Origin: Octopus vulgaris
Taxonomy: Eukaryota
Assembly: GCA_951406725.2 (NCBI GenBank)
Contig: OX597814.1
Location: 222,890,001 to 222,954,000 of the forward strand
DNA length: 64,000 nt
Reading direction: 5' to 3'
The translations under genes were made by a program, and so were the position numbers. The notes under the pieces are model-generated. The model was given only the letters and a program-made list of their open reading frames with translations, had not been told where the DNA came from and did not search any database. Shown one piece after another: positions 1 through 64,000 of the stretch (its first letter is position 1; each line of letters begins with the position of its first letter).

Positions 1-125
1 TGACATCGAATGTGATAAGACTGGCCCTTTCAAATACAGGTACAACTTATTTTTGCCATCTGAGTGCACTGCTGCAAAATGAACTCAGAACTTCACGATG
101 GTGAGCCGAATACTCTATTCTCACA

Positions 126-379
126 TATTTTTTGCACCCTTTTAAAGGCTAGCAAGTCTTATGGGCCCGGTTTCCCGGTTTCAATGGCGTATGTGTTCCC
201 CAGCTGGACAGGACGCCAGTCCATCGCAGCGTTACTCATTTTTGCCAGCTGAGTGAACTGGAGCAACGTGAAATGAAGTATTTTGCTCAAGAACACAACG
301 AGTTTCCCGGCCCAGGAATCGAAGCCACAAACTTACGATCATGATGCTGACACCCTAACCACTAAGCCACGCGCCTCCA
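126..379 (-). mobile_element. tRNA-derived SINE, group C (CORE-like middle, V-SINE-like GCGATGGACTGGCGTCCTGTCCAG segment)
   Basis: Minus-strand head GTGGAGGCGCGTGGCTTAGTGGTTAGGG...TTCGATTCC (A/B boxes); TGTTCTTGAGCAAAATACTT core; 11-bp TSD CTATTCTCACA at 115-125 and 380-390. An older remnant of the same group occupies about 1-110. Confidence 0.85.
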
Positions 380-3150
380 CTATTCTCACACAATACAAAT
401 GCGTAACATGTTCGTATGCATGTAAATAATATGAGTGATTCTGGGCATGTGACGACCAAGAGGGAATTAAAACAAGTAATTGATTGAAAAAATCTAGGAT
501 GTTTTAAATGTACAGATACATTTCTTTGTTTTATAATTTAGTATTTTCTTAAGTGCTTATTCCTATACTTCAGAGGATATCTCCGGAATATATAGCCCAT
601 TTCTTATTTTTAAGAATTTGAAGGAAATTCTGTTGGAATTTTAAAGAAATTCGGATGTTTGGTAATTGGAAATGGGACGTTGTCACCGAGATACATTACT
701 AAAAGTTATCATTGCATAGACGAAACTACCGAACTTGAGACAAAGAACAAAACCTATTCACTGAAGCTAACAGTTGTACCACTTGCAATAGAACACAATT
801 ATTATATACAAAATTTAAAGTTTAGGCAACAACATTGTCCGTAACTACGTTTCGAGCGACTAAAATTTCTAAGAGAATTTAACAGTTCTCGTGTTTTTGA
901 ATGGCTAACAGATGCCTTCCACACTGCAATCGTTTTAGTTTTTAACTCACTTTTCATTCAAAACATTTGCCAACGCAAGTAAATCTTCGATAAAAACAAA
1001 TGAAATTTTTGCGAAATTTCTTAAATTACTTATTTTCCAAGATATGTCTTGTTATTTTTAATGTTTTTATTTCTGTTATTCACAATATTTTTGAGACGAA
1101 AGAAAGAAAGAAAGAAGGAAATACTGATTCGAAACAATATTTGCAGTGTATGACTAAATGATTTGCTGTTCTTAAATACACTACTACGAAAAAAAAAAAC
1201 GTAATAAAAAAGGATATCTACGTCAGTGTTATGATTTATGCAAACTCAGCAAGTTGTAACATGTAACTCCTGTTAGAAGATTTTGAACGCAGGACTGTTC
1301 GTCAACTATATAACCTTATTGTTCTTTACTGCAGTAAAACATACCTATGTAAAGTAATTATATTCAGCAAGGCAGTGTAGGTCATTAATGAACAAGAAGT
1401 TTCTTGCGCATGGATGCAACGCAACGCTGGCCACAGATTATGAACTGCTGGCCTTTTCGCTGCTAGGCCGACACTCTGCGTTGGCATGTGTAGAAGCAAG
1501 CAGCTATATAGGCATTTTGTTTTTTTGTTTTTTGTACCACAGAACGTTTCCAATTTTGAATAGATTTATCATAAATGCCGAGTGAATAATAGTGATATGC
1601 TGTAAAAAAATAATTGATTTATCTTGGCTACAGGAGATACCAGTTTTTGTATGTATAGACAGCAGTAATAGTAGTAGTTTAATATTAGACATTGCTTCGT
1701 TGTTCATTCTAAATTCTCGGATTCTATGTGTGTATCCATACTAAAAACTGAACCTTCACACTACAACGTTTTGCTCTTTTTTTTTTCTTTTAACGACATG
1801 ATTTGCTTCGTACCGATGAAATTCTTGATACTTTGATATTATTTGGAGATCAGAGTCAGTAGAGCGCTGAATTAAATATCTTGGCTATGTCCTGTTATGG
1901 TTTTCAATTCAAATAAATACATTGCTTTACATTACTTAATTATGTTTCTCATTTGAAATCCTGCCATGATAGGCTTTGTTCCTTCAGAAGTCCATAACAT
2001 GATTTTTCTGTTACGATAACACAAATAGATGAACAACACAGGGGGTCAATGAACATTTATAAAATGTCTTTATGATAAGCCGTAACAATTAAAAAGATAG
2101 TTAATTAAAAGAATAATTCATTTAGCCCACAACAATTTCATGAATTTTACCTATACATATTTTGATAACAATTTTAATGAAACATGTCATTTGAACCAGG
2201 AAAAGTAGGGTGTAAAAATATGTGATATTAGTCATCTACCATACACAATAGCAGAAAATATATACTTAGAAATTATGTAGGTATGTATTGGGAATAACTT
2301 AAAGAAAGTGCAGTATTTATGATAAAGTACCAGTATGTATTCGAGTAATGAACTCCTGGATTTTTTCGAAGTCAACCTAAGTAATGGCAAACTTCACAGA
2401 AAGAAGATAGCCTGTATTAAAAATATATTTTAGGGACGTATTTGAAATTTGCTAATATAGTTGCAGTTGTACCAGATGCCAAATCAAAATTGCCCTGAAA
2501 CGCAACAGCTTCCGTTTTAACAACTTTGGATGATTTCGATAAGCTCACCAAGGACACACTAAACATGTTCTTCTATAGAGATGGTGAGAACATTCCTAGA
2601 TTGCGCTACGTAAATGCCTTCAGTGGGAGTTCTAAAACTAATAATGTGTGTGCGTCATGTATATATATATGTTCAAGGTGCATTCAGTTACATATTTCTA
2701 CAGTTCAAATAAGTATACCTTTGGTAATTTGCATTTTTACATCTTTGCTGAAATTTCCTGAAAAAATTGGAAATTCGACGCAGGTTTTTCAATAATATTG
2801 TATTTTGTTTTAATGTAATTATGAATCATATATCCTTATTTACAATCACTAAGTCTGGCATAGCCTTACATTTTTCATGCAATACCAAAGGTCAGATTTC
2901 TTTTGTACGCTAATATATAAAGTGAGATTTGAAGTTTTCTTAGATTAGAAAAACAATACCAAATAGGTATTCTTTGCATATCAATCATATATATCTCTTA
3001 AACATTTTGGAAGAAATCCTAACTTAATCCACTGAAATATCGATTACAAGTATTATGCTAAATCTGAAACGTAACGCTAATATATGCTTTATTACAACTC
3101 TCTATGAAGATGGCGAACTGGCGAAATCATAGAGCGTCGGAAGAAATACC

Positions 3151-3378
3151 TGTTTCTTTACTACCCACAAGGGGCTAAACACAGAGAGGACAAACAAGGA
3201 CAGACAAACGGATTAAGTCGATTATATCGACCCCAGTGCGTAACTGGTACTTAATTTATCGACCCCCAAAAGGATGAAAGGCAAAGTCGACCTCGGCGGA
3301 ATGTGAACTCAGAACGTAACAGCAGACGAAATACCGCAAAGCATTTCGCCTGACGTGTTAACGTTTCTGCCAGCTCGC
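3151..3378 (-). mobile_element. SINE group B, young copy nested in an older plus-strand group B copy (about 3108-3150 plus 3395-3560)
   Basis: Head GGCGAGCTGGCAGAAACGTTA, body GGTCGACTTTGCCTTTCATCCTTTTGGGGGTCGATAAA, tail GGGTAGTAAAGAAACA; 16-bp TSD CGTCGGAAGAAATACC at 3135-3150 and 3379-3394. Confidence 0.9.
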
Positions 3379-5168
3379 CGTCGGAAGAAATACCATTAAA
3401 CATTTCTTCCGGCACTTTACGTTCTGAGTTCAAATGCCCCCAAAGGCAACTTCGTGTTTCATCCTTCAAGGATTGATAAAATATATTACCAGTCAAACCC
3501 TGAGGTTGATGGTCCCGATTAATCAACATTCTCTCAAAATGTTTATAATCCATTACAATTCTATATTCAGATGTAAATTTCATCTTATAAAATTGAAATT
3601 TAAAAAACAATTTTATACAGCGATTAACTTAATCGATTGGGCGTCACCCGGAGAAAACTGGACTGGTGTTTGCAAAACGAAAAATAGATAATATACAGAC
3701 ACGTTAAAATGTGAATTATAGAGTTATATAGTCGAATGAAACATTTTAAAACTAAATTTATATAATTTTCAAACAATGTTTCCTCAAAATAGAATCCAAA
3801 CTAGCTGATTATATGCTAGCAGAATGTCATTGAATCTAGAAGGTCATATGTTAAATATTGCAAACTAAACTCAGTTGAATGTTTCTGCTTAGCATTGCAA
3901 ACAATCAAACAGAACAATACATTCCGATTTTCCGTTAACGATTAAGCACAAGCCATGATATGCAGATTAAGTGTATAATGTTCACATTGAAATATATAAC
4001 TGATGATGCCCAGGTATGTAAGATATAAGGATATCGTATTTTTTTCTTTTCCATTGTGTATGTGTGCGCGCCCATGCGTTGGTGTGGATATACGAATGCA
4101 ACAAACGCTAAATCTATGCAGTAAATGTCATTTCTTCGTTCGAATTTGGCATTTCACTGTATCACCAGTCAGAGCTTGTCGCTAAGGTGTAAAACTTCTT
4201 GACCTCACGACCTCACAAAAAGGTAAAAATTTAAATAATGACAGATTGAGTTATCCGCTATAAACGAATAGAAGATATGAATAATAAATATGATCGGTTC
4301 TTATACAAATTCATATTTAAGTTTCTAACTGTATTTTACTATTATAGTTGTACACTTCTTTGGAACCTACATGTTCGATCACAATGGATTATCAGTGAGC
4401 GCATTATTGCATTAAATTACAGGAATTTTATGTCCCATATATATACATATATACATGCATATGCGTATATGTATATGAGTGTGTATTGGCCATATTTTCG
4501 TTCAAAATGTACACATACAAATAAAAATAAACAAATCCTTTGTCAGTTTCCTTTGTGACCATTCCATTTGTTCAAATAAATGATTTAATTCCTCTGTGCT
4601 TTACCCTTATAACACAGAGGGTATCAAAGGTACGTGTAAGCTTATAGTAGACTCCAGTAAGAATCAACGTAAAAACAAGAACAAATCTGCTCCATTGAAT
4701 TATTCGCACAATTTATCCAACGGTATCCTGAATTTTTCATTCGGTTCAATTTCGCTTGCAAGTTTCGATCTGAGGCTATTGTACCGCAAGAAGCCATGCA
4801 GTTAGCTCCATCTCGTAACTTTATATTCATGGAAGCACTTCTTAACCAGTCGGCCATATATAAATATATCTGTACGTACATTTTCAATACGCATTTATGT
4901 TAGAAATTTGATTAAAAACGCAAAATGACCTATTGACATAAACATTAAGACACGTTCTCATGTGACATCTGGGAACCTTTAGAATATTTTCAATCATATA
5001 GACTAACTATCTTTGATAGAACCCATATGTAGATAATGTATTACATATGAATATATGTTATATAAATATAATATATTCATATTAGTATGAGTGGAAAGAA
5101 ACACACATGATGTACACAAATTTATAGAGACCCATAGTCACGGCGAGAGAGAGAGATGTATATACGAA

Positions 5169-5217
<49 letters not shown>

Positions 5218-6214
5218 AGAGAGAGATAAAGAGATGGAGTGTTAGTTGTATATGAGGGGGTATATGTGTGGTTAGTATATAAATGCATTTGCATTTGTTT
5301 ACACATACATATGTAGGCGTGTCTGTATAAATATACCAGTACACTGCGTTTCTATTCTCACATACAATGGAATTTTTACATTTATACACACGCGAGCACA
5401 CACACACATACACACATAAGTAAATACATATGTATTCGTATTTAAAACATGAATCCTGGGTACATTTTAATATCTACATACATATGTACAGTACACAGAA
5501 GTAACTGTAAGCGGATCCTTCTTCGGTTTCTCTAATATTTATCCCAGTGGTTCAATTAACGGAACTACATGCTCACTGAGTATTCCATTAACACTTGTTC
5601 CCCTAGCATAATCTTGAAATCGAAACAGTACGTGTTATGAGGCTAGTAATTTGATTTACGGAATATAATTCGTCGAATGGACATGCAGTTTCCGTTGTTT
5701 GCTAGTTTTAAATAAAAGGTTTGGATACACTTCAGAGATTTGAAGAAAGTATTGACCTACATTGTTGCGCATAAGAACCGAAAACTGGGTCTGATCGTTT
5801 TAGTTTGGAAAGTGGCTCTATACATATATGTATACACACACGCAAACACACAAACATACACACACACACATTCATAGTTGAAATTTGTACAAAAGATTGC
5901 ATACATGCGTCAAATTTTGTTATCAAAATTTCCATTGTTAGATAGTTATAAATAAAGTCTAAATCTAAATCTCAAATTGGGAAGAGAAAAGAAAAGTATA
6001 CATAATACATACATACATACACAACATTATATTACATTCATTACATTACATATTCAATATTCAATCATTAAACCAGCAGAGACTGTGCAAAAATTTCCTC
6101 TCTGTATTGGATTAATAAACACCCAGAATTGTTTAATGGCGACCTAAGCGATGGCAAATGTCGAAATAACAATCACACGATCTTCGAGACTTATTTTCTA
6201 TTATTACTTACTCT

Positions 6215-6582
6215 GTTAGTGCACCGGACGAAATCCTTAGTGGTATTTCGTCTGCCGCTACGTACTGAGTTCAAATTCCGCTAAGGTCGACTTTGCCTTT
6301 CATCCTTTCGGGGTCGATTAAATAAGTAGCAGTTATGCACTGGGGTCGATATAATCGACTTAATCCGTTTGTCCTTACTGTGTTTAACCCCTTGTGGGTA
6401 GTAAAGAAATAGGTATTTCGTCTGCCGCTACGTTCTGAGTTCAAACTCCGCTGAGGTCGACTTTGCCTTTCGTCCTTTCGGGATCGATAAATTAAATATC
6501 AGTGAAACATCAGGGTAGATGTAATCGACTAGTCCCCTCCCACAAAATTTCACGCTTTATGCCTTTAGTAGAAAGGATTATT
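6215..6582 (+). mobile_element. SINE group B head-to-tail dimer (young-tail copy joined to old-tail copy)
   Basis: Two GGTATTTCGTCTGCCGCTACG...GGTCGACTTTGCCTTT units; junction GTAGTAAAGAAATA|GGTATTTC at about 6411/6412. Confidence 0.9.
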
Positions 6583-6660
6583 ACTTACTTTGTATTGAAA
6601 TTTGTTAAAGAAACATTAAATACACACACGCACACACATTTGAAATAAGCTTTAGCTATG

Positions 6661-6855
6661 TTCTTTTAATCTTCTATTTGTCTCAGTCATTCGACTACGG
6701 TCATGCTGCAGCACCAACTTAAGGGGTTTGAGTCGAACAAATCGACCCCAGGACTTATTATTTGTAAGCCTAGTACTACGCTAAGTTACGGGGACATAAA
6801 CGCACCAACATTGATTGTCAAGCGATGGTGGGGGTACAAACACAGTCGCAAACAC

Positions 6856-6891
<36 letters not shown>

Positions 6892-7052
6892 CGGGCTTCT
6901 TTCAGTTTCCGTCTACCAAATCCACTCACAAGGCTTTGGTCGGCCCGAGGCTATAGTAGAAAAAGCTTGCCCAAAGTGCCACGCAGTGGAACTGAACCCG
7001 AGACCATGTGATTGGGAAGTAAGTTACTTACCACACAGCCACGCTTGCGCCT
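6661..7052 (-). mobile_element. tRNA-derived CORE-like SINE, group A (resembles the octopus OR-type SINEs)
   Basis: Minus head AGGCGCAAGCGTGGCTGTGTGGTAAG...GGTTCAGTTCCACTGCGTGGCACTTTGGGCAAG; internal (TA)n; highly similar to the copies at 9670, 54801 and 61078. Confidence 0.9.
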
Positions 7053-8509
7053 ATACTGAGATTAATTCAACAAATTCTCCCCTACAAGTCTTTTGGTTTG
7101 GTATTCTTTAACAAATTTCAATACAGAATTAGTACACAAGTGATAATGGAAGAATTCTATTTGAATTCTAATTGCTTGTCATGTCTGTTGCATTCTTATT
7201 ATAAGATTCTCCTTTGAATAAGCCACCCAAATAATATATATATATATACATAGGTGGGTGTTGAAGAGTGTGTACTTACAACAAATTCGTATCCATCATA
7301 CAGGAATGTATGTTTACAAGAGAATGTGTGCGCGCGCGCAGGCTCGATTAAGGTTGAAAAATAGTAATGGGAAATTCATGAAAGCTGAATGGGAAGTGAA
7401 AACCGGAAGTGTCTCGTCATTTATAGCCGATGTCAGGAGGTACTCTCACGTGTTAACTTTGACTAGTAAGTAATGAAAATATAATTAGGAGTTCAAATTT
7501 CAGTTGGGTTATGGTGTGTAGAAAAATCCTGTTAGTGGCTTCAGCAGATACAATAACGTAAACTAAAAGTGAACAAAATATAAGAATACAATCAGTAGGT
7601 AACTATTAAGCGCCTATAGATATGAGGGCAAGATGATTTGTCAGGGATGGTTGTTTCACAATTTAAGTTTCAAATTTCAGCTGATATTTCAATTTTCGCA
7701 TCTGCCAGGTTGGTCTTAACATATAATTAGCTTCGACTGCAATGTGCTAAAAGCATACACTGAGTGACTAAATTAGTGATAGGGAACTGTAGCGTCTACG
7801 TACATTTTTAAAGTTGACATTCATCAAAAGGGGCCGCTTCTGAAAAGGCAATCAATTAACTAAATGATAAAAACATCTGAACCAAATTTGGTCGGCAACT
7901 TATTAAGAGTACTCGGTTCGGCAAAGAAAGGACTTCTGTGCTTTTGCTTCAGTTTCTTTTTAATATTTGTCGGTTTTATTTATTTCTTAATTTTTTTTTA
8001 TGTGAGATGTTGATTTCTTTACACGCAGCTGGAATGTAACTAATAGAAAGTTCACAAGAAAAACATAATATTCACAAGATGCACACAGAAATATTCCTAA
8101 AGGAATTAAAATGACGCTGATCAATCGCAGATTGGCGAGTGGATAAACATACAAGCGCATGATATCCTATCTTATGCACTGTGTTTTATCCGATCCATTG
8201 CAAATCTCTTAACATATAATTAGCCCATCTCGACAATTTGCAATTAGATATTATAAGAATAGTATAGGAATAAGAATATCACGTAGAAGTCACTTATTCT
8301 CAAGCAATTTGTTGGCTCTAAACGGCAAGTTCAAATCTCATAGCGTAAATTCAGGTTATCATCCAGGATTTTCAAGGAAACTCTAAAGTGTTATGTATGT
8401 CGCTGTTTCATCTTTAAAATAGGAAATAATATTGCAGGTACAAGAAAATTTAACACAGGTGATCGACAGGTAAATTTGCACTCAAAATTCAAATAATTGC
8501 ACAAGATAT

Positions 8510-8839
8510 TTTTTAAAAGACTCCGCCGGTTACGACGACGAGGGTCCCAGCTGATACGATCAACGGAACAGCTTGCTCGTGAAATTAACATGCAAATGGC
8601 TGAGCATTCCACAGACACGTGTACCCTTAACGTAGTTCTCGGGGATAATCAGCGTGACACAGAGAGTGACAAGGCTGACCCTTTAAAATACAAGTACAAC
8701 TCATTTTTGCCAGCTGAGTGGACTGGAGCAACGTGAAATAAAGTGTCTTGCTCAAGGACACAACGCGTCGCCGGGAATCGAACTCACAACCTTACGATCA
8801 TGAGCCGAATGCCCTAACCACTAAGCCACGCGCCCTCAC
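8510..8839 (-). mobile_element. tRNA-derived SINE, group C (second tail type)
   Basis: Head GTGAGGGCGCGTGGCTTAGTGGTTAGGG...GAGTTCGATTCCC; core GTGTCCTTGAGCAAGACACTT; 12-bp TSD TGCACAAGATAT at 8498-8509 and 8840-8851. Confidence 0.9.
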
Positions 8840-8859
8840 TGCACAAGATATATTACAAA

Positions 8860-9233
8860 CTAGCAGTATCGCCCGGCGTTGCTCGGGTTTGTAAGGGAAA
8901 TATCTATAAAGCAATTTTTAGAGAGTTATAGCCAAAAAATGGGAAAAAAATTATGGTAAATTTTTTTTGAGAGCTAAAAAGGTCGAGTTGCATCCCCTAG
9001 ACAGTCTGTGGTTTGTGTTTCTGATTCTCGACCCCATGTCGAATTTATCGATTTTTTTCAGAACTGGGGGAACTTTTCAAAATTTTCACTGCGTTAGTTT
9101 TGAATTATGACATTGGGCTATGTGTGTGTCAAGTTTCATCAGAATCGGTTGAAAGCCGTGGTCAGGGTGAGGGTACAACCTAACAGATACACAGACACGC
9201 AGACAGACAAACTGCCGTTTATATAGAGAGAGA
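8860..9233 (-). mobile_element. Non-autonomous Helitron
   Basis: Minus strand starts TC, ends with hairpin CCCGAGCAACGCCGGG then CTAG; sits between host A and T with no TSD; near-identical to 14993-15376. Confidence 0.85.
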
Positions 9234-9669
9234 TAACACTACGTTCCAGAGTATTTGCTGAAAGATCGAGTGTAGATCGAGTCAACGATGAACTCACTAC
9301 GTAGTCGCTCGATATGCAAGAAGCAATCTCCTTTATACTGCGCCCTAGTAAATTTAAACGGGTTAAGGGAAGGTTACATTGGATATGTAACGTATACATT
9401 CTTAGATCAACTACTGTATAACATGACTAAAATAATTCCTAGGAAGTCAGTGACCCTAGTAATCAGACATGACCTAATACTAAACAATGTATAACTATAC
9501 ACTGTATGAGAAAGAGAAAATGACAACCAGTTCCAGTTGTCAGATCTAAATATCACATTCCTGTATAATGTATCTATGAGCTTATGCGTGTGTATATGTG
9601 CATGTATGTATATGTATGTATATACATTGTGTGCGCGCACAATGTATTGAAAACACAAATATTATTGGT

Positions 9670-10075
9670 TACTCTTTTACTTGTTTCAGTCATTTGACTG
9701 CGGCCATGCTGGAGCACCGCCTTTAATCGAGCAAATCGACCCCGGGACTTATTCTTTTGTAAGCCCAGTACTTATTCTATCGGTCTCTTTTGCCGAACCG
9801 CTAGGTAACGGGGACATAAACACACCAGCATCGGTTGTCAAGCAATGCTAGGAGGACAAACACAGACACACGAACACACACACGCATATATATATATATA
9901 TATATATATACGACGGGCTTCTTTTCAGTTTCCGTCTACCAAATCCACTCACAAGGCTTTGGTCGGCCCGAGGCTATAGTAGAAGACACTTGCCCAAAGT
10001 GCCACGCAGTGGGACTGAACCCGGAACCATGTGGTTGGTAAACAAGCTACTTACCACACAGCCACTCCTGCACCT
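9670..10075 (-). mobile_element. SINE group A, full length
   Basis: Near-identical to 61078-61492; tRNA-like head, CORE-like CTTTGGGCAAGTGTCTT, internal microsatellite, AAAAGAGT-type tail. Confidence 0.92.
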
Positions 10076-11384
10076 ATAAACGGTTACATCGTTTTTTGTA
10101 ATAAACTGGGTTTTTTTCTTTTTTGATGCGTTCTTTACAGTTGTCTTAATGTTTCTAGGTCATTGTTCTCTTTTAATCTAGACGAAGGGGTCTCTGTCTT
10201 TTGAGAGAAGATACTTGTTTCACTCAAAATGCAGCTATTGGTGCATTTAATCATTAATGGTGAAACTTTGGAGTATAGAATTAACTGATATTTTAATTCT
10301 TTCAAATTGTCCTGCTCGCTTACAATCAAAGTGCAATAAATAAGAATGTTCTTTAGTGGTTTAGGAATTTGACTGCCCTTTTTAGCATGCAAGAAACCAC
10401 ATAGTGGCATTCTCTCCGTGTATAAATGTTATATATAACACCGGGATTCCGTACAGTTTCCCGCGACGAAATTCATTCGCAAACCATTAGTCGGGCAGGG
10501 ACTATAATGAATGACACTTGCCAATATGCTATGCAGTTGGACTTAATACTGAAAAGAAATCTCTAATGAACTCAAGGACAAATGTGAAGAAAACTAATTA
10601 ATAACACCAATATCTTGAAGGCAGTCGTAGAGTATGTGTTTGTCGTGGTGGTATGCCTTTAAGTTTCAGGCATTATTTCACTCACCCTTCGTTATTACCA
10701 TTAATATATTGCATTCAATTTACTCCACTCTGTCCCTTGTAATGCTGCATTGATGCAAACCTCTCCTATCGTGATGTATGAATAATGAATTATTGAGGAT
10801 TCAATTGCTTTAATGGAATTGAAATCGTTCCTTTTACATATATAACTTAACATAAGTGGATGCAGAGAATAAAATGGTTCGGTTAATTTGAAATACCAAA
10901 GCTCTTAAGTGAAGTAATTAGCACATCTTACGGTTTTATGGGCGCGGCGTTCGAATCCCGCATGGAATCAAACGAGTTTTAAGTAAATGTTTGTGCATGT
11001 GTGTGTGTGTGTGTGTAGCACCATATTTTGATACACTGAAGTGAAATCTTTGTTTATATGTTGTCTGTATCTAACTCTGGCCATATGTTAAATTTGTTTC
11101 TTGATTTAGTCGGTAGCAGCTGTGATGTTGCTTCAGTGTGGTTCTTAGCACAACTAAACAGTACTAGCAGCATACAAATTCTGCAGGCGATATTACACGT
11201 ATTTTCCGTCTTCTGTTTTAGATGTTTTATTCAGCTGCTAAATTTCTTATTTCCTTTCAAAAAAAAAAAAACCTTCAGCAAACTTAACTCATATTCGTCG
11301 GAAATATTCATACGTTATTACAACTTCCCTTTTTACAAACTTCTATAATTTTCTGTTGAAACACCTATATAATCCTTTTTACTA

Positions 11385-11570
11385 TAGGCACAAATCCTTA
11401 AAGTTGGGGGAGTGCTATAATCGGTTACACGGACCCCAGTACCCTACGGGTACTTATCTTATCAACACCGCAGGATGAAAGACAAAGTCGACCTCGGCGG
11501 AATTTGAACTCAGAACATGAAGACGGAAGAAATGTCGCTAAGCATTTCTCCCGGTGTGCTCACCGCCTTA
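11385..11570 (-). mobile_element. SINE group B, diverged
   Basis: GGATGAAAGACAAAGTCGACCTCGGCGGAATTTGAACTCAGAAC matches the reverse complement of the group B body. Confidence 0.8.
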
Positions 11571-11689
11571 AACACATCTTTATAATCAACAAGCAAGAAT
11601 CAGTGCCGGCCAACCGTGCCAGAAATCCCCAAAATAACACCACAACATTTACAAAACGAGGAAAAATCGAATGAAGATCATATTAGAGA

Positions 11690-12350
11690 GTGTTGTCCGA
11701 GATATATATGAAGACGAGTTTGTCACGTCTGAAAAGTACTTCTACACTTACGCGAGAAGCACGTCTTCCCAGGTAAATGGGCAGAAAGACCACTTCTTCC
11801 GTCTTGAAGGGAGTAAAGGCATGATGTCTGGCCACAGCCTCGGACGCAAACCACACCACCTCCGTTGCGAACTCTTTCCCTCTTTCCAAATGGGCTGCAG
11901 AGCTCTTTCCACTTCAGTTCTCATAGTTAACTCTATCCGATGTACTCTTATATGTTCTGTACATCACAGTTCTTTTGGCCTTCTTTTCGGTAGTTTTCTT
12001 GGGATGGGATACCTTAACGTCGTTCCTCTCCTTTTTCATCATTTCTTGGAATTTTTCAATTCCTCCAGGCATACATCTTCAGACTTCCGTCTCACCGCCT
12101 CTGCGAAATTCTTCTTTTCCGCCTTATCTATTTTTATCGAGACATCCTATTAGCTTCTACTCAGACGACGACAGGTCTGAGTAGCTAATTCTTTTTATTT
12201 TACCACAATTCCTCTTTCAAACAAGGGGGCAGCTTTAACAAAACTGCCGTAAGGCAGCAAAATCAAGTGCCTTGAGAGACAAAAATTATCAACAAATAGA
12301 ACTCAATACACCTTGACTAACTTTTCGAACAACGTACAAACAAAAAAGAT
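11690..12350 (-). pseudogene. Degenerate 5' region/ORF1-like fragment of a non-LTR retrotransposon (possibly Tx1/L1)
   Basis: Broken minus-strand reading with a Lys/Glu-rich N-terminus containing KNFAEAVRRK (SYAxAV-like gag motif), followed by TVMYRTY...WFASEAVARHHAFTPFKTEEVVFLPIYLGRR; stops and frameshifts present. Assignment is inference. Confidence 0.4.
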
Positions 12351-13072
12351 GATCGTAACAACAATTTCTTTATTGCCCACAGGGGCCAAACACAAAGGGA
12401 CGGTAAAAATGAGGGAGGAGTCGATGGTACGTATGTTTTCTACACAGAGGTGAAAAGTAAAATATATATATATATATATGTAATTAAGCAATTAAGGACA
12501 ACTACTTAATAAGGAAAACTTAACAAGAAATTGTCAGGTAGATAGCGTGAAAACCTCATAAGAGAAAAATTTCGAAAATAATTATTTCTTATTGAACATA
12601 TTAATAAATTAATATGCCCTCTATATATATATATGTATATATATATTGGTCCAGGCCACGTCTAACTTAATAGCACCACCTGATAGGATTATTTGAATCC
12701 TGTTTTAGTCAAGTTTTGTTTATGTTCCATTCAAGTAGTGAGTTTTTGTTGGGTGATATGTATGTATGTATGTAATAGATTTAAATCAGTAATTTGGTCG
12801 TACTTATTCTGAAGACATTGGGAAGATGAAACCGTCCACCACGTGATTTGAACCCTACTGCTACTGTATCGGTTTGTAAATTCACCGTCTTTTTATTATA
12901 ATCGTTAAATCAAAGATGATACAATTAAAAAATAATATTCTATTTTATTGCATTCATCATTTTTCTTTCGTTCTGGACATTTTCTCTAAATTCAATAATT
13001 ACATGTGCGTATATGTGTGTGTAAGTAGGTATGTATATATATATATGTGTGTGTGTGTGTTTGTGTGTGCGT

Positions 13073-13109
<37 letters not shown>

Positions 13110-13974
13110 ATGTACTTTTTACTGATAATAAATTGGTAGGTAATTAGTTTCTAAGATAATGAGAGAAAAATGTCAGCTGAAATGAGTTACTTTTTATAAT
13201 GAAAATTAAACAGTTTTCAAGTATTTGTGTATATAGAACATAGTAATATACACACATTATAGAAATTATGATTTACTTTTGTCATTATTTTTCTATTGAT
13301 TTTTTTTTTGTATTTTTTTTTTGTATCGTCAGTGAATTTTTGACAGTATCGATAAAGCTGTCACTCACAAAAGGAAATTAGTACGTATCCAGTGTTTGAA
13401 AGAAAGAATTATGTACGAACCATCTTTGTTTATCACTTTTTCTAAAAATATAGGCTGTCTATTTTTATCAGCTGTTAATATATTTTCTTGAGTTCATGGG
13501 TGTTGTCTGGATGAGACCTCATTAAAGCTAAAGAAAATATCCAGTACAATATATATAAATATAAAGTATTTAATAGAAATTACTAAGAGTTGTTTGGATA
13601 AATGGTACCTTTGAAATCCATTGCCAACTTTCAGAAATTCTTTTTGATATATTCCAAGATGAACGTTTTTTTTCAAAAGTGTTGATTCTTCTAACTTCGC
13701 AAATATTTTATTTTTTTAATCCTTTTTGAAACAAGTTTTTCTACGAATTTAAAATGTTTCAGTTAGATCAAGATCGTTACAGCGAATGTAGTAGGTGACA
13801 GAATAAAGTGAACAAGGGACATTTCTCACGATATTTACTTGGGGAATCTTTAGCTGTTGAGTCCACACTAGGCTACACCCGGTTTTGCTTTTCGACAATA
13901 CGTGATCGATAAATAAAGCATCACTCAAGAGCTACATTAAACACGTCTACTTAAACTGTTTCTGGCAGAACCGA

Positions 13975-14190
13975 GAGGCGGCGAGATGTAAGGAACGCTA
14001 CTGTGCCGGAAAAAATGCCCAGCAGCATCTCGTCTGTTTTTTACGTTCTGTGGTCATATTCCGCCTAGGTTGACTTTGCCTTTTATTCTTTCGGGGAAGA
14101 TAAAATAAGTTCCAGCCGAACACCGGAGTCAACATAATCGACTTTCCTTTCCCCTAAAATTGCTGGCTTTGAAACAAAATTTGAAACCAT
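13975..14190 (+). mobile_element. SINE group B, diverged
   Basis: GGCGGCGAGATG head; TACGTTCTG...GGTTGACTTTGCCTTTTATTCTTTCGGGG body; AAATTTGAAACCA old-type tail. Confidence 0.75.
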
Positions 14191-14254
14191 TAATTTAGTG
14201 AGAGTTAAATGCTAGAATTCGTAAGGTAAAATGGCAATATGACGCTGTATTTAC

Positions 14255-14372
14255 CTCTGAGTGCCACTGTTGTCATCACTGCATTCTGAGTACCACTATT
14301 GTCATCAATGAATTCTGAGTGCCACTGTTGTCATCACTGCATTCTGAGTACCACTGTTGTCATCATTGCATT
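14255..14372. repeat. 29-bp minisatellite x4 (ATTCTGAGTRCCACTRTTGTCATCACTGC)
   Basis: Four adjacent units; alternating GTGCC/GTACC variants give a 58-bp higher-order period. Confidence 0.9.
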
Positions 14373-14821
14373 TCACTATTGCAGAGATCCAAATATAAAT
14401 ATGGTTAAATCCAGTGTAGCATTCCGAAATAAGTCTAAAACTTACTGGGACACTGAATCTTAAACACCGGTGATTTGAAGGTAGCTCTTCACTTTTCATT
14501 CTTTGTTAGGGGCATTTAATTACACTTATATCACAAGGCAATTCATGATGTCTGCAACGATGTTCACTTCTCATACATTTCTTCTCATTTATGAAATTGA
14601 TACCCTGTTCTGATGCAACAAGCAAATCGATAAGTTAAAGCAAAATCTGAAGCTACGAGTTAATACCAAAGTGTACGTTAGTCCGACTAAGTTATTCTTA
14701 AAGAATAGCTACTGTGTTCATGCATAGAGACATGCATACATATGCATACACACACACACACATACATACATACACACACACTCACGCCCACACCCTCACA
14801 CACATATATATCCCCCCTCTG

Positions 14822-14871
<50 letters not shown>

Positions 14872-14992
14872 TTTATCAAACTTTTAATAGTTTTGATATT
14901 TATTTAAAAAAATAAAAAAATAAATATATTAATTAATTAATTAATTAAATAATATATAAATATAAAAATATACATATATATATATATATATA

Positions 14993-15376
14993 TCTCTCTC
15001 TATATAAACGGCAGTTTGTCTGTGCGTGTTTCTGTGTGTCTGTTTTCTCGTACCCTCACTCTGACCACGGCTTTCAACCGATTCTGATGAAACTTGACAC
15101 ACACATAGCCCAATGTCATAATTCAAAACTAACGCAGCGAAAATTTTGAAAAGTTCCCCCAGTTCTGAAAAAAATCGATAAATTCGACATGGGGTCGAGA
15201 ATTAGAAACCCAAACCACAGACCGTCTAGGGGACGCAACTCTAACTTTTTTAACTCTCAAAAAAATTTACCATCATTTTTTTTCCATTTTTTTGCTATTT
15301 TTTGGCTATAACTCTCTAAAAATGCTTTATAGTTATTTCCCTTACAAACCTGAGCAACGCCGGGCGATACTGCTAG
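14993..15376 (+). mobile_element. Non-autonomous Helitron
   Basis: A|TCTCTCTCTATATAAACGGCAG...CCTGAGCAACGCCGGGCGATACTGCTAG|T; inserted in a (TA)n tract. Confidence 0.88.
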
Positions 15377-15626
15377 TATATATATATATATATATTTGTA
15401 TATATATATATTTAAAATTTATAAGTTTAATTTATTTAAATATTTTTTAAATTTTTAACTTTTATATTTTAAAATTAATTTTATGTATTGGCTTATGTCT
15501 TTCACTGTTTGATTTGCCTAATAGTGGTTTTATCTCTAATTTAATGTAATATAATATATTTATACTATAAAATTGGATTTAATCCTAAATCTAATTTTTC
15601 CTTGTAAGTTTGGATTTATTCCCTAA

Positions 15627-15668
<42 letters not shown>

Positions 15669-16218
15669 TATGCGCATATATATTTCTGTTGTTTATTAAA
15701 CTTGCATTATGTAGATAGAGTTGTATGGCAAGGGGACGGCGGTAATTACTTTTGCTTCGCAGCAAGACCTAAGTATCAATCAATCAATGGTTAATTACCA
15801 CGGAATATATTACTTGTATCTGAACAAAAGATGAACAATTATAAGCATATAATTCATTACATCAGCAAGTAACTTATTAGTATTATTTTGTTTTGTTTTT
15901 TCACAAATCTCTTCTCTTCTCTTCTAAAATATAGTTCATGCTGTCTTGTACAAAATTACAGGTATTGATTTAACCGTATCACTCGAGCATCTCCCTTGTT
16001 TTTTGTTTTTTTTTATTTCTTAAATAACCTCTGTTTATTGCCTATTCTCCGCTTCTATTTATCACTTTCCTTCACCTCCACTGAACTTTTTTCTATCTCT
16101 TCTCACTTCTTTGCTCTGCTCTATCTTTTATAACTATAGATATTTCTAAAAAGGAAGACTTGTCTCTCATCTTAGAAATCTGACGTCGGGAAAAAGAAAT
16201 AACTACAACAACAACAAC

Positions 16219-16259
<41 letters not shown>

Positions 16260-17867
16260 CAACAATAATATTGATAATAATAATAATCAATTGAAATTTA
16301 AAGCGAAAACGACAAAAATACTTCAACGGAAAACGAGAAAATATATCGTAGGCACAGTTTGTGAACACGTTATTGACACTGCAGTACTTCTTTCGTAGTA
16401 CTAAAAGGAGACAGAAGAGAGAGGGGTAGAGGGAGACACTGAGGAACGTGTGAGTAGGAGGGAGAGAGAATGATTGATTCTGTTGGAAGTGTGAGCTGCA
16501 GAGAGATATAGAGAGAGGGAGATGCTCTCTCCCCTTCATGTTGTTTTCTCTCTTTTATTTTCATCTATGTCTTCTCGTTCCCATTATATCTTTTCTTTTC
16601 TTTTTTTTTCCTTTACTCTTCTTTTTCAATTTTTCGAGCTCCAATTCTTTTCACTTCCGTGTTTTAGTCTGCTAAATAACGCTTCGCCGATCGTATTATC
16701 ATAAAGTGGGAATGGAAGGGCGAGAAAGAAAGAGAGAGAGAGACAGAAAGAGAGAGAGAGAGACAAGGAGAGAGAAAGAGGGAGAGAGAGACGAGGGGAG
16801 AGATAGAAGGGGTGAAATTGTGATAGGGGCGACAAAGTAGACTGGGAGAATGGGAAGACAAAATGGGAGTATGGAAGGAGAAGAGTAGAAAATATATATG
16901 TGTGTGGGGGGGTGAGTGTTATACGTTTATACGTTTATATACATAGAAATATATGCGTATATGTATACACACACATACATATACGCACACACGAATATAT
17001 ATAAATACAAACATATATTCTATATACGTGTGTGTGTGTGTGTGTGTGTGTTTATATATGTATGTACGTGCGTCGGAATATCGGAAAAGAGCTGCGAGGC
17101 GGGGAGAAGAAGAAGAAGAAGATACTGGAGAAAGAGAGTGAAGAAGAGATGAACAGCAGGAGGAAAGAATAAAAGCGAGGAGATGTGTTGCGGTGGCGGT
17201 GGTGGTGGTGGTGGTGGGGGAGGAGTCATGTAGAAAACTGGGCCAAAGAGTGTGAGAGAGGGAAAGAGTGAAAGAGCGGATGGATGAAGGAGAGCGGAGG
17301 AACGGGGTGAAGCGGTAAATGTTGAGATGCGATAGTTTTGTTGTTTCGTTTCGTTTCGTTTTTGTTGTTTCTGTATCGCATTTTAACTATTAACAGCGAT
17401 GTAAAAGGAAATCTTTATAAAGCAACCCGACAATAAAAGCTATATACACATCTACTCTCACCTCGCCTCGATCTCTTGCTAATTGTCTTAGCTTCTACAA
17501 TCGTCATTACCCTTTTCATTGTTGTTCTCTCTTTCTTCACATCTTCGTCGTCGTTATTCTCTGCTCATTCTTTCGAATGAGTAGCATCATGAGCGTTTTG
17601 CGATTTGATTAGATTATGCTTTCGCTGTTTGTCCTTCTTTAGAATATGCATCGCATCGATACGTTGTACATAAAATAAAAGTAAATGAATCTACGTCGGA
17701 TTCGACTATTAGTATTCAATTGTACGATAAGATCAACTACTGGTTCAATTCAATTAACATTCCCCAGATACCTGCGCACTTAATATCATTTACAAACAGT
17801 GACAAAAGTTGAAACTGAGAATTTCAGGTACAACTAAACCGACGGGTTACTGCAATGGGCGTGCTTC

Positions 17868-17899
<32 letters not shown>

Positions 17900-17964
17900 T
17901 GTATGTATGTATGTATGTATGTATGTATGTATGTATGTATGTATGTATGTATATGTATATATAT

Positions 17965-18154
17965 GTAGGTCCCGGGTTGAGTCGGGGTTAACCACAGTAA
18001 ACAAGGTACTCAATACATAGCAGAGTAAATTAATTTATTTTATAGAAGGAGCTTCTACAGAACTAGAACTGTTTCATTCAAATGAAATCATCAGGAAGCT
18101 TCTGATGATTTCATTTGAATGAAACAGTTCTAGTTCTGTAGAAGCTCCTTCTAT
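17965..18154. mobile_element. Non-autonomous Penelope-like/retrozyme-like end with palindromic double hammerhead motif
   Basis: Inverted arms 18042-18094 and 18102-18154; each strand reads CTGATGA-TTTCATTTGAAT-GAAA-CAG...CTG-TA-GAAGCT. Confidence 0.7.
18050..18100 (-). ncRNA. Type I hammerhead ribozyme motif
   Basis: AGCUUC-CUGAUGA-uuucauuugaau-GAAA-CAG uucuaguu CUG-UA-GAAGCU: 6-bp stem I, intact core, short stem II, stem III, GUA cleavage triplet. Confidence 0.7.
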
Positions 18155-18155
18155 G

Positions 18156-18205
<50 letters not shown>

Positions 18206-18300
18206 CTGTATATGTATGTATTTGTATGGTGCCTCTATATATATATATATATATATTCTTTACTCTTTACTCTTTGTTTCAGTCATTTGACTGCGTCAAA

Positions 18301-18356
<56 letters not shown>

Positions 18357-18405
18357 ATGTATATGTATATATTTGTATGGTGCCTCTATATATATATATA
18401 TATAT

Positions 18406-18797
18406 TCTTTACTCTTTACTCTTTGTTTCAGTCATTTGACTGCGTCCATACTGGAGCATCGCCTTTATAGTCGGGCAAATCGACCCCAGAGCTTATTCTT
18501 TGTAAGTCTAGTACTTATTCTATCGGTGTCTTTTGCCGAACCGCCATGTTACGAGGACGTAAACACGCCAACATCGGTTGTCAAGCGACGTTAGGAGGAC
18601 AAAGACACACAAACACACACACATATATACATATATACATATTCGACGGACATCTTTCAGTTTCCGTCTACCAAATTCACTCACAAGGCATTGGTCGGCC
18701 CGAGGCTATAGAAGAAGACACTTGCCCTAGGTGCCCCGCAGTGGGACTGAACCCGGAACCGTGTGGTTGGTAAGTAAGCTACTTACCACACAGCCAC
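18406..18797 (-). mobile_element. SINE group A
   Basis: Full body similarity to 9670-10075; its tail plus flank is duplicated at about 18198-18297. Confidence 0.9.
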
Positions 18798-18898
18798 TAT
18801 GTACACATACATATATATAAAAATATATTTGTATGTGTACATACATACATACATACATACATACATACATACATACATACATACATACATACATACAT

Positions 18899-19355
18899 AG
18901 GCATACGTGTGGTTATGTAGTAAGAACTTTGCCTCCCCTCCGCATATCACATGGTTCCGGGTTCGATCATATTGCGTGGGGCCTCGGGCAATTGTCTTCT
19001 ATTAAGGACGACCAAAGCCTTATGAATGGATTTGGAACACGGAAAATGATAGAAGCCTGCTATACATATCTATTTGTGTGTGTGTATGTGTGTTGTGTGT
19101 GTGTTTGTGTGCGTGTGAATGTGTTCGTGCGCTTGCGTATGTCTGTGTCTGAATTTGTCCCCTAACACCGCTCGAGTCCCTCTTTTAGTTTGTTTACGTC
19201 CATGTAACCTAGCAATTTGGCATATGAGATCCGATAGAATAAGTACTAAGATTTTTTAAAAAGTAATAGGGTCTACTCATTCGACTAAAAGAATTCTTCA
19301 AGGTAGTAGCACAGCATGTCCGCAGTCTAATGACAGATCAAGTAAGAGATAAAAG
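18899..19355 (+). mobile_element. SINE group A, old diverged copy
   Basis: GTGGTTATGTAGTAAG head, CCTCGGGCAATTGTCTTCTA core, CCGATAGAATAAGTACT, ACAGATCAAGTAAGAGATAAAAGA tail. Confidence 0.75.
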
Positions 19356-19396
19356 ATATATTTGTTTGTGTATACACACACACACACATAATATAT

Positions 19397-19435
<39 letters not shown>

Positions 19436-19527
19436 TATTAACTTATTGTATGACTGAGCGCCATCGCGTCGTTTCGTTTCTTTCCTTTCTTTTCTCCAAG
19501 TAAGTTTATATATATATATATATATGT

Positions 19528-19589
<62 letters not shown>

Positions 19590-19594
<5 letters not shown>

Positions 19595-19725
19595 TATACA
19601 AAAATACAAAATGGGACAAGAACGCAAAACATTCAAATAGACAACACAAAAAAAACGGACGGGTCATTCGAAGCCTCTAATCTTCAGTCAAGAACCGGAT
19701 CATCCTCGCAATTTCGGCTTATTAT
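19590..19725 (-). mobile_element. Short repeat fragment in (TA)n; same family as about 60700-60810 (+); possibly a PLE-type end
   Basis: Shared AGCCGAAATT...GACTGAAGATT..AGGCTTCGAATGA block in both copies; flanked by (TA)n. Confidence 0.55.
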
Positions 19726-19727
19726 AC

Positions 19728-19793
<66 letters not shown>

Positions 19794-19861
19794 GTATGTA
19801 TGTATGTATCTTTCTCTCTATCTGTCTTTGTTTTTGTTTCCCTCTAAATTTCAACTATATA

Positions 19862-19982
19862 CGAGGGGTGTAATGAAAAGTTTTGAGTATTCAAGGCCTT
19901 TGAGCCTTGAAGTATTGTACCTTCATCACAAGTCTTGTACCAGGTTCTTTTTTAGAGGCTCAAGACTTTTCATACACCCCTC

Positions 19983-19983
<1 letters not shown>
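19862..19983. mobile_element. mariner-derived MITE
   Basis: TA|CGAGGGGTGTAATGAAAAGT ... ACTTTTCATACACCCCTCG|TA terminal inverted repeats with TA duplication. Confidence 0.85.
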
Positions 19984-20044
<61 letters not shown>

Positions 20045-20645
20045 ATGTATGTATGTATGTACGTATGTATGTATGTATGTATGTATGTATGTATGTATGT
20101 ATGTTTGTATGTATGTATGTATGTATGTATGTATGTATGTATGTATTAATCTATGTATGTATTTATGTATGTGTGTGTGAGAGAGTAGATGAAATAACAA
20201 ATTACTGCGAGTTGATTGAAATATGCATTTCTCATATGAAATTTACGCTAGAAACACCCAAAATGTTTCACATCCTGAAGATAGGCCAGTAAAGGTCTAG
20301 ATATGACATTGGTGGATTGAGAAATATTATCTTGACAAAACACTCAGACAAACTTATATATAAAAAAAGAGCATTGAATATTGTCGTGGTCTGAATATAA
20401 TACGCATTCTCATGCAAAAACATATTCAATATTCAAAGAATCACGCACGCAAATAGCGTACACATACACAGAAACAAATACAATATATATCACTTCATAT
20501 ATTGTACATAACTCAGATGTTGTGTAGAAAGCCCTGCAAATGCGGTATTCGACTTGAGAAATTTTGTATGTAGGTAAAAATGTTAAAAAGCACAGATATA
20601 TCAGTAGCAGACGAAACGTATCTGATAGCGATGGTGGGATTACTA

Positions 20646-20878
20646 TTGGGTTGTCCGGAAAGTTCATGCCGATTTATAGTAGCTTACCTTTCGACTTATT
20701 TTAGAACATGGTTGAATCCATAAAATAGAATTTGACTGCACCTTCATTTAGAGCACAGTTTAAGCTGTCTTTTCGTGAAGAAGGTTTATGTTCCTGTAAC
20801 CTGTGTTAATTCTGTAACCCTTTAAAATGGAAGATAAGAAAGTTCATTTTCGACACTTGATGCTTTGGAACCCATAAT
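20646..20878 (+). mobile_element. Internally deleted mariner element
   Basis: TA|TTGGGTTGTCCGGAAAGTT left TIR; transposase start MEDKKVHFRHLMLW at 20827-20868, typical of a mariner N-terminus; abrupt switch to AACCCA(TA)ATA right-TIR stub. Confidence 0.7.
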
Positions 20879-21765
20879 AGCAATGGCTATCTAGCCCAGA
20901 CTTGTCTCTGGAATATGTCAGTTGGGTGGGAAGAGTCTGTGAAGCACTGAACTATCTTTAAAATACTTAAAATTTTAGCTTGTACAATCACCGTTCAGGT
21001 GTCCATCCTGTACCTGATCGAGTAGTGGGCCGCTGCGTCGAGCACGAAAACTGCAGGTGCGAATCCAAGTGAAGCTGACTGGTCGTGCAATGACCTCAAG
21101 CACAAGTATTAGTGGTATTTTGCATGGGCAATGGTCAGAGATTGTCTTTCTCTGTCACGAGTGGGCAACCATCATCATCGTCATCGTCACTATGTATGTA
21201 TATAAGTTTGTCAACCCAACATGACGATTGCTTCATATACTGTGGTTGAACTGGCATCTGCCTTAAGTTGTCAGCGCCTGCAGAACATGGTTTACCATGA
21301 AGCTGCTTCATGTAATACAAATTTTCCTTATATAGATATTTAAACAAATTTTTCTATCTAATTCTATCATTCCCTAGACGCATGCTATTAACATCGTTGC
21401 AATGTACTTGAGAAGCCGTTCTATGAAAAGGGACAGAAGCTTGTCCAATGAGCTGCACTCAATAAAAAAAATACACAGAGGTGCACAAGCAGGCACACAC
21501 TCACATACATGCACACACACACGCACGCACGCACACACACACACACACTCTCACTCATATTTATGCACATCAGAGCGTAATATGATGTGCCTTTGCTCTA
21601 AAATAATTGGTTCTTCATTGTGTTTTACAAGTGTGTCTATATATATATGTTCATTCCGGTGGTTCAGTCACTTTTCCTGACATTCATCATATTATTCCTT
21701 ATAATATAATTCCATTTTCACTATTATATATTTTGAGCTCGTTGCTCGAAATTTACCCTCCTTTT

Positions 21766-22251
<486 letters not shown>

Positions 22252-22559
22252 TATATACTTTATTGGGTTTGTTCATGTTTCTGTGAAATATTTTACTGAA
22301 GAGAAGGCTCGAGAGGCCTTCCCCACGCTTGTTTTTCTTTTTTGCTAATTTGTTCAATATTTTTGACTTGTATTTTTTCATACACGCTTATTCTATTTTT
22401 GTTGGTGAAAAACAATTCTCAAATTTTAGTGAAGCGTTTTCACGACTCTATTGCAATCCTAGCGAAACACTTTCCAGTTTCGTAATTTTGCTAATGGCCT
22501 TCTGCAGAAGAATGAAAAAGAATACATTTTGCCAATCATCTGTGTCGTTTCTTTACAGA

Positions 22560-22670
22560 TGGCTCTGCCAGAAATCAGTTCTCATCTTGGAGAACTTCTT
22601 TAAACAATATAGTCGGCATGTGCTTGTAGAAATACTATGATTTCTTTCTTGTACAATTTACTTTCAAGCT
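22560..22670 (-). pseudogene. Possible decayed Penelope GIY-YIG C-terminal remnant
   Basis: Minus translation KIVQERNHSISTSTCRLYCLKK resembles the PLE C-terminal KI...Y...CxLCLxEK motif; very degenerate. Confidence 0.3.
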
Positions 22671-22894
22671 AATACTTTTTCACTCATTTTTAACTGCTTT
22701 AACATTCTAATACCAAATTCTTTTTAGCTGAGCTTTTGAACTTTCTTATCCTGCATGTTCCTTTCTACCTAAATCTTTTTCTTATCAATCTCAGGTTAAC
22801 TGAACAAGATTTGCTATCTTTATTTGCTATTACTGTTTTTACTACCATTTCAATTTCTGTTTTGGTCGAAATCAGTTTTATTTCTTGTCTCTCA

Positions 22895-23040
22895 TCTCTC
22901 TAGGATCTATAAAACAAGGCGTCAGTAATGTACTGGGATCGATTTCATTAACTGTACCAGATTTTATTGGCCTTGTGTCCAAATCCGTCACGATTTTTAT
23001 TATTATTGTTGTTGTTGTAGTAGTAGTAGTTGTTGTAGTT

Positions 23041-23092
<52 letters not shown>

Positions 23093-23975
23093 CTGTTGTT
23101 GTTGTTATTACTTGAAAAAAATGTTCCACAGCATTTCTTTCGAATGGCCCATTTGAGTTCAAGTACCTCCGAGGTGGACATTACCTTTCATGCTTTCGGG
23201 AACGATAAAATAACTATCAGTGAAGTAATAGACTGCCCCTTCAACTCAAAAACAGCTGGTTCTGCACCACAATTCGAAACCATTATTATTATTACTTGGC
23301 TAAAATGTTTCTCAGCATTTCTTTCTAATATCCATTTTGAGTTCAAATTTCGCCGAGGTCGAATTTACCTTTCACCCTCCGGGATCAATAAAGTAGGTAC
23401 CGGTGAAATACTGGAGTCGCTGTCATCGAATTTCCCTCCCCTCAAAAACCGCTGGCCTTGTGCAAAAATTTAAAACATAAGGTGGTTGGCTGGCAGAATT
23501 GTTAGCACATCGGGAAAAATACTTAGCGGCAATTTGTCTGCCACTACATTCTGAGTTCAAGTTCAGCCAAGGTCACCTTTGCTTTTTATCCTTTCGGGGT
23601 TAATTAAATAAGTACCACTGGAGTTGAGGTCATCCACTTCATCCCACCCCACAAGCTGCCCTTGTGACAAAAACTTGAAATAAGGTGGTGAGCTGGCAGA
23701 ATCGTTCGCACTACGGCGCTACGTTTTGATTTTAAATTCCGCCAAGGTCGACTTCGCCTTTCATCTTTTCGAGGTCGATTAGCAAAGTACCACCAGAAAA
23801 CTGGGGTCAATGAAATCGACTAGTCTCTTCCCCCAAAGTTCCAGCCTTGCGCCGTTAGAAGAAAGAACTATTATTATTACTAAGGCGTCGATCTGACAGA
23901 ATGGTAAGTATGGTGGAGAAAATAATCAGTGGCGTTTCTGCCAGATATTTGAATTTTAAGTTTAATTAACGCAAA
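22895..23975 (+). mobile_element. Cluster of about six co-oriented, diverged SINE group B copies
   Basis: Repeated TGAGTTCAAATT..GCC(G/A)AGGTCGAC..TGCCTTTCATCCTTTCGGGG bodies near 23150, 23340, 23550, 23730 and 23950, plus a tail at 22900-22995; separated by (TAT)n/(TAG)n. Confidence 0.8.
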
Positions 23976-24170
23976 GTCTAAAATAAGAATGTTTGTATGG
24001 TAGGAAGAGAAGAACATTCTAAAATTTCAAGTAGAATTTTTCTCAGAAATGAATGGAATTTTGTATTGGTGTAATGTAAGGCATTTTCTTTTCTGATGCG
24101 TGACAATTCTACCAAGCAATCGGCTTCAACAATTGCAAGAAAAATATGTGTGTCTGTGCGTGCACGCGTA

Positions 24171-24278
<108 letters not shown>

Positions 24279-24428
24279 TCTTGATTAGAACTGCACGACA
24301 AACGGGAACGTAAAACTCTGAGAAGCAGTATTTCGTGATGTTCTTGCAGCATATTACACTACTTCCGATATTCGAGTACTGTTTTTTCCACCTTATTTTG
24401 TATTTATGTGCTTACTCGTGTGTGTGTG

Positions 24429-24479
<51 letters not shown>

Positions 24480-25285
24480 CGTGCATGCATGTATAAAATC
24501 AAAATAAGTAACAGGATGTCAAGTAGTAGTGCAATATGACCGTTTCAAGCGGTTCCATTTAAAAGAACACTGCAAGCATTACATCAATTTAAATACAGCG
24601 CTATCTTCAGTTGCAATAAACATGGATTTTCAACAGACAAGACATATTAATATATTTTTCCCGAATATTTCGTCGGAGCTAGAGGATGAAGGAATTTCCT
24701 GCTGTCACTATTGCAGCATGAATAATCTAAGAGAAGAACTACAATTTTGGAGTGGCATGGAACACAGTGAGGGTATAGGATTATAATCCATTTCTAATAT
24801 TTTTTTATCTACCTTCTTATCATCAGCAAAATACCTAAGGCTAGAATACTACGTTTATTGAGAATAAAGACCACTGTGGGTTGACAGCTGCTCATAAATA
24901 GATATTACTAGATGTTTCACCTATTCCTTAATTTCTTACTATTTCTTAATTCCTTATAACCATAGATACTCTTCATCACAAAAAGAAACAAACTTTGATT
25001 TTTTACTGTCATAGCTACCCCTCGTCACAAAAAGATATAAACTTTAGGAGTCAACTGGATAGTAGTAAGAGCCCATAATAGAGGTACGTAGGGGTGACAT
25101 CAACTCTCGTCATTATTTTCAGTTAAAGGGACGTACGCTATGAAAGTTAGGACACCATACTGTGATCTAGTAAAGCATTAAGAGCTCAGAGGAAAAACTG
25201 TATAATCAAGGTATAGCAAAAGCCCGTGTAATATTATGTTGTATAACAATAAAAATAAGAGGGATATACAGCTCAGTTTAAACAT

Positions 25286-25347
<62 letters not shown>

Positions 25348-25614
25348 CGTGTATGTATGTATTTGTATGCATAGCAACAGATGGAGTTGCTTACTAAGGC
25401 AGAGAAGAGAATGAAGTGAAGTGTAAGGGAGAAGGGAAAGATGGAGAGAAAGAAATCAAAGTGCATTATATGAATTACAAAAAATATATGACAAAAGGCG
25501 CTAATGAAAAAAAAAAAAAGAGAGGAAAATATAGAAACACACCTGAAAATGAAAATATGAAAAATAAACCAATAAAAGCACAACAAAAAAAAAGTAAGAA
25601 TTGTTTAAAGAGAA

Positions 25615-25647
25615 TATTGATGATGATGATGATGATGATGGTAGTGG

Positions 25648-25682
<35 letters not shown>

Positions 25683-25872
25683 GTAGTGGTGATGATGCTG
25701 AAGAAAATTGCGATAAGGATGATGTTCATCATCCTGATCATAATTATGTAGTTGATATTAGTCGTATTTGGCGTGGTCGAAATGAAGTGAAAAACAACGC
25801 GATTGGATAAAGATATAACGGAAGAGGAAGGACGACAAAAAAACTACTACTGCTACAGCTGCTGCGGCTGCT

Positions 25873-25934
<62 letters not shown>

Positions 25935-26101
25935 ACTACTACTACTACTACCACTACTACTACTACTACCACCACTACTACTACTTCTGATAATAATAAT
26001 AATAATAATGATAATAATAATAGTAGTAGTAGCAGTAGTAGTAGTAGTAGCAGCAGCAAGTTATTGTTGTAGTAGTAGTAGTAGTAGCAGCAGCAAGTAA
26101 T

Positions 26102-26163
<62 letters not shown>

Positions 26164-26200
26164 TAGTAGTAGTAATAGTAGTAGTAATGCTACTACTAAG
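25615..26200. repeat. Compound trinucleotide array (GAT, CTA, CTG, TAA, TAG, CAG)
   Basis: Read directly; a similar compound array lies at 34056-34290. Confidence 0.9.
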
Positions 26201-27921
26201 ACCTGCATCATCAGAAAAAAACTCTTCACGAAATGAAAAAACATACGAAGAAAATGTTAGGAAATGAAGTAGAGTATAATCAACAACAACAACAAGATGA
26301 AGAATAAACGAAGCGAAAAAATAGAGTCATAGCATGGAATAGGAAGAATGAGAAGAAAAAGAAATCGACTCTCATCAGCACCACTCACATTATCTCCATC
26401 ATTGCTACCATTAACATCATAAGAAATATATAAAAAAAAAAAAAACACTTTCACCACAGCCATCACAACAATCACTTCGAACGACAACGGCAAGAAGAAC
26501 AACAATATATATCTAATTAACGTTCCCAGTGAAAGGAAATCCTAAGTTTTAGAGAGAAAAAAATCAGAAAGACTTAATTGTTATTACTACACTGCTGTTG
26601 TTTGTTCAAACCGTTTAAACGAATTTCGGTTTGTCTTTGCACTCAGGCTGTTGCTAACTACATTTATTATTGTTGTTGTTTTCGCTATTATTCATATTAT
26701 TTTTGCTTGTGTTCAGATCTTCCACCCCCGCTTTTTTTTTTGTAGTTGTTTGTAAAGTTGTAACCACCATTTTATTACTATTTTTGCTCCTTTTCGTGAA
26801 TTAATAATTATCGCTGTTATTATTCATGGTGCCTTCTTTACTCTCCGTTTGCGTGTGCCGCGGCTGTTTGTGTCATTACAAGGCTTCTATGATTCCCGTG
26901 TTGCTATGCTATTGTTGCCCTTTTGCTAGTGGAGCCATTATTGCTATGCTAAAAAGCAATTTAATTAACTACACCGAAACAGTTGACTAAATTCTTTGTT
27001 GTGTTTAGATTTGGCTATCTATGTTTTCTAATTATAATTCCATATCCAATCCGTCAGAATTGATAAAATACCAAACATATTATTTATTAAGTAAATCATG
27101 TCACACTTCGAGAACACTATTTACCTCTATAAAAAATAAATTCTGATTGCTGGTATATTATTGTTACTGCATCCCTGAAGAGATTTTATAAGACAGGATT
27201 ATATCAGATTTGTCACAGTGCTTCCTGAAGACCAAATTCATTCTCACTGCAAGTCACCAGTCAATTTTTAATCAATTTAAATTTTGTTGTTCTTTCTATT
27301 TTCTTTCTTGCAAGAAGTTTCATTAACGATAATGAATTTTCTTTTCATTACATGGTGGGTGGTAATTTAAATTAATTAAAATTCTTTTCGTCTCACTACA
27401 TTAAGTAAGCCCGCACTTGATTAAAATATTTTGTGAATTTGATGAAAACTTAGAACAGCACAGCACATACATGTTTCATAGTATTTGAATACAGCCTCTT
27501 ATGATATTAAGTTCAAGTTTTAATAGGATCAACTTTAACTAGAACTAATAATTTCTAAGATCGGTTAAATCAATTGATGCCTTCTTGTTACCAACTCTCT
27601 TCATGGACACAGAAAATACTTAATATTATAGTTGTTAACCTTTGTGGTTACGTTAATGTCACCCCTAAAATCCATACTTGGCGGTGTCGATTGATTAACA
27701 GACACCCAACCGAGAATTCGACAGTTGTTATCGTGTGTACAATATATTTAAAGCAGAACGACTTATACGATAATAAAAATAAATATATTAAGCTAGAATG
27801 GTTAATACCTATAGACCATGATGTGTAACTTAAAGTTTGTGAGCGTTAAGTTACGCAAAAGGATAGAAAATCTTTTTGTAAGCGTGAAGTTTAATAGAGA
27901 CGTTAAGTAGTTAACTGTACA

Positions 27922-28380
27922 TACAAGAGATGTTCATTAAATACTTCTCCTGGCCCACTTCTGGTTATTGCAGGAAACGGAGCTTGTAGAGATATAATTA
28001 TAAATGTTTCTATATGTCACCTTGTAAATTGCAGCTTCACACTAGTATTCGTTTGCCTTTTACGGCAGCTGAAGTGGACTAGGGTGTTGCAAAAGAGGCA
28101 GTTGGATGCAGATCAGTGATCAGGTTCTAATACTTGAAAGGTCGAAGTCAAGCATTGGCATCGCCAGTTCAAATGTGGTCAGACATCGGTGAAAACTACT
28201 CCTATTCTCGGATGATCACATTCTACCATAAAGACAACCACACCATCCATTAATTGGAAGCCGCCGTTTTGGAGGATCGTATAACTCTATCAATGAAACA
28301 TTCAGTGTTTCCAAAATGAAATATAATCCTGTTTACTTTACTTCATTTTATATGTATTATTTCATTATTAACTTTTGTTC
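27922..28380 (+). mobile_element. Decayed mariner (irritans/Himar-like) remnant
   Basis: TACAAGAGATGTTCATTAAATA left-TIR-like start; VGCRSVIRF*YLKGR near 28101-28145 resembles a mariner transposase N-terminus. Right end uncertain. Confidence 0.45.
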
Positions 28381-29168
28381 GAGTAAATTTTCATAATTTT
28401 CTGAGGATGTGAAATAAAATTTTCTGACTTACAAACCTCTTCTTACATGCATTAAGTAAAATGATAAAAGAATCAGGTTCAAGGTACGACTGTAGCTTAA
28501 ATTTGGAGGCAAAGGGATCATTATTTGTAATCTTATTATGGCTTTTAACGATATAATATTATAGGTACTTAATTAAGGATAATGTTGATGATGATCCATC
28601 TATGCTCATCTTACTTTTTTCTTGGATTAGCGCATAAACCACGAACACATCTAATGTATTTTTCCAATGCTATAGTGAATGTTTAAGGGAGATTTAGTTG
28701 CTCTTTCTAGCATTTACAGCAACTCCATAAGGGTTAATGATGTACAAATTCGAAGAGAAAACTTCTTAACGAAGATGAAGATCGCAAAGTATGTCATTGA
28801 ATAGCGGATATGCAATCATTAGAGGCTGACTTTTCAGTGTTGTGACTCTGCGGCACTTTTCTTTTATGTCTATTTACTTGTTATAGTTTATGTGTCTACG
28901 ATATGACAAAATCAATCGATTTGCAAAACTATTTTTTCTCAGATAGACAAAGAAAAAAAAAAAGAATTCCTTTATTGTTATGGGCATTCTCGGTGGCAGT
29001 GACGTCGTTTTATTCATTTTCGCTCATTAAAGATAATAAAGTAGAAAGAAGAAAAAAATGTTTTCGTTAAGTACAAAAGTTGTAAAAGAATAACATTACA
29101 ATATAAATAATGGCTACTTCTCTTTCTTTTTACACACACACACACAGACACACACACACAGACACACA

Positions 29169-29240
<72 letters not shown>

Positions 29241-31989
29241 AATATATATATATATATGTATATACATTTTTTTAAAATTCGTTTAATCATATTTTTCTTT
29301 GTGGAAGTCGCAAAAGAAAACAATTCGAAGCACGGTTTTCTCCTGAAGTCGATCGTAGTTCCATGGTAGTAGCGGTGTTGGTCGTGATGGCGTTTCTGAT
29401 AGTGTTGTTTGTTTTAACATCGCTCAATTATTTTATCTTTGAAAGCCGAGAGAACACACTGAAAAATCGTTTGCTATAGAGAACCTAACCACTTTAATTG
29501 GTTTCTTCTATTTATCTTCGTCTTCTTTGTTCTAAGTGTCCTTTTATCATCTTCCTATCCATTGTGGCCTACTCAGATAAATTTGACGTTTGTGATGCAA
29601 ATGGTTTCTATTATAGAAAATGATTTTTAGTTTACCTTTAACCCTTACGGAAATTCTGGAAATGCCGATAGCTGTTTCTAAGGATTTCGCTTCAGTGTAT
29701 GAGGTAGCAATTATTCGTGTATTCAATACAAATCTGGTATTGCGATTATATAATTATACAGCCTACTCAGAACTAGTGAGAGATCACAGTTTAAGTTTCG
29801 TCTACAGGTGGCGAAAGCTGGCTAGATTGTTAAAACAGAACACAAATTGTGACGAAATGTACTAAACAGACACCCATTAAATATTATCTGTTCCTGTTGT
29901 TTACTGTATTTCATCTAACCTTTCATACATATTTTTTTTTATCTTCTCTTTCATCTTCTTCATCTTCTTCTTCTCCGTTCTGTTCCTTTAATCCTTTTGC
30001 TTCATCCTGTTTGTTAGTTATCTTTTCCCTTCAGTTGTTTTCTTCATTCTGATGGTTCTTCTCTTATGTTTTCTTTATCACTTTTATTAATATCAATATT
30101 TTATTTTTATAGCACATATATGGCAATAAACCTCGGTAAATAGTATAAACAATAAACTTTCCGAAAATTTGATTCAGTTATTATATTATATGTTGTCTTC
30201 ATAGATTTCACAATCGTATGAGTATCACATCTTTCGATTATGCCACCCTCGTTTATCATCATTACTGACAACAAATCCTTTTAATGTTCAGTTAAATCAT
30301 TTAATATGATTTTATTTACAAATATAAATACTAAAGTATATTAAAGCAGAAATCTTCAATTGATTCAAATCAACGGTCGAAGAATACGCTTGTTTTATAT
30401 TAATTAACTTAGTTAAAGATGAATGTCTTAAAATTCCATACTGAACACTGAATGTAGAGTTGTGCAGTTGAGTGCAATTTTAGAAAGAAAGGAGATTCTA
30501 TATGCAACTTATTTCGTTTAATATCAATTAAACTGAAAATTAGAAATAAAATTCTGCTGTTTGTACAATCCTATTACATATTTTCTTCTCAATACATTCT
30601 TGGTACGCCTAAGAACTTGAGCATCACCCAGCTTCGTTAAATCATACATAAAGTAAGGGCAAATGGACGCTACTAAGAAAATATATTCTCCTTGATAAAT
30701 AAGGAAACCAAATTTAATTTTCGCTGAAAGATTTTCTCATTATGCTCTTTAATATCAGTGTAATCTCGTATCCCTTTTGATTAAAAATATTTGTAGGCAT
30801 GTCTGTGTCTTATTTGGAAGTTGACTTTGTAACTATCTGATTTCGGTTTCTATTAGAAAAACAAAACAGAATGGAAAAACCGAAATGCCTTCTACAACAA
30901 CTTCGACTTGACAAAAGCCCTGTGAACGAAATTTAATTGACAGAAAATCCGTGCAAGACTGCCGGATATGCATGCCATTTTCTTGGATGAAAGACCTAAT
31001 CCATTGCTTAGTTTGATACAGAACCTAGCACTGGTGCAGAATGAACGGAGTTCAGTCTCTCTTGCAGTGTTTAGGTTTGTTCTTTGATATCCATTTCACG
31101 AAAGTTCATAAAGGTAACCGTTTTTTTTTTTTTTTGTTAATTTTTCATTTGTTAATTCCGTTTCAGCGAAAGATCTGCTCGTTTCTGATATTCATACAAC
31201 CGAGCTGCCGCCCCGGCCGGTGCGATGCGCCGTCTAATACTAGAGGTTTGTGGAGAAACCAGTTAACGATACAAGATCAAAATTCAATTATTTTAAACTC
31301 AACGATGCACAGTCCTTCCTCTTATAAGATCTCTTATAAAAGTTCATGTTAAGATCTCTTATAAAAATTCATGTTATCTTCTTGGTATGTGGTTCATTTT
31401 AAGTCATGCGTAGATGTCGAGAATTTATATCTATCCTAAGTTCTAGAAATTTACATACAGATAACGGCATAAAACAATTAATTTCCTTAACAATTCCAGT
31501 ATCGAAGTATTTCTTATATCTACACATAATTTTAGTTTCATTTCAAGCTGCTGTTTCACTGGTCATCGAACTGCAAATCATTAAACCGTATCGCCAGAAT
31601 TCAATATGTAATTCTTCTGTCAATATTTGAGGTGATACGTTATAACATAATCTAGTTTATATAATTTTCCTTCAGACATGTACTTAAAGATAATCATTTT
31701 GTAATAGGATGTAAAAGGAAAATCTTTTTCATTGCGTGTCACCTAAATTATGCTGCTGCTGATACAGATATTATAGTTCACCACCACTGGCAATTTATAC
31801 GTGCGATTTATATTGTTGTAGGATGTAGTTTAGTAGCAGATCTCATAAGCGAACCCAAACCGCAATAGTGAGGCGCCATACAAGAAGAGCACGCGGTTGA
31901 TACATACACATACGCACATATACATACATACATACATACATACATACATACATACATACATACATACATACATACATACATACATACAT

Positions 31990-32282
31990 GTGTACAGTTG
32001 TGGAAATAGCTGCACAGCGAGTGTTAACATATAAAGATCAGCAAAAGAGAAAATACCTACGCTAAACTATTGAGGAATCTCTAGCTATTCTATCCAGATT
32101 ACAGATTTTACAGATTTATACCTGTAACCATTGGGACACTGAGATATGTAACACGATGCCTAAATACCAATCTTGAGAAACTAGGCTTCTGAAAACCAGA
32201 AAGGAAAAAACTGATTCGAAAACTATAGATTCTATCCATCCGTGGAACTGTAAAAATATCTAAAACTTAGCAGAGGTCTACA

Positions 32283-32285
<3 letters not shown>
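31990..32285 (+). pseudogene. 3' fragment of an R4/Dong-type non-LTR retrotransposon (restriction-like endonuclease C-terminus)
   Basis: Broken translation CTVVEISCTASVN...[51 protein letters not shown] matches the RLE-type E..K..Y / P..IG.LG pattern; flanked by (CATA)n and (TA)n. Confidence 0.7.
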
Positions 32286-32338
<53 letters not shown>

Positions 32339-32341
<3 letters not shown>

Positions 32342-32510
32342 GGGAGAGTTTACGAAAAAAACAAAAGACGAAGACAGGAGGTGTACAAAACAAACAGATG
32401 TATTAGTATAACGCTCAGGAATAGAAAAAGTCTTTTACGTTTCGAGCCTTCGCTATTCTACAGAAAGGGACACAGAAAAAACAAGGAGAGAAACAAGGTG
32501 AGAAAAAATA
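32339..32510 (-). mobile_element. PLE-type non-autonomous end with variant hammerhead-like motif; same family as 60860-61032 (+)
   Basis: Minus CUUU-CUGUAGA-auAGC gaag GCUc-GAAA-CGUA-AAAG; colinear with 60860-61032; flanked by (TA)n. Confidence 0.6.
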
Positions 32511-33134
32511 TATATGTAGATGAACATGTTTATACATGCAACTGTATGCATGAGACTACATACATAAAACAAAACGAACAAATCTGCACATATACATACA
32601 CACATATATGCATAAAACATACACACATATATGCATACATACATACATACATACATACACACACACACATACATACATACATGCATACATGCATACATAC
32701 ATACATACATACATACATACATACATACATACATAGTCTATCGCATCAGAGAAAGACGATTGTTGTGCAATTTCTTGCTGAACAACCAGCATATAATTAG
32801 CTCAGTGTCTCCATCAAATGAACATTAGCCGTACGGGTGCATGGTGCAGCATACACCAGATGTCGAAGTGATCGGAGAGTTGTTTTTCTCAGAACAGACG
32901 CACCACACGGCGGTGCAATATTCTAAATTAATTGATAGAAACTTTAATAGAAAGTTTAGTGTGACAGATTCTTTTCAAATTCAGTTTGATACTATTTACA
33001 CTTCAAATGTTAAAATGATCGGAAACCACTTGGCATCTCTGACTACAAAAATTTTCCACCAAATTTCCTTAGATTTAACAACTACCATCATAAAATAAAA
33101 CAACAAAACATTACATACAGCAGTATGCTTTATA

Positions 33135-33505
33135 TTTCTTTATTGCCTACAGGGGGCTAAACATAGAGGGGAAAAACAAGGACAGACAAACGAATAAAGC
33201 CGATTATATCGGCCCCAGTGCGTAACTGGTACTTATTTCATCGACCCCGAAAGGATGAAAGGCAACGTCGACCTCGGCGGAATTTGAACTCAGAACGTAA
33301 CGGCAGACGAAACACCTATTTCTTTACTACCCACAAGGGACTAAACACAGAGAGGACAAACAAGGACAGACAAACGGATTAAGTCGATTATATCTACCCC
33401 AGTGTGTAACTGGTACTTAATTTATCGACTCAGAACGTAGCGGCAGACGAAATAGGGCTACGCATTTCGACCGGCGTACTAACGTTTCTGCCAGCTCGCC
33501 GCCTT
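33135..33505 (-). mobile_element. SINE group B dimer with outer TSD
   Basis: 21-bp TSD CATACAGCAGTATG(C/T)TTTATA at 33114-33134 and 33506-33526; internal minus-strand junction GTAGTAAAGAAATA|GGTGTTTC at about 33316. Confidence 0.9.
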
Positions 33506-34055
33506 CATACAGCAGTATGTTTTATAGACTAAATCATATAACCAATTAAGAACACGCAATATGTTTTCTAGTCAAGGATGACTAGTGAATGAGCAAAGCT
33601 TTGTAATCTATGAAAGTCTGTTTCGATTTCTACTAGGTGAGATCTCATTTTTTTTCTACCAAGGCCACCAACATCTATGACAACTTGTACTGTGTGAGAA
33701 TGGATCTATATCATTGACTGTGAGCAGAATTAAATGCAGAAATTTTCCCTGTAACCCGTGGAAAGTGATTCGATTTTTTTTACAAATGTTGTATCATTTT
33801 CTCTTCACTTACGTCATGTAATATAACCTTTTACCCCACTCCTAATTACGTGCGGTGCTGAACGGAACAGAAAACTCCTTTTACAAAAATTATATTATAA
33901 ATAACATGAAAATACAGAAATACTCAAGTATCAGAATTTTAGGTCGAACAGGATCGGATCTAATTTCAGCGAGGAGTGATAACCCAAAGTAATGACAATA
34001 TTGAAACTCATCTTGTGACAACGATGTTATCCCGACGTCGTTGGACATCAAATTT

Positions 34056-34106
<51 letters not shown>

Positions 34107-34137
34107 AACTACTGCTGCTGCTGCTGGGGCTGGTGCT

Positions 34138-34198
<61 letters not shown>

Positions 34199-34206
34199 CT
34201 ACTACT

Positions 34207-34288
<82 letters not shown>

Positions 34289-34290
34289 AC
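34056..34290. repeat. Compound trinucleotide array (CTA, CTG, GAT, TAT, TAG)
   Basis: Read directly. Confidence 0.9.
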
Positions 34291-37200
34291 TAGCAAATGA
34301 TACTCAAATAACAAGTTTAGGGAAGCAACGATAAAGCAAATGGCATCAACTACAACGTCAATAATGTAAAGGTGATGGTGATGTAAACAATGGTGTTGAA
34401 ACTAATAAGAGTAATGATACTGATGATGTTGTTGATGATGATGATGATGATCATCCTCATCATCATTATCATCGTCATCATCAATGGAGCTGGCAGGCAA
34501 GATTTATCTTAAATCCTTATTAATATGATGGAGAAAAACTATTCATCATTATTAAAAATATATGAAGAAAAAAACTATATATAGAAGAAGAAGAAAAGAA
34601 TACATACAAATATAAATTCTTCTCAGTGTGAAAAAAAAAAAGAAAATTCTTCATCTTCATTGATTTATGAGATTCTGTAGAATATTAAGTAGACGATATG
34701 TATGTTTTATTTATTGATTGGTTCTTTTGCATTTCTTCGAATTCATCTGGTTGTTATTAAATCATAATGGAATGGTAACAGTTTTTGGAAATAACATCCA
34801 CAGAATGAGCTTCTGGAAAGTTCTGCTCATTTTTCATAAATATGGGTTACTGATCTTATCTTATTCAGGATCAACATTAGATGTTTGCTTTCTTTTGTTT
34901 CTACATCTATCTAATTCTTACTTTTTTTTTATGTGTATATTTTCATCTGTTTTATTTATTTTTCAATTTTACAATTTGTTTAATTTTATACTTTCCAGTC
35001 AGTCATTTTGATGTTGTAAATTTATAACTAACTGTATTCATGTATAAATATTATATATGAAGCTCCGAGCTGAATTTAATACTCGATTGATAAGCAGCTC
35101 TAAAAGTAATTTATGTGGTTACTAGGAGAAAGCGACGTCTGGTGTTGAACGGATTAAAATATTCACTGAATAATAATTGTCTTAAACAATAATACTCGTG
35201 AATCTTACAGATTAAAACAGCTGTAAAAACACAGGTTACAATCTTTGCTTCTTTTGCCTATGCTTATCTCTGTAGTGATCTTTATGCTGTGTTGGTATAC
35301 AAGCTTATAATCAGATCGAAATCACAGATAGTTATTTAATATTTCGTGGCTATATCATGTTTCTTCGTGGTTTCTAAATCGTGAGTCGTTTTAATATTAT
35401 TTCATAAACCATCTAAAAAAAAAGGGGGCAGCCCATAATAGGCGAAGAAGCTGGTAATACATTGCTTGTTCTATGCTGCAATCACAAAAGCAAAACAAAA
35501 AAAATAAGATGTTTTCTTTCTTCGACCCATGCAAATCAACACCGACGAAAGAAGAAGAGGTAAATCCAGAATAGAGACGTTCTAGAGGAGTGCATAGCTG
35601 TTTGTGTAGGACCTGGGACCTGGATACAACAATATAATGAAAGAAAGAGAGAAGGATGGGCTGCGAATGCTGAGTAGAGTATGTCATTACCACCATGCTC
35701 GTACGGGTAGAGACATTTACTGTAGCGGGAGGAAAGAAAAGGGCCAAACAATAGCACATGAGCTGTCTGTAGGCGGGTCTGAGATAGATTTTATGTTATT
35801 CATTCGGTTGTCTGAGATGAATGCGCATGCAAATTGTGAAGCGGCAGTAGTATCCTAAATGTAGAAGCAACATTCTTCACTTCCAGCATTCCATTCAGTT
35901 TACATTTATTTCAGTTTGTCGTTTGAAGTTAGGTGAACTACATCTTTGTAAATATGTCCATAATGGTTACAGCCGAACCTACCCACCAACTCTCATTTCA
36001 GGCACTGTTTTATCTATCATATATTGCATATTTCCCTACTGAGTCACAACTTTTACCTTATTCTTTCTGAACATAAAGGAATTAATCATTCGTTGAAGAA
36101 TGTCACACAAAAGTACAATGAGCAAATATTTTTAATTACCTCCCTTGCCTCCTGCAATTTACATACCCGAAAATGCTGCAGCATGTTTACTCGATTTACT
36201 ACAAATATCAGTAAAATCGCCCTCGAATTATAAATACTACTATCACGAAAAGTCACATTAGATGTGAAAAAGAAAAAAACAAAAGAACAAAAAATCCCAA
36301 AATATCAAGACAGATTAGTAATGATTGGATTAACTATGATGAAAAGTATAATCTTAAATGATTGACGGTGAGTAAAACAAAAACGAAAAGTTTTTAAACG
36401 GAGGCTCAAAATGCCTGTTTGCCTTTATAAGTAATGAACAAAGGATACTCCAGTATATGGGAAATTGCATTTCACACAAACAGGAATCAGGCTTACTCTG
36501 TGGAAACGGCATCTACTCTGCAAAGCTTTCAACATAAAATTCAAATATTAGTTTATTGAGCATTACATTTTTTTCTAGAGCTGTACGCTAACAAGCAGAA
36601 GCGGTCGGAAGTCGAAAAATATATTGCAATTATATTACATCTACTTACATTCTAAATTTAAATATCTCGGAGATCTACTTTTTCATTCCCATGGGACCAA
36701 ATAAGTGTTGTCAATTGCTGGGGTCGGGGGCTTCATTTAATCGGTTATCCATCTACTCAATGAAATATATCGCCTTGTAATTATCTTAGAATTGCTGAGT
36801 ACGCAAGCTGATTTTTAAGTTAGAGTCGTAGTTATTTTGTTTGTGCTAATAACGACCTTGAGAAAGGCGTACAAATTATACAATCTTATTTACTGCTACT
36901 ATGGATTTGTAAACTTGTGCCTATGGAAGAAATCAATATTTGGTTTCTCCGTGTGAATCTGAACCGAACCTTTTAAATCAGTGAATATGGAGCGGAAGTT
37001 CTGGGAAAATGTAACCTGAACTCGTTCAAACGAAGCAAGTAGTTTGTAACGGCATACATTTGTTAGTTCTTTTCTTATAGTCTACTTTCATTTTGATTGC
37101 GTTTTTATTTGAATAATTGTCTGGATAATTAAATACAAATATGAATAATTCATCATAGCTAGTGTGATACATTTTAATAACTGTCTTTAACCAAAATACT

Positions 37201-37880
37201 AAAATATACCTAGACTTTGTTGTTTTCTTGTACTATCATAAAAAGTACGAGTTTAACGTAAAATTTACGTTATTTTCTCTCCTGAATACACAAAAAACTA
37301 ATGAATTCACAGTAATGCAGGAGCCTTAAACTAGCGTAAATATTTTTGTAAACATTAAACACTGCACCAACAGTTCATGTGTGATCACAAATCATGATGT
37401 TCCATTTCGGGAGAGTATAGTATATTTTCTAGGACATTATCAGTCGTGTTATCAACTGTACATAAATATTCGAATAGTGGATTCAACATATTCATGAGCT
37501 TAACAAACAAGCATATAATCATATTCAGAAAAATTTCAATTTCCCGATGAAGCATAAATGCCTGAACACAAATTAGGAAAACTGTAACTGAAATATTATT
37601 GACATACTTGAACATTTCTAAATATTATATTTACTTGATAAATAATGTACTCAAAATCCATTACAAAATTATATTAATTGTATCTTTGTTATTTGAACTT
37701 GACAGAAATTTAATTAAAATCAGATAAAGAACAGCATAATGTGTAAATTCTAACAGACTCGAAGTTTGTGTAGAAATATTGCTTTATGAAATTCGTAAAA
37801 CTGAAATACAATAATGTACATAATAGAAAGTGAAATCGAAGGTTTACACAACACACACATATATATAAATCCACCCTTGC

Positions 37881-38000
<120 letters not shown>

Positions 38001-38026
38001 GCATATATATATATACACACACTATA

Positions 38027-38094
<68 letters not shown>

Positions 38095-38125
38095 CATACA
38101 TACATACATATACATACATACATAT

Positions 38126-38156
<31 letters not shown>

Positions 38157-39221
38157 CACATAATCGAACCGGTACCGATATGCACTTCTAGTTCGAAATG
38201 CCCTGATGAAATCCGTGATGGACTGTAGCATCATATTGCACTAAAAGATGCGGAAGAGGCCAGGGAACAGAAGAAAGAGAACATAAACGATTGCATAACA
38301 AAAATTAGATATTCTCTATTCTCTGTTTTCCATAAACTGATGAAGTGGGCGCATTTGGTTCTGACGCTGCTGCAGTAATTGGGAACAATGTGTAATCTGA
38401 TATGTGAAGGCATTGTTTTACACCAGATCTGACAGCTGTTTATACTCTAAGGAATAAATACACATACACAAACAAATAAATGCAAAATAGAACGTAGAGA
38501 AAACTTCTCCAGATCATTCAGATAATTTCCAATGATATGATACATGTATTCTATGGGTTCTGCAACTTTATACGAGCGATAAATAAAGGTGAATAGTCAT
38601 AACATGCCGACAGGAAAATAACATCAGTAGGTGAGACAAGCTGACACTGAATTAACCTTGCTGATTGATAGGTGACGGTCTCGTTCAGAGAATGCGTGAG
38701 CTAAGACTACGCGCCTTCATTGGTCTGTTAAAGTTGAGACAGTGTCACGTGACAACTTACTGGAGCTATGTAGCAGCAGGTACTTAAAGGGAAATTTGAC
38801 AGGACAGTCAGTCACCCGCTGACACTCGTTGACGCTGCATGGAAGAGGCCAGGGAACAGAAGAAAGAAGGAGACATGCACCCAACACCAGAGCTGAAGGC
38901 ACCTCCGAAAGAGGGGGGTTCTACGTCAAAACGGTAGAGGAGTAGGGACCGAAACCGGACGTGGTTCCTCCTGATGATGTCTTGAGCTAACTGGATCCTA
39001 TAAAGGAGCTGTTGTGGTAGCAGACCACGAAACACGGTTGGAATTCCTCCATGTATCCTATGGGTTCTGCAACTTTATACGAACGATAAATAATGTTGAA
39101 TAGGATACTAAATTCGATGTAAGTTTCTACATTGCGATAATCAAGTCAGTATAAAATATTTTCGACCGTATATTTGGGCTCAGGTTAACCGGCAACAAAA
39201 TGGGGAGAAGCATTATTTTCA

Positions 39222-39598
39222 TATTCTTTTAACTGCTGCCATGCTGGAGCACCACCTTTAGTCGAACAAATCGACCCCAGGACTTATTCTTTGTAAGCCT
39301 AGTACTTATTCTATCGGTCTATTTAGCCGAACGCTAACTTACAGGAACGCAAACACACCAATATTGGTCGTCAAGTGATAGCGAGGGTGGGGGGACAAAC
39401 ACAGAGACAAACATAAATATATACTTATATAAATGCGACACGCTTCTTATAGTTTCTGTCAACCAAATCCACTCACAAGGCTTTGGTCGGTCTGAGGCAA
39501 TAGTATAAGACACGTGGCAAAGGTGTCACGCAGTGGGACTGAACCCGGAACCATGTGGTTGGGAAGCAAGCTTCTTACCACACAGCCACACCTGTACC
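39222..39598 (-). mobile_element. SINE group A
   Basis: CCATGCTGGAGCACC...GCAGTGGGACTGAACCCGGAACCATGTGGTTGG...CCACACAGCCAC. Confidence 0.88.
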
Positions 39599-40959
39599 TA
39601 TTGCTCACAAGATTAAATTTCTTAACGCACATATATGCCAACACATATAACTATAAAACCGAGTAAAGCTAATGTGGAAATTTAAAGCACAGGAGATTAA
39701 AACAGGATGAAAACCCTCAAATTTGTTAAGGGCATTTAGCAAGGACTTTAAAAATAAATTCACCCGTGAAAGTCATTCATTCAAAGTTAGTTGTTAACTA
39801 TTACCCAGGAAACGGGTATTCTCCTTCAGGAAAGTAAATAAGCATTGGTGGTCTGTCGTAAAAAAAAGTTGATGGCTACAAATTCTGGGATTAAGGCAAT
39901 ATACATACATTAGCCTTCAGAAGATGTATATTTAGTCTCATGAGCTACAAATTCTATGAAGCAATCCCGATTTTCAGTAGCCAGTAATGGCTTTCTACAG
40001 CAGCAGTGCGTCCATTGTTCACGGCATCAAACATAAGACGCAGAAAAGAAAAGTGAATACAGCGTGTAAGGACTGATTTCACAGGAGTCTAAATTTTAGC
40101 AGAGAGTTACCCCTTCCCCCACATACATACATTCTTGCAGGTATACAAGCAAACAAACTCAAATAATTTCACATGAGTTCTATAGTTACTGCTGTTTATT
40201 CAATGATCATTCCAGGCCGAGGGATGATCTTTGAGCAAAAGAATTCAAGACATGATCACTCAGTTTTTTTTCTTTCTTTCAGACAAAGTGTAGATTAAGC
40301 AACATGGATTTGTCTTCTAAAAGGGTAGACTGAAATTTGAAGCGGACCTCATGTTAGTTCTAGATGTTTCAGCTCCCACATCAACCGTCTCACGTTTGCT
40401 CGTTAATACCATCTGTGTTGTTAGCGCAGTGAAAAAAGCGATGAATATCAAAACCACTCCATTAGTTTTGTCTTAAGATATCGGGACTCGTACTAATAGA
40501 AGAGAAAGAAATTTAAAGAGATAACATTTCAAACTATGTATCCATATATCTAGGTTAACTACTGTCTTAAGAATCCATCTTATTTACATCTTATATATTT
40601 CAACGATAAAAAATGGAACGCAAAACAAAAAATACTCTTTATGTGAATTTAAAATATGATAAAGAAAATGGTAGAGAAATTTCTATGTAATCTCAAAGCC
40701 AAAGATATAGGATGAAACCAATATAGAATCAAATCTTATAATGCGAAATATTAATCATATCTATAAAAGTATTTCAATCTAGAAACAAAAAATATTTCAT
40801 GGAAATTATCATTTTCCATAAATAAATAATTATGTTTATTGCTGAAAAGATATTTTTTTAAAAGTGCATAAAATGTTGAGATAAAACGAAAAAATTAGTT
40901 TTGAAAAATTTAATAAAATTACACTGATAAAAATTAGTAATATACACACACGCACACAC

Positions 40960-41025
<66 letters not shown>

Positions 41026-41156
41026 GTGTGTGTGTACGTATGTCTGTGTGTATGTGTATATATGTATATATCTATATCTATATATATATACATGTATATA
41101 TATATATATTTACAGTTTTGCTTATCTATTCATATATACACACAGGTACATTCAAT

Positions 41157-41219
<63 letters not shown>

Positions 41220-41691
41220 AGAGTCATATCCCAATGATTACATTCGTCGCAAAAAATCATATAAAAAAAATCGCCGAAAACAATCGCAATAATAGGAATC
41301 CAAAATTTCAAGATTGCAGATTCAGTCCGGAATGTTTTTAATTTACTCACGGCGTTAGCCTTTAGATTACAAAAATTATAAAAATTGTTATCGTACAAAA
41401 AATTTGTCGCAAAAAGTCACGTAAAAATAATCGCCGTCAACAATCACGGTAATGAAAACTTGGGAGTCCAAAATTTCAGATTTGTGAGTCCGGAGTCAGC
41501 CTGATTCCAAAATGATATATGTTGGGCTACGGCCTCTAGGAGTACAGTTGAAAAAGTGTGACACAGTGACACACTGGCATTCACATTTATTATATTAGAT
41601 ATGTTTAATTTTAGGGAAACTTTATTTAATTTCAATCGTATTTTATAGATGTGTGTGTGAGATCTATTTATCTCTCACTCTCCCTCCCCCC

Positions 41692-41757
<66 letters not shown>

Positions 41758-41949
41758 GAAAACAAAAAAATGATAGTGTTCAGTATGTTGGCCACAGGAA
41801 TTTCACTAAAAGAGACATAGTTAAACCAAGTTGTACATCATCTCCTTTCTCTCACATATCCACTCTTTCTCTCCCTTTTTTGTTATTACGGCCGTCATCA
41901 ACACTACTACTACTTTTAATAAAACACCATCAACTTTCCCTAAATTCCT

Positions 41950-42011
<62 letters not shown>

Positions 42012-42151
42012 TTGACATCGCCCCCACCGTCTCTATGCCTACTATTACTCTTACTCCATCATGAGGAATAGTAGGAGTGTCACTGAATAGTGAGGGAGGG
42101 GTCTAAGTGTGACACACTGATACACAGAAAGTCGTTTTCGCTTTTATTATA

Positions 42152-42681
42152 TCTATATATATAAAACTGTAGTTGTGTGAGTGTCTGTCTCCTACGATTT
42201 AGATTCCTAACTACCTCCACATTTTGCGGTGCAGTTTAACCAAATTCGGGTATCTTATAGTCGTGATTCATATCGAGCCCGTCTGAGTATTAGCGCGCGT
42301 CTACGATGAGTCTACGATTTTAAAAATAATTTAACATCATTTTTTATTCCATTTTGCATAATTTTTCGTGTGTCGATGGAATTTTTCGTGTGTCGATGGC
42401 GGCGGAGTTGGCGTCCACGCTCACACCTGCACCTGTTTGCTTCTCCCCATTCTTCCCTCCCTCGTGAAGCTGTGGGGAAGGGAGTGTAATGAAATCAACG
42501 TCGTAAAGCGTTGTCAAGGAGACCAGCGTTCTTTTAGAACAACGACTTCATGGCTTGAAGACACCAAAACAGAAATGGCTAACGAAGCCCGAATTGGCAT
42601 CTATAAGGGAAGTAACTCTCTAAAAATGCTTATATAGTTATTTCCCTTACAAACCTGAGCAACGCCGGTCGATACTGCTAG
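42152..42681 (+). mobile_element. Non-autonomous Helitron, second subtype
   Basis: A|TCTATATATATAAAACTG...CCTGAGCAACGCCGGTCGATACTGCTAG|T; last ~70 bp shared with 14993-15376, interior different. Confidence 0.85.
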
Positions 42682-42706
42682 TTATATTATATTATATTAC
42701 GTCATA

Positions 42707-42755
<49 letters not shown>

Positions 42756-42818
42756 ATATTTCGGAATGGTCATATTGCCAGTTTAGCCAATAAAATCTTG
42801 CACAACAAATATTTAAAC

Positions 42819-42924
<106 letters not shown>

Positions 42925-43404
42925 CATAGTCGCAGCTAAACTATTAGTTAATAAGGTCATGATATGTACTTTAGATATGCATAATATAATGGACGTAATA
43001 GATGTCACATTTGATGCACGGAACTAGGCCTGAATACTCGCATTCCACTTCATTGTCATCTGATATCTTAGTAACAGAGAATTACTTGCTAGTGATATTT
43101 CGCATTACATGCACTAAAGAGCCCCTCATATTCATTTATTCTCATGCTTGTGTTCATGAGCGAAATACAGATAAATATATTAATATTTAGCCAAAAATTA
43201 CAAACCAAGACATAAAAAAGACTATCATACCGTAACGAATATACATTCACAAACAATTAAGGCTCTTTACTCGAAATTTCTATGTATAACATTTACATGC
43301 GAATTGTACATTCGTTAGCAAATATTTTCTCCTTAATTTTTGGACAGTCCTTCTGTGCACAAACATACGCAGAGTGGTACGCATATATATATATATATAT
43401 ATAG

Positions 43405-43495
<91 letters not shown>

Positions 43496-44444
43496 CTTAC
43501 AATTTTGATTACTATAATATTCAGTTCTTTCTATAACAATATATTTATCTGCAAAACTGTAACAATATTCTTTTGATACTGCTTTCGACTAAATTTTATG
43601 ATTTTCTGTGATATTTGTCCAAAACTACAGGTTTTACTCCGTCAGATCTTAATCTGATGAAGCATTATAAGCAGCAATATTTGTATTTATGCGATTTCAT
43701 GCATTTTCTAATCATTTTCTGTCAGTCTCACCCAAGTGGTCATCAATTTATACTGTTAAATCGTGGATGATTAAATTTTTAAGCAACGTCTTTAGAATAT
43801 CCAGGATGGTTTTAGAATTTATAATTTTACCTGGAGATTTAATCGAATGCCACACTTCGCTTTACAGAAATCCTCACCCAACTATATTAAAAGATAAGGA
43901 TTACTTGACTCTTGTAAATGTATAATTGGCATTGTACCTTGAACTCGGTCGTTGACCAATAGAAAGAGCGTTAGATATACATCTTTCTAAAACAGTTTCA
44001 CTATTAATCATTACCTTAAGAAAATACACCTTTAGTTCAAATTATACATCCTTACGAAACTGCAAACGAATTTGAAGCCCTTTTTTTTTGATAACCGAGT
44101 AAAGGGTGGATGACTTGCAACTATACTGAAGTCTTATTATAATTGATATCTTAATTTTAAATTTTTTATTTTTTAGGAATATATTTCAATGTTGCTGGAA
44201 GCTATATTTATATGATTCTATAGCACCTGAATGACAATGCAAAACAAATATGAATCATATAACACGTTTGAAGAACTATAACCAGAGATCTGTTTGCTTA
44301 GTTAATTAATTTGTATTTATTTGTCGTTCGGAATTGATTTGCATTTATTTGTCTTTCGGAACTGAGACAAAGCTTTCTGGAGAGAAACAACACAAGTTAA
44401 TTAAATTAATACTTCCATGAGAGTGGGGCCACTTTTGCTTCATA

Positions 44445-45080
44445 TTTTAGCTCAAGTCCAGCAATTTTAGGAAAAGGTAAGACGATTATATCGACTCCAT
44501 TGTTAAATCTGGTACTTAATTCAGCGATCCCGAAAGAAAGAAATACAAACTCGACCTCCTGGGAACTTTCAACTCGGAACATAACGAGCCGAAGGTAATA
44601 ACGTTAAGTTTTTTTTCTCCGGTATGCTAATGAATCTGTTAATTCGACGCCTTTCTATGAATTTTAATCTGAATTACAAATTCTGTTCAATGCCAGAACC
44701 TACTCGGTAAATGGGAAAAGTATGGCTCATATCTTTCCACTGATCCAAAACCAAATCAAATATTTTCTACTAATTACTTCTCCCTTTCATTTAAATTATT
44801 TTTCTTCCAAAATTAAACACACACACACACAAATATATTTATCATGAAACATATGTACCAATATATATAAGCGTAAACACACATATATATCATTCGGGGC
44901 AAAATCCTTAACGGATTTTCGTCCGTTTTTATATTCTGGGTTCCATCCCCGCTGAGAACGATTTTGCCTCTCATTCTTTCGGGTCAATAAAGTAAGTACC
45001 AGTTAAGTACAGGAGTTGATGTAATCAACTTATCCGTCCACTCAAAATTACTGGCACTGTGCCAAATATTGAAACCATAA
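44445..45080. mobile_element. Two diverged SINE group B copies in divergent orientation (44445-44652 minus; 44895-45080 plus)
   Basis: CTGGTACTTAATTCAGCGATCCCGAAAG on the left; CATTCTTTCGGGTCAATAAAGTAAGTACCAG on the right. Confidence 0.65.
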
Positions 45081-45261
45081 GTTCCAGGGATCAAGATGTA
45101 GGAAGAAAGTTAGCCTCAAGCAATCCGTAGTAAATAAATATATTAAAAAATAAAAATTTCAGAGACGATAGTGGTTTATTGAGACTGAAAAACGATAAAC
45201 TGCAAAGAGTTCTTTTTATATTCCACGGAAGTCGACCAGAGTTTCCGGGTGTGCGAATAAG

Positions 45262-45482
45262 AATACAAGAGCTACGGAATGGAGTAGTAAAGATCCGGGC
45301 AACATATACTTCATAGCGAGCGGAACCTCAGTAATGGTCAAATCCAAGTGAGGTGTATACTGCCAGCTACTCTTTAGGCCAAGGATATCTTGATTAGATT
45401 ACAGGTTACACTTCTGAGGTTGCGCTTGCTATGAAACATATGCAACCCGGATCATTCCTACTCCACTCCGTAACTCTTGTAT
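45262..45482. mobile_element. MITE-like element with ~75-bp imperfect inverted arms; partial relative at 47605-47735
   Basis: ATACAAGAGCTACGGAATGGAGTAG...TTCATAGCGAGCGGAACCTCAG versus CTGAGGTTGCGCTTGCTATGAA...CTACTCCACTCCGTAACTCTTGTAT. Confidence 0.7.
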
Positions 45483-45587
45483 GTATGTATGTATGTATGT
45501 ATGTATGTATGTATGTATGTATGTATGTATGTATGTATGTATGTATGTATGTATGTATGTATGTATGTATGTATGTATGTATGTATG

Positions 45588-45636
<49 letters not shown>

Positions 45637-45654
45637 ATATATATCGTTTATTAT

Positions 45655-45732
45655 ATAGAAGGACAATTACAGTGTAGAACTGTTTCATTCAAGAAAATCT
45701 TCAGGAAGCTAGTTAACAAGATTCATTCCATA
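45655..45732 (-). mobile_element. Second, degenerate copy of the 18042 hammerhead family
   Basis: Minus AGCUUC-CUGAAGA-uuuucuugaau-GAAA-CAG uucuaca CUG-UA; the 3' strand of stem I has decayed. Confidence 0.6.
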
Positions 45733-45916
45733 CATATATATAGTATATATATATATATAATATATATTGAGAGAATCGCGACCTGTTCAGAGAGAGAGAG
45801 TCCGTGATGCAGCACGGAAATTTGTCAAAAACCCCAAAAAGATGAAGACAAGTATATAAATAACAAGCAAGTGTATTATTTTGACACTAGGGAAAATGAA
45901 CACTCCCACGCTCAAT

Positions 45917-45985
<69 letters not shown>

Positions 45986-45991
45986 AAGAGC

Positions 45992-46047
<56 letters not shown>

Positions 46048-46708
46048 TGTTTCTTTATTAGCCACACAGGGCTGCACACAGATAGAACAAATTACAAGGT
46101 AGAGCTTTTCTTTCGAAGGTTTAAAAAATAAAAAAAAAAAAAGGAAGGGGGAGTTTCGATCAAAAGGGATCGTAAAAGGAGAGAAAGAGGACAAAAAAAG
46201 GGGGGTTAAAAAAAAGGGGGAGAGAAAAAAAAAAAAAAAATTGATCAATAGGGATCGTTATCACAGAAATGTCAATATGAAGTGTAAAGGGGAGGACAGG
46301 TGAGGTTTACCCGTGGAAAGAAAAGCCTACGGAAAAGACCACGGTAACCTCGGTCAATGGAGTCACATGTTATATTTCTTTTTTTTTTTTTTTGCAAATA
46401 AGCAACTCTCTGTTTTCAATTTCTGGGTTCATAGGATCATGCTCAAGGTGGCTTCGTCATTCATACGTGCCATTCTTGCTACATTCACCCATCTTTTTTA
46501 AAACATTCGCTAGACAAAACTTGCCTCTCTACTCTCACTTTCCTTTTCAAGTGGTACTTGAAGAAGTTGATGAGAGATTGACCAGAGAGAAAAGTGTTTG
46601 TCTCCAATCCTTTCAGATGCGTCCACCAGATACATTCTTTCGCCATAGCCACAAGGATGATGAAAATAGCTCTTCCTTCCCGTTTGAAGGAGGGAGGCGT
46701 GACAATAT

Positions 46709-46710
<2 letters not shown>
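46048..46710 (-). mobile_element. 5'-truncated Tx1/L1-clade LINE (ORF2 C-terminus plus 3' UTR) within (GATA)n
   Basis: NIVTPPSFKREGRAIFIILVAMAKECIWWTHLKG...FFKYHLKRKVRVERQVLSSECF(frameshift)RWVNVARM...IL* ending at 46429, matching the Tx1-type AKxxIW...F..RW terminus; AATAAA near the 3' end; (GATA)n on both sides. Confidence 0.75.
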
Positions 46711-46792
<82 letters not shown>

Positions 46793-46795
46793 GCT

Positions 46796-47579
46796 GAAAT
46801 TTGTCAAAAAAAAAAACGCAAAAGATGAAGACAAGTATATAAATAACAAGCAAGTGTATTATTTTGACACTAGGGAAAATGAAAGTGTAGATTTCAGCGG
46901 TCCAGCGTGGCGAATGTTTGGAAAAACAAGAGGTTGGAAGAAAGGGAGATGATAAAAAAAAGAGGTTGAATGAAAAGGGAGATAATAATAGTGCTAGTGA
47001 TTTCAACAAGAGAAGGTGTTTGTGTGTATTTCAGAATGGTGTGTGTGAGTGTGTAAGTATGTACGTGTGAATAGGGACGAGTGACTCTGACGTATGTGAG
47101 TGTGCTTGTATGTGTGTGCGTGCGTGTGTACGTGTGTGTGTCTGGGACTAAACTGTGTGCATGTGTACGGTCTATGTATGTGAGCGAAAGTTATCTTAGT
47201 CTCTGTATGATACGTGTGTTAAAGCGTGTTGCGTGTGTATATATATATATTGTCTGTGTCCAGGTATTATTTGCTTGTGTGGGTGTGGGAGTGTGCATGA
47301 TGGCGAGTTGAATAGTGTGTGTGGCTGCTCATATAGTGGTGTGTGTGGTGAAGCTATTGAAGATGGTGTATGGGTGTGTGGATGATGGTGTGTAATGTTA
47401 CTGCTGGGAAGTGGTCACTGCTAGTCTGTGTGGAGAGCTGTGGAGTTGGTGTCAAATGAGGAGAGGAAGTGAGATTTGTGTCAGATGAAGGGAGGAGCTG
47501 AATTGAACCCATGTGGCGCAAAGGAGCGAAGACAGAAGATTAACTCCTGTTCACGGTGAGAATCCGGGTTGTCCCTGTG
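46796..47579 (-). mobile_element. Penelope-like element 3' end (GIY-YIG C-terminus plus 3' UTR), partial tandem with 45770-45901
   Basis: 47579-47481 encodes HRDNPDSHREQELIFCLRSFAPHGFNSAPPFI*, matching the PLE terminal E..LI..L....P.GLN motif; the terminal ~85 bp (46796-46883) is directly repeated at 45816-45901. Confidence 0.7.
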
Positions 47580-47758
47580 CAAAGATAATCCCAACACCTG
47601 CAGGTATTGTAGGAAAGACTCGGGCTATGTATGTTTCATAGCGAGCGGAACCTCAGAAGTGGTAACATCCAAGTGGAGTGTATTACGTCGGCTAATTCTT
47701 GTATTCTTTCATACTCTATTCTGTAACTCTTGTATACTTATTCATACACGTATAGATG

Positions 47759-47790
<32 letters not shown>

Positions 47791-48825
47791 TGTATGTATG
47801 TATGTATGTATGTATGTATGTATGTATGTATGTATGTATGTATGTATGTGTTTGTGTGTATCTTGATCTTCGCTATCCCACTTTAGTATCAGATTTTCTC
47901 TTACATTTACAGGATTCTTATTAGTTCGTGTTTCCAAATTTACTCTTACCAAGATTTATTAGGTTTAGAAATTTCTTACAAGTATGCTTTCATTTACTGA
48001 GTTGCTGTCTCATTTATCTCAAATTCTTCTCTCTATCAGTCTCTAATTTACAAAATTTAGTACATCCTATGTTATATGACTTAATTGCAATGTATCATGA
48101 CTTCCTTGTTATAGTAACAATTGTTTTAATGATATTTTACGGGAGTTTTCTATAAGTAGATAATTTTATTTTAAAATTTACTTTGTCGTATCTTCATTCA
48201 TTCTGCTCTACACATTAACATAGTAAATCACATGTGATATTTATTTCTAATTTCTTTTATTTCCTTTTACTGTGTTAATTCAAATTAGATTTACTGATTC
48301 ACTTCCTCTTACTTATTGTGTTTCTCTCTACGGAGTATTTAACTACATTTCATGTTGTTCTCATTATAATCTATGACATAGCTTATTATATATTCAGCTA
48401 TTTTATCTAATATAAGTTATTGTAACTTAACTTCCTCTTAAGCTACCCTGCTTGCTTCCCATTAGTGTCTACAAATGCTTAAGCTACTCTGCTTGCTGCC
48501 TTGGTTTATTAATATGATATAGCCTATTACACTTTTAACCAGTCCTTTAAGTACAATATATTCTGTAATAGTTTCAATCCATTTTTGTAATTTATAACGA
48601 AATTTCTCTCATCTCTCTTCTGTAATAATGACAGAATTATCAAACTCAAAACTCCCTAATATAAACCTTGTTTCAATGAGGAGCCGCCCTACCTTTCGCC
48701 TTAAAATAATATACTTCAAACATCATCTTTAGTATTTCCTGTATTATTTACCCCAATTGAACTAATTTCATATCACCTAATTACTATATCACTTAGTTAA
48801 AAAGAACTTCCCGTCCTTTTCTAAT

Positions 48826-49062
48826 TCAAGTTATGCCCATTGCGTCACGGGATTCCAACATTTCTGTTTATATAACGAATCGTTATAAACAATCGTTATA
48901 ATTATTTAGAGTAATATCTATTTATTTCTGAATATATAAACCTTATGCTACAATGTCAGTAAAAGTTCTATCTCGAAGACTTAAGTAAATTCCCCAGGAA
49001 TTTGCTATGCACACCGCATTCACGTGAAAAGGATATATAAGTATTCTTTTTTTCTTTTACCC
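48826..49062 (+). repeat. ~240-bp segment duplicated at 54188-55229 (second copy interrupted twice)
   Basis: TCAAGTTATGCCCATTGCGTCACGGGATTCCAAC...CACGTGAAAAGGATATATAAGTATT aligns nearly base for base. Confidence 0.9.
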
Positions 49063-49094
49063 GTTTCAGCCATGCGGCTGCGCTCATGCTGGGT

Positions 49095-49445
49095 GGGAGC
49101 AGTCGTTACTGTGTGGTAAGAAGTGTGCTTCCCAACCTCACGGTTCCGAGATCAGTCCCACTGCGTGGCACTTTGTGAAGAGGCTTGTGTGTGGGTGTCG
49201 TAAATGGGAATTGAAAGAAGCCTGATGTACATAGGTATTTATGTGTGTGTGTATTTGTTTCTGTGTTTCACCCCACCCACAATGTAACTTAGCGGTGCAG
49301 CAGAAAGAGTACAGCAGTATATGTACCAGACTTTAAAGAAAAGGTAAGTAGCGGGGTCGGGTCATTCGAATGACAAATTCTTCTAAACGATCACCCAATA
49401 TGGTCACACTTAAATGACTGAAACAAGTAAAATCCAAAAGATAAG
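49095..49445 (+). mobile_element. SINE group A, old diverged copy
   Basis: CTGTGTGGTAAG...CAGTCCCACTGCGTGGCACTTTG head; AATGACTGAAACAAGTAAAA tail. Confidence 0.7.
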
Positions 49446-49501
49446 AATATACGATATATGTATATAAATGTATGTTATTAAAAACATACGCATACATATA
49501 T

Positions 49502-49551
<50 letters not shown>

Positions 49552-49574
49552 GCATATATACATATAAACATACA

Positions 49575-49868
49575 GCCTGGTTACCAACCACATGGTTCCG
49601 GGTTCAGTCCCACTGCGTGGATTTGCAAGACGGAAACTGAGAGAAGCCTGTCGTATATATGTATATGTATATATGTATGTGTGTGTATGTGGTTGAGTGT
49701 CTGTGTTTGTCCCCCCAACATCGCTTGACAACCGATGCTGGTATGTTTACGTCCACGTAACTTAGCGGTTCGGCAAAAGAGCCCGATAGAATAAGTACTA
49801 GGCTTACAACGAATAAGTCTTGGGGGTCGCTTTGCTGGACTAAAGGCGGTGCTCCAGCAAGTAAAAGA
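49575..49868 (+). mobile_element. SINE group A with internal deletions
   Basis: ACCAACCACATGGTTCCGGGTTCAGTCCCACTGCGTGG joined directly to ATTTG; ends GGTGCTCCAGCAAGTAAAAGAG. Confidence 0.85.
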
Positions 49869-50259
49869 GATACATACATACATACATACATACATACATA
49901 CATACATACATACATACGTTTGTAGTAGACGGTTAGTAGTACACTTATTAATAAATTATTCAAGTATGGAATTGATTTTAATCGATTTCATACTTGATGA
50001 AAGTTCTCTAAAATCTATCGAAACAATCGGAACCATTTAGTAATGATATGTAATATCATTATTCTTTCGCTTTTTACAGCAGGAGATGAGCGTTCTCGTC
50101 GCACTTTGGGAAACTTCAGACTTTCTCTAAGCAAAATCTAAGTGCTGTTGTTTATAGAATGAATCGTATGCTTTCAGATATACTATTCGGAAAAAGAATT
50201 ATTTCACATTTCTCTCGAAAGTTTACAGAATTCACGCAGTCACACACAAACTCACACAC

Positions 50260-50307
<48 letters not shown>

Positions 50308-50369
50308 ACACATATACACACACATACACCATGATAAATAGATATATAGATAGATAGAGAGAGAGAGAC

Positions 50370-50418
<49 letters not shown>

Positions 50419-52624
50419 GGAAGAGATTGATCGTATGCAAGGAATGGTACTTGTCATTACTTCATTAGGTATTGAAATTCTTGCTTTTCTGATTATTTTA
50501 CTGTAAGCTATTTATATTACGCATTTATGTCTTTTCACCGGAAGAAATTTAAGCGTTCATCATAAATATGTAATTTTTTTCGTATTTTCAGCAAACGACT
50601 TTATCGTCGTTTACAATAAATAAACGAATAACAAATAACAAACATGGACAATGAGTTGCATATCTCAACAAAATGAAAGTGAGAGACAAAAGGATGCCAT
50701 AATAGAAAAGCTCATAGTATACAGAAGACAGTCAAATTGTTTTACAGGGTTACTTTTATATAATGCTAAATCGACGACTTCATATATGTGAATGAAAATA
50801 CTTCTATGCAGAAGCCCATGGACAAGCACACGCACACAAACACACACGTATACATATCATTTGCAATACACACACATGTATATATATATCATTTACAAAG
50901 CCTTACGTACTTGTATGTGGGCGCGTGATTGCTTCCTCTCATAGGTTTCAGTAACACAAAATAATTTATATATCCACGTTTTGCCGCCACAAATGTTCTG
51001 GACATCAGATTTATTTACACGAGATTACTTGAAAAGTCTTTCAGAAGTTGAAATCATGTTTTACTTTTCATTCGTTTGGGTCCCTGTATCGATGAAACTA
51101 CACACGGCTGTCATTTTTATCAAAAACTTGATGCTACGCTTTTTGGAATACGTCCCAACTCTTGTAGCATAAACTGCAGTAGATAAAGATGCACTGTATT
51201 TTAACTACTAAAAGACTTCATATTTGTCTCTTTGTGTCTTAGGCAGTGAAGCAGTTAAAAGGAAGCAATACAGAATGTAGGGAACAATTTTGTTTGCCGA
51301 ACTTTTTGATAAACGATAAATGGAAGGAGCAGGATCTAAAAGACAGAACAAAAGTCCATCACTGAAGCTTGGATAACGACAACGATTATTGTTACTTATC
51401 GAGTTTTACTGTTCCACTTACAGAGTTAGTTAAATGCTCTCTTTGTTTGAAAATCCCAGCTCCTCCAAATTGTGGCTTAGACATTTATTAGCACAATTGA
51501 GTTCACTAACTATTATTGATAATAATGAAAGTTTATAATTAGGGTAAATGAACTTCAAATTTCGAAGCAGTTATCCACAAACACCCTTTTCTTTTCTCTG
51601 ATTTGGGAAGTTTCTGCTCACGTTTGCAGGGCAAGTTATCTCTATACATCAGTGTACTTAGATAATTATTATTTTTCGTCCCAAATAACTATGTCAGGTC
51701 GGTTATGTTTTCATTTGATAAAACGTTTGATGGGAATGTTTTACAGATAATTCTCCTGCTGCTATATACGTATGTATATATGTAAGTATGAATGCATGTA
51801 TGTATGTATGTATGTATGTATGTATGTATGTATGTATGTATGTATGTATGTATGTATGCATGTATGTATGTGTGTATGTGTGTACGTATGTATAACAATT
51901 TGCATATACTTATATATGAATGCGTACGTGTGTGTACTGTGTATTTTCTTTATTAAAATGCAACCATTTCAGATGTACGGAGTTGATATTAACTTGAGTC
52001 GATAATTCTTAGTATCGCATCAGGTTATATAAAACAAGGCATTGTAGGGAAAGAGGTGATATGTAATGAGAAATTACCCATATCACAAGCGGTTTAAAGA
52101 TAATTTATGTTTACTGAGATCATAAAATATGGCCAGATGTTATGACAAGTGCGTACTCAAAGGCATATCCTATTCTTACAAGTATTTCCAAAAGTGCCTA
52201 TATCTGTGATTTCATATCTCATGTTATTTCTAGAATAAGTCTGCTATAGTTTTCCATAGAGCAAAGTATACTATTTTTACGAAAATTCCCTTTTAAAATC
52301 ATATCTTTTGCTTAAAGATTTTGAGATATTCTTTATTTCTTGTAAGGATCTGTGGTAGTGTTGCTATGACTACGTGGATGGTGCTTTGTTCGGTAGCAGA
52401 ATAAGATCGATATGAGGGGAATGGTGTTGAGGACCATAAAGTTGATATTTAAGTCTAGAAATGAAAGTAAGATTCTTCTGTAGTTTTGGCTACAAACACG
52501 TATATATCTATGTGTAAGTGTGAATAACACTAAATATGTTCGTGTGTATACATACATATAATATAATATAATATAATATATATAGACATATGTATATATA
52601 TAATATCCATAATATACTTATGTG

Positions 52625-52672
<48 letters not shown>

Positions 52673-53458
52673 CTATAACCATATATTTATGAGACATATA
52701 TTCTATAGATGTATTTTAGACATTATAATAAAAAATGATGAGAAACACAGTATACGCACGTGTTCACATGCATATTTTGATAAACAGTATGATAGTAGAT
52801 ATTTCCACATATTTTTCTATTGAAAAGAATGCTTTCTTTAATCTCAGTACGTAGTGTACCTCATGTTTTGTATGCAGAAATAAAGAAATATGTAGTGAAT
52901 ATTAGTTTTAAAATATTCTCTTACGTGTTTTGTTTACATTTTATATACTTTTAATGTATTTTTGTTTATAATCATTTACATTTCTCTATATTTACAATTA
53001 ATTTCCTTTACAATTTATTATTTATTTATATTTCTTACGAAAATTTTTTTTTAGGAATATTAGAATATCTTGCTGGAAGCAGAAACTTGAACACATTCTA
53101 TATTTATTGAATAATGTTTCATATTATTAGAAAATAACATTGAAAATATGAAATTATCACAAGTACGTTATGCTGATTCATAGATATGGTGTTTGTATGT
53201 GTAAGAATAGATTGAAAAAAATCCATCTGTATTCGATTTCATTAATATATTTTTAGTGTGGTTTCGTTCCCTAATATTATTGCTACGATATGTTACTGCT
53301 GATAATGACGATTATAACTTCTAGTGTCAAGATTTTCTCTTCTTGTAGTTTTTCTATGTTTGTTTACAGAACCGCGTAAGTGAAAATAGCGTTAAATTCA
53401 TTTTGCAAATTCGGACTACTTTTATAGATGAGTGCATACGTATACACACACATTTTGT

Positions 53459-53614
<156 letters not shown>

Positions 53615-54257
53615 ACACATACATAAAGAGAGAGTAAGAGAGACTGACAGACATAGAGACAGACAGATAAATAAATAGATAGGTATGTGTAAGTACATAA
53701 ATGTATATATATATGTATATATATATATGTGTGTGTGTGTGTATACATGCTTACATACATAACCAAACACAAACACATAAATATTTGATACACACGCAAC
53801 CATTCGCACTTTGAGATACGCATTTTGAATGTGGTATGTATATATACTTATAGACAATATTGAGTTTTGGATAGCAGATTGCTGAAGTAGATTTGCATAT
53901 TTTCATTTTTTTTAAAGCATTACGTCACATGCTTCTGTTATAAATATCATGTTCACCTTTTTACAACGAATCTTCTTCATTATGATAACGGCAGGTGCTC
54001 TCCAACCTTATCATAGGATTCCCAGAAACGTGTGAGCTCTACAGTCAGTTGTTTTTATATTTGTAGTCATTGTTATTTCGTTAGCCTTTATACAATACCA
54101 GCTGAACAGAATTCTAGCCAAAAACAACGACCATGTTGTATTTTACTGGCCAATTAAACGATATCACCCAATGTTTCTTTATTTTTCTCAAGTTATACCC
54201 ATTGCGTCACGGGATTCCAACATTTCTGTTAATATAACGAATTGTTATAAACAATCG

Positions 54258-54643
54258 CATGGCTCAGTGGTTAGAGCGTCGAGCTTACGATCGTGAGGTT
54301 GTGAGCTCTTTCAATCCTCACTCTTACTTCGTGTTGTGTTCTTGTATTTCAAGGCACTTTGTTTCACGTTGCTCCAGTTCACTCAGCTGAATATCCCCGA
54401 AATGAGTTGCGATGTCACTGTGGAGTGCCAGCCATTACGCGTTAATTGTATCGACCTTTCCGTCTTTCCCTTGGATAACACCCTCGGTGGCGTTGAGACC
54501 GACGGAGGCTGGTATGCATGGGCGACTGCTGGTCTTCCATAAACAACCTAGCAATGGACTTGTGTCTGGCCAGGGTAACGATATCAGGTCCAATGTTTCT
54601 TTATACCCATGGCGTCATTCATGACCGAAGGGGTCTTTACCCT
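54258..54643 (+). mobile_element. tRNA-derived SINE, group C (third tail type, mosaic)
   Basis: GCATGGCTCAGTGGTTAGAGCG head; TTTCACGTTGCTCCAGTTCACTCAGCTG core; 13-bp TSD TTATAAACAATCG at 54245-54257 and 54644-54656. Confidence 0.85.
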
Positions 54644-54800
54644 TTATAAACAATCGTTATAATTATTTACAGTAATATCTATTTATTTCTGAATATATAA
54701 ACCTTATGCTACAATGTCAGTAAAAGTTCTATCTCAAAGACTTAAGTAAATTCCCCAGGAATTTGGCATGCACACCGCATTTACGTGAAAAGGATATATA

Positions 54801-55208
54801 CTCTTTACTCTCTCTTTTACTCTTTTACTTGTTTCAGTCATTTGACTGCGGCCATGCTGGAGCACCGCCTTTAGTCGAGCAACTCGGCCCCGGGACTTAT
54901 TCTTTGTAAGCCCAGTACTTATTCTATCGGTCTCTTTTGCCGAACCGCTAAGTGACGGGGACATAAACACACCAGCATCGGTTGTCAAGCAATGCTAAGG
55001 GGACAAACACAGACACACAAACATACACGCACACATATATATGAATATACATATATACGAAGGGGCTTCTTTCAGTTTCCATCCACCAAATCCTCTCACA
55101 AGGCTTTGGTCGGCCCAAGGCTATAGTAGAAGACACTTCCCCAAGGTGCCACGCAGTGGGACTGAACCCGGAACCATGTGGTTGGTTAGTAAGCTACTTA
55201 CCACACAG
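54801..55208 (-). mobile_element. SINE group A, young, slightly 5'-truncated
   Basis: Near-identical to 61078-61492; absent from the paralogous site at 49039/49040. Confidence 0.92.
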
Positions 55209-56935
55209 TATTTTTTTTTCTTTTATCCGATATGGTTTGGAAAAGGATTCGCTAATAGTTCTTACTCGTCAACCTCTGATACGCAGTAGAAATTCATATC
55301 CTCCAAATGTCTAAATTTCAAATATGGTCCCTCCTTGTGGGTATATATGTATATATAAATATTTGTGTGAGTGTTTGCTTGTCTTTATGTGTGTATATAT
55401 TTAGTGTGATACCAGAAAGAAGGTCAAGAAAAAACAGTTCCGTAAAGAACTCAATATGTTTTATAACAATGTATATTCATTTAAGTAGCACTTTACAAAA
55501 AATATAGTTGTTTTAATACATAGTTGTATCTTCGAAAAACACATATATGTATTGAAAGAACAGTACCGTTGCACTTACTGCTGTTTCAATATGGGCCCCA
55601 CATTACAATATTATAATTATTTACATAACGGCGTGGTAATGTGTGCTGCTGTACCCTTTTCTAGCCCTCCGTGACCAGTGGTCATCGGTGAAGTTAATTA
55701 TCAATTTGAACATGTGTAGCGAAAGATTGAGTAGTGAGAGATTCAGCAAAGAAACATTGGATTGGTGGTTGAATTTGTAACCCTTTTGTGATGCCTAGTA
55801 GTACCTAAACGCAATAGGAATGAGAAACACCAGCACGTCCAGTACCACAGAAAACTTGTAGTGGTTTTAGAAAAGAGAAAGAGAAAGATTAAGTTGTAGA
55901 GGCAGTGAGAGAAATGTTGTAACATACTGTTGAGCTAATGTTTAATAATTACCAACCAAATATAAACAGTTTGTTTTGAGACTATGATATTATAGTATAA
56001 GTCCAAAATATACGAGTTGTATTCTATTTCTGGCAGTGTTAGAATATTGTAAAGGACTAGAAATTGATGAAGTTAAGTATTGTTCTGGTTTAGACAAATA
56101 ACCCTAACACTTGAGCTATGATATGTGTGTAATTGACATGAGAATTCAAAAGATGTTATGAGAACTAGTATTTCTGCTGAATTTGAGGGATAGTTTTATA
56201 TTGTTCATCTAAGCAACGTTGTCAAGTCTAAATGCCAAATTGTGTTGTGGCATTGATAACAAATACGACAATAATATCAAGTTTGTTGGCATTAAGGAAT
56301 GGTCTTGTCTTTGGAAAATTTATTAATTTGACAGCATGGACTGTTTGCTCGGTAATACAATATTAGATCAAGAAAAATGACAAGCACACACAGACACACA
56401 CACACATTGAAAACTCATAGGCATCGATGCATATACGTATATGAACGGACATTTAATTTTCTAGACTATGTCTGAATGCTTACGTGACGCTTCAAACAGG
56501 CTTCCTTTTAGTAATAGTAACACATAACATTGATGGGTATCGCGAATGTATTGACGAGGAGTGTGGAAGTAAATTTTATACTCACTGTTATGCAGCCATT
56601 AATTTTGAAAAAAGAATTGCCTTACATTATGCGTGTTGTCCTTCAGCACCCCAATGTCAAATTCTTCAACAGATTAGAATCGACTCCCATCGTTCTTGGG
56701 TCAACAAATTAAGCGCTGTCAGTTAATATAAATGAGGTGATTCTTTTGGTTGCAAAACTTATTCATTCTGATGAGACATCGAAAGAAATTACGATTATTA
56801 ATCTTACTATAAATCTATAATATTAAATACACGTAACTGTGTGCGTGCATGTGCGATACTCATTTGTGAGTATCGCATGTATGTGCGTTTCTGTGTGTAT
56901 GGACATAGAGAGAAAAAAGAAAGAAATTTATATAT

Positions 56936-57219
56936 CACGTGACCGACCAGTCCATCAGATGTAGTTACACATCGCTGGTCACAATGCGTTCGCATGGTTT
57001 TAGCCTTCGAATGACGCCACCCCGCTGGCTAAGTGGGCAGGCAAACAGAAGAAAGAGTGAGAGAAAGTTGTGGTGAAAGAGTACAGCAGGGATCACCACC
57101 CCCTGCCGGAGCCTCGTGGAGCTTTTAGGTGTCTTCGCTCAATAAACACTCACAACGCCCGGTCTGGGAATCGAAACCGCGAGTCCGCTGCCCTAACCAT
57201 TGGGCCATTGCACCTCCAC
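56936..57219 (-). mobile_element. tRNA-derived SINE, group D
   Basis: Head GTGGAGGTGCAATGGCCCAATGGTTAGGG...GTTTCGATTCCC; 13-bp TSD GAAATTTATATAT at 56923-56935 and 57220-57232. Confidence 0.85.
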
Positions 57220-57849
57220 GAAATTTATATATATGTATATGTATGTATATATATATATATATATATAGTGGCCTTGATCAATCGTTTGGTGCATTCAATG
57301 TACAGAACAATCCTGGCAGTAATCATCGCTAACGGTGGCTACACGAAATATTGCGTTCATTTCTTTCAATCCAGGACACTCGACATCACGTGAGATCACG
57401 TGACGTCAAACCTGTTTCAGGAAATAACGTTTCATTATTTGGGAAGAACGTTTTCTTAATTAGCACTCTTCAATCAATGCTGCGGCAGTCTGTTAATAAA
57501 CCGGTTTCTATTTAGTATGTTTGCGACATTTCTTCTGTGGTTCAGTTTATATATAGATGTGTATTTATATATACGTACATATGCATATATGGAAGTATAT
57601 ATGTCGTAAAATTATTCCTTTGTGTTGAGAATGACGATGGTATGGCAAATTTTATTTGCATGATTTCTCCCAAGAATATGAGTGAAATAAATAAAATTGA
57701 TAGATCTAACTTTCAATCACAAGACCGTAACATTGATTGTAATCCTTACAGAAAATTAACTGAGAACACTGATTCTCCGTGGAAGTTCTTATGAGACTAA
57801 GATATATATATATATACATACATACATAGATAGGTAGGTAGGTGGGTAA

Positions 57850-57931
<82 letters not shown>

Positions 57932-58878
57932 GTCGAAAAATCGGAAATAGAGAACAAATAAAATTTAGGACTTAGAGAAATCTTCTGAATAGTCTGAAAT
58001 AATATTGTTTTTCTAATGTTTATGGTGTGTTTTTTCATTTTTTTTATTCACTACCATTCCACTTATGGGTTTATTTATTTCTGTTTATTTATTTATGTCT
58101 GTTTGTATGTATGTATGTGTCATATTTAGACAAAGAATTAAAACATTTAGTCTTCCTTCTCTAGGTAAAAATCACACTTTTGATATTAAAGAATTCAATG
58201 TATTCCATTAGAGATTCGGAATGTTTAGAAATAAAGCCACAAGAAATATTCTTAATTAAAAATTCAAAAGAGAAATCATTCTGTCATCAATAGAGGTTAT
58301 TTCACTTGAAAATATGATGTTAGCACTTTTTTTTATATTTCAATTAATAGTATATTTTTTCTGTTGATTTTGTTTTTAATGAAGAAAAATGTAAATTACG
58401 AAAGGAAAAGTTTCAAAGAATCTTTCTTGTTACTACAACTTTGGCAATATTTCTTCGCAAATGAGTAGAGTTTTATACAAAGTGCAGGCGTGGCTGTGTA
58501 GTAAGAACAATCGTTCTGGGTTCAGACCCACTGCGTAGTATCTTGGTTAAATGCCGTTTACTATAACGCTGCGTCGACCAAATACTTGTGAGTGAATATA
58601 GTAGACGTTAAACAAAAGAAGTCAATCATACAAATAAATGTATATATATATATCTACGTGTGTTTTTGTGCATGATTGTATCCAAGCATCTATTGACAAC
58701 CATTGAATGTTTCTTTACAGTCCTCTAAATTAGCGGTTTGCCAGAAGAAGATGCTAGAATAAGTACCAGCTTTAAAGATAAGTAGTACTGTCAATTGTTT
58801 CGACTAAACCCATTTAGGTGGTAGATTATTTACATTATTTACATTTGACGGATATTTGTCCTCATCTTGTTTGATGTT

Positions 58879-58924
58879 AACACAACATTTCGGCTGATAT
58901 ACCCTCCAGCCTTCTTCAGGTGTC
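58879..58924 (-). ncRNA. Minimal type I hammerhead ribozyme motif
   Basis: GACAC-CUGAAGA-a-GGCUG gaggguauau CAGCC-GAAA-UGUU-GUGUU: 5-bp stem I, 5-bp stem II, loopless stem III (AUGU, probably CpG-decayed ACGU). Confidence 0.7.
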
Positions 58925-58971
58925 TTGGGAAAATTTCGAACCTGGGTTCTCATTCCTAAGGTATTCTTCAA

Positions 58972-59020
<49 letters not shown>

Positions 59021-59123
59021 GAGTGAGCGAGCAGAGCATGCCATCAAAGTGACACTGGGGTAAAATATACGAAGCCCAATATACCCATCATGACTACCCG
59101 TCTGATAACGGTACACCGGGCAC
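59021..59123 (-). mobile_element. ~100-bp insert within (TTA)n, probable 3' tip of a TAA-targeting LINE
   Basis: Complex sequence flanked on both sides by pure (TTA)n; minus end CTCACTC-AATAATAAT. Family assignment is inference. Confidence 0.5.
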
Positions 59124-59175
<52 letters not shown>

Positions 59176-60859
59176 GTTGTTATTGTTGTTATTGTTGATG
59201 ATGTTGTTGTTGTTGTTGTTGTTGTTGCTGTTGCTGTTGTTGATGTTGTTGTTGTTATCGTTCAGTTCACTGCTTGGAATCGAACTCGGAATCTTGGGGT
59301 TAGTAATCCGCACTCTTAAACAACAAACAAAATGAAGACAAATATCCGTCGAATGTAAATAATGTAAATAATGTAAATCAAGTAAATAATGTATATAATA
59401 CCTCATCTCTTAAATATAGAACTCCATTTAGGTGGTGCTCCAGCGTGACCGCTTCTAGTGGCTAAGACTAGTAAAACATTAAAAAAATAAGGTATTTTCT
59501 CTGTATGTAAAACTCGCTGTAAGTGTTCGCTATGCATTCATTCGTCATTATATGAATCTGTATGACCAGTCAACGAGGATTCACTTATCTCAGAGCATAA
59601 AATTATGTTTTTGGCAGGCGTTTCTTTGTTTGTATTAATCAAATCGCCAGCCAATCAAGCTTGGGTCTATGAAGCTAAACTTAAGATTCATATGAACAAT
59701 GGCACAAATAGATAGTGATTCGATATATTCTATAGGATTCAGAGGTGATAAAATTAACGCTTAATAGAGTGTTAATTAACGATGTCAACATAAGTGAAAC
59801 AATGAAAAGACTATTTCTCATAAAAGGAAACCTCGACATTTCTCCAGTTTTTGCTTCTAATGTAGAAATACGGCATGGACGTTTTTCATATTTGGCGTAA
59901 GGAATTGGATTATTTTGAACAGAGTATCAGTGTACGATGGATAGTTACTTTGCTAAATAGAAACGCATTATTTAAAGGACCTTTGTGCATTCAAGTGATA
60001 ATGACTTCGATCCTAATGGACAGCACATACAGAAAATTTCTTCTAGAATGGGCTCTGGCTAGTTTAAGATTTGAGAAGGAAATCTGTTCGGCAGTCTGCA
60101 TAAAGTTATGTTGAACAGACTGCACTACTATTTGGCTGGTAAATCTGAAGAGGTCATTTTGTTAACACAACATTCTGCAAGTGTGTCTATATCTATCCAT
60201 CTGAAAGTGACACATCATTTTGTGTATGCATTCTCACGCTGAGAGAAATGTCGGTAAGATCTAACTAAGGATTATATAAACACCTTGGATTCATGATAAT
60301 GATTTCACAAGATATCAACAATGCGATACGGGTTTTAAAATGTGTCGAAATAATTGTAACGATTTTAAATCATTCCATTTTCTATTATATATATATATAT
60401 ATATATAACCATTCTGTTGGCCATCGTATCTCGACCAACATGTGTCCCCGCTACCGTACGGTAATTATTTCTACGCCAGCTATGTTGTTGTTGTTTTTGT
60501 CTCATTTGGTCTAAAGTCGTATGACAACCACCGTTATATATATTTTTTGTTTATTCATTACTGTTTTCAATTTCGTTTTCGTCTCTTGTATTTACATCCG
60601 TCTTGTGCGTTCACATTCCTGTCTTCTACCAAGAAATCTAATGCTTACAGCTTAGTTTTTTTCTTGGGGCTGGCCGAGTTGGAGCAAATATCAGAATTGA
60701 ACAGCCGAAATTTGCTATGATGATTCGGTGTCTGACTGAAGATTGAAGGCTTCGAATGATTTGTCTGTGTTCCGTGTTCGTCCCTTCCTGTATTTCACGT
60801 TCATTATATATAAAAACATTCATTCTTATATATATATATATATCGTTGCCATTATAGAT

Positions 60860-61032
60860 CGGTAGCCACTACACGCATTTTTTTCTCTCCTTGTTTCTTT
60901 CTGTGCTTTCTATGGAAGAGCATAAGCTCGAAACGTAAAAGACTTTTTCAATTCCCGAGCGTTATATTAACACATCTATTTGTTTTCTACACCACCTTTG
61001 TCTTTTGTTTTTTATTCGTGAATTCTCCCCCC
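60860..61032 (+). mobile_element. PLE-type non-autonomous end (family of 32339-32510)
   Basis: GAAGAGCATAAGCTCGAAACGTAAAAGACTTTTTC..TTCCCGAGCGTTATA; flanked by (TA)n. Confidence 0.6.
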
Positions 61033-61046
61033 ATATATATATAACT

Positions 61047-61077
<31 letters not shown>

Positions 61078-61492
61078 CTTTTATTCTTTTACTCTTTTAC
61101 TTGTTTCAGTCGTTTGACTGCGGCCATGCTGGAGCACCGCCTTTAGTCGAGCAAATCGACCCCGGGACTTATTCTTTTGTAAGCCCAGTACTTATTCTAT
61201 CGGTCTCTTTTGCCGAACCGCTAAGTGACGGGGACGTAAACACACCAGCATCGGTTGTCAAGCAATGCTAGGGGGACAAACACAGACACACAAACACACA
61301 CACACATATATATATATATACATATATACGACAGGCTTCTTTCAGTTTCCGTCTACCAAATCCACTCACAAGGCATTGGTCGGCCCGGGGCTATAGCAGA
61401 AGACACTTGCCCAAGATGCCACGCAGTGGGACTGAACCCGGAACCATGTGGTTGGTTAGCAAGCTACTTACCACACAGCCACTCCTGCGCCT
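61078..61492 (-). mobile_element. SINE group A, full length and young
   Basis: Head AGGCGCAGGAGTGGCTGTGTGGTAAGTAGC...GGTTCAGTCCC; CATCTTGGGCAAGTGTCTT core. Confidence 0.93.
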
Positions 61493-61749
61493 ATGTAAAA
61501 TTTCTATTTTTCACGCTTGAATCGTTTTTATATTTCGCAGTCATATCTTCCCTTATTCTTTCGGTTTCTGTTACATTTTCCACTTTTACCTATTCCCAAT
61601 CTACAATCACATACACATAATTATTGCGCACATGTATGTACGCAGATATACATATACAGATACGCAGATACATGTATAGACACACGCACACACTTATACA
61701 TACATGCATACATAGTTGCATATATATACCAATATATGTATTCATATAT

Positions 61750-62125
61750 GCGATGTGAGTTTTTCTAAGCCTTGTGAAAGAACGTGGAAGGTTTGGCCTC
61801 CAACCAGACCTTTCACGATGCCCTTAAATCCAGGAACTTTTTAGCAGGCCCTCGTATAAATATATATATATACATACATACATACATACATACATACATA
61901 CATGCATACATAAATGTATATAGGGTGCGATGGGTAAATTGCCGCCATTTTATATTTTTAATTTCACGCCTTCGCAGTGTTTGTTTTTGATTTTGTCGAC
62001 CACACAGTGTGGTAGGATCAACTGGGCACCGTATGTAAGAAAAAGTGCACCATGAAGCAATTCACTCTGCCAGCAATTTGGAACATGCTGTACTGCTTGG
62101 CTCTCGTGCCAGAATCTGCAGTGCA
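61750..62125 (+). mobile_element. Tc1/mariner remnants: right-end stub (to 61855) and a separate left end (from about 61921)
   Basis: AACTTTTTAGCAGGCCCTCG|TA resembles the 19983 TIR; TA|TAGGGTGCGATGGGTAAATTG is followed by a short MKQFTLPAIW start. Confidence 0.4.
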
Positions 62126-62266
62126 ACCTGAAGACATGTACAGCGAAGACATATTTCTAGATATTTTTATGTAGTTTTAGTAAATATATCTTAAAATGTC
62201 ATTGTTATTTTCATTTTTGCGTAATTTTGACGACAATTTATTCACTGTCTGTGTGTGTGTGTGTAC

Positions 62267-62298
<32 letters not shown>

Positions 62299-62378
62299 TT
62301 GTGTGTGTGTGTGTATGTATGTGTGTGTGTGTGTGTGCACATACATACATACATACTTACATACACACAGATAGACAA

Positions 62379-62462
<84 letters not shown>

Positions 62463-63077
62463 AAAGATAGGTGTACATACAGATGTTCGCTCATAATTAG
62501 ACATATTGAAAGTGTGTATGTGAATGTCTGAAAACAGAAAATTGGCAACGTTGCCCGACTGTCTATGTAAAAATAATCAAGGCACGAAACAGTCCACACG
62601 GTGACACATCGACTTACCTATTACAATTCTGCATTATTTATCGAAACTATCTGACACTTCAGGGGGAATTTATTTCTACAGTAAAACTAGAGATAATGCC
62701 AGTCTTCATCTAACTGGTAGCGATATTCTGTTTTGTTATTACATCATGTTCACAGCGAACATCTGTATGAGTTTATAAATAGATAGATGTGCGTGACGCG
62801 CACATGCGAGTTTATGTTTGTTCATACTAGACACGTGTATTGATATAGATATGCATACACATTTGTATCCTCAGAGCACGATTTTTTTTACAAATACGTG
62901 CATACGTACGCACACACAAACTCACACAAACATAGCCACACACATGCCTAGCTTTCATCCAATACATACATACATACGTATGTACGTATATACATACATA
63001 TGGGGAGATAAAATTAGCTTCAATTCATTTAATTATCAATAAATACACAGAACTTCAGGATCAGAAAAGAGAACTTT

Positions 63078-63121
<44 letters not shown>

Positions 63122-63127
<6 letters not shown>

Positions 63128-63184
63128 GCAGTCAAAGAGTTATGGCTAGAAAGAAATAGCCATAACTCTTTGACTAGCTATTTC
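63122..63184. repeat. Short perfect hairpin
   Basis: 19-bp arms at 63130-63148 and 63157-63175, loop GAAAGAAA, extended by AAAATAGC/GCTATTTT after a 1-nt bulge. Confidence 0.9.
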
Positions 63185-63235
63185 TAAATTCGGTGTGTAG
63201 GTGAGGCAAATTGTTGCTAAACCCTTAATTACTTA

Positions 63236-63276
<41 letters not shown>

Positions 63277-63539
63277 TATACAGAGAGGGAGAGAGAGAGA
63301 GAGAGAGAGAAGTGTGTATGCGCATACTCTAAAGTAGTGAGCACCAGGTGAGGTGTATAGAAGGAATGTGACAGAAAGGGAAATTAGTAAAAATATATTT
63401 GAAATGTCTACGGTAATGAAGTAAATATACCAAGTAAACTGCAATGCACACACACTCACACCCATACACACATAAGCATACACGCAATTGCTTAACTACG
63501 CGTGCATGTGTGCATACAAGTGTGTGTATGTGTATATAA

Positions 63540-63579
<40 letters not shown>

Positions 63580-63650
63580 ATAAATATATATATACATATG
63601 TATGTATATATATATACATAGAGAGAGAGAGGCAGACAGAGGCAGACATG

Positions 63651-63723
<73 letters not shown>

Positions 63724-64000
63724 TATATATAGATAAGGTTACTATCTATATTTTATTATGTCTTCATGAAACACACCTGCGTATTTCCGTACTCCCAAAT
63801 GTAGATGTTATAATTGTGAGAGAGTTTGAAATACCGGAAAATAGATTTTGAAGAGTAATTACATATCAAAATAGGAGATTGGAAAACTTGTTTTGGCATC
63901 ATTTATTCATCATTACATATGTTTCAGTTGCTAATAGGAATTGAGATAACTATACATGTAGGGGAAACATGTAAGATATCTCCTATTAAATATTCTTCAC

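Follow-up and report, generated by a model that had tools for sequence, protein, structure and literature searches.

The window, a 64,000-nt stretch of the Octopus vulgaris genome, contains copies of a SINE family that are joined to, or inserted into, other members of the same family. The copies were sorted by their tails into the subfamilies A, B, C, D, and E (labels of this analysis), and positions within the SINE, an element of approximately 230 nt, refer to an A-type consensus built in the analysis. The following features are relevant here:

3112..3510, plus strand: old degenerate host SINE, interrupted by the B copy at 3151..3379 (74% to that B copy over 3417-3510; 5' boundary set by eye)
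3135..3150: target-site duplication, left copy, 16 bp, identical to 3379-3394
3151..3379, minus strand: full-length group-B SINE, antisense inside the old SINE (sequence comparison, predicted fold)
3379..3394: target-site duplication, right copy, identical to 3135-3150
6214..6411, plus strand: head remnant and B unit, 0.05 from the B consensus
6412..6583, plus strand: remainder of an older subfamily-E host SINE, from SINE position 49, 0.11 from the E consensus
12363..12455, minus strand: 5'-truncated 3' end of a Tx1-like LINE with an A tail, not a SINE (relatives have ORF2 remains upstream and a Mariner transposase downstream)
33114..33134: duplication around the whole two-unit composite 33135-33503, copy 1 (20/21 match with 33506-33526)
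33135..33316, minus strand: A-type SINE remainder, from SINE position 49 (sequence comparison)
33317..33503, minus strand: head and B unit with an internal deletion of approximately 43 nt (sequence comparison)
33506..33526: duplication around the same composite, copy 2 (20/21 match with 33114-33134)

As had been noticed in a sequence-only reading of the window, the motif GGT(A/G)TTTC is located 2 nt past the end of the A-rich tail of all three B copies, at 3150 (minus strand), 6412 (plus strand), and 33316 (minus strand, with one transition). The 16-bp duplication described in that reading was recovered as an exact match (3135-3150 and 3379-3394), but a duplication at the junction itself is present at 3150 only, the joins at 6412 and 33316 being seamless. 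The two A-tailed ends used there as motif-free SINE controls (33135 and 12363) both lack the motif, although the one at 12363 is not a SINE. The B element at 3151..3379 has a predicted long 5' hairpin, with a z-score of -1.56 for the fold of the whole element.

The same kind of tail occurs at 46049-46091 of the window (minus strand, 81% over 43 nt), where it ends at a tetranucleotide microsatellite, and four old SINE copies are arranged head to tail at 23151-23821 (plus strand) with short AT-rich spacers between them. Contigs from four sequencing runs were compared with window positions 2600-4400, where paralogues dominate; two runs pass from the flank into the insertion. No joint skipping the insertion was present among the 15 of 626 joints listed for this paralogue-swamped interval in the four runs. 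In the most distant organism the depth over 2600-4400 is far lower at the tail and junction, which is a weak hint only.

The SINE is dispersed at high copy number, with 68,677 exact B tails in the 2.8-Gb genome. The divergence of the body at non-CpG positions is 0.052 for B (n = 30), 0.066 for A (n = 20), and 0.087 for C (n = 11), and for the older subfamilies 0.139 for E (n = 9) and 0.141 for D (n = 10). Motifs resembling the Pol III A and B boxes of a tRNA-derived head were seen by eye, and ARAGORN and Rfam each returned 0 matches. The 3' end of the SINE (positions 198-230) is 91% identical over 33 nt to the end of a LINE that shares its tail. The 8-nt motif corresponds to SINE positions 49-56, the first bases of the 3' arm of the long hairpin in the predicted fold, in which base 49 pairs with base 44 and thereby closes a 4-nt loop.

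In the genome-wide check of the sequence downstream of the tails that the earlier reading had proposed, the motif was found 2 nt past 25,366 of the 68,677 exact B tails (37%), and the comparison with the other subtype gave 630 of 18,982 exact A tails (3.3%). B tails are therefore at the site 11 times more often than A tails, and their association with the motif is not due to chance. A sample of 84 distinct B tails was taken from the first 2.8 Mb of the window's contig without regard to the flanks and with identical tandem units collapsed. SINE sequence is entered by 48 of these, 40 with the exact motif, and the remaining 36 are located outside SINEs, where 15 have 4-7 nt of the motif and 21 have fewer than 4 nt. 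Targeting of the SINE cargo is thus partial and, given those 21 of 84 tails, much looser than that of the LINE described below.

Of the 40 motif sites counted in 464 kb of unselected DNA, 17 are not part of a SINE. The exact B junctions, also 40 in number, are nevertheless all within SINEs (p ~3e-10). Because these off-SINE sites carry no exact B junctions, the 8-mer alone is insufficient for targeting. The antisense insertion at 3150 does not isolate the 8-mer either, since the antisense strand of its host (3112..3510) is also predicted to fold into a stem-loop (-13.5 kcal/mol) in which the motif starts the 3' arm as it does in the normal site. Such antisense cases are rare: among 31 pattern matches in the genome, 0 of 26 examined showed antisense use of the canonical antisense arm, and antisense insertion at the canonical 5' arm was rejected as a general route. 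Another fixed junction, at SINE position 16, is used mostly by A-tailed copies (L048, L071, L072, L154, L185, L307, L352). At five further loci (L005, L008, L011, L012, L077) B and A tails join another abundant repeat at a motif-like site, possibly a secondary hot spot.

The same base is used by a LINE with a shared tail. Among the 30 top loci of a search with one piece of ORF2 (blind to the flanks, query included), 25 end at SINE position 49, 2 are tailless, and 3 were scored as "other", one of which joins the position-49 site via a shortened tail. Of 20 further loci (from 46 of 48 rows, the two dropped being duplicate junctions; two junction-selected loci were left out), 12 were placed at the site by script and 3 by eye, 4 are tailless, and 1 is elsewhere. 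Full-length copies measure 5.3 kb and encode ORF1 and a 1134-aa ORF2. The ORF2 of L352 (1134 aa) matches PF03372 (Exo_endo_phos, APE), PF00078 (RVT_1), and PF13966 (zf-RVT), all above the cut-off, and ORF1, a separate frame of 451 aa, matches the zinc knuckle PF00098 with 23.1 bits (cut-off 20.8). An RTE partner or one with a restriction-like endonuclease was ruled out by the APE domain of the tail-sharing LINEs. By its architecture and sequence motifs the element may be called Tx1-like, and it appears to have the structural and targeting features of Tx1.

SINE positions 1-64 lie directly upstream of 15 of 16 full-length LINE copies, which indicates that the target site was duplicated. The idea that the LINE RNA carried this head was dropped, as the 15 heads, compared by eye, vary more than the LINE bodies (93-100% identity); the alignment of the older LINE group showed no SINE head immediately at its 5' end. 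Four A-tailed position-49 junctions proved not to be SINEs, and three of them retain ORF2 remains. No B-tailed LINE was found at the position-49 site in the small sample of 59 junctions examined and 60 ORF2-selected loci.

Sister LINE groups with similar tails have other fixed targets, namely Mariner, a TC microsatellite, and a further fixed site. One group (window 12363-12455, minus strand; L221-L225, L240-L242, L245, L248) is located just upstream of the start codon of the Mariner transposase, and another with a related tail (L252-L269) inserts into TC microsatellites. A very young sister LINE (L358-L369, 1132-aa ORF2) occurs in many identical copies at one fixed non-SINE site, where it forms head-to-tail stacks with other elements that share the tail. 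When 53 ORF2 pieces, all from this genome, were placed in a quick tree, they grouped by target (SH-aLRT 99 for the SINE site, 99 for TC, and 94 for Mariner); this grouping is partly built in, since the rows were chosen by similarity.

Within the LINE at the SINE site, the younger branch (93-100% identical to one copy) has C rather than G at SINE position 49 in 15 of 15 full-length cases, and copies of the older branch join at a G and occupy host SINEs of the types A to D. Among SINE heads, C49 was found in 14 of 38 B, 5 of 20 A, 0 of 9 C, and 1 of 33 D/E heads (D/E against the B rate, p ~3e-7). It is linked to G44 in 33 of 39 C49 heads, by which the loop-closing wobble becomes a Watson-Crick pair, and C49/G44 may be one inherited haplotype. 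A tentative and rather doubtful reading of this pattern is an arms race between the SINE and its own carrier, in which the SINE would have escaped by a change of the landing base with the hairpin kept (T44/G49 to G44/C49) and the younger LINE would then have been retargeted. An insertion at position 49 would, on this account, separate the promoter boxes of the SINE and kill the source copy. If true, an APE retrotransposon would have been reprogrammed naturally by a single base, through a change in the endonuclease, the RNA read-through tail, or both.

Duplications at the junctions begin 2 nt past the tail. Among 17 B insertions outside SINEs, between 7 and 13 already have the motif base in the target copy at each of the positions 1-7. 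Where the target side and the insert side disagree at +1 to +4, the match is on the insert side in 7 cases (3 clear by eye, the others in AT-rich repeats) and on the target side in 0, so the possibility raised earlier that the motif is simply part of the transcribed tail holds to some extent. The same comparison for A elements gave 3 on the insert side and 2 on the target side (n = 12). The imbalance of 7 to 0 suggests that the first bases of the motif are probably carried by the RNA tail, which would supply some of the junction bases.

Such bases could do more than fill the junction. If the endonuclease were only loosely specific, B read-through transcripts might themselves choose the site by pairing with nicked SINE DNA. 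The 7-to-0 imbalance agrees with RNA-guided choice, as do the A tails that mostly join SINE position 16, which is similar to their own tail repeat (6 cases), the identity of junction base and host base in 15 of 15 young LINE cases, and the unused 8-mer sites outside SINEs. The motif was already present, however, in the target of copies that retain both duplications, the distinct targets of the sister LINE groups track the protein tree, and endonuclease-determined targeting is the rule for Tx1 elements in the part of the literature drawn on here (PMC4494074). We consider it unlikely that RNA pairing alone selects the site.

Our preferred interpretation, which we regard as probable from the comparison of sequences, is that the LINE endonuclease nicks the site between SINE positions 48 and 49 and that both the LINE and the B SINE are inserted there by target-primed reverse transcription. 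The common site, the common tail, the LINE domains, the target duplications, and the polarity of the arrays are direct observations. The endonuclease of the Tx1-like LINE would thus likely cut for both elements, its recognition would extend beyond the 8-mer to a longer sequence or the edge of the hairpin, and base pairing of the nicked strand with read-through bases at the 3' end of the RNA would make the choice of site more precise. The claim of a sequence-specific endonuclease made from the window alone is upheld with respect to the shared site, the shared tail, and the APE LINE; it has to be qualified in that 36 of the 84 sampled B tails are not joined to a SINE, the 8-mer is insufficient, and the RNA tail probably adds bases. 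The safe-harbour role proposed along with it is conjectural. Against the LINE as carrier stands the observation that its tail resembles the A tail more than that of B, although B tails are 11 times commoner at the site, an excess that would require timing or RNA read-through.

The composites themselves were examined in 255 parsed elements, a mixture of unselected and junction-selected loci, in which the two-unit forms were BA (12), BC (11), BD (10), BB (5), and BE (3) and no reverse-order two-unit forms were found. The downstream hosts of B units belong to five subfamilies of differing ages, and the constant second unit of an Alu-like fixed dimer is absent. D last units diverge by 0.12-0.25 and the B unit preceding them mostly by 0.03-0.08. 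Flanking duplications (score of at least 9, found in 2% of shuffled pairs) were searched up to 12 nt past the last tail, so that those of read-through units ending beyond this would be missed. Of 26 B monomers, 20 had such a duplication, with a mean length of 17 bp, as compared with 4 of 14 B+D (p = 0.006) and 4 of 20 B+C composites (p = 0.0003), and with 2 of 18 D and 1 of 7 C monomers. Composites therefore behave as their own last unit does, as would be expected if that unit is the resident host. Two observations speak against a resident host: duplications were kept in 4 of 4 B+E composites (E monomers, 6 of 9), and some of those around B+D composites are perfect at 14-16 bp.

These duplications around whole composites, some of them perfect, would be expected if each composite had been mobilised in one piece, either from transcripts reading through a small number of nested source copies (3' transduction) or by template jumping between SINE RNAs. 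The heads, mostly B-type and single in 35 of the 36 unselected composites whose head is clear, would likewise suit transposition as a unit, and B+B and B+A arrays, both parts of which are young, may have arisen in this way. As a general origin it is nevertheless very unlikely in our judgement, given the five host subfamilies, old last units that are as diverged as old monomers, duplications lost at the rate of old monomers, four composites that keep the host head and the duplicated site, and the LINE at the same base. Still less probable is local tandem duplication of a 184-bp segment by slippage or unequal crossover. Many arrays have an exact 184-bp period, the units of some are near-identical, and one 241-bp array looks locally amplified, but neighbouring units differ in subfamily and age, and the breakpoint is fixed, the arrays are polar, and an antisense case exists. 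As a general cause tandem duplication was refuted, though it may secondarily extend some arrays. The earlier argument against a fixed dimer or tandem duplication thus stands, with independent site-specific insertion favoured by the five host subfamilies, the polar arrays, and the tail-sharing APE LINE at the same base. In the 241-bp array (L113-L119, C8, ~110.036 Mb), approximately seven full-head B copies each have a duplicated site, and it looks like local amplification following one nested insertion. A long palindromic, MITE-like insert was seen within the SINE at L080 (~1200-1480).

Under insertion at position 49 the seamless joins call for a further step. In 50 unselected B-first composites a single head (mostly B-type) was present in 35, no clear head in 14, and a retained host head with the duplicated site in 1; among junction-selected ones the corresponding numbers were 29, 23, and 3. 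The LINE does not resemble the SINE at its 5' end, and its insertions retain the host head. In 23 B+D/E composites the head was host-type at position 20 in 12 of 23, at position 37 in 7, and at position 62 in 2 of 21, a gradient towards B-type that fits a homologous merger of the two heads at points that vary. A 5' junction resolved at the duplicated site, which would leave a fully host-type head, was rejected on the basis of position 20 (12 of 23 against 31 of 33 old monomers, p = 0.0007). The excess of host-type bases at that position over B monomers (10 of 37) reaches p = 0.06 only and weakens the head-merging step. Because the incoming B head differs very little from that of the host, the two would merge by homology, either in the course of insertion or shortly thereafter, perhaps by deletion, so that one head remains and the extra unit of 184 bp joins seamlessly. 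Every new unit would rebuild the site, and arrays could thereby grow.

Taken together, self-nesting of the SINE family is real and on a large scale, targeting by the endonuclease is likely, and RNA pairing is a probable helper. If so, a large share of the SINE DNA of this genome would consist of self-nested arrays, which annotation pipelines would split into many families, and the passenger SINE would supply landing sites to its carrier LINE. With intact 1134-aa ORF2 copies and two LINE branches that differ by one target base, the respective shares of the endonuclease and of RNA-DNA pairing are testable, a question that bears on the retargeting of APE retrotransposons as insertion tools.

A LINE that targets its own partner SINE was not found in searches of open-access literature. 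The main text of a recent octopus repeat annotation does not contain the words "nested" or "target" (PMC13282606), nor do the accessible sections of a review of LINE/SINE pairs contain "octopus" (PMC3747384).

Several known systems share parts of the arrangement. Zepp and HeT-A/TART, which are LINE-type elements, form self-nesting arrays at few loci. New copies that insert into older ones, or are added onto them, give polar arrays there as in the octopus, where a non-autonomous SINE has approximately 25,000 dispersed junctions instead. The endonuclease of R2 is restriction-like, and its target is rRNA sequence. Being co-transcribed with its 28S target, it carries target-derived RNA sequence that strengthens specific integration, as outlined in the relevant section of PMC4494074. 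R2 thus resembles the octopus case in that target-derived RNA aids specific integration and homology can resolve junctions, and differs in that the heads upstream of the full-length octopus LINE look host-derived (by eye) rather than RNA-carried. Tx1L of Xenopus in Tx1D, Kibi/Koshi, and Keno are, in the same source, APE-type LINEs with a fixed repeat target, namely a DNA transposon, a microsatellite, and the U2 gene (PMC4494074); unlike in the octopus, none of these targets is a SINE that uses the LINE's tail. The LINE group in TC microsatellites (L252-L269) resembles Kibi as portrayed there.

The closest likeness is to the crocodilian Tx1-Mar LINEs and SINEU, which share a target inside an abundant repeat, Mariner-N4, with a preference of the passenger that varies by family (90%, 23%, and 13%), with tandem SINEU copies arising from sequential insertion with the duplication sandwiched between them, and with sister Tx1 groups in microsatellites, according to the sections of PMC4494074 on these elements. 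The Mariner-adjacent octopus LINE group (window 12363-12455) echoes Tx1-Mar. In both systems, as far as that account extends, a Tx1-type LINE and a passenger SINE share a target in an abundant repeat. The crocodilian target is a third element and that of the octopus the passenger family itself, the octopus heads are merged where SINEU copies sandwich the duplication, and in the octopus a younger LINE branch follows a variant of the site that differs by one base. By this comparison the octopus system appears to work like Tx1-Mar with SINEU, the difference being that its target is the passenger family.

Follow-up and report, generated by a model that had tools for sequence, protein, structure and literature searches.

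A SINE of Octopus vulgaris shares its 3′ tail with a lineage of Tx1-like LINEs, one family of which inserts into the head of the SINE

Mobile elements in the window

The window analyzed here, a stretch of 64,000 nucleotides of Octopus vulgaris DNA (assembly GCA_951406725.2, contig OX597814.1, positions 222,890,001 to 222,954,000), displays a LINE and several SINE copies with a common 3′ tail. The LINE is a 5′-truncated, 662-bp copy on the minus strand (46048..46709), ~98% identical to the best genomic copies of what we term family A, and retains ~93 codons from the end of ORF2 (frameshifted near 46500), the 3′ UTR and the terminus. Its tail (46048..46091, minus strand) comprises a small GCC-loop-GGC hairpin, AATAAA and the end AAGAAACA, without poly(A). 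The copy lies within its target, a (TATC)n microsatellite on the minus strand that is present on both the 3′ side (45992..46047) and the 5′ side (46710..46790) of the LINE. The block of microsatellite and LINE is bracketed by an 88-bp direct repeat (45817-45900 and 46796-46883; 91% identical). A 3′ fragment of family J, which belongs to the same LINE lineage and features the same tail, is found at 12364..12462 (minus strand).

The SINE, here called SINE B, is represented by a full-length copy (3151..3379, minus strand) with a hairpin head bearing A/B-box-like motifs, a body and a LINE-type tail (3151-3194). It is flanked by a 15-bp target-site duplication (3136..3150 and 3380..3394, plus strand), whose second copy matches the first exactly and whose first copy starts with GGTATTTC on the minus strand, and it splits an older host SINE of opposite orientation (3109..3500, plus strand, ends approximate) at the mirror position of the host's head hairpin. 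The head of the copy (3285-3383, minus strand) is predicted to fold into a single hairpin of ~30 bp (z = -3.3), with the two recurrent SINE junction sites, 13 and 46, at its base and loop, respectively. The A/B-box-like motifs were recognized by eye against the A- and B-box consensus; searches of the head for tRNA or RNA families recovered none with ARAGORN and none of significance in Rfam. Two further loci carry SINE B next to SINE sequence: in a two-unit array (33133..33435, minus strand, upper end approximate), SINE position 46 comes after the tail at 33317, with a second tail 184 bp on, and at 6229..6530 (plus strand, ends approximate) a copy with its tail end at 6411 is followed by GGTATTTC and the remainder of a SINE.

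Homology between the SINE tail and the LINE 3′ end

The original prediction on this DNA started from an ungapped terminal match between the LINE tail and the SINE tail, which we could confirm: 36 of 44 positions are identical between 46048-46091 and 3151-3194, the letters were quoted correctly and each segment is a 3′ terminus on the minus strand, in register with the other. The best matches of 300 base shuffles of the 44-mer across the whole window ranged from 23 to 29, and within the window at least 31/44 identities are reached only by the LINE and by four SINE tails (3151, 33317, 6411 and 33133). With gaps allowed, the homology extends over ~55 nt. The copy at 3151 is a favorable, best-case match, as the identity of 53 SINE tails (from 60 evenly placed 10-kb genome stretches and the window, a 664-kb sample) to the family-A tail averages 33.1/44, with a maximum of 36. 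The tail is short and partly A-rich, and might accordingly be seen as a chance match or as a separate SINE fragment abutting the LINE; however, since all 30 fetched family-A copies share this terminus, contiguous with the UTR, it is the LINE's own 3′ end rather than a stray SINE piece, and with shuffles reaching at most 29/44 the probability of this alternative is negligible.

A conserved stem-loop in the tails, which the prediction had proposed as a check, gained no statistical support. Single-sequence folds of the LINE tail (z = 0.56) and the SINE tail (z = 0.68) are not significant, RNAalifold on 29 tails gave no pairs and no consensus structure, and the GC stem of 3-4 bp that most tails display (pairing of 83.6% in register, against 15-57% after sliding) shows no excess over shuffles. 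One compensated C/G length change is observed in the tail hairpin between clades.

Family A is a target-specific LINE of the L1 group

A genome search for family A returned 2,232 candidates, of which 40 were scored and 30 copies fetched. TATCT follows the terminus in 30/30 of these. Of the 19 5′ junctions in view, 17 passed the TATC score, another narrowly missed it and the last lies outside TATC. The target of family A is (TATC)n, and its copies also form tandem stacks. A full-length element is ~6.1 kb, with an ORF1 of 646 aa and an ORF2 of 1145 aa that combines an Exo_endo_phos domain (APE endonuclease), RVT_1 and a C-terminal zf-RVT zinc knuckle. At the 3′ end, AATAAA and a further 6-8 nt precede the target; a poly(A) tail, which is usual for L1 and Tx1 elements, is absent in all 30 copies.

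The ORF2 protein aligns with human L1 ORF2p over residues 4-873 (E = 1.6e-51; vs R2, 2.6e-19), whereas the single control, the RT of one unrelated LINE from the same genome, matches L1 ORF2p in the RT only (3.4e-23). By this protein similarity, family A is a member of the L1 group of non-LTR retrotransposons; its nearest named homologue is from Argonauta hians. The homologue searches and one cluster look-up for proteins of the lineage returned no protein named Tx1, so that our label "Tx1-like" denotes L1-group anatomy combined with target specificity; the quick RT tree contains no labelled reference. The lineage displays a Tx1-type trait, in that its families choose specific sequences within repeats or transposons and leave a short duplication of the target. 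The prediction of a Tx1-type LINE thus held to the extent that the element is L1-group by ORF2 similarity and, as in Tx1, target-specific.

The same tail is common to at least ten related families (working labels include A, E, F, G, H, J, K, M, N and P) that differ in their targets: several families target TATC, G and F target (ATT)n-like repeats, and J, K, M, N and P occupy other sites. Besides the window fragment (12364-12462), six other copies of family J are followed by the same sequence; we take this flank, compared by eye, to resemble the start of a Mariner-type transposase gene, like the target of Tx1-Mar. Young family G (ORF2 of 1145 aa), inserted in (ATT)n, is arranged on three contigs in long head-to-tail arrays that repeat every ~5.87 kb. 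Family K copies cluster within ~200 kb of one contig (C20:44.0-44.2 Mb), all at one target, and this cluster was possibly duplicated along with a host tandem repeat. Young family M (ORF2 of 1132 aa) occupies a fixed site, where an identical short sequence borders either end, and several of its copies lie directly behind the tail of another LINE of the lineage.

Landing sites of SINE B

A 26-letter pattern of the tail has 97,680 exact matches in the genome. It is followed by GGTATTTC in 29,244 cases (~30%), a count that takes in array-internal junctions and possibly exceeds the independent insertions, by TATCTATC in 75, and by sequences other than GGTATTTC in ~70%. GGTATTTC is found at position 46 within the head of the SINE, where the long hairpin has its loop. 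In a sample of 60 SINE ends, the next letters are GGTA in 25, AGAA in 14, TATA in 4 and TATC in none, and in a set of 108 SINE tails, site 46 accounts for 40, site 13 for 12, (TA)n for 3 and other locations for 53. Duplications outside SINE heads start with GGT in both copies in 6 of 10 cases, and its presence in both copies indicates that the motif belongs to the target. Copies were also found in (TA)n, (CATA)n and (TATC)n. The tail variants sort in part with their flanks, such that those ending in GCAAT precede AGA (6/9) and those ending in GTAGT precede GGT (19/35). SINE units of the same orientation form 184-bp head-to-tail arrays without a separate duplication. Another class of junctions, at position 13 of the SINE (AGAAACG), builds 217-bp arrays (e.g., L101:910-2031); none of the LINE families examined has SINE position 13 as its target.

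Family A is very unlikely to set the site preference of the SINE

The original prediction further held that the LINE family of the window explains the site preference of the SINE. Apart from the 36/44 terminal match, this is favored by SINEs embedded in (TATC)n, with repeat units on either side (3 of 12 examined), and by the A-type ending AAACA, which is found in 11 of the 75 TATC-flanked SINEs vs 4.8% overall (p = 0.0009). The counts did not support the claim: (TATC)n contains 75 of the 97,680 tails, against 29,244 at GGTATTTC. None of the 30 examined loci (of 47) that combine an A-like GTGGCY tail with GGTATTTC proved to be family A, TATC follows none of 30 AAACA-ending SINEs, the state of the tail hairpin differs from that of the SINE, and the best A copies are far younger (divergence of 1.1% vs 5.5%). 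By the 75 vs 29,244 counts, the age and the hairpin state, family A is ruled out as the main partner, and that it is the partner that determines the sites of SINE B is very improbable; among the properties expected of a stringent SINE-LINE pair, the two have the 3′ end in common, but neither the site nor the age. Nevertheless, given the three-fold enrichment of AAACA among the 75 and the 3/12 copies with TATC on both sides, a small number of SINE copies were probably mobilized by family A or by a sister family that targets TATC.

Family H inserts into the SINE head

A single non-SINE among the 30 examined loci with a LINE-like tail before GGTATTTC (of 47) served as the seed of another family, H. 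When H loci were collected with a UTR DNA query that excluded the flank, all 30 (including the flank-selected seed) had the SINE site on their 3′ side, and most have ORF2 remnants ~50-55% identical to family A. A protein query placed 25 of 30 loci at the SINE site, four loci being common to the DNA-query set; the other five comprise two without the tail, two with other flanks and one that is ambiguous. The host SINEs bear differing tails, so that the flank of H is not simply a fixed end of the LINE. H branches apart from A and G in the quick RT tree, with an RT 64% identical to that of A.

Among 20 older H loci, fetched at 9 kb, all six full-length copies have a 13-14 bp duplication at both ends, four of them behind a SINE head and two behind a SINE tail. 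The 5′ junction lacks SINE sequence in 12/20 and shows longer SINE sequence in 2/20, both truncated; internal deletions are common. At the loci lacking the 5′ host head, LINE and SINE may have been co-transposed, and we found no convincing duplication around a whole unit of LINE H plus SINE among 15 loci. In the young H copies with the 5′ end in view (one whose 5′ end falls outside the span being left out), the order is host head, duplication and host remainder in 4/4, and two of the four encode an intact ORF2 of 1134 aa. The target of family H is accordingly GGTATTTC at position 46 of the SINE head, and its insertion generates a 13-14 bp duplication. The young subfamily H3 was found in four SINE hosts with C instead of G at position 46; CGTA is the next sequence after none of the 60 sampled SINE tails.

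Tail, hairpin state, site and age point to subfamilies H1 and H2

The mean match of the family tails to the 53 SINE tails is 37.5 for H2, 37.4 for N, 36.6 for J, 36.3 for K, 35.2 for H1, 34.4 for E, 33.6 for H3, 33.4 for M and 33.1 for A, with shuffled sequences at ~22; the youngest H subfamily (33.6) does not beat A, and the tail match alone does not single out H1 and H2. No LINE with the exact SINE tail is present among the families found, and a pattern joining the upstream letters of family F to the SINE tail has three genome matches, all SINE variants. The 4C/3G hairpin of the SINE is the state of the H/M/N/P branch, while A, G and F have 3C/2G. Median divergence is 5.5% for SINE B, 5.4% for H1, 5.0% for H2, 1.1% for A and 0.4% for H3, the SINE sample being unbiased and the LINE samples, taken from the top matches, biased toward young copies. 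Only H1 and H2 combine tail, site and age with SINE B, and with family H all three properties of a stringent pair (3′ end, site and age) are common. The suggestion that different tail subtypes may use different Tx1 partners survives in spirit, in that a Tx1-like family, H, shares the tail, site and age of the SINE; the original prediction as a whole is partly supported, with the lineage right and the partner wrong.

A model for the spread of SINE B

We consider it likely that the tail of SINE B was captured from one of the site-specific LINEs of the L1/Tx1 lineage, that family A is an occasional carrier and that family H, for which tail, site and age all agree with the SINE, is the main carrier of the site-46 copies. 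The mechanism that we propose draws on target-primed reverse transcription and on stringent SINE-LINE pairs. The ORF2 protein of family H would bind the SINE RNA in trans by its tail, nick the strand opposite GGTATTTC and prime reverse transcription there, and the insertion would leave a 13-15 bp duplication. In a SINE host of the same orientation, the new copy would join seamlessly via the homologous head to give the 184-bp head-to-tail arrays. The SINE would thereby supply target sites for the very enzyme that spreads it.

Alternatively, the SINE might be a passenger of the whole lineage, with its tail read by many of the families, each dropping it at its own target, and H accounting for the site-46 share only. 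The presence of the tail in at least ten families, the several SINE flank classes (GGTA 25, AGAA 14 and TATA 4 of 60), the copies in (TA)n, (CATA)n and (TATC)n and the partial tracking of flanks by tail variants (GCAAT with AGA, 6/9; GTAGT with GGT, 19/35) are all consistent with this, but the Mariner-like site of J and the LINE 5′ site of M are absent among the sampled SINE flanks, and the site-13 class is without any LINE found. We regard this as a tentative possibility, somewhat short of an even chance, and it is largely compatible with H as the main carrier at site 46.

The site-46 junctions could also arise from events at the RNA level rather than from endonuclease specificity, such as base pairing between the primer and a short GGTA extension on the SINE RNA, array read-through or a template jump at the hairpin of the head. 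Site 46 indeed coincides with the loop of a long hairpin (z = -3.3), arrays of the same orientation show no separate duplication, two SINE copies have GGT on the 3′ side where the 5′ copy of the duplication differs, and the host head is absent in 12/20 H loci. Such an origin is nevertheless unlikely in view of ten full-length H copies with host sequence on both sides and a duplication, and of the window SINE, which has a 15-bp duplication in a host of opposite orientation.

Returning to H as the main carrier, an even proposition in our estimate is that this constitutes a self-feeding system, in which a Tx1-like LINE evolved to target the head of a SINE that shares its tail and exploits its enzyme, with one poly(A)-free tail being read across the radiation. 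If so, each SINE copy would be a new landing site for both LINE and SINE, and the insertion site of a SINE would record which enzyme moved it. The genome offers many related ORF2s (64-80% RT identity to A) that have one conserved RNA tail and different DNA targets, and ~100,000 passenger SINE copies with readable flanks, a combination that separates RNA recognition from target choice. Whether a site is picked by the endonuclease or by the RNA end is thus testable here, which bears on retrotransposon biology and on tools for site-specific insertion. A further lesson is that a tail match on its own can point to the wrong partner.

Comparison with known systems

Octopus SINEs derived from tRNAs, with the name OR1, were reportedly described by Ohshima and Okada in 1994 (as cited in PMC4824008 and PMC3531059); they are like SINE B in being abundant and having tRNA-like heads, a likeness at the level of description. 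A more recent study gives 13 recently active L1-Tx1 families in octopus and leaves most SINE families unclassified in its accessible text (PMC13282606). The accessible portions of four other papers (PMC4758252, PMC10294476, PMC4824008 and PMC3531059) contain no octopus SINE-Tx1 pair, and those of a table of SINE-LINE pairs contain no Tx1-tailed SINE and no mollusc pair (PMC3747384). Our search of the literature, as far as its text was accessible, recovered no description of such a LINE-SINE system, although Repbase, Dfam, supplements or subscription papers may hold one.

The stringent pairs of the L1 clade, ZmSINE2-3 with LINE1-1_ZM in maize and sorghum and SINEX-3_CR with L1-1_CR, are comparable to SINE B in that the SINE bears the conserved ~45-nt 3′ end of an L1-clade LINE (PMC3747384); these pairs are plant and algal, and no target specificity is stated for them in the parts of that source available to us. 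Microsatellite-targeting Tx1 families include Kibi in (TC)n, Koshi in (TTC)n and crocodilian families in (TTCC)n and (TTTC)n (PMC4494074). Family A resembles these in its microsatellite insertion and tandem stacking, but differs in its repeat, (TATC)n, as judged from the published descriptions rather than from reference sequences.

A parallel in target use is crocodilian Tx1-Mar, which likely mobilizes SINEU, as inferred from their common target (Kojima 2015, PMC4494074). As with SINE B and family H, the SINE and the LINE there insert at a common target within a further transposon, agree in age and display tandem insertions. In the accessible literature, we found no SINE with a Tx1-type tail, and the Tx1-driven SINEU is without a tail in common with its LINE: it ends in poly(A), no LINE with the 3′ end of SINEU-1 is reported in the available text and its target is a Mariner element (PMC4494074). 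In the octopus, by contrast, SINE and LINE have a poly(A)-free tail in common, and insertion is directed to the head of the SINE itself.
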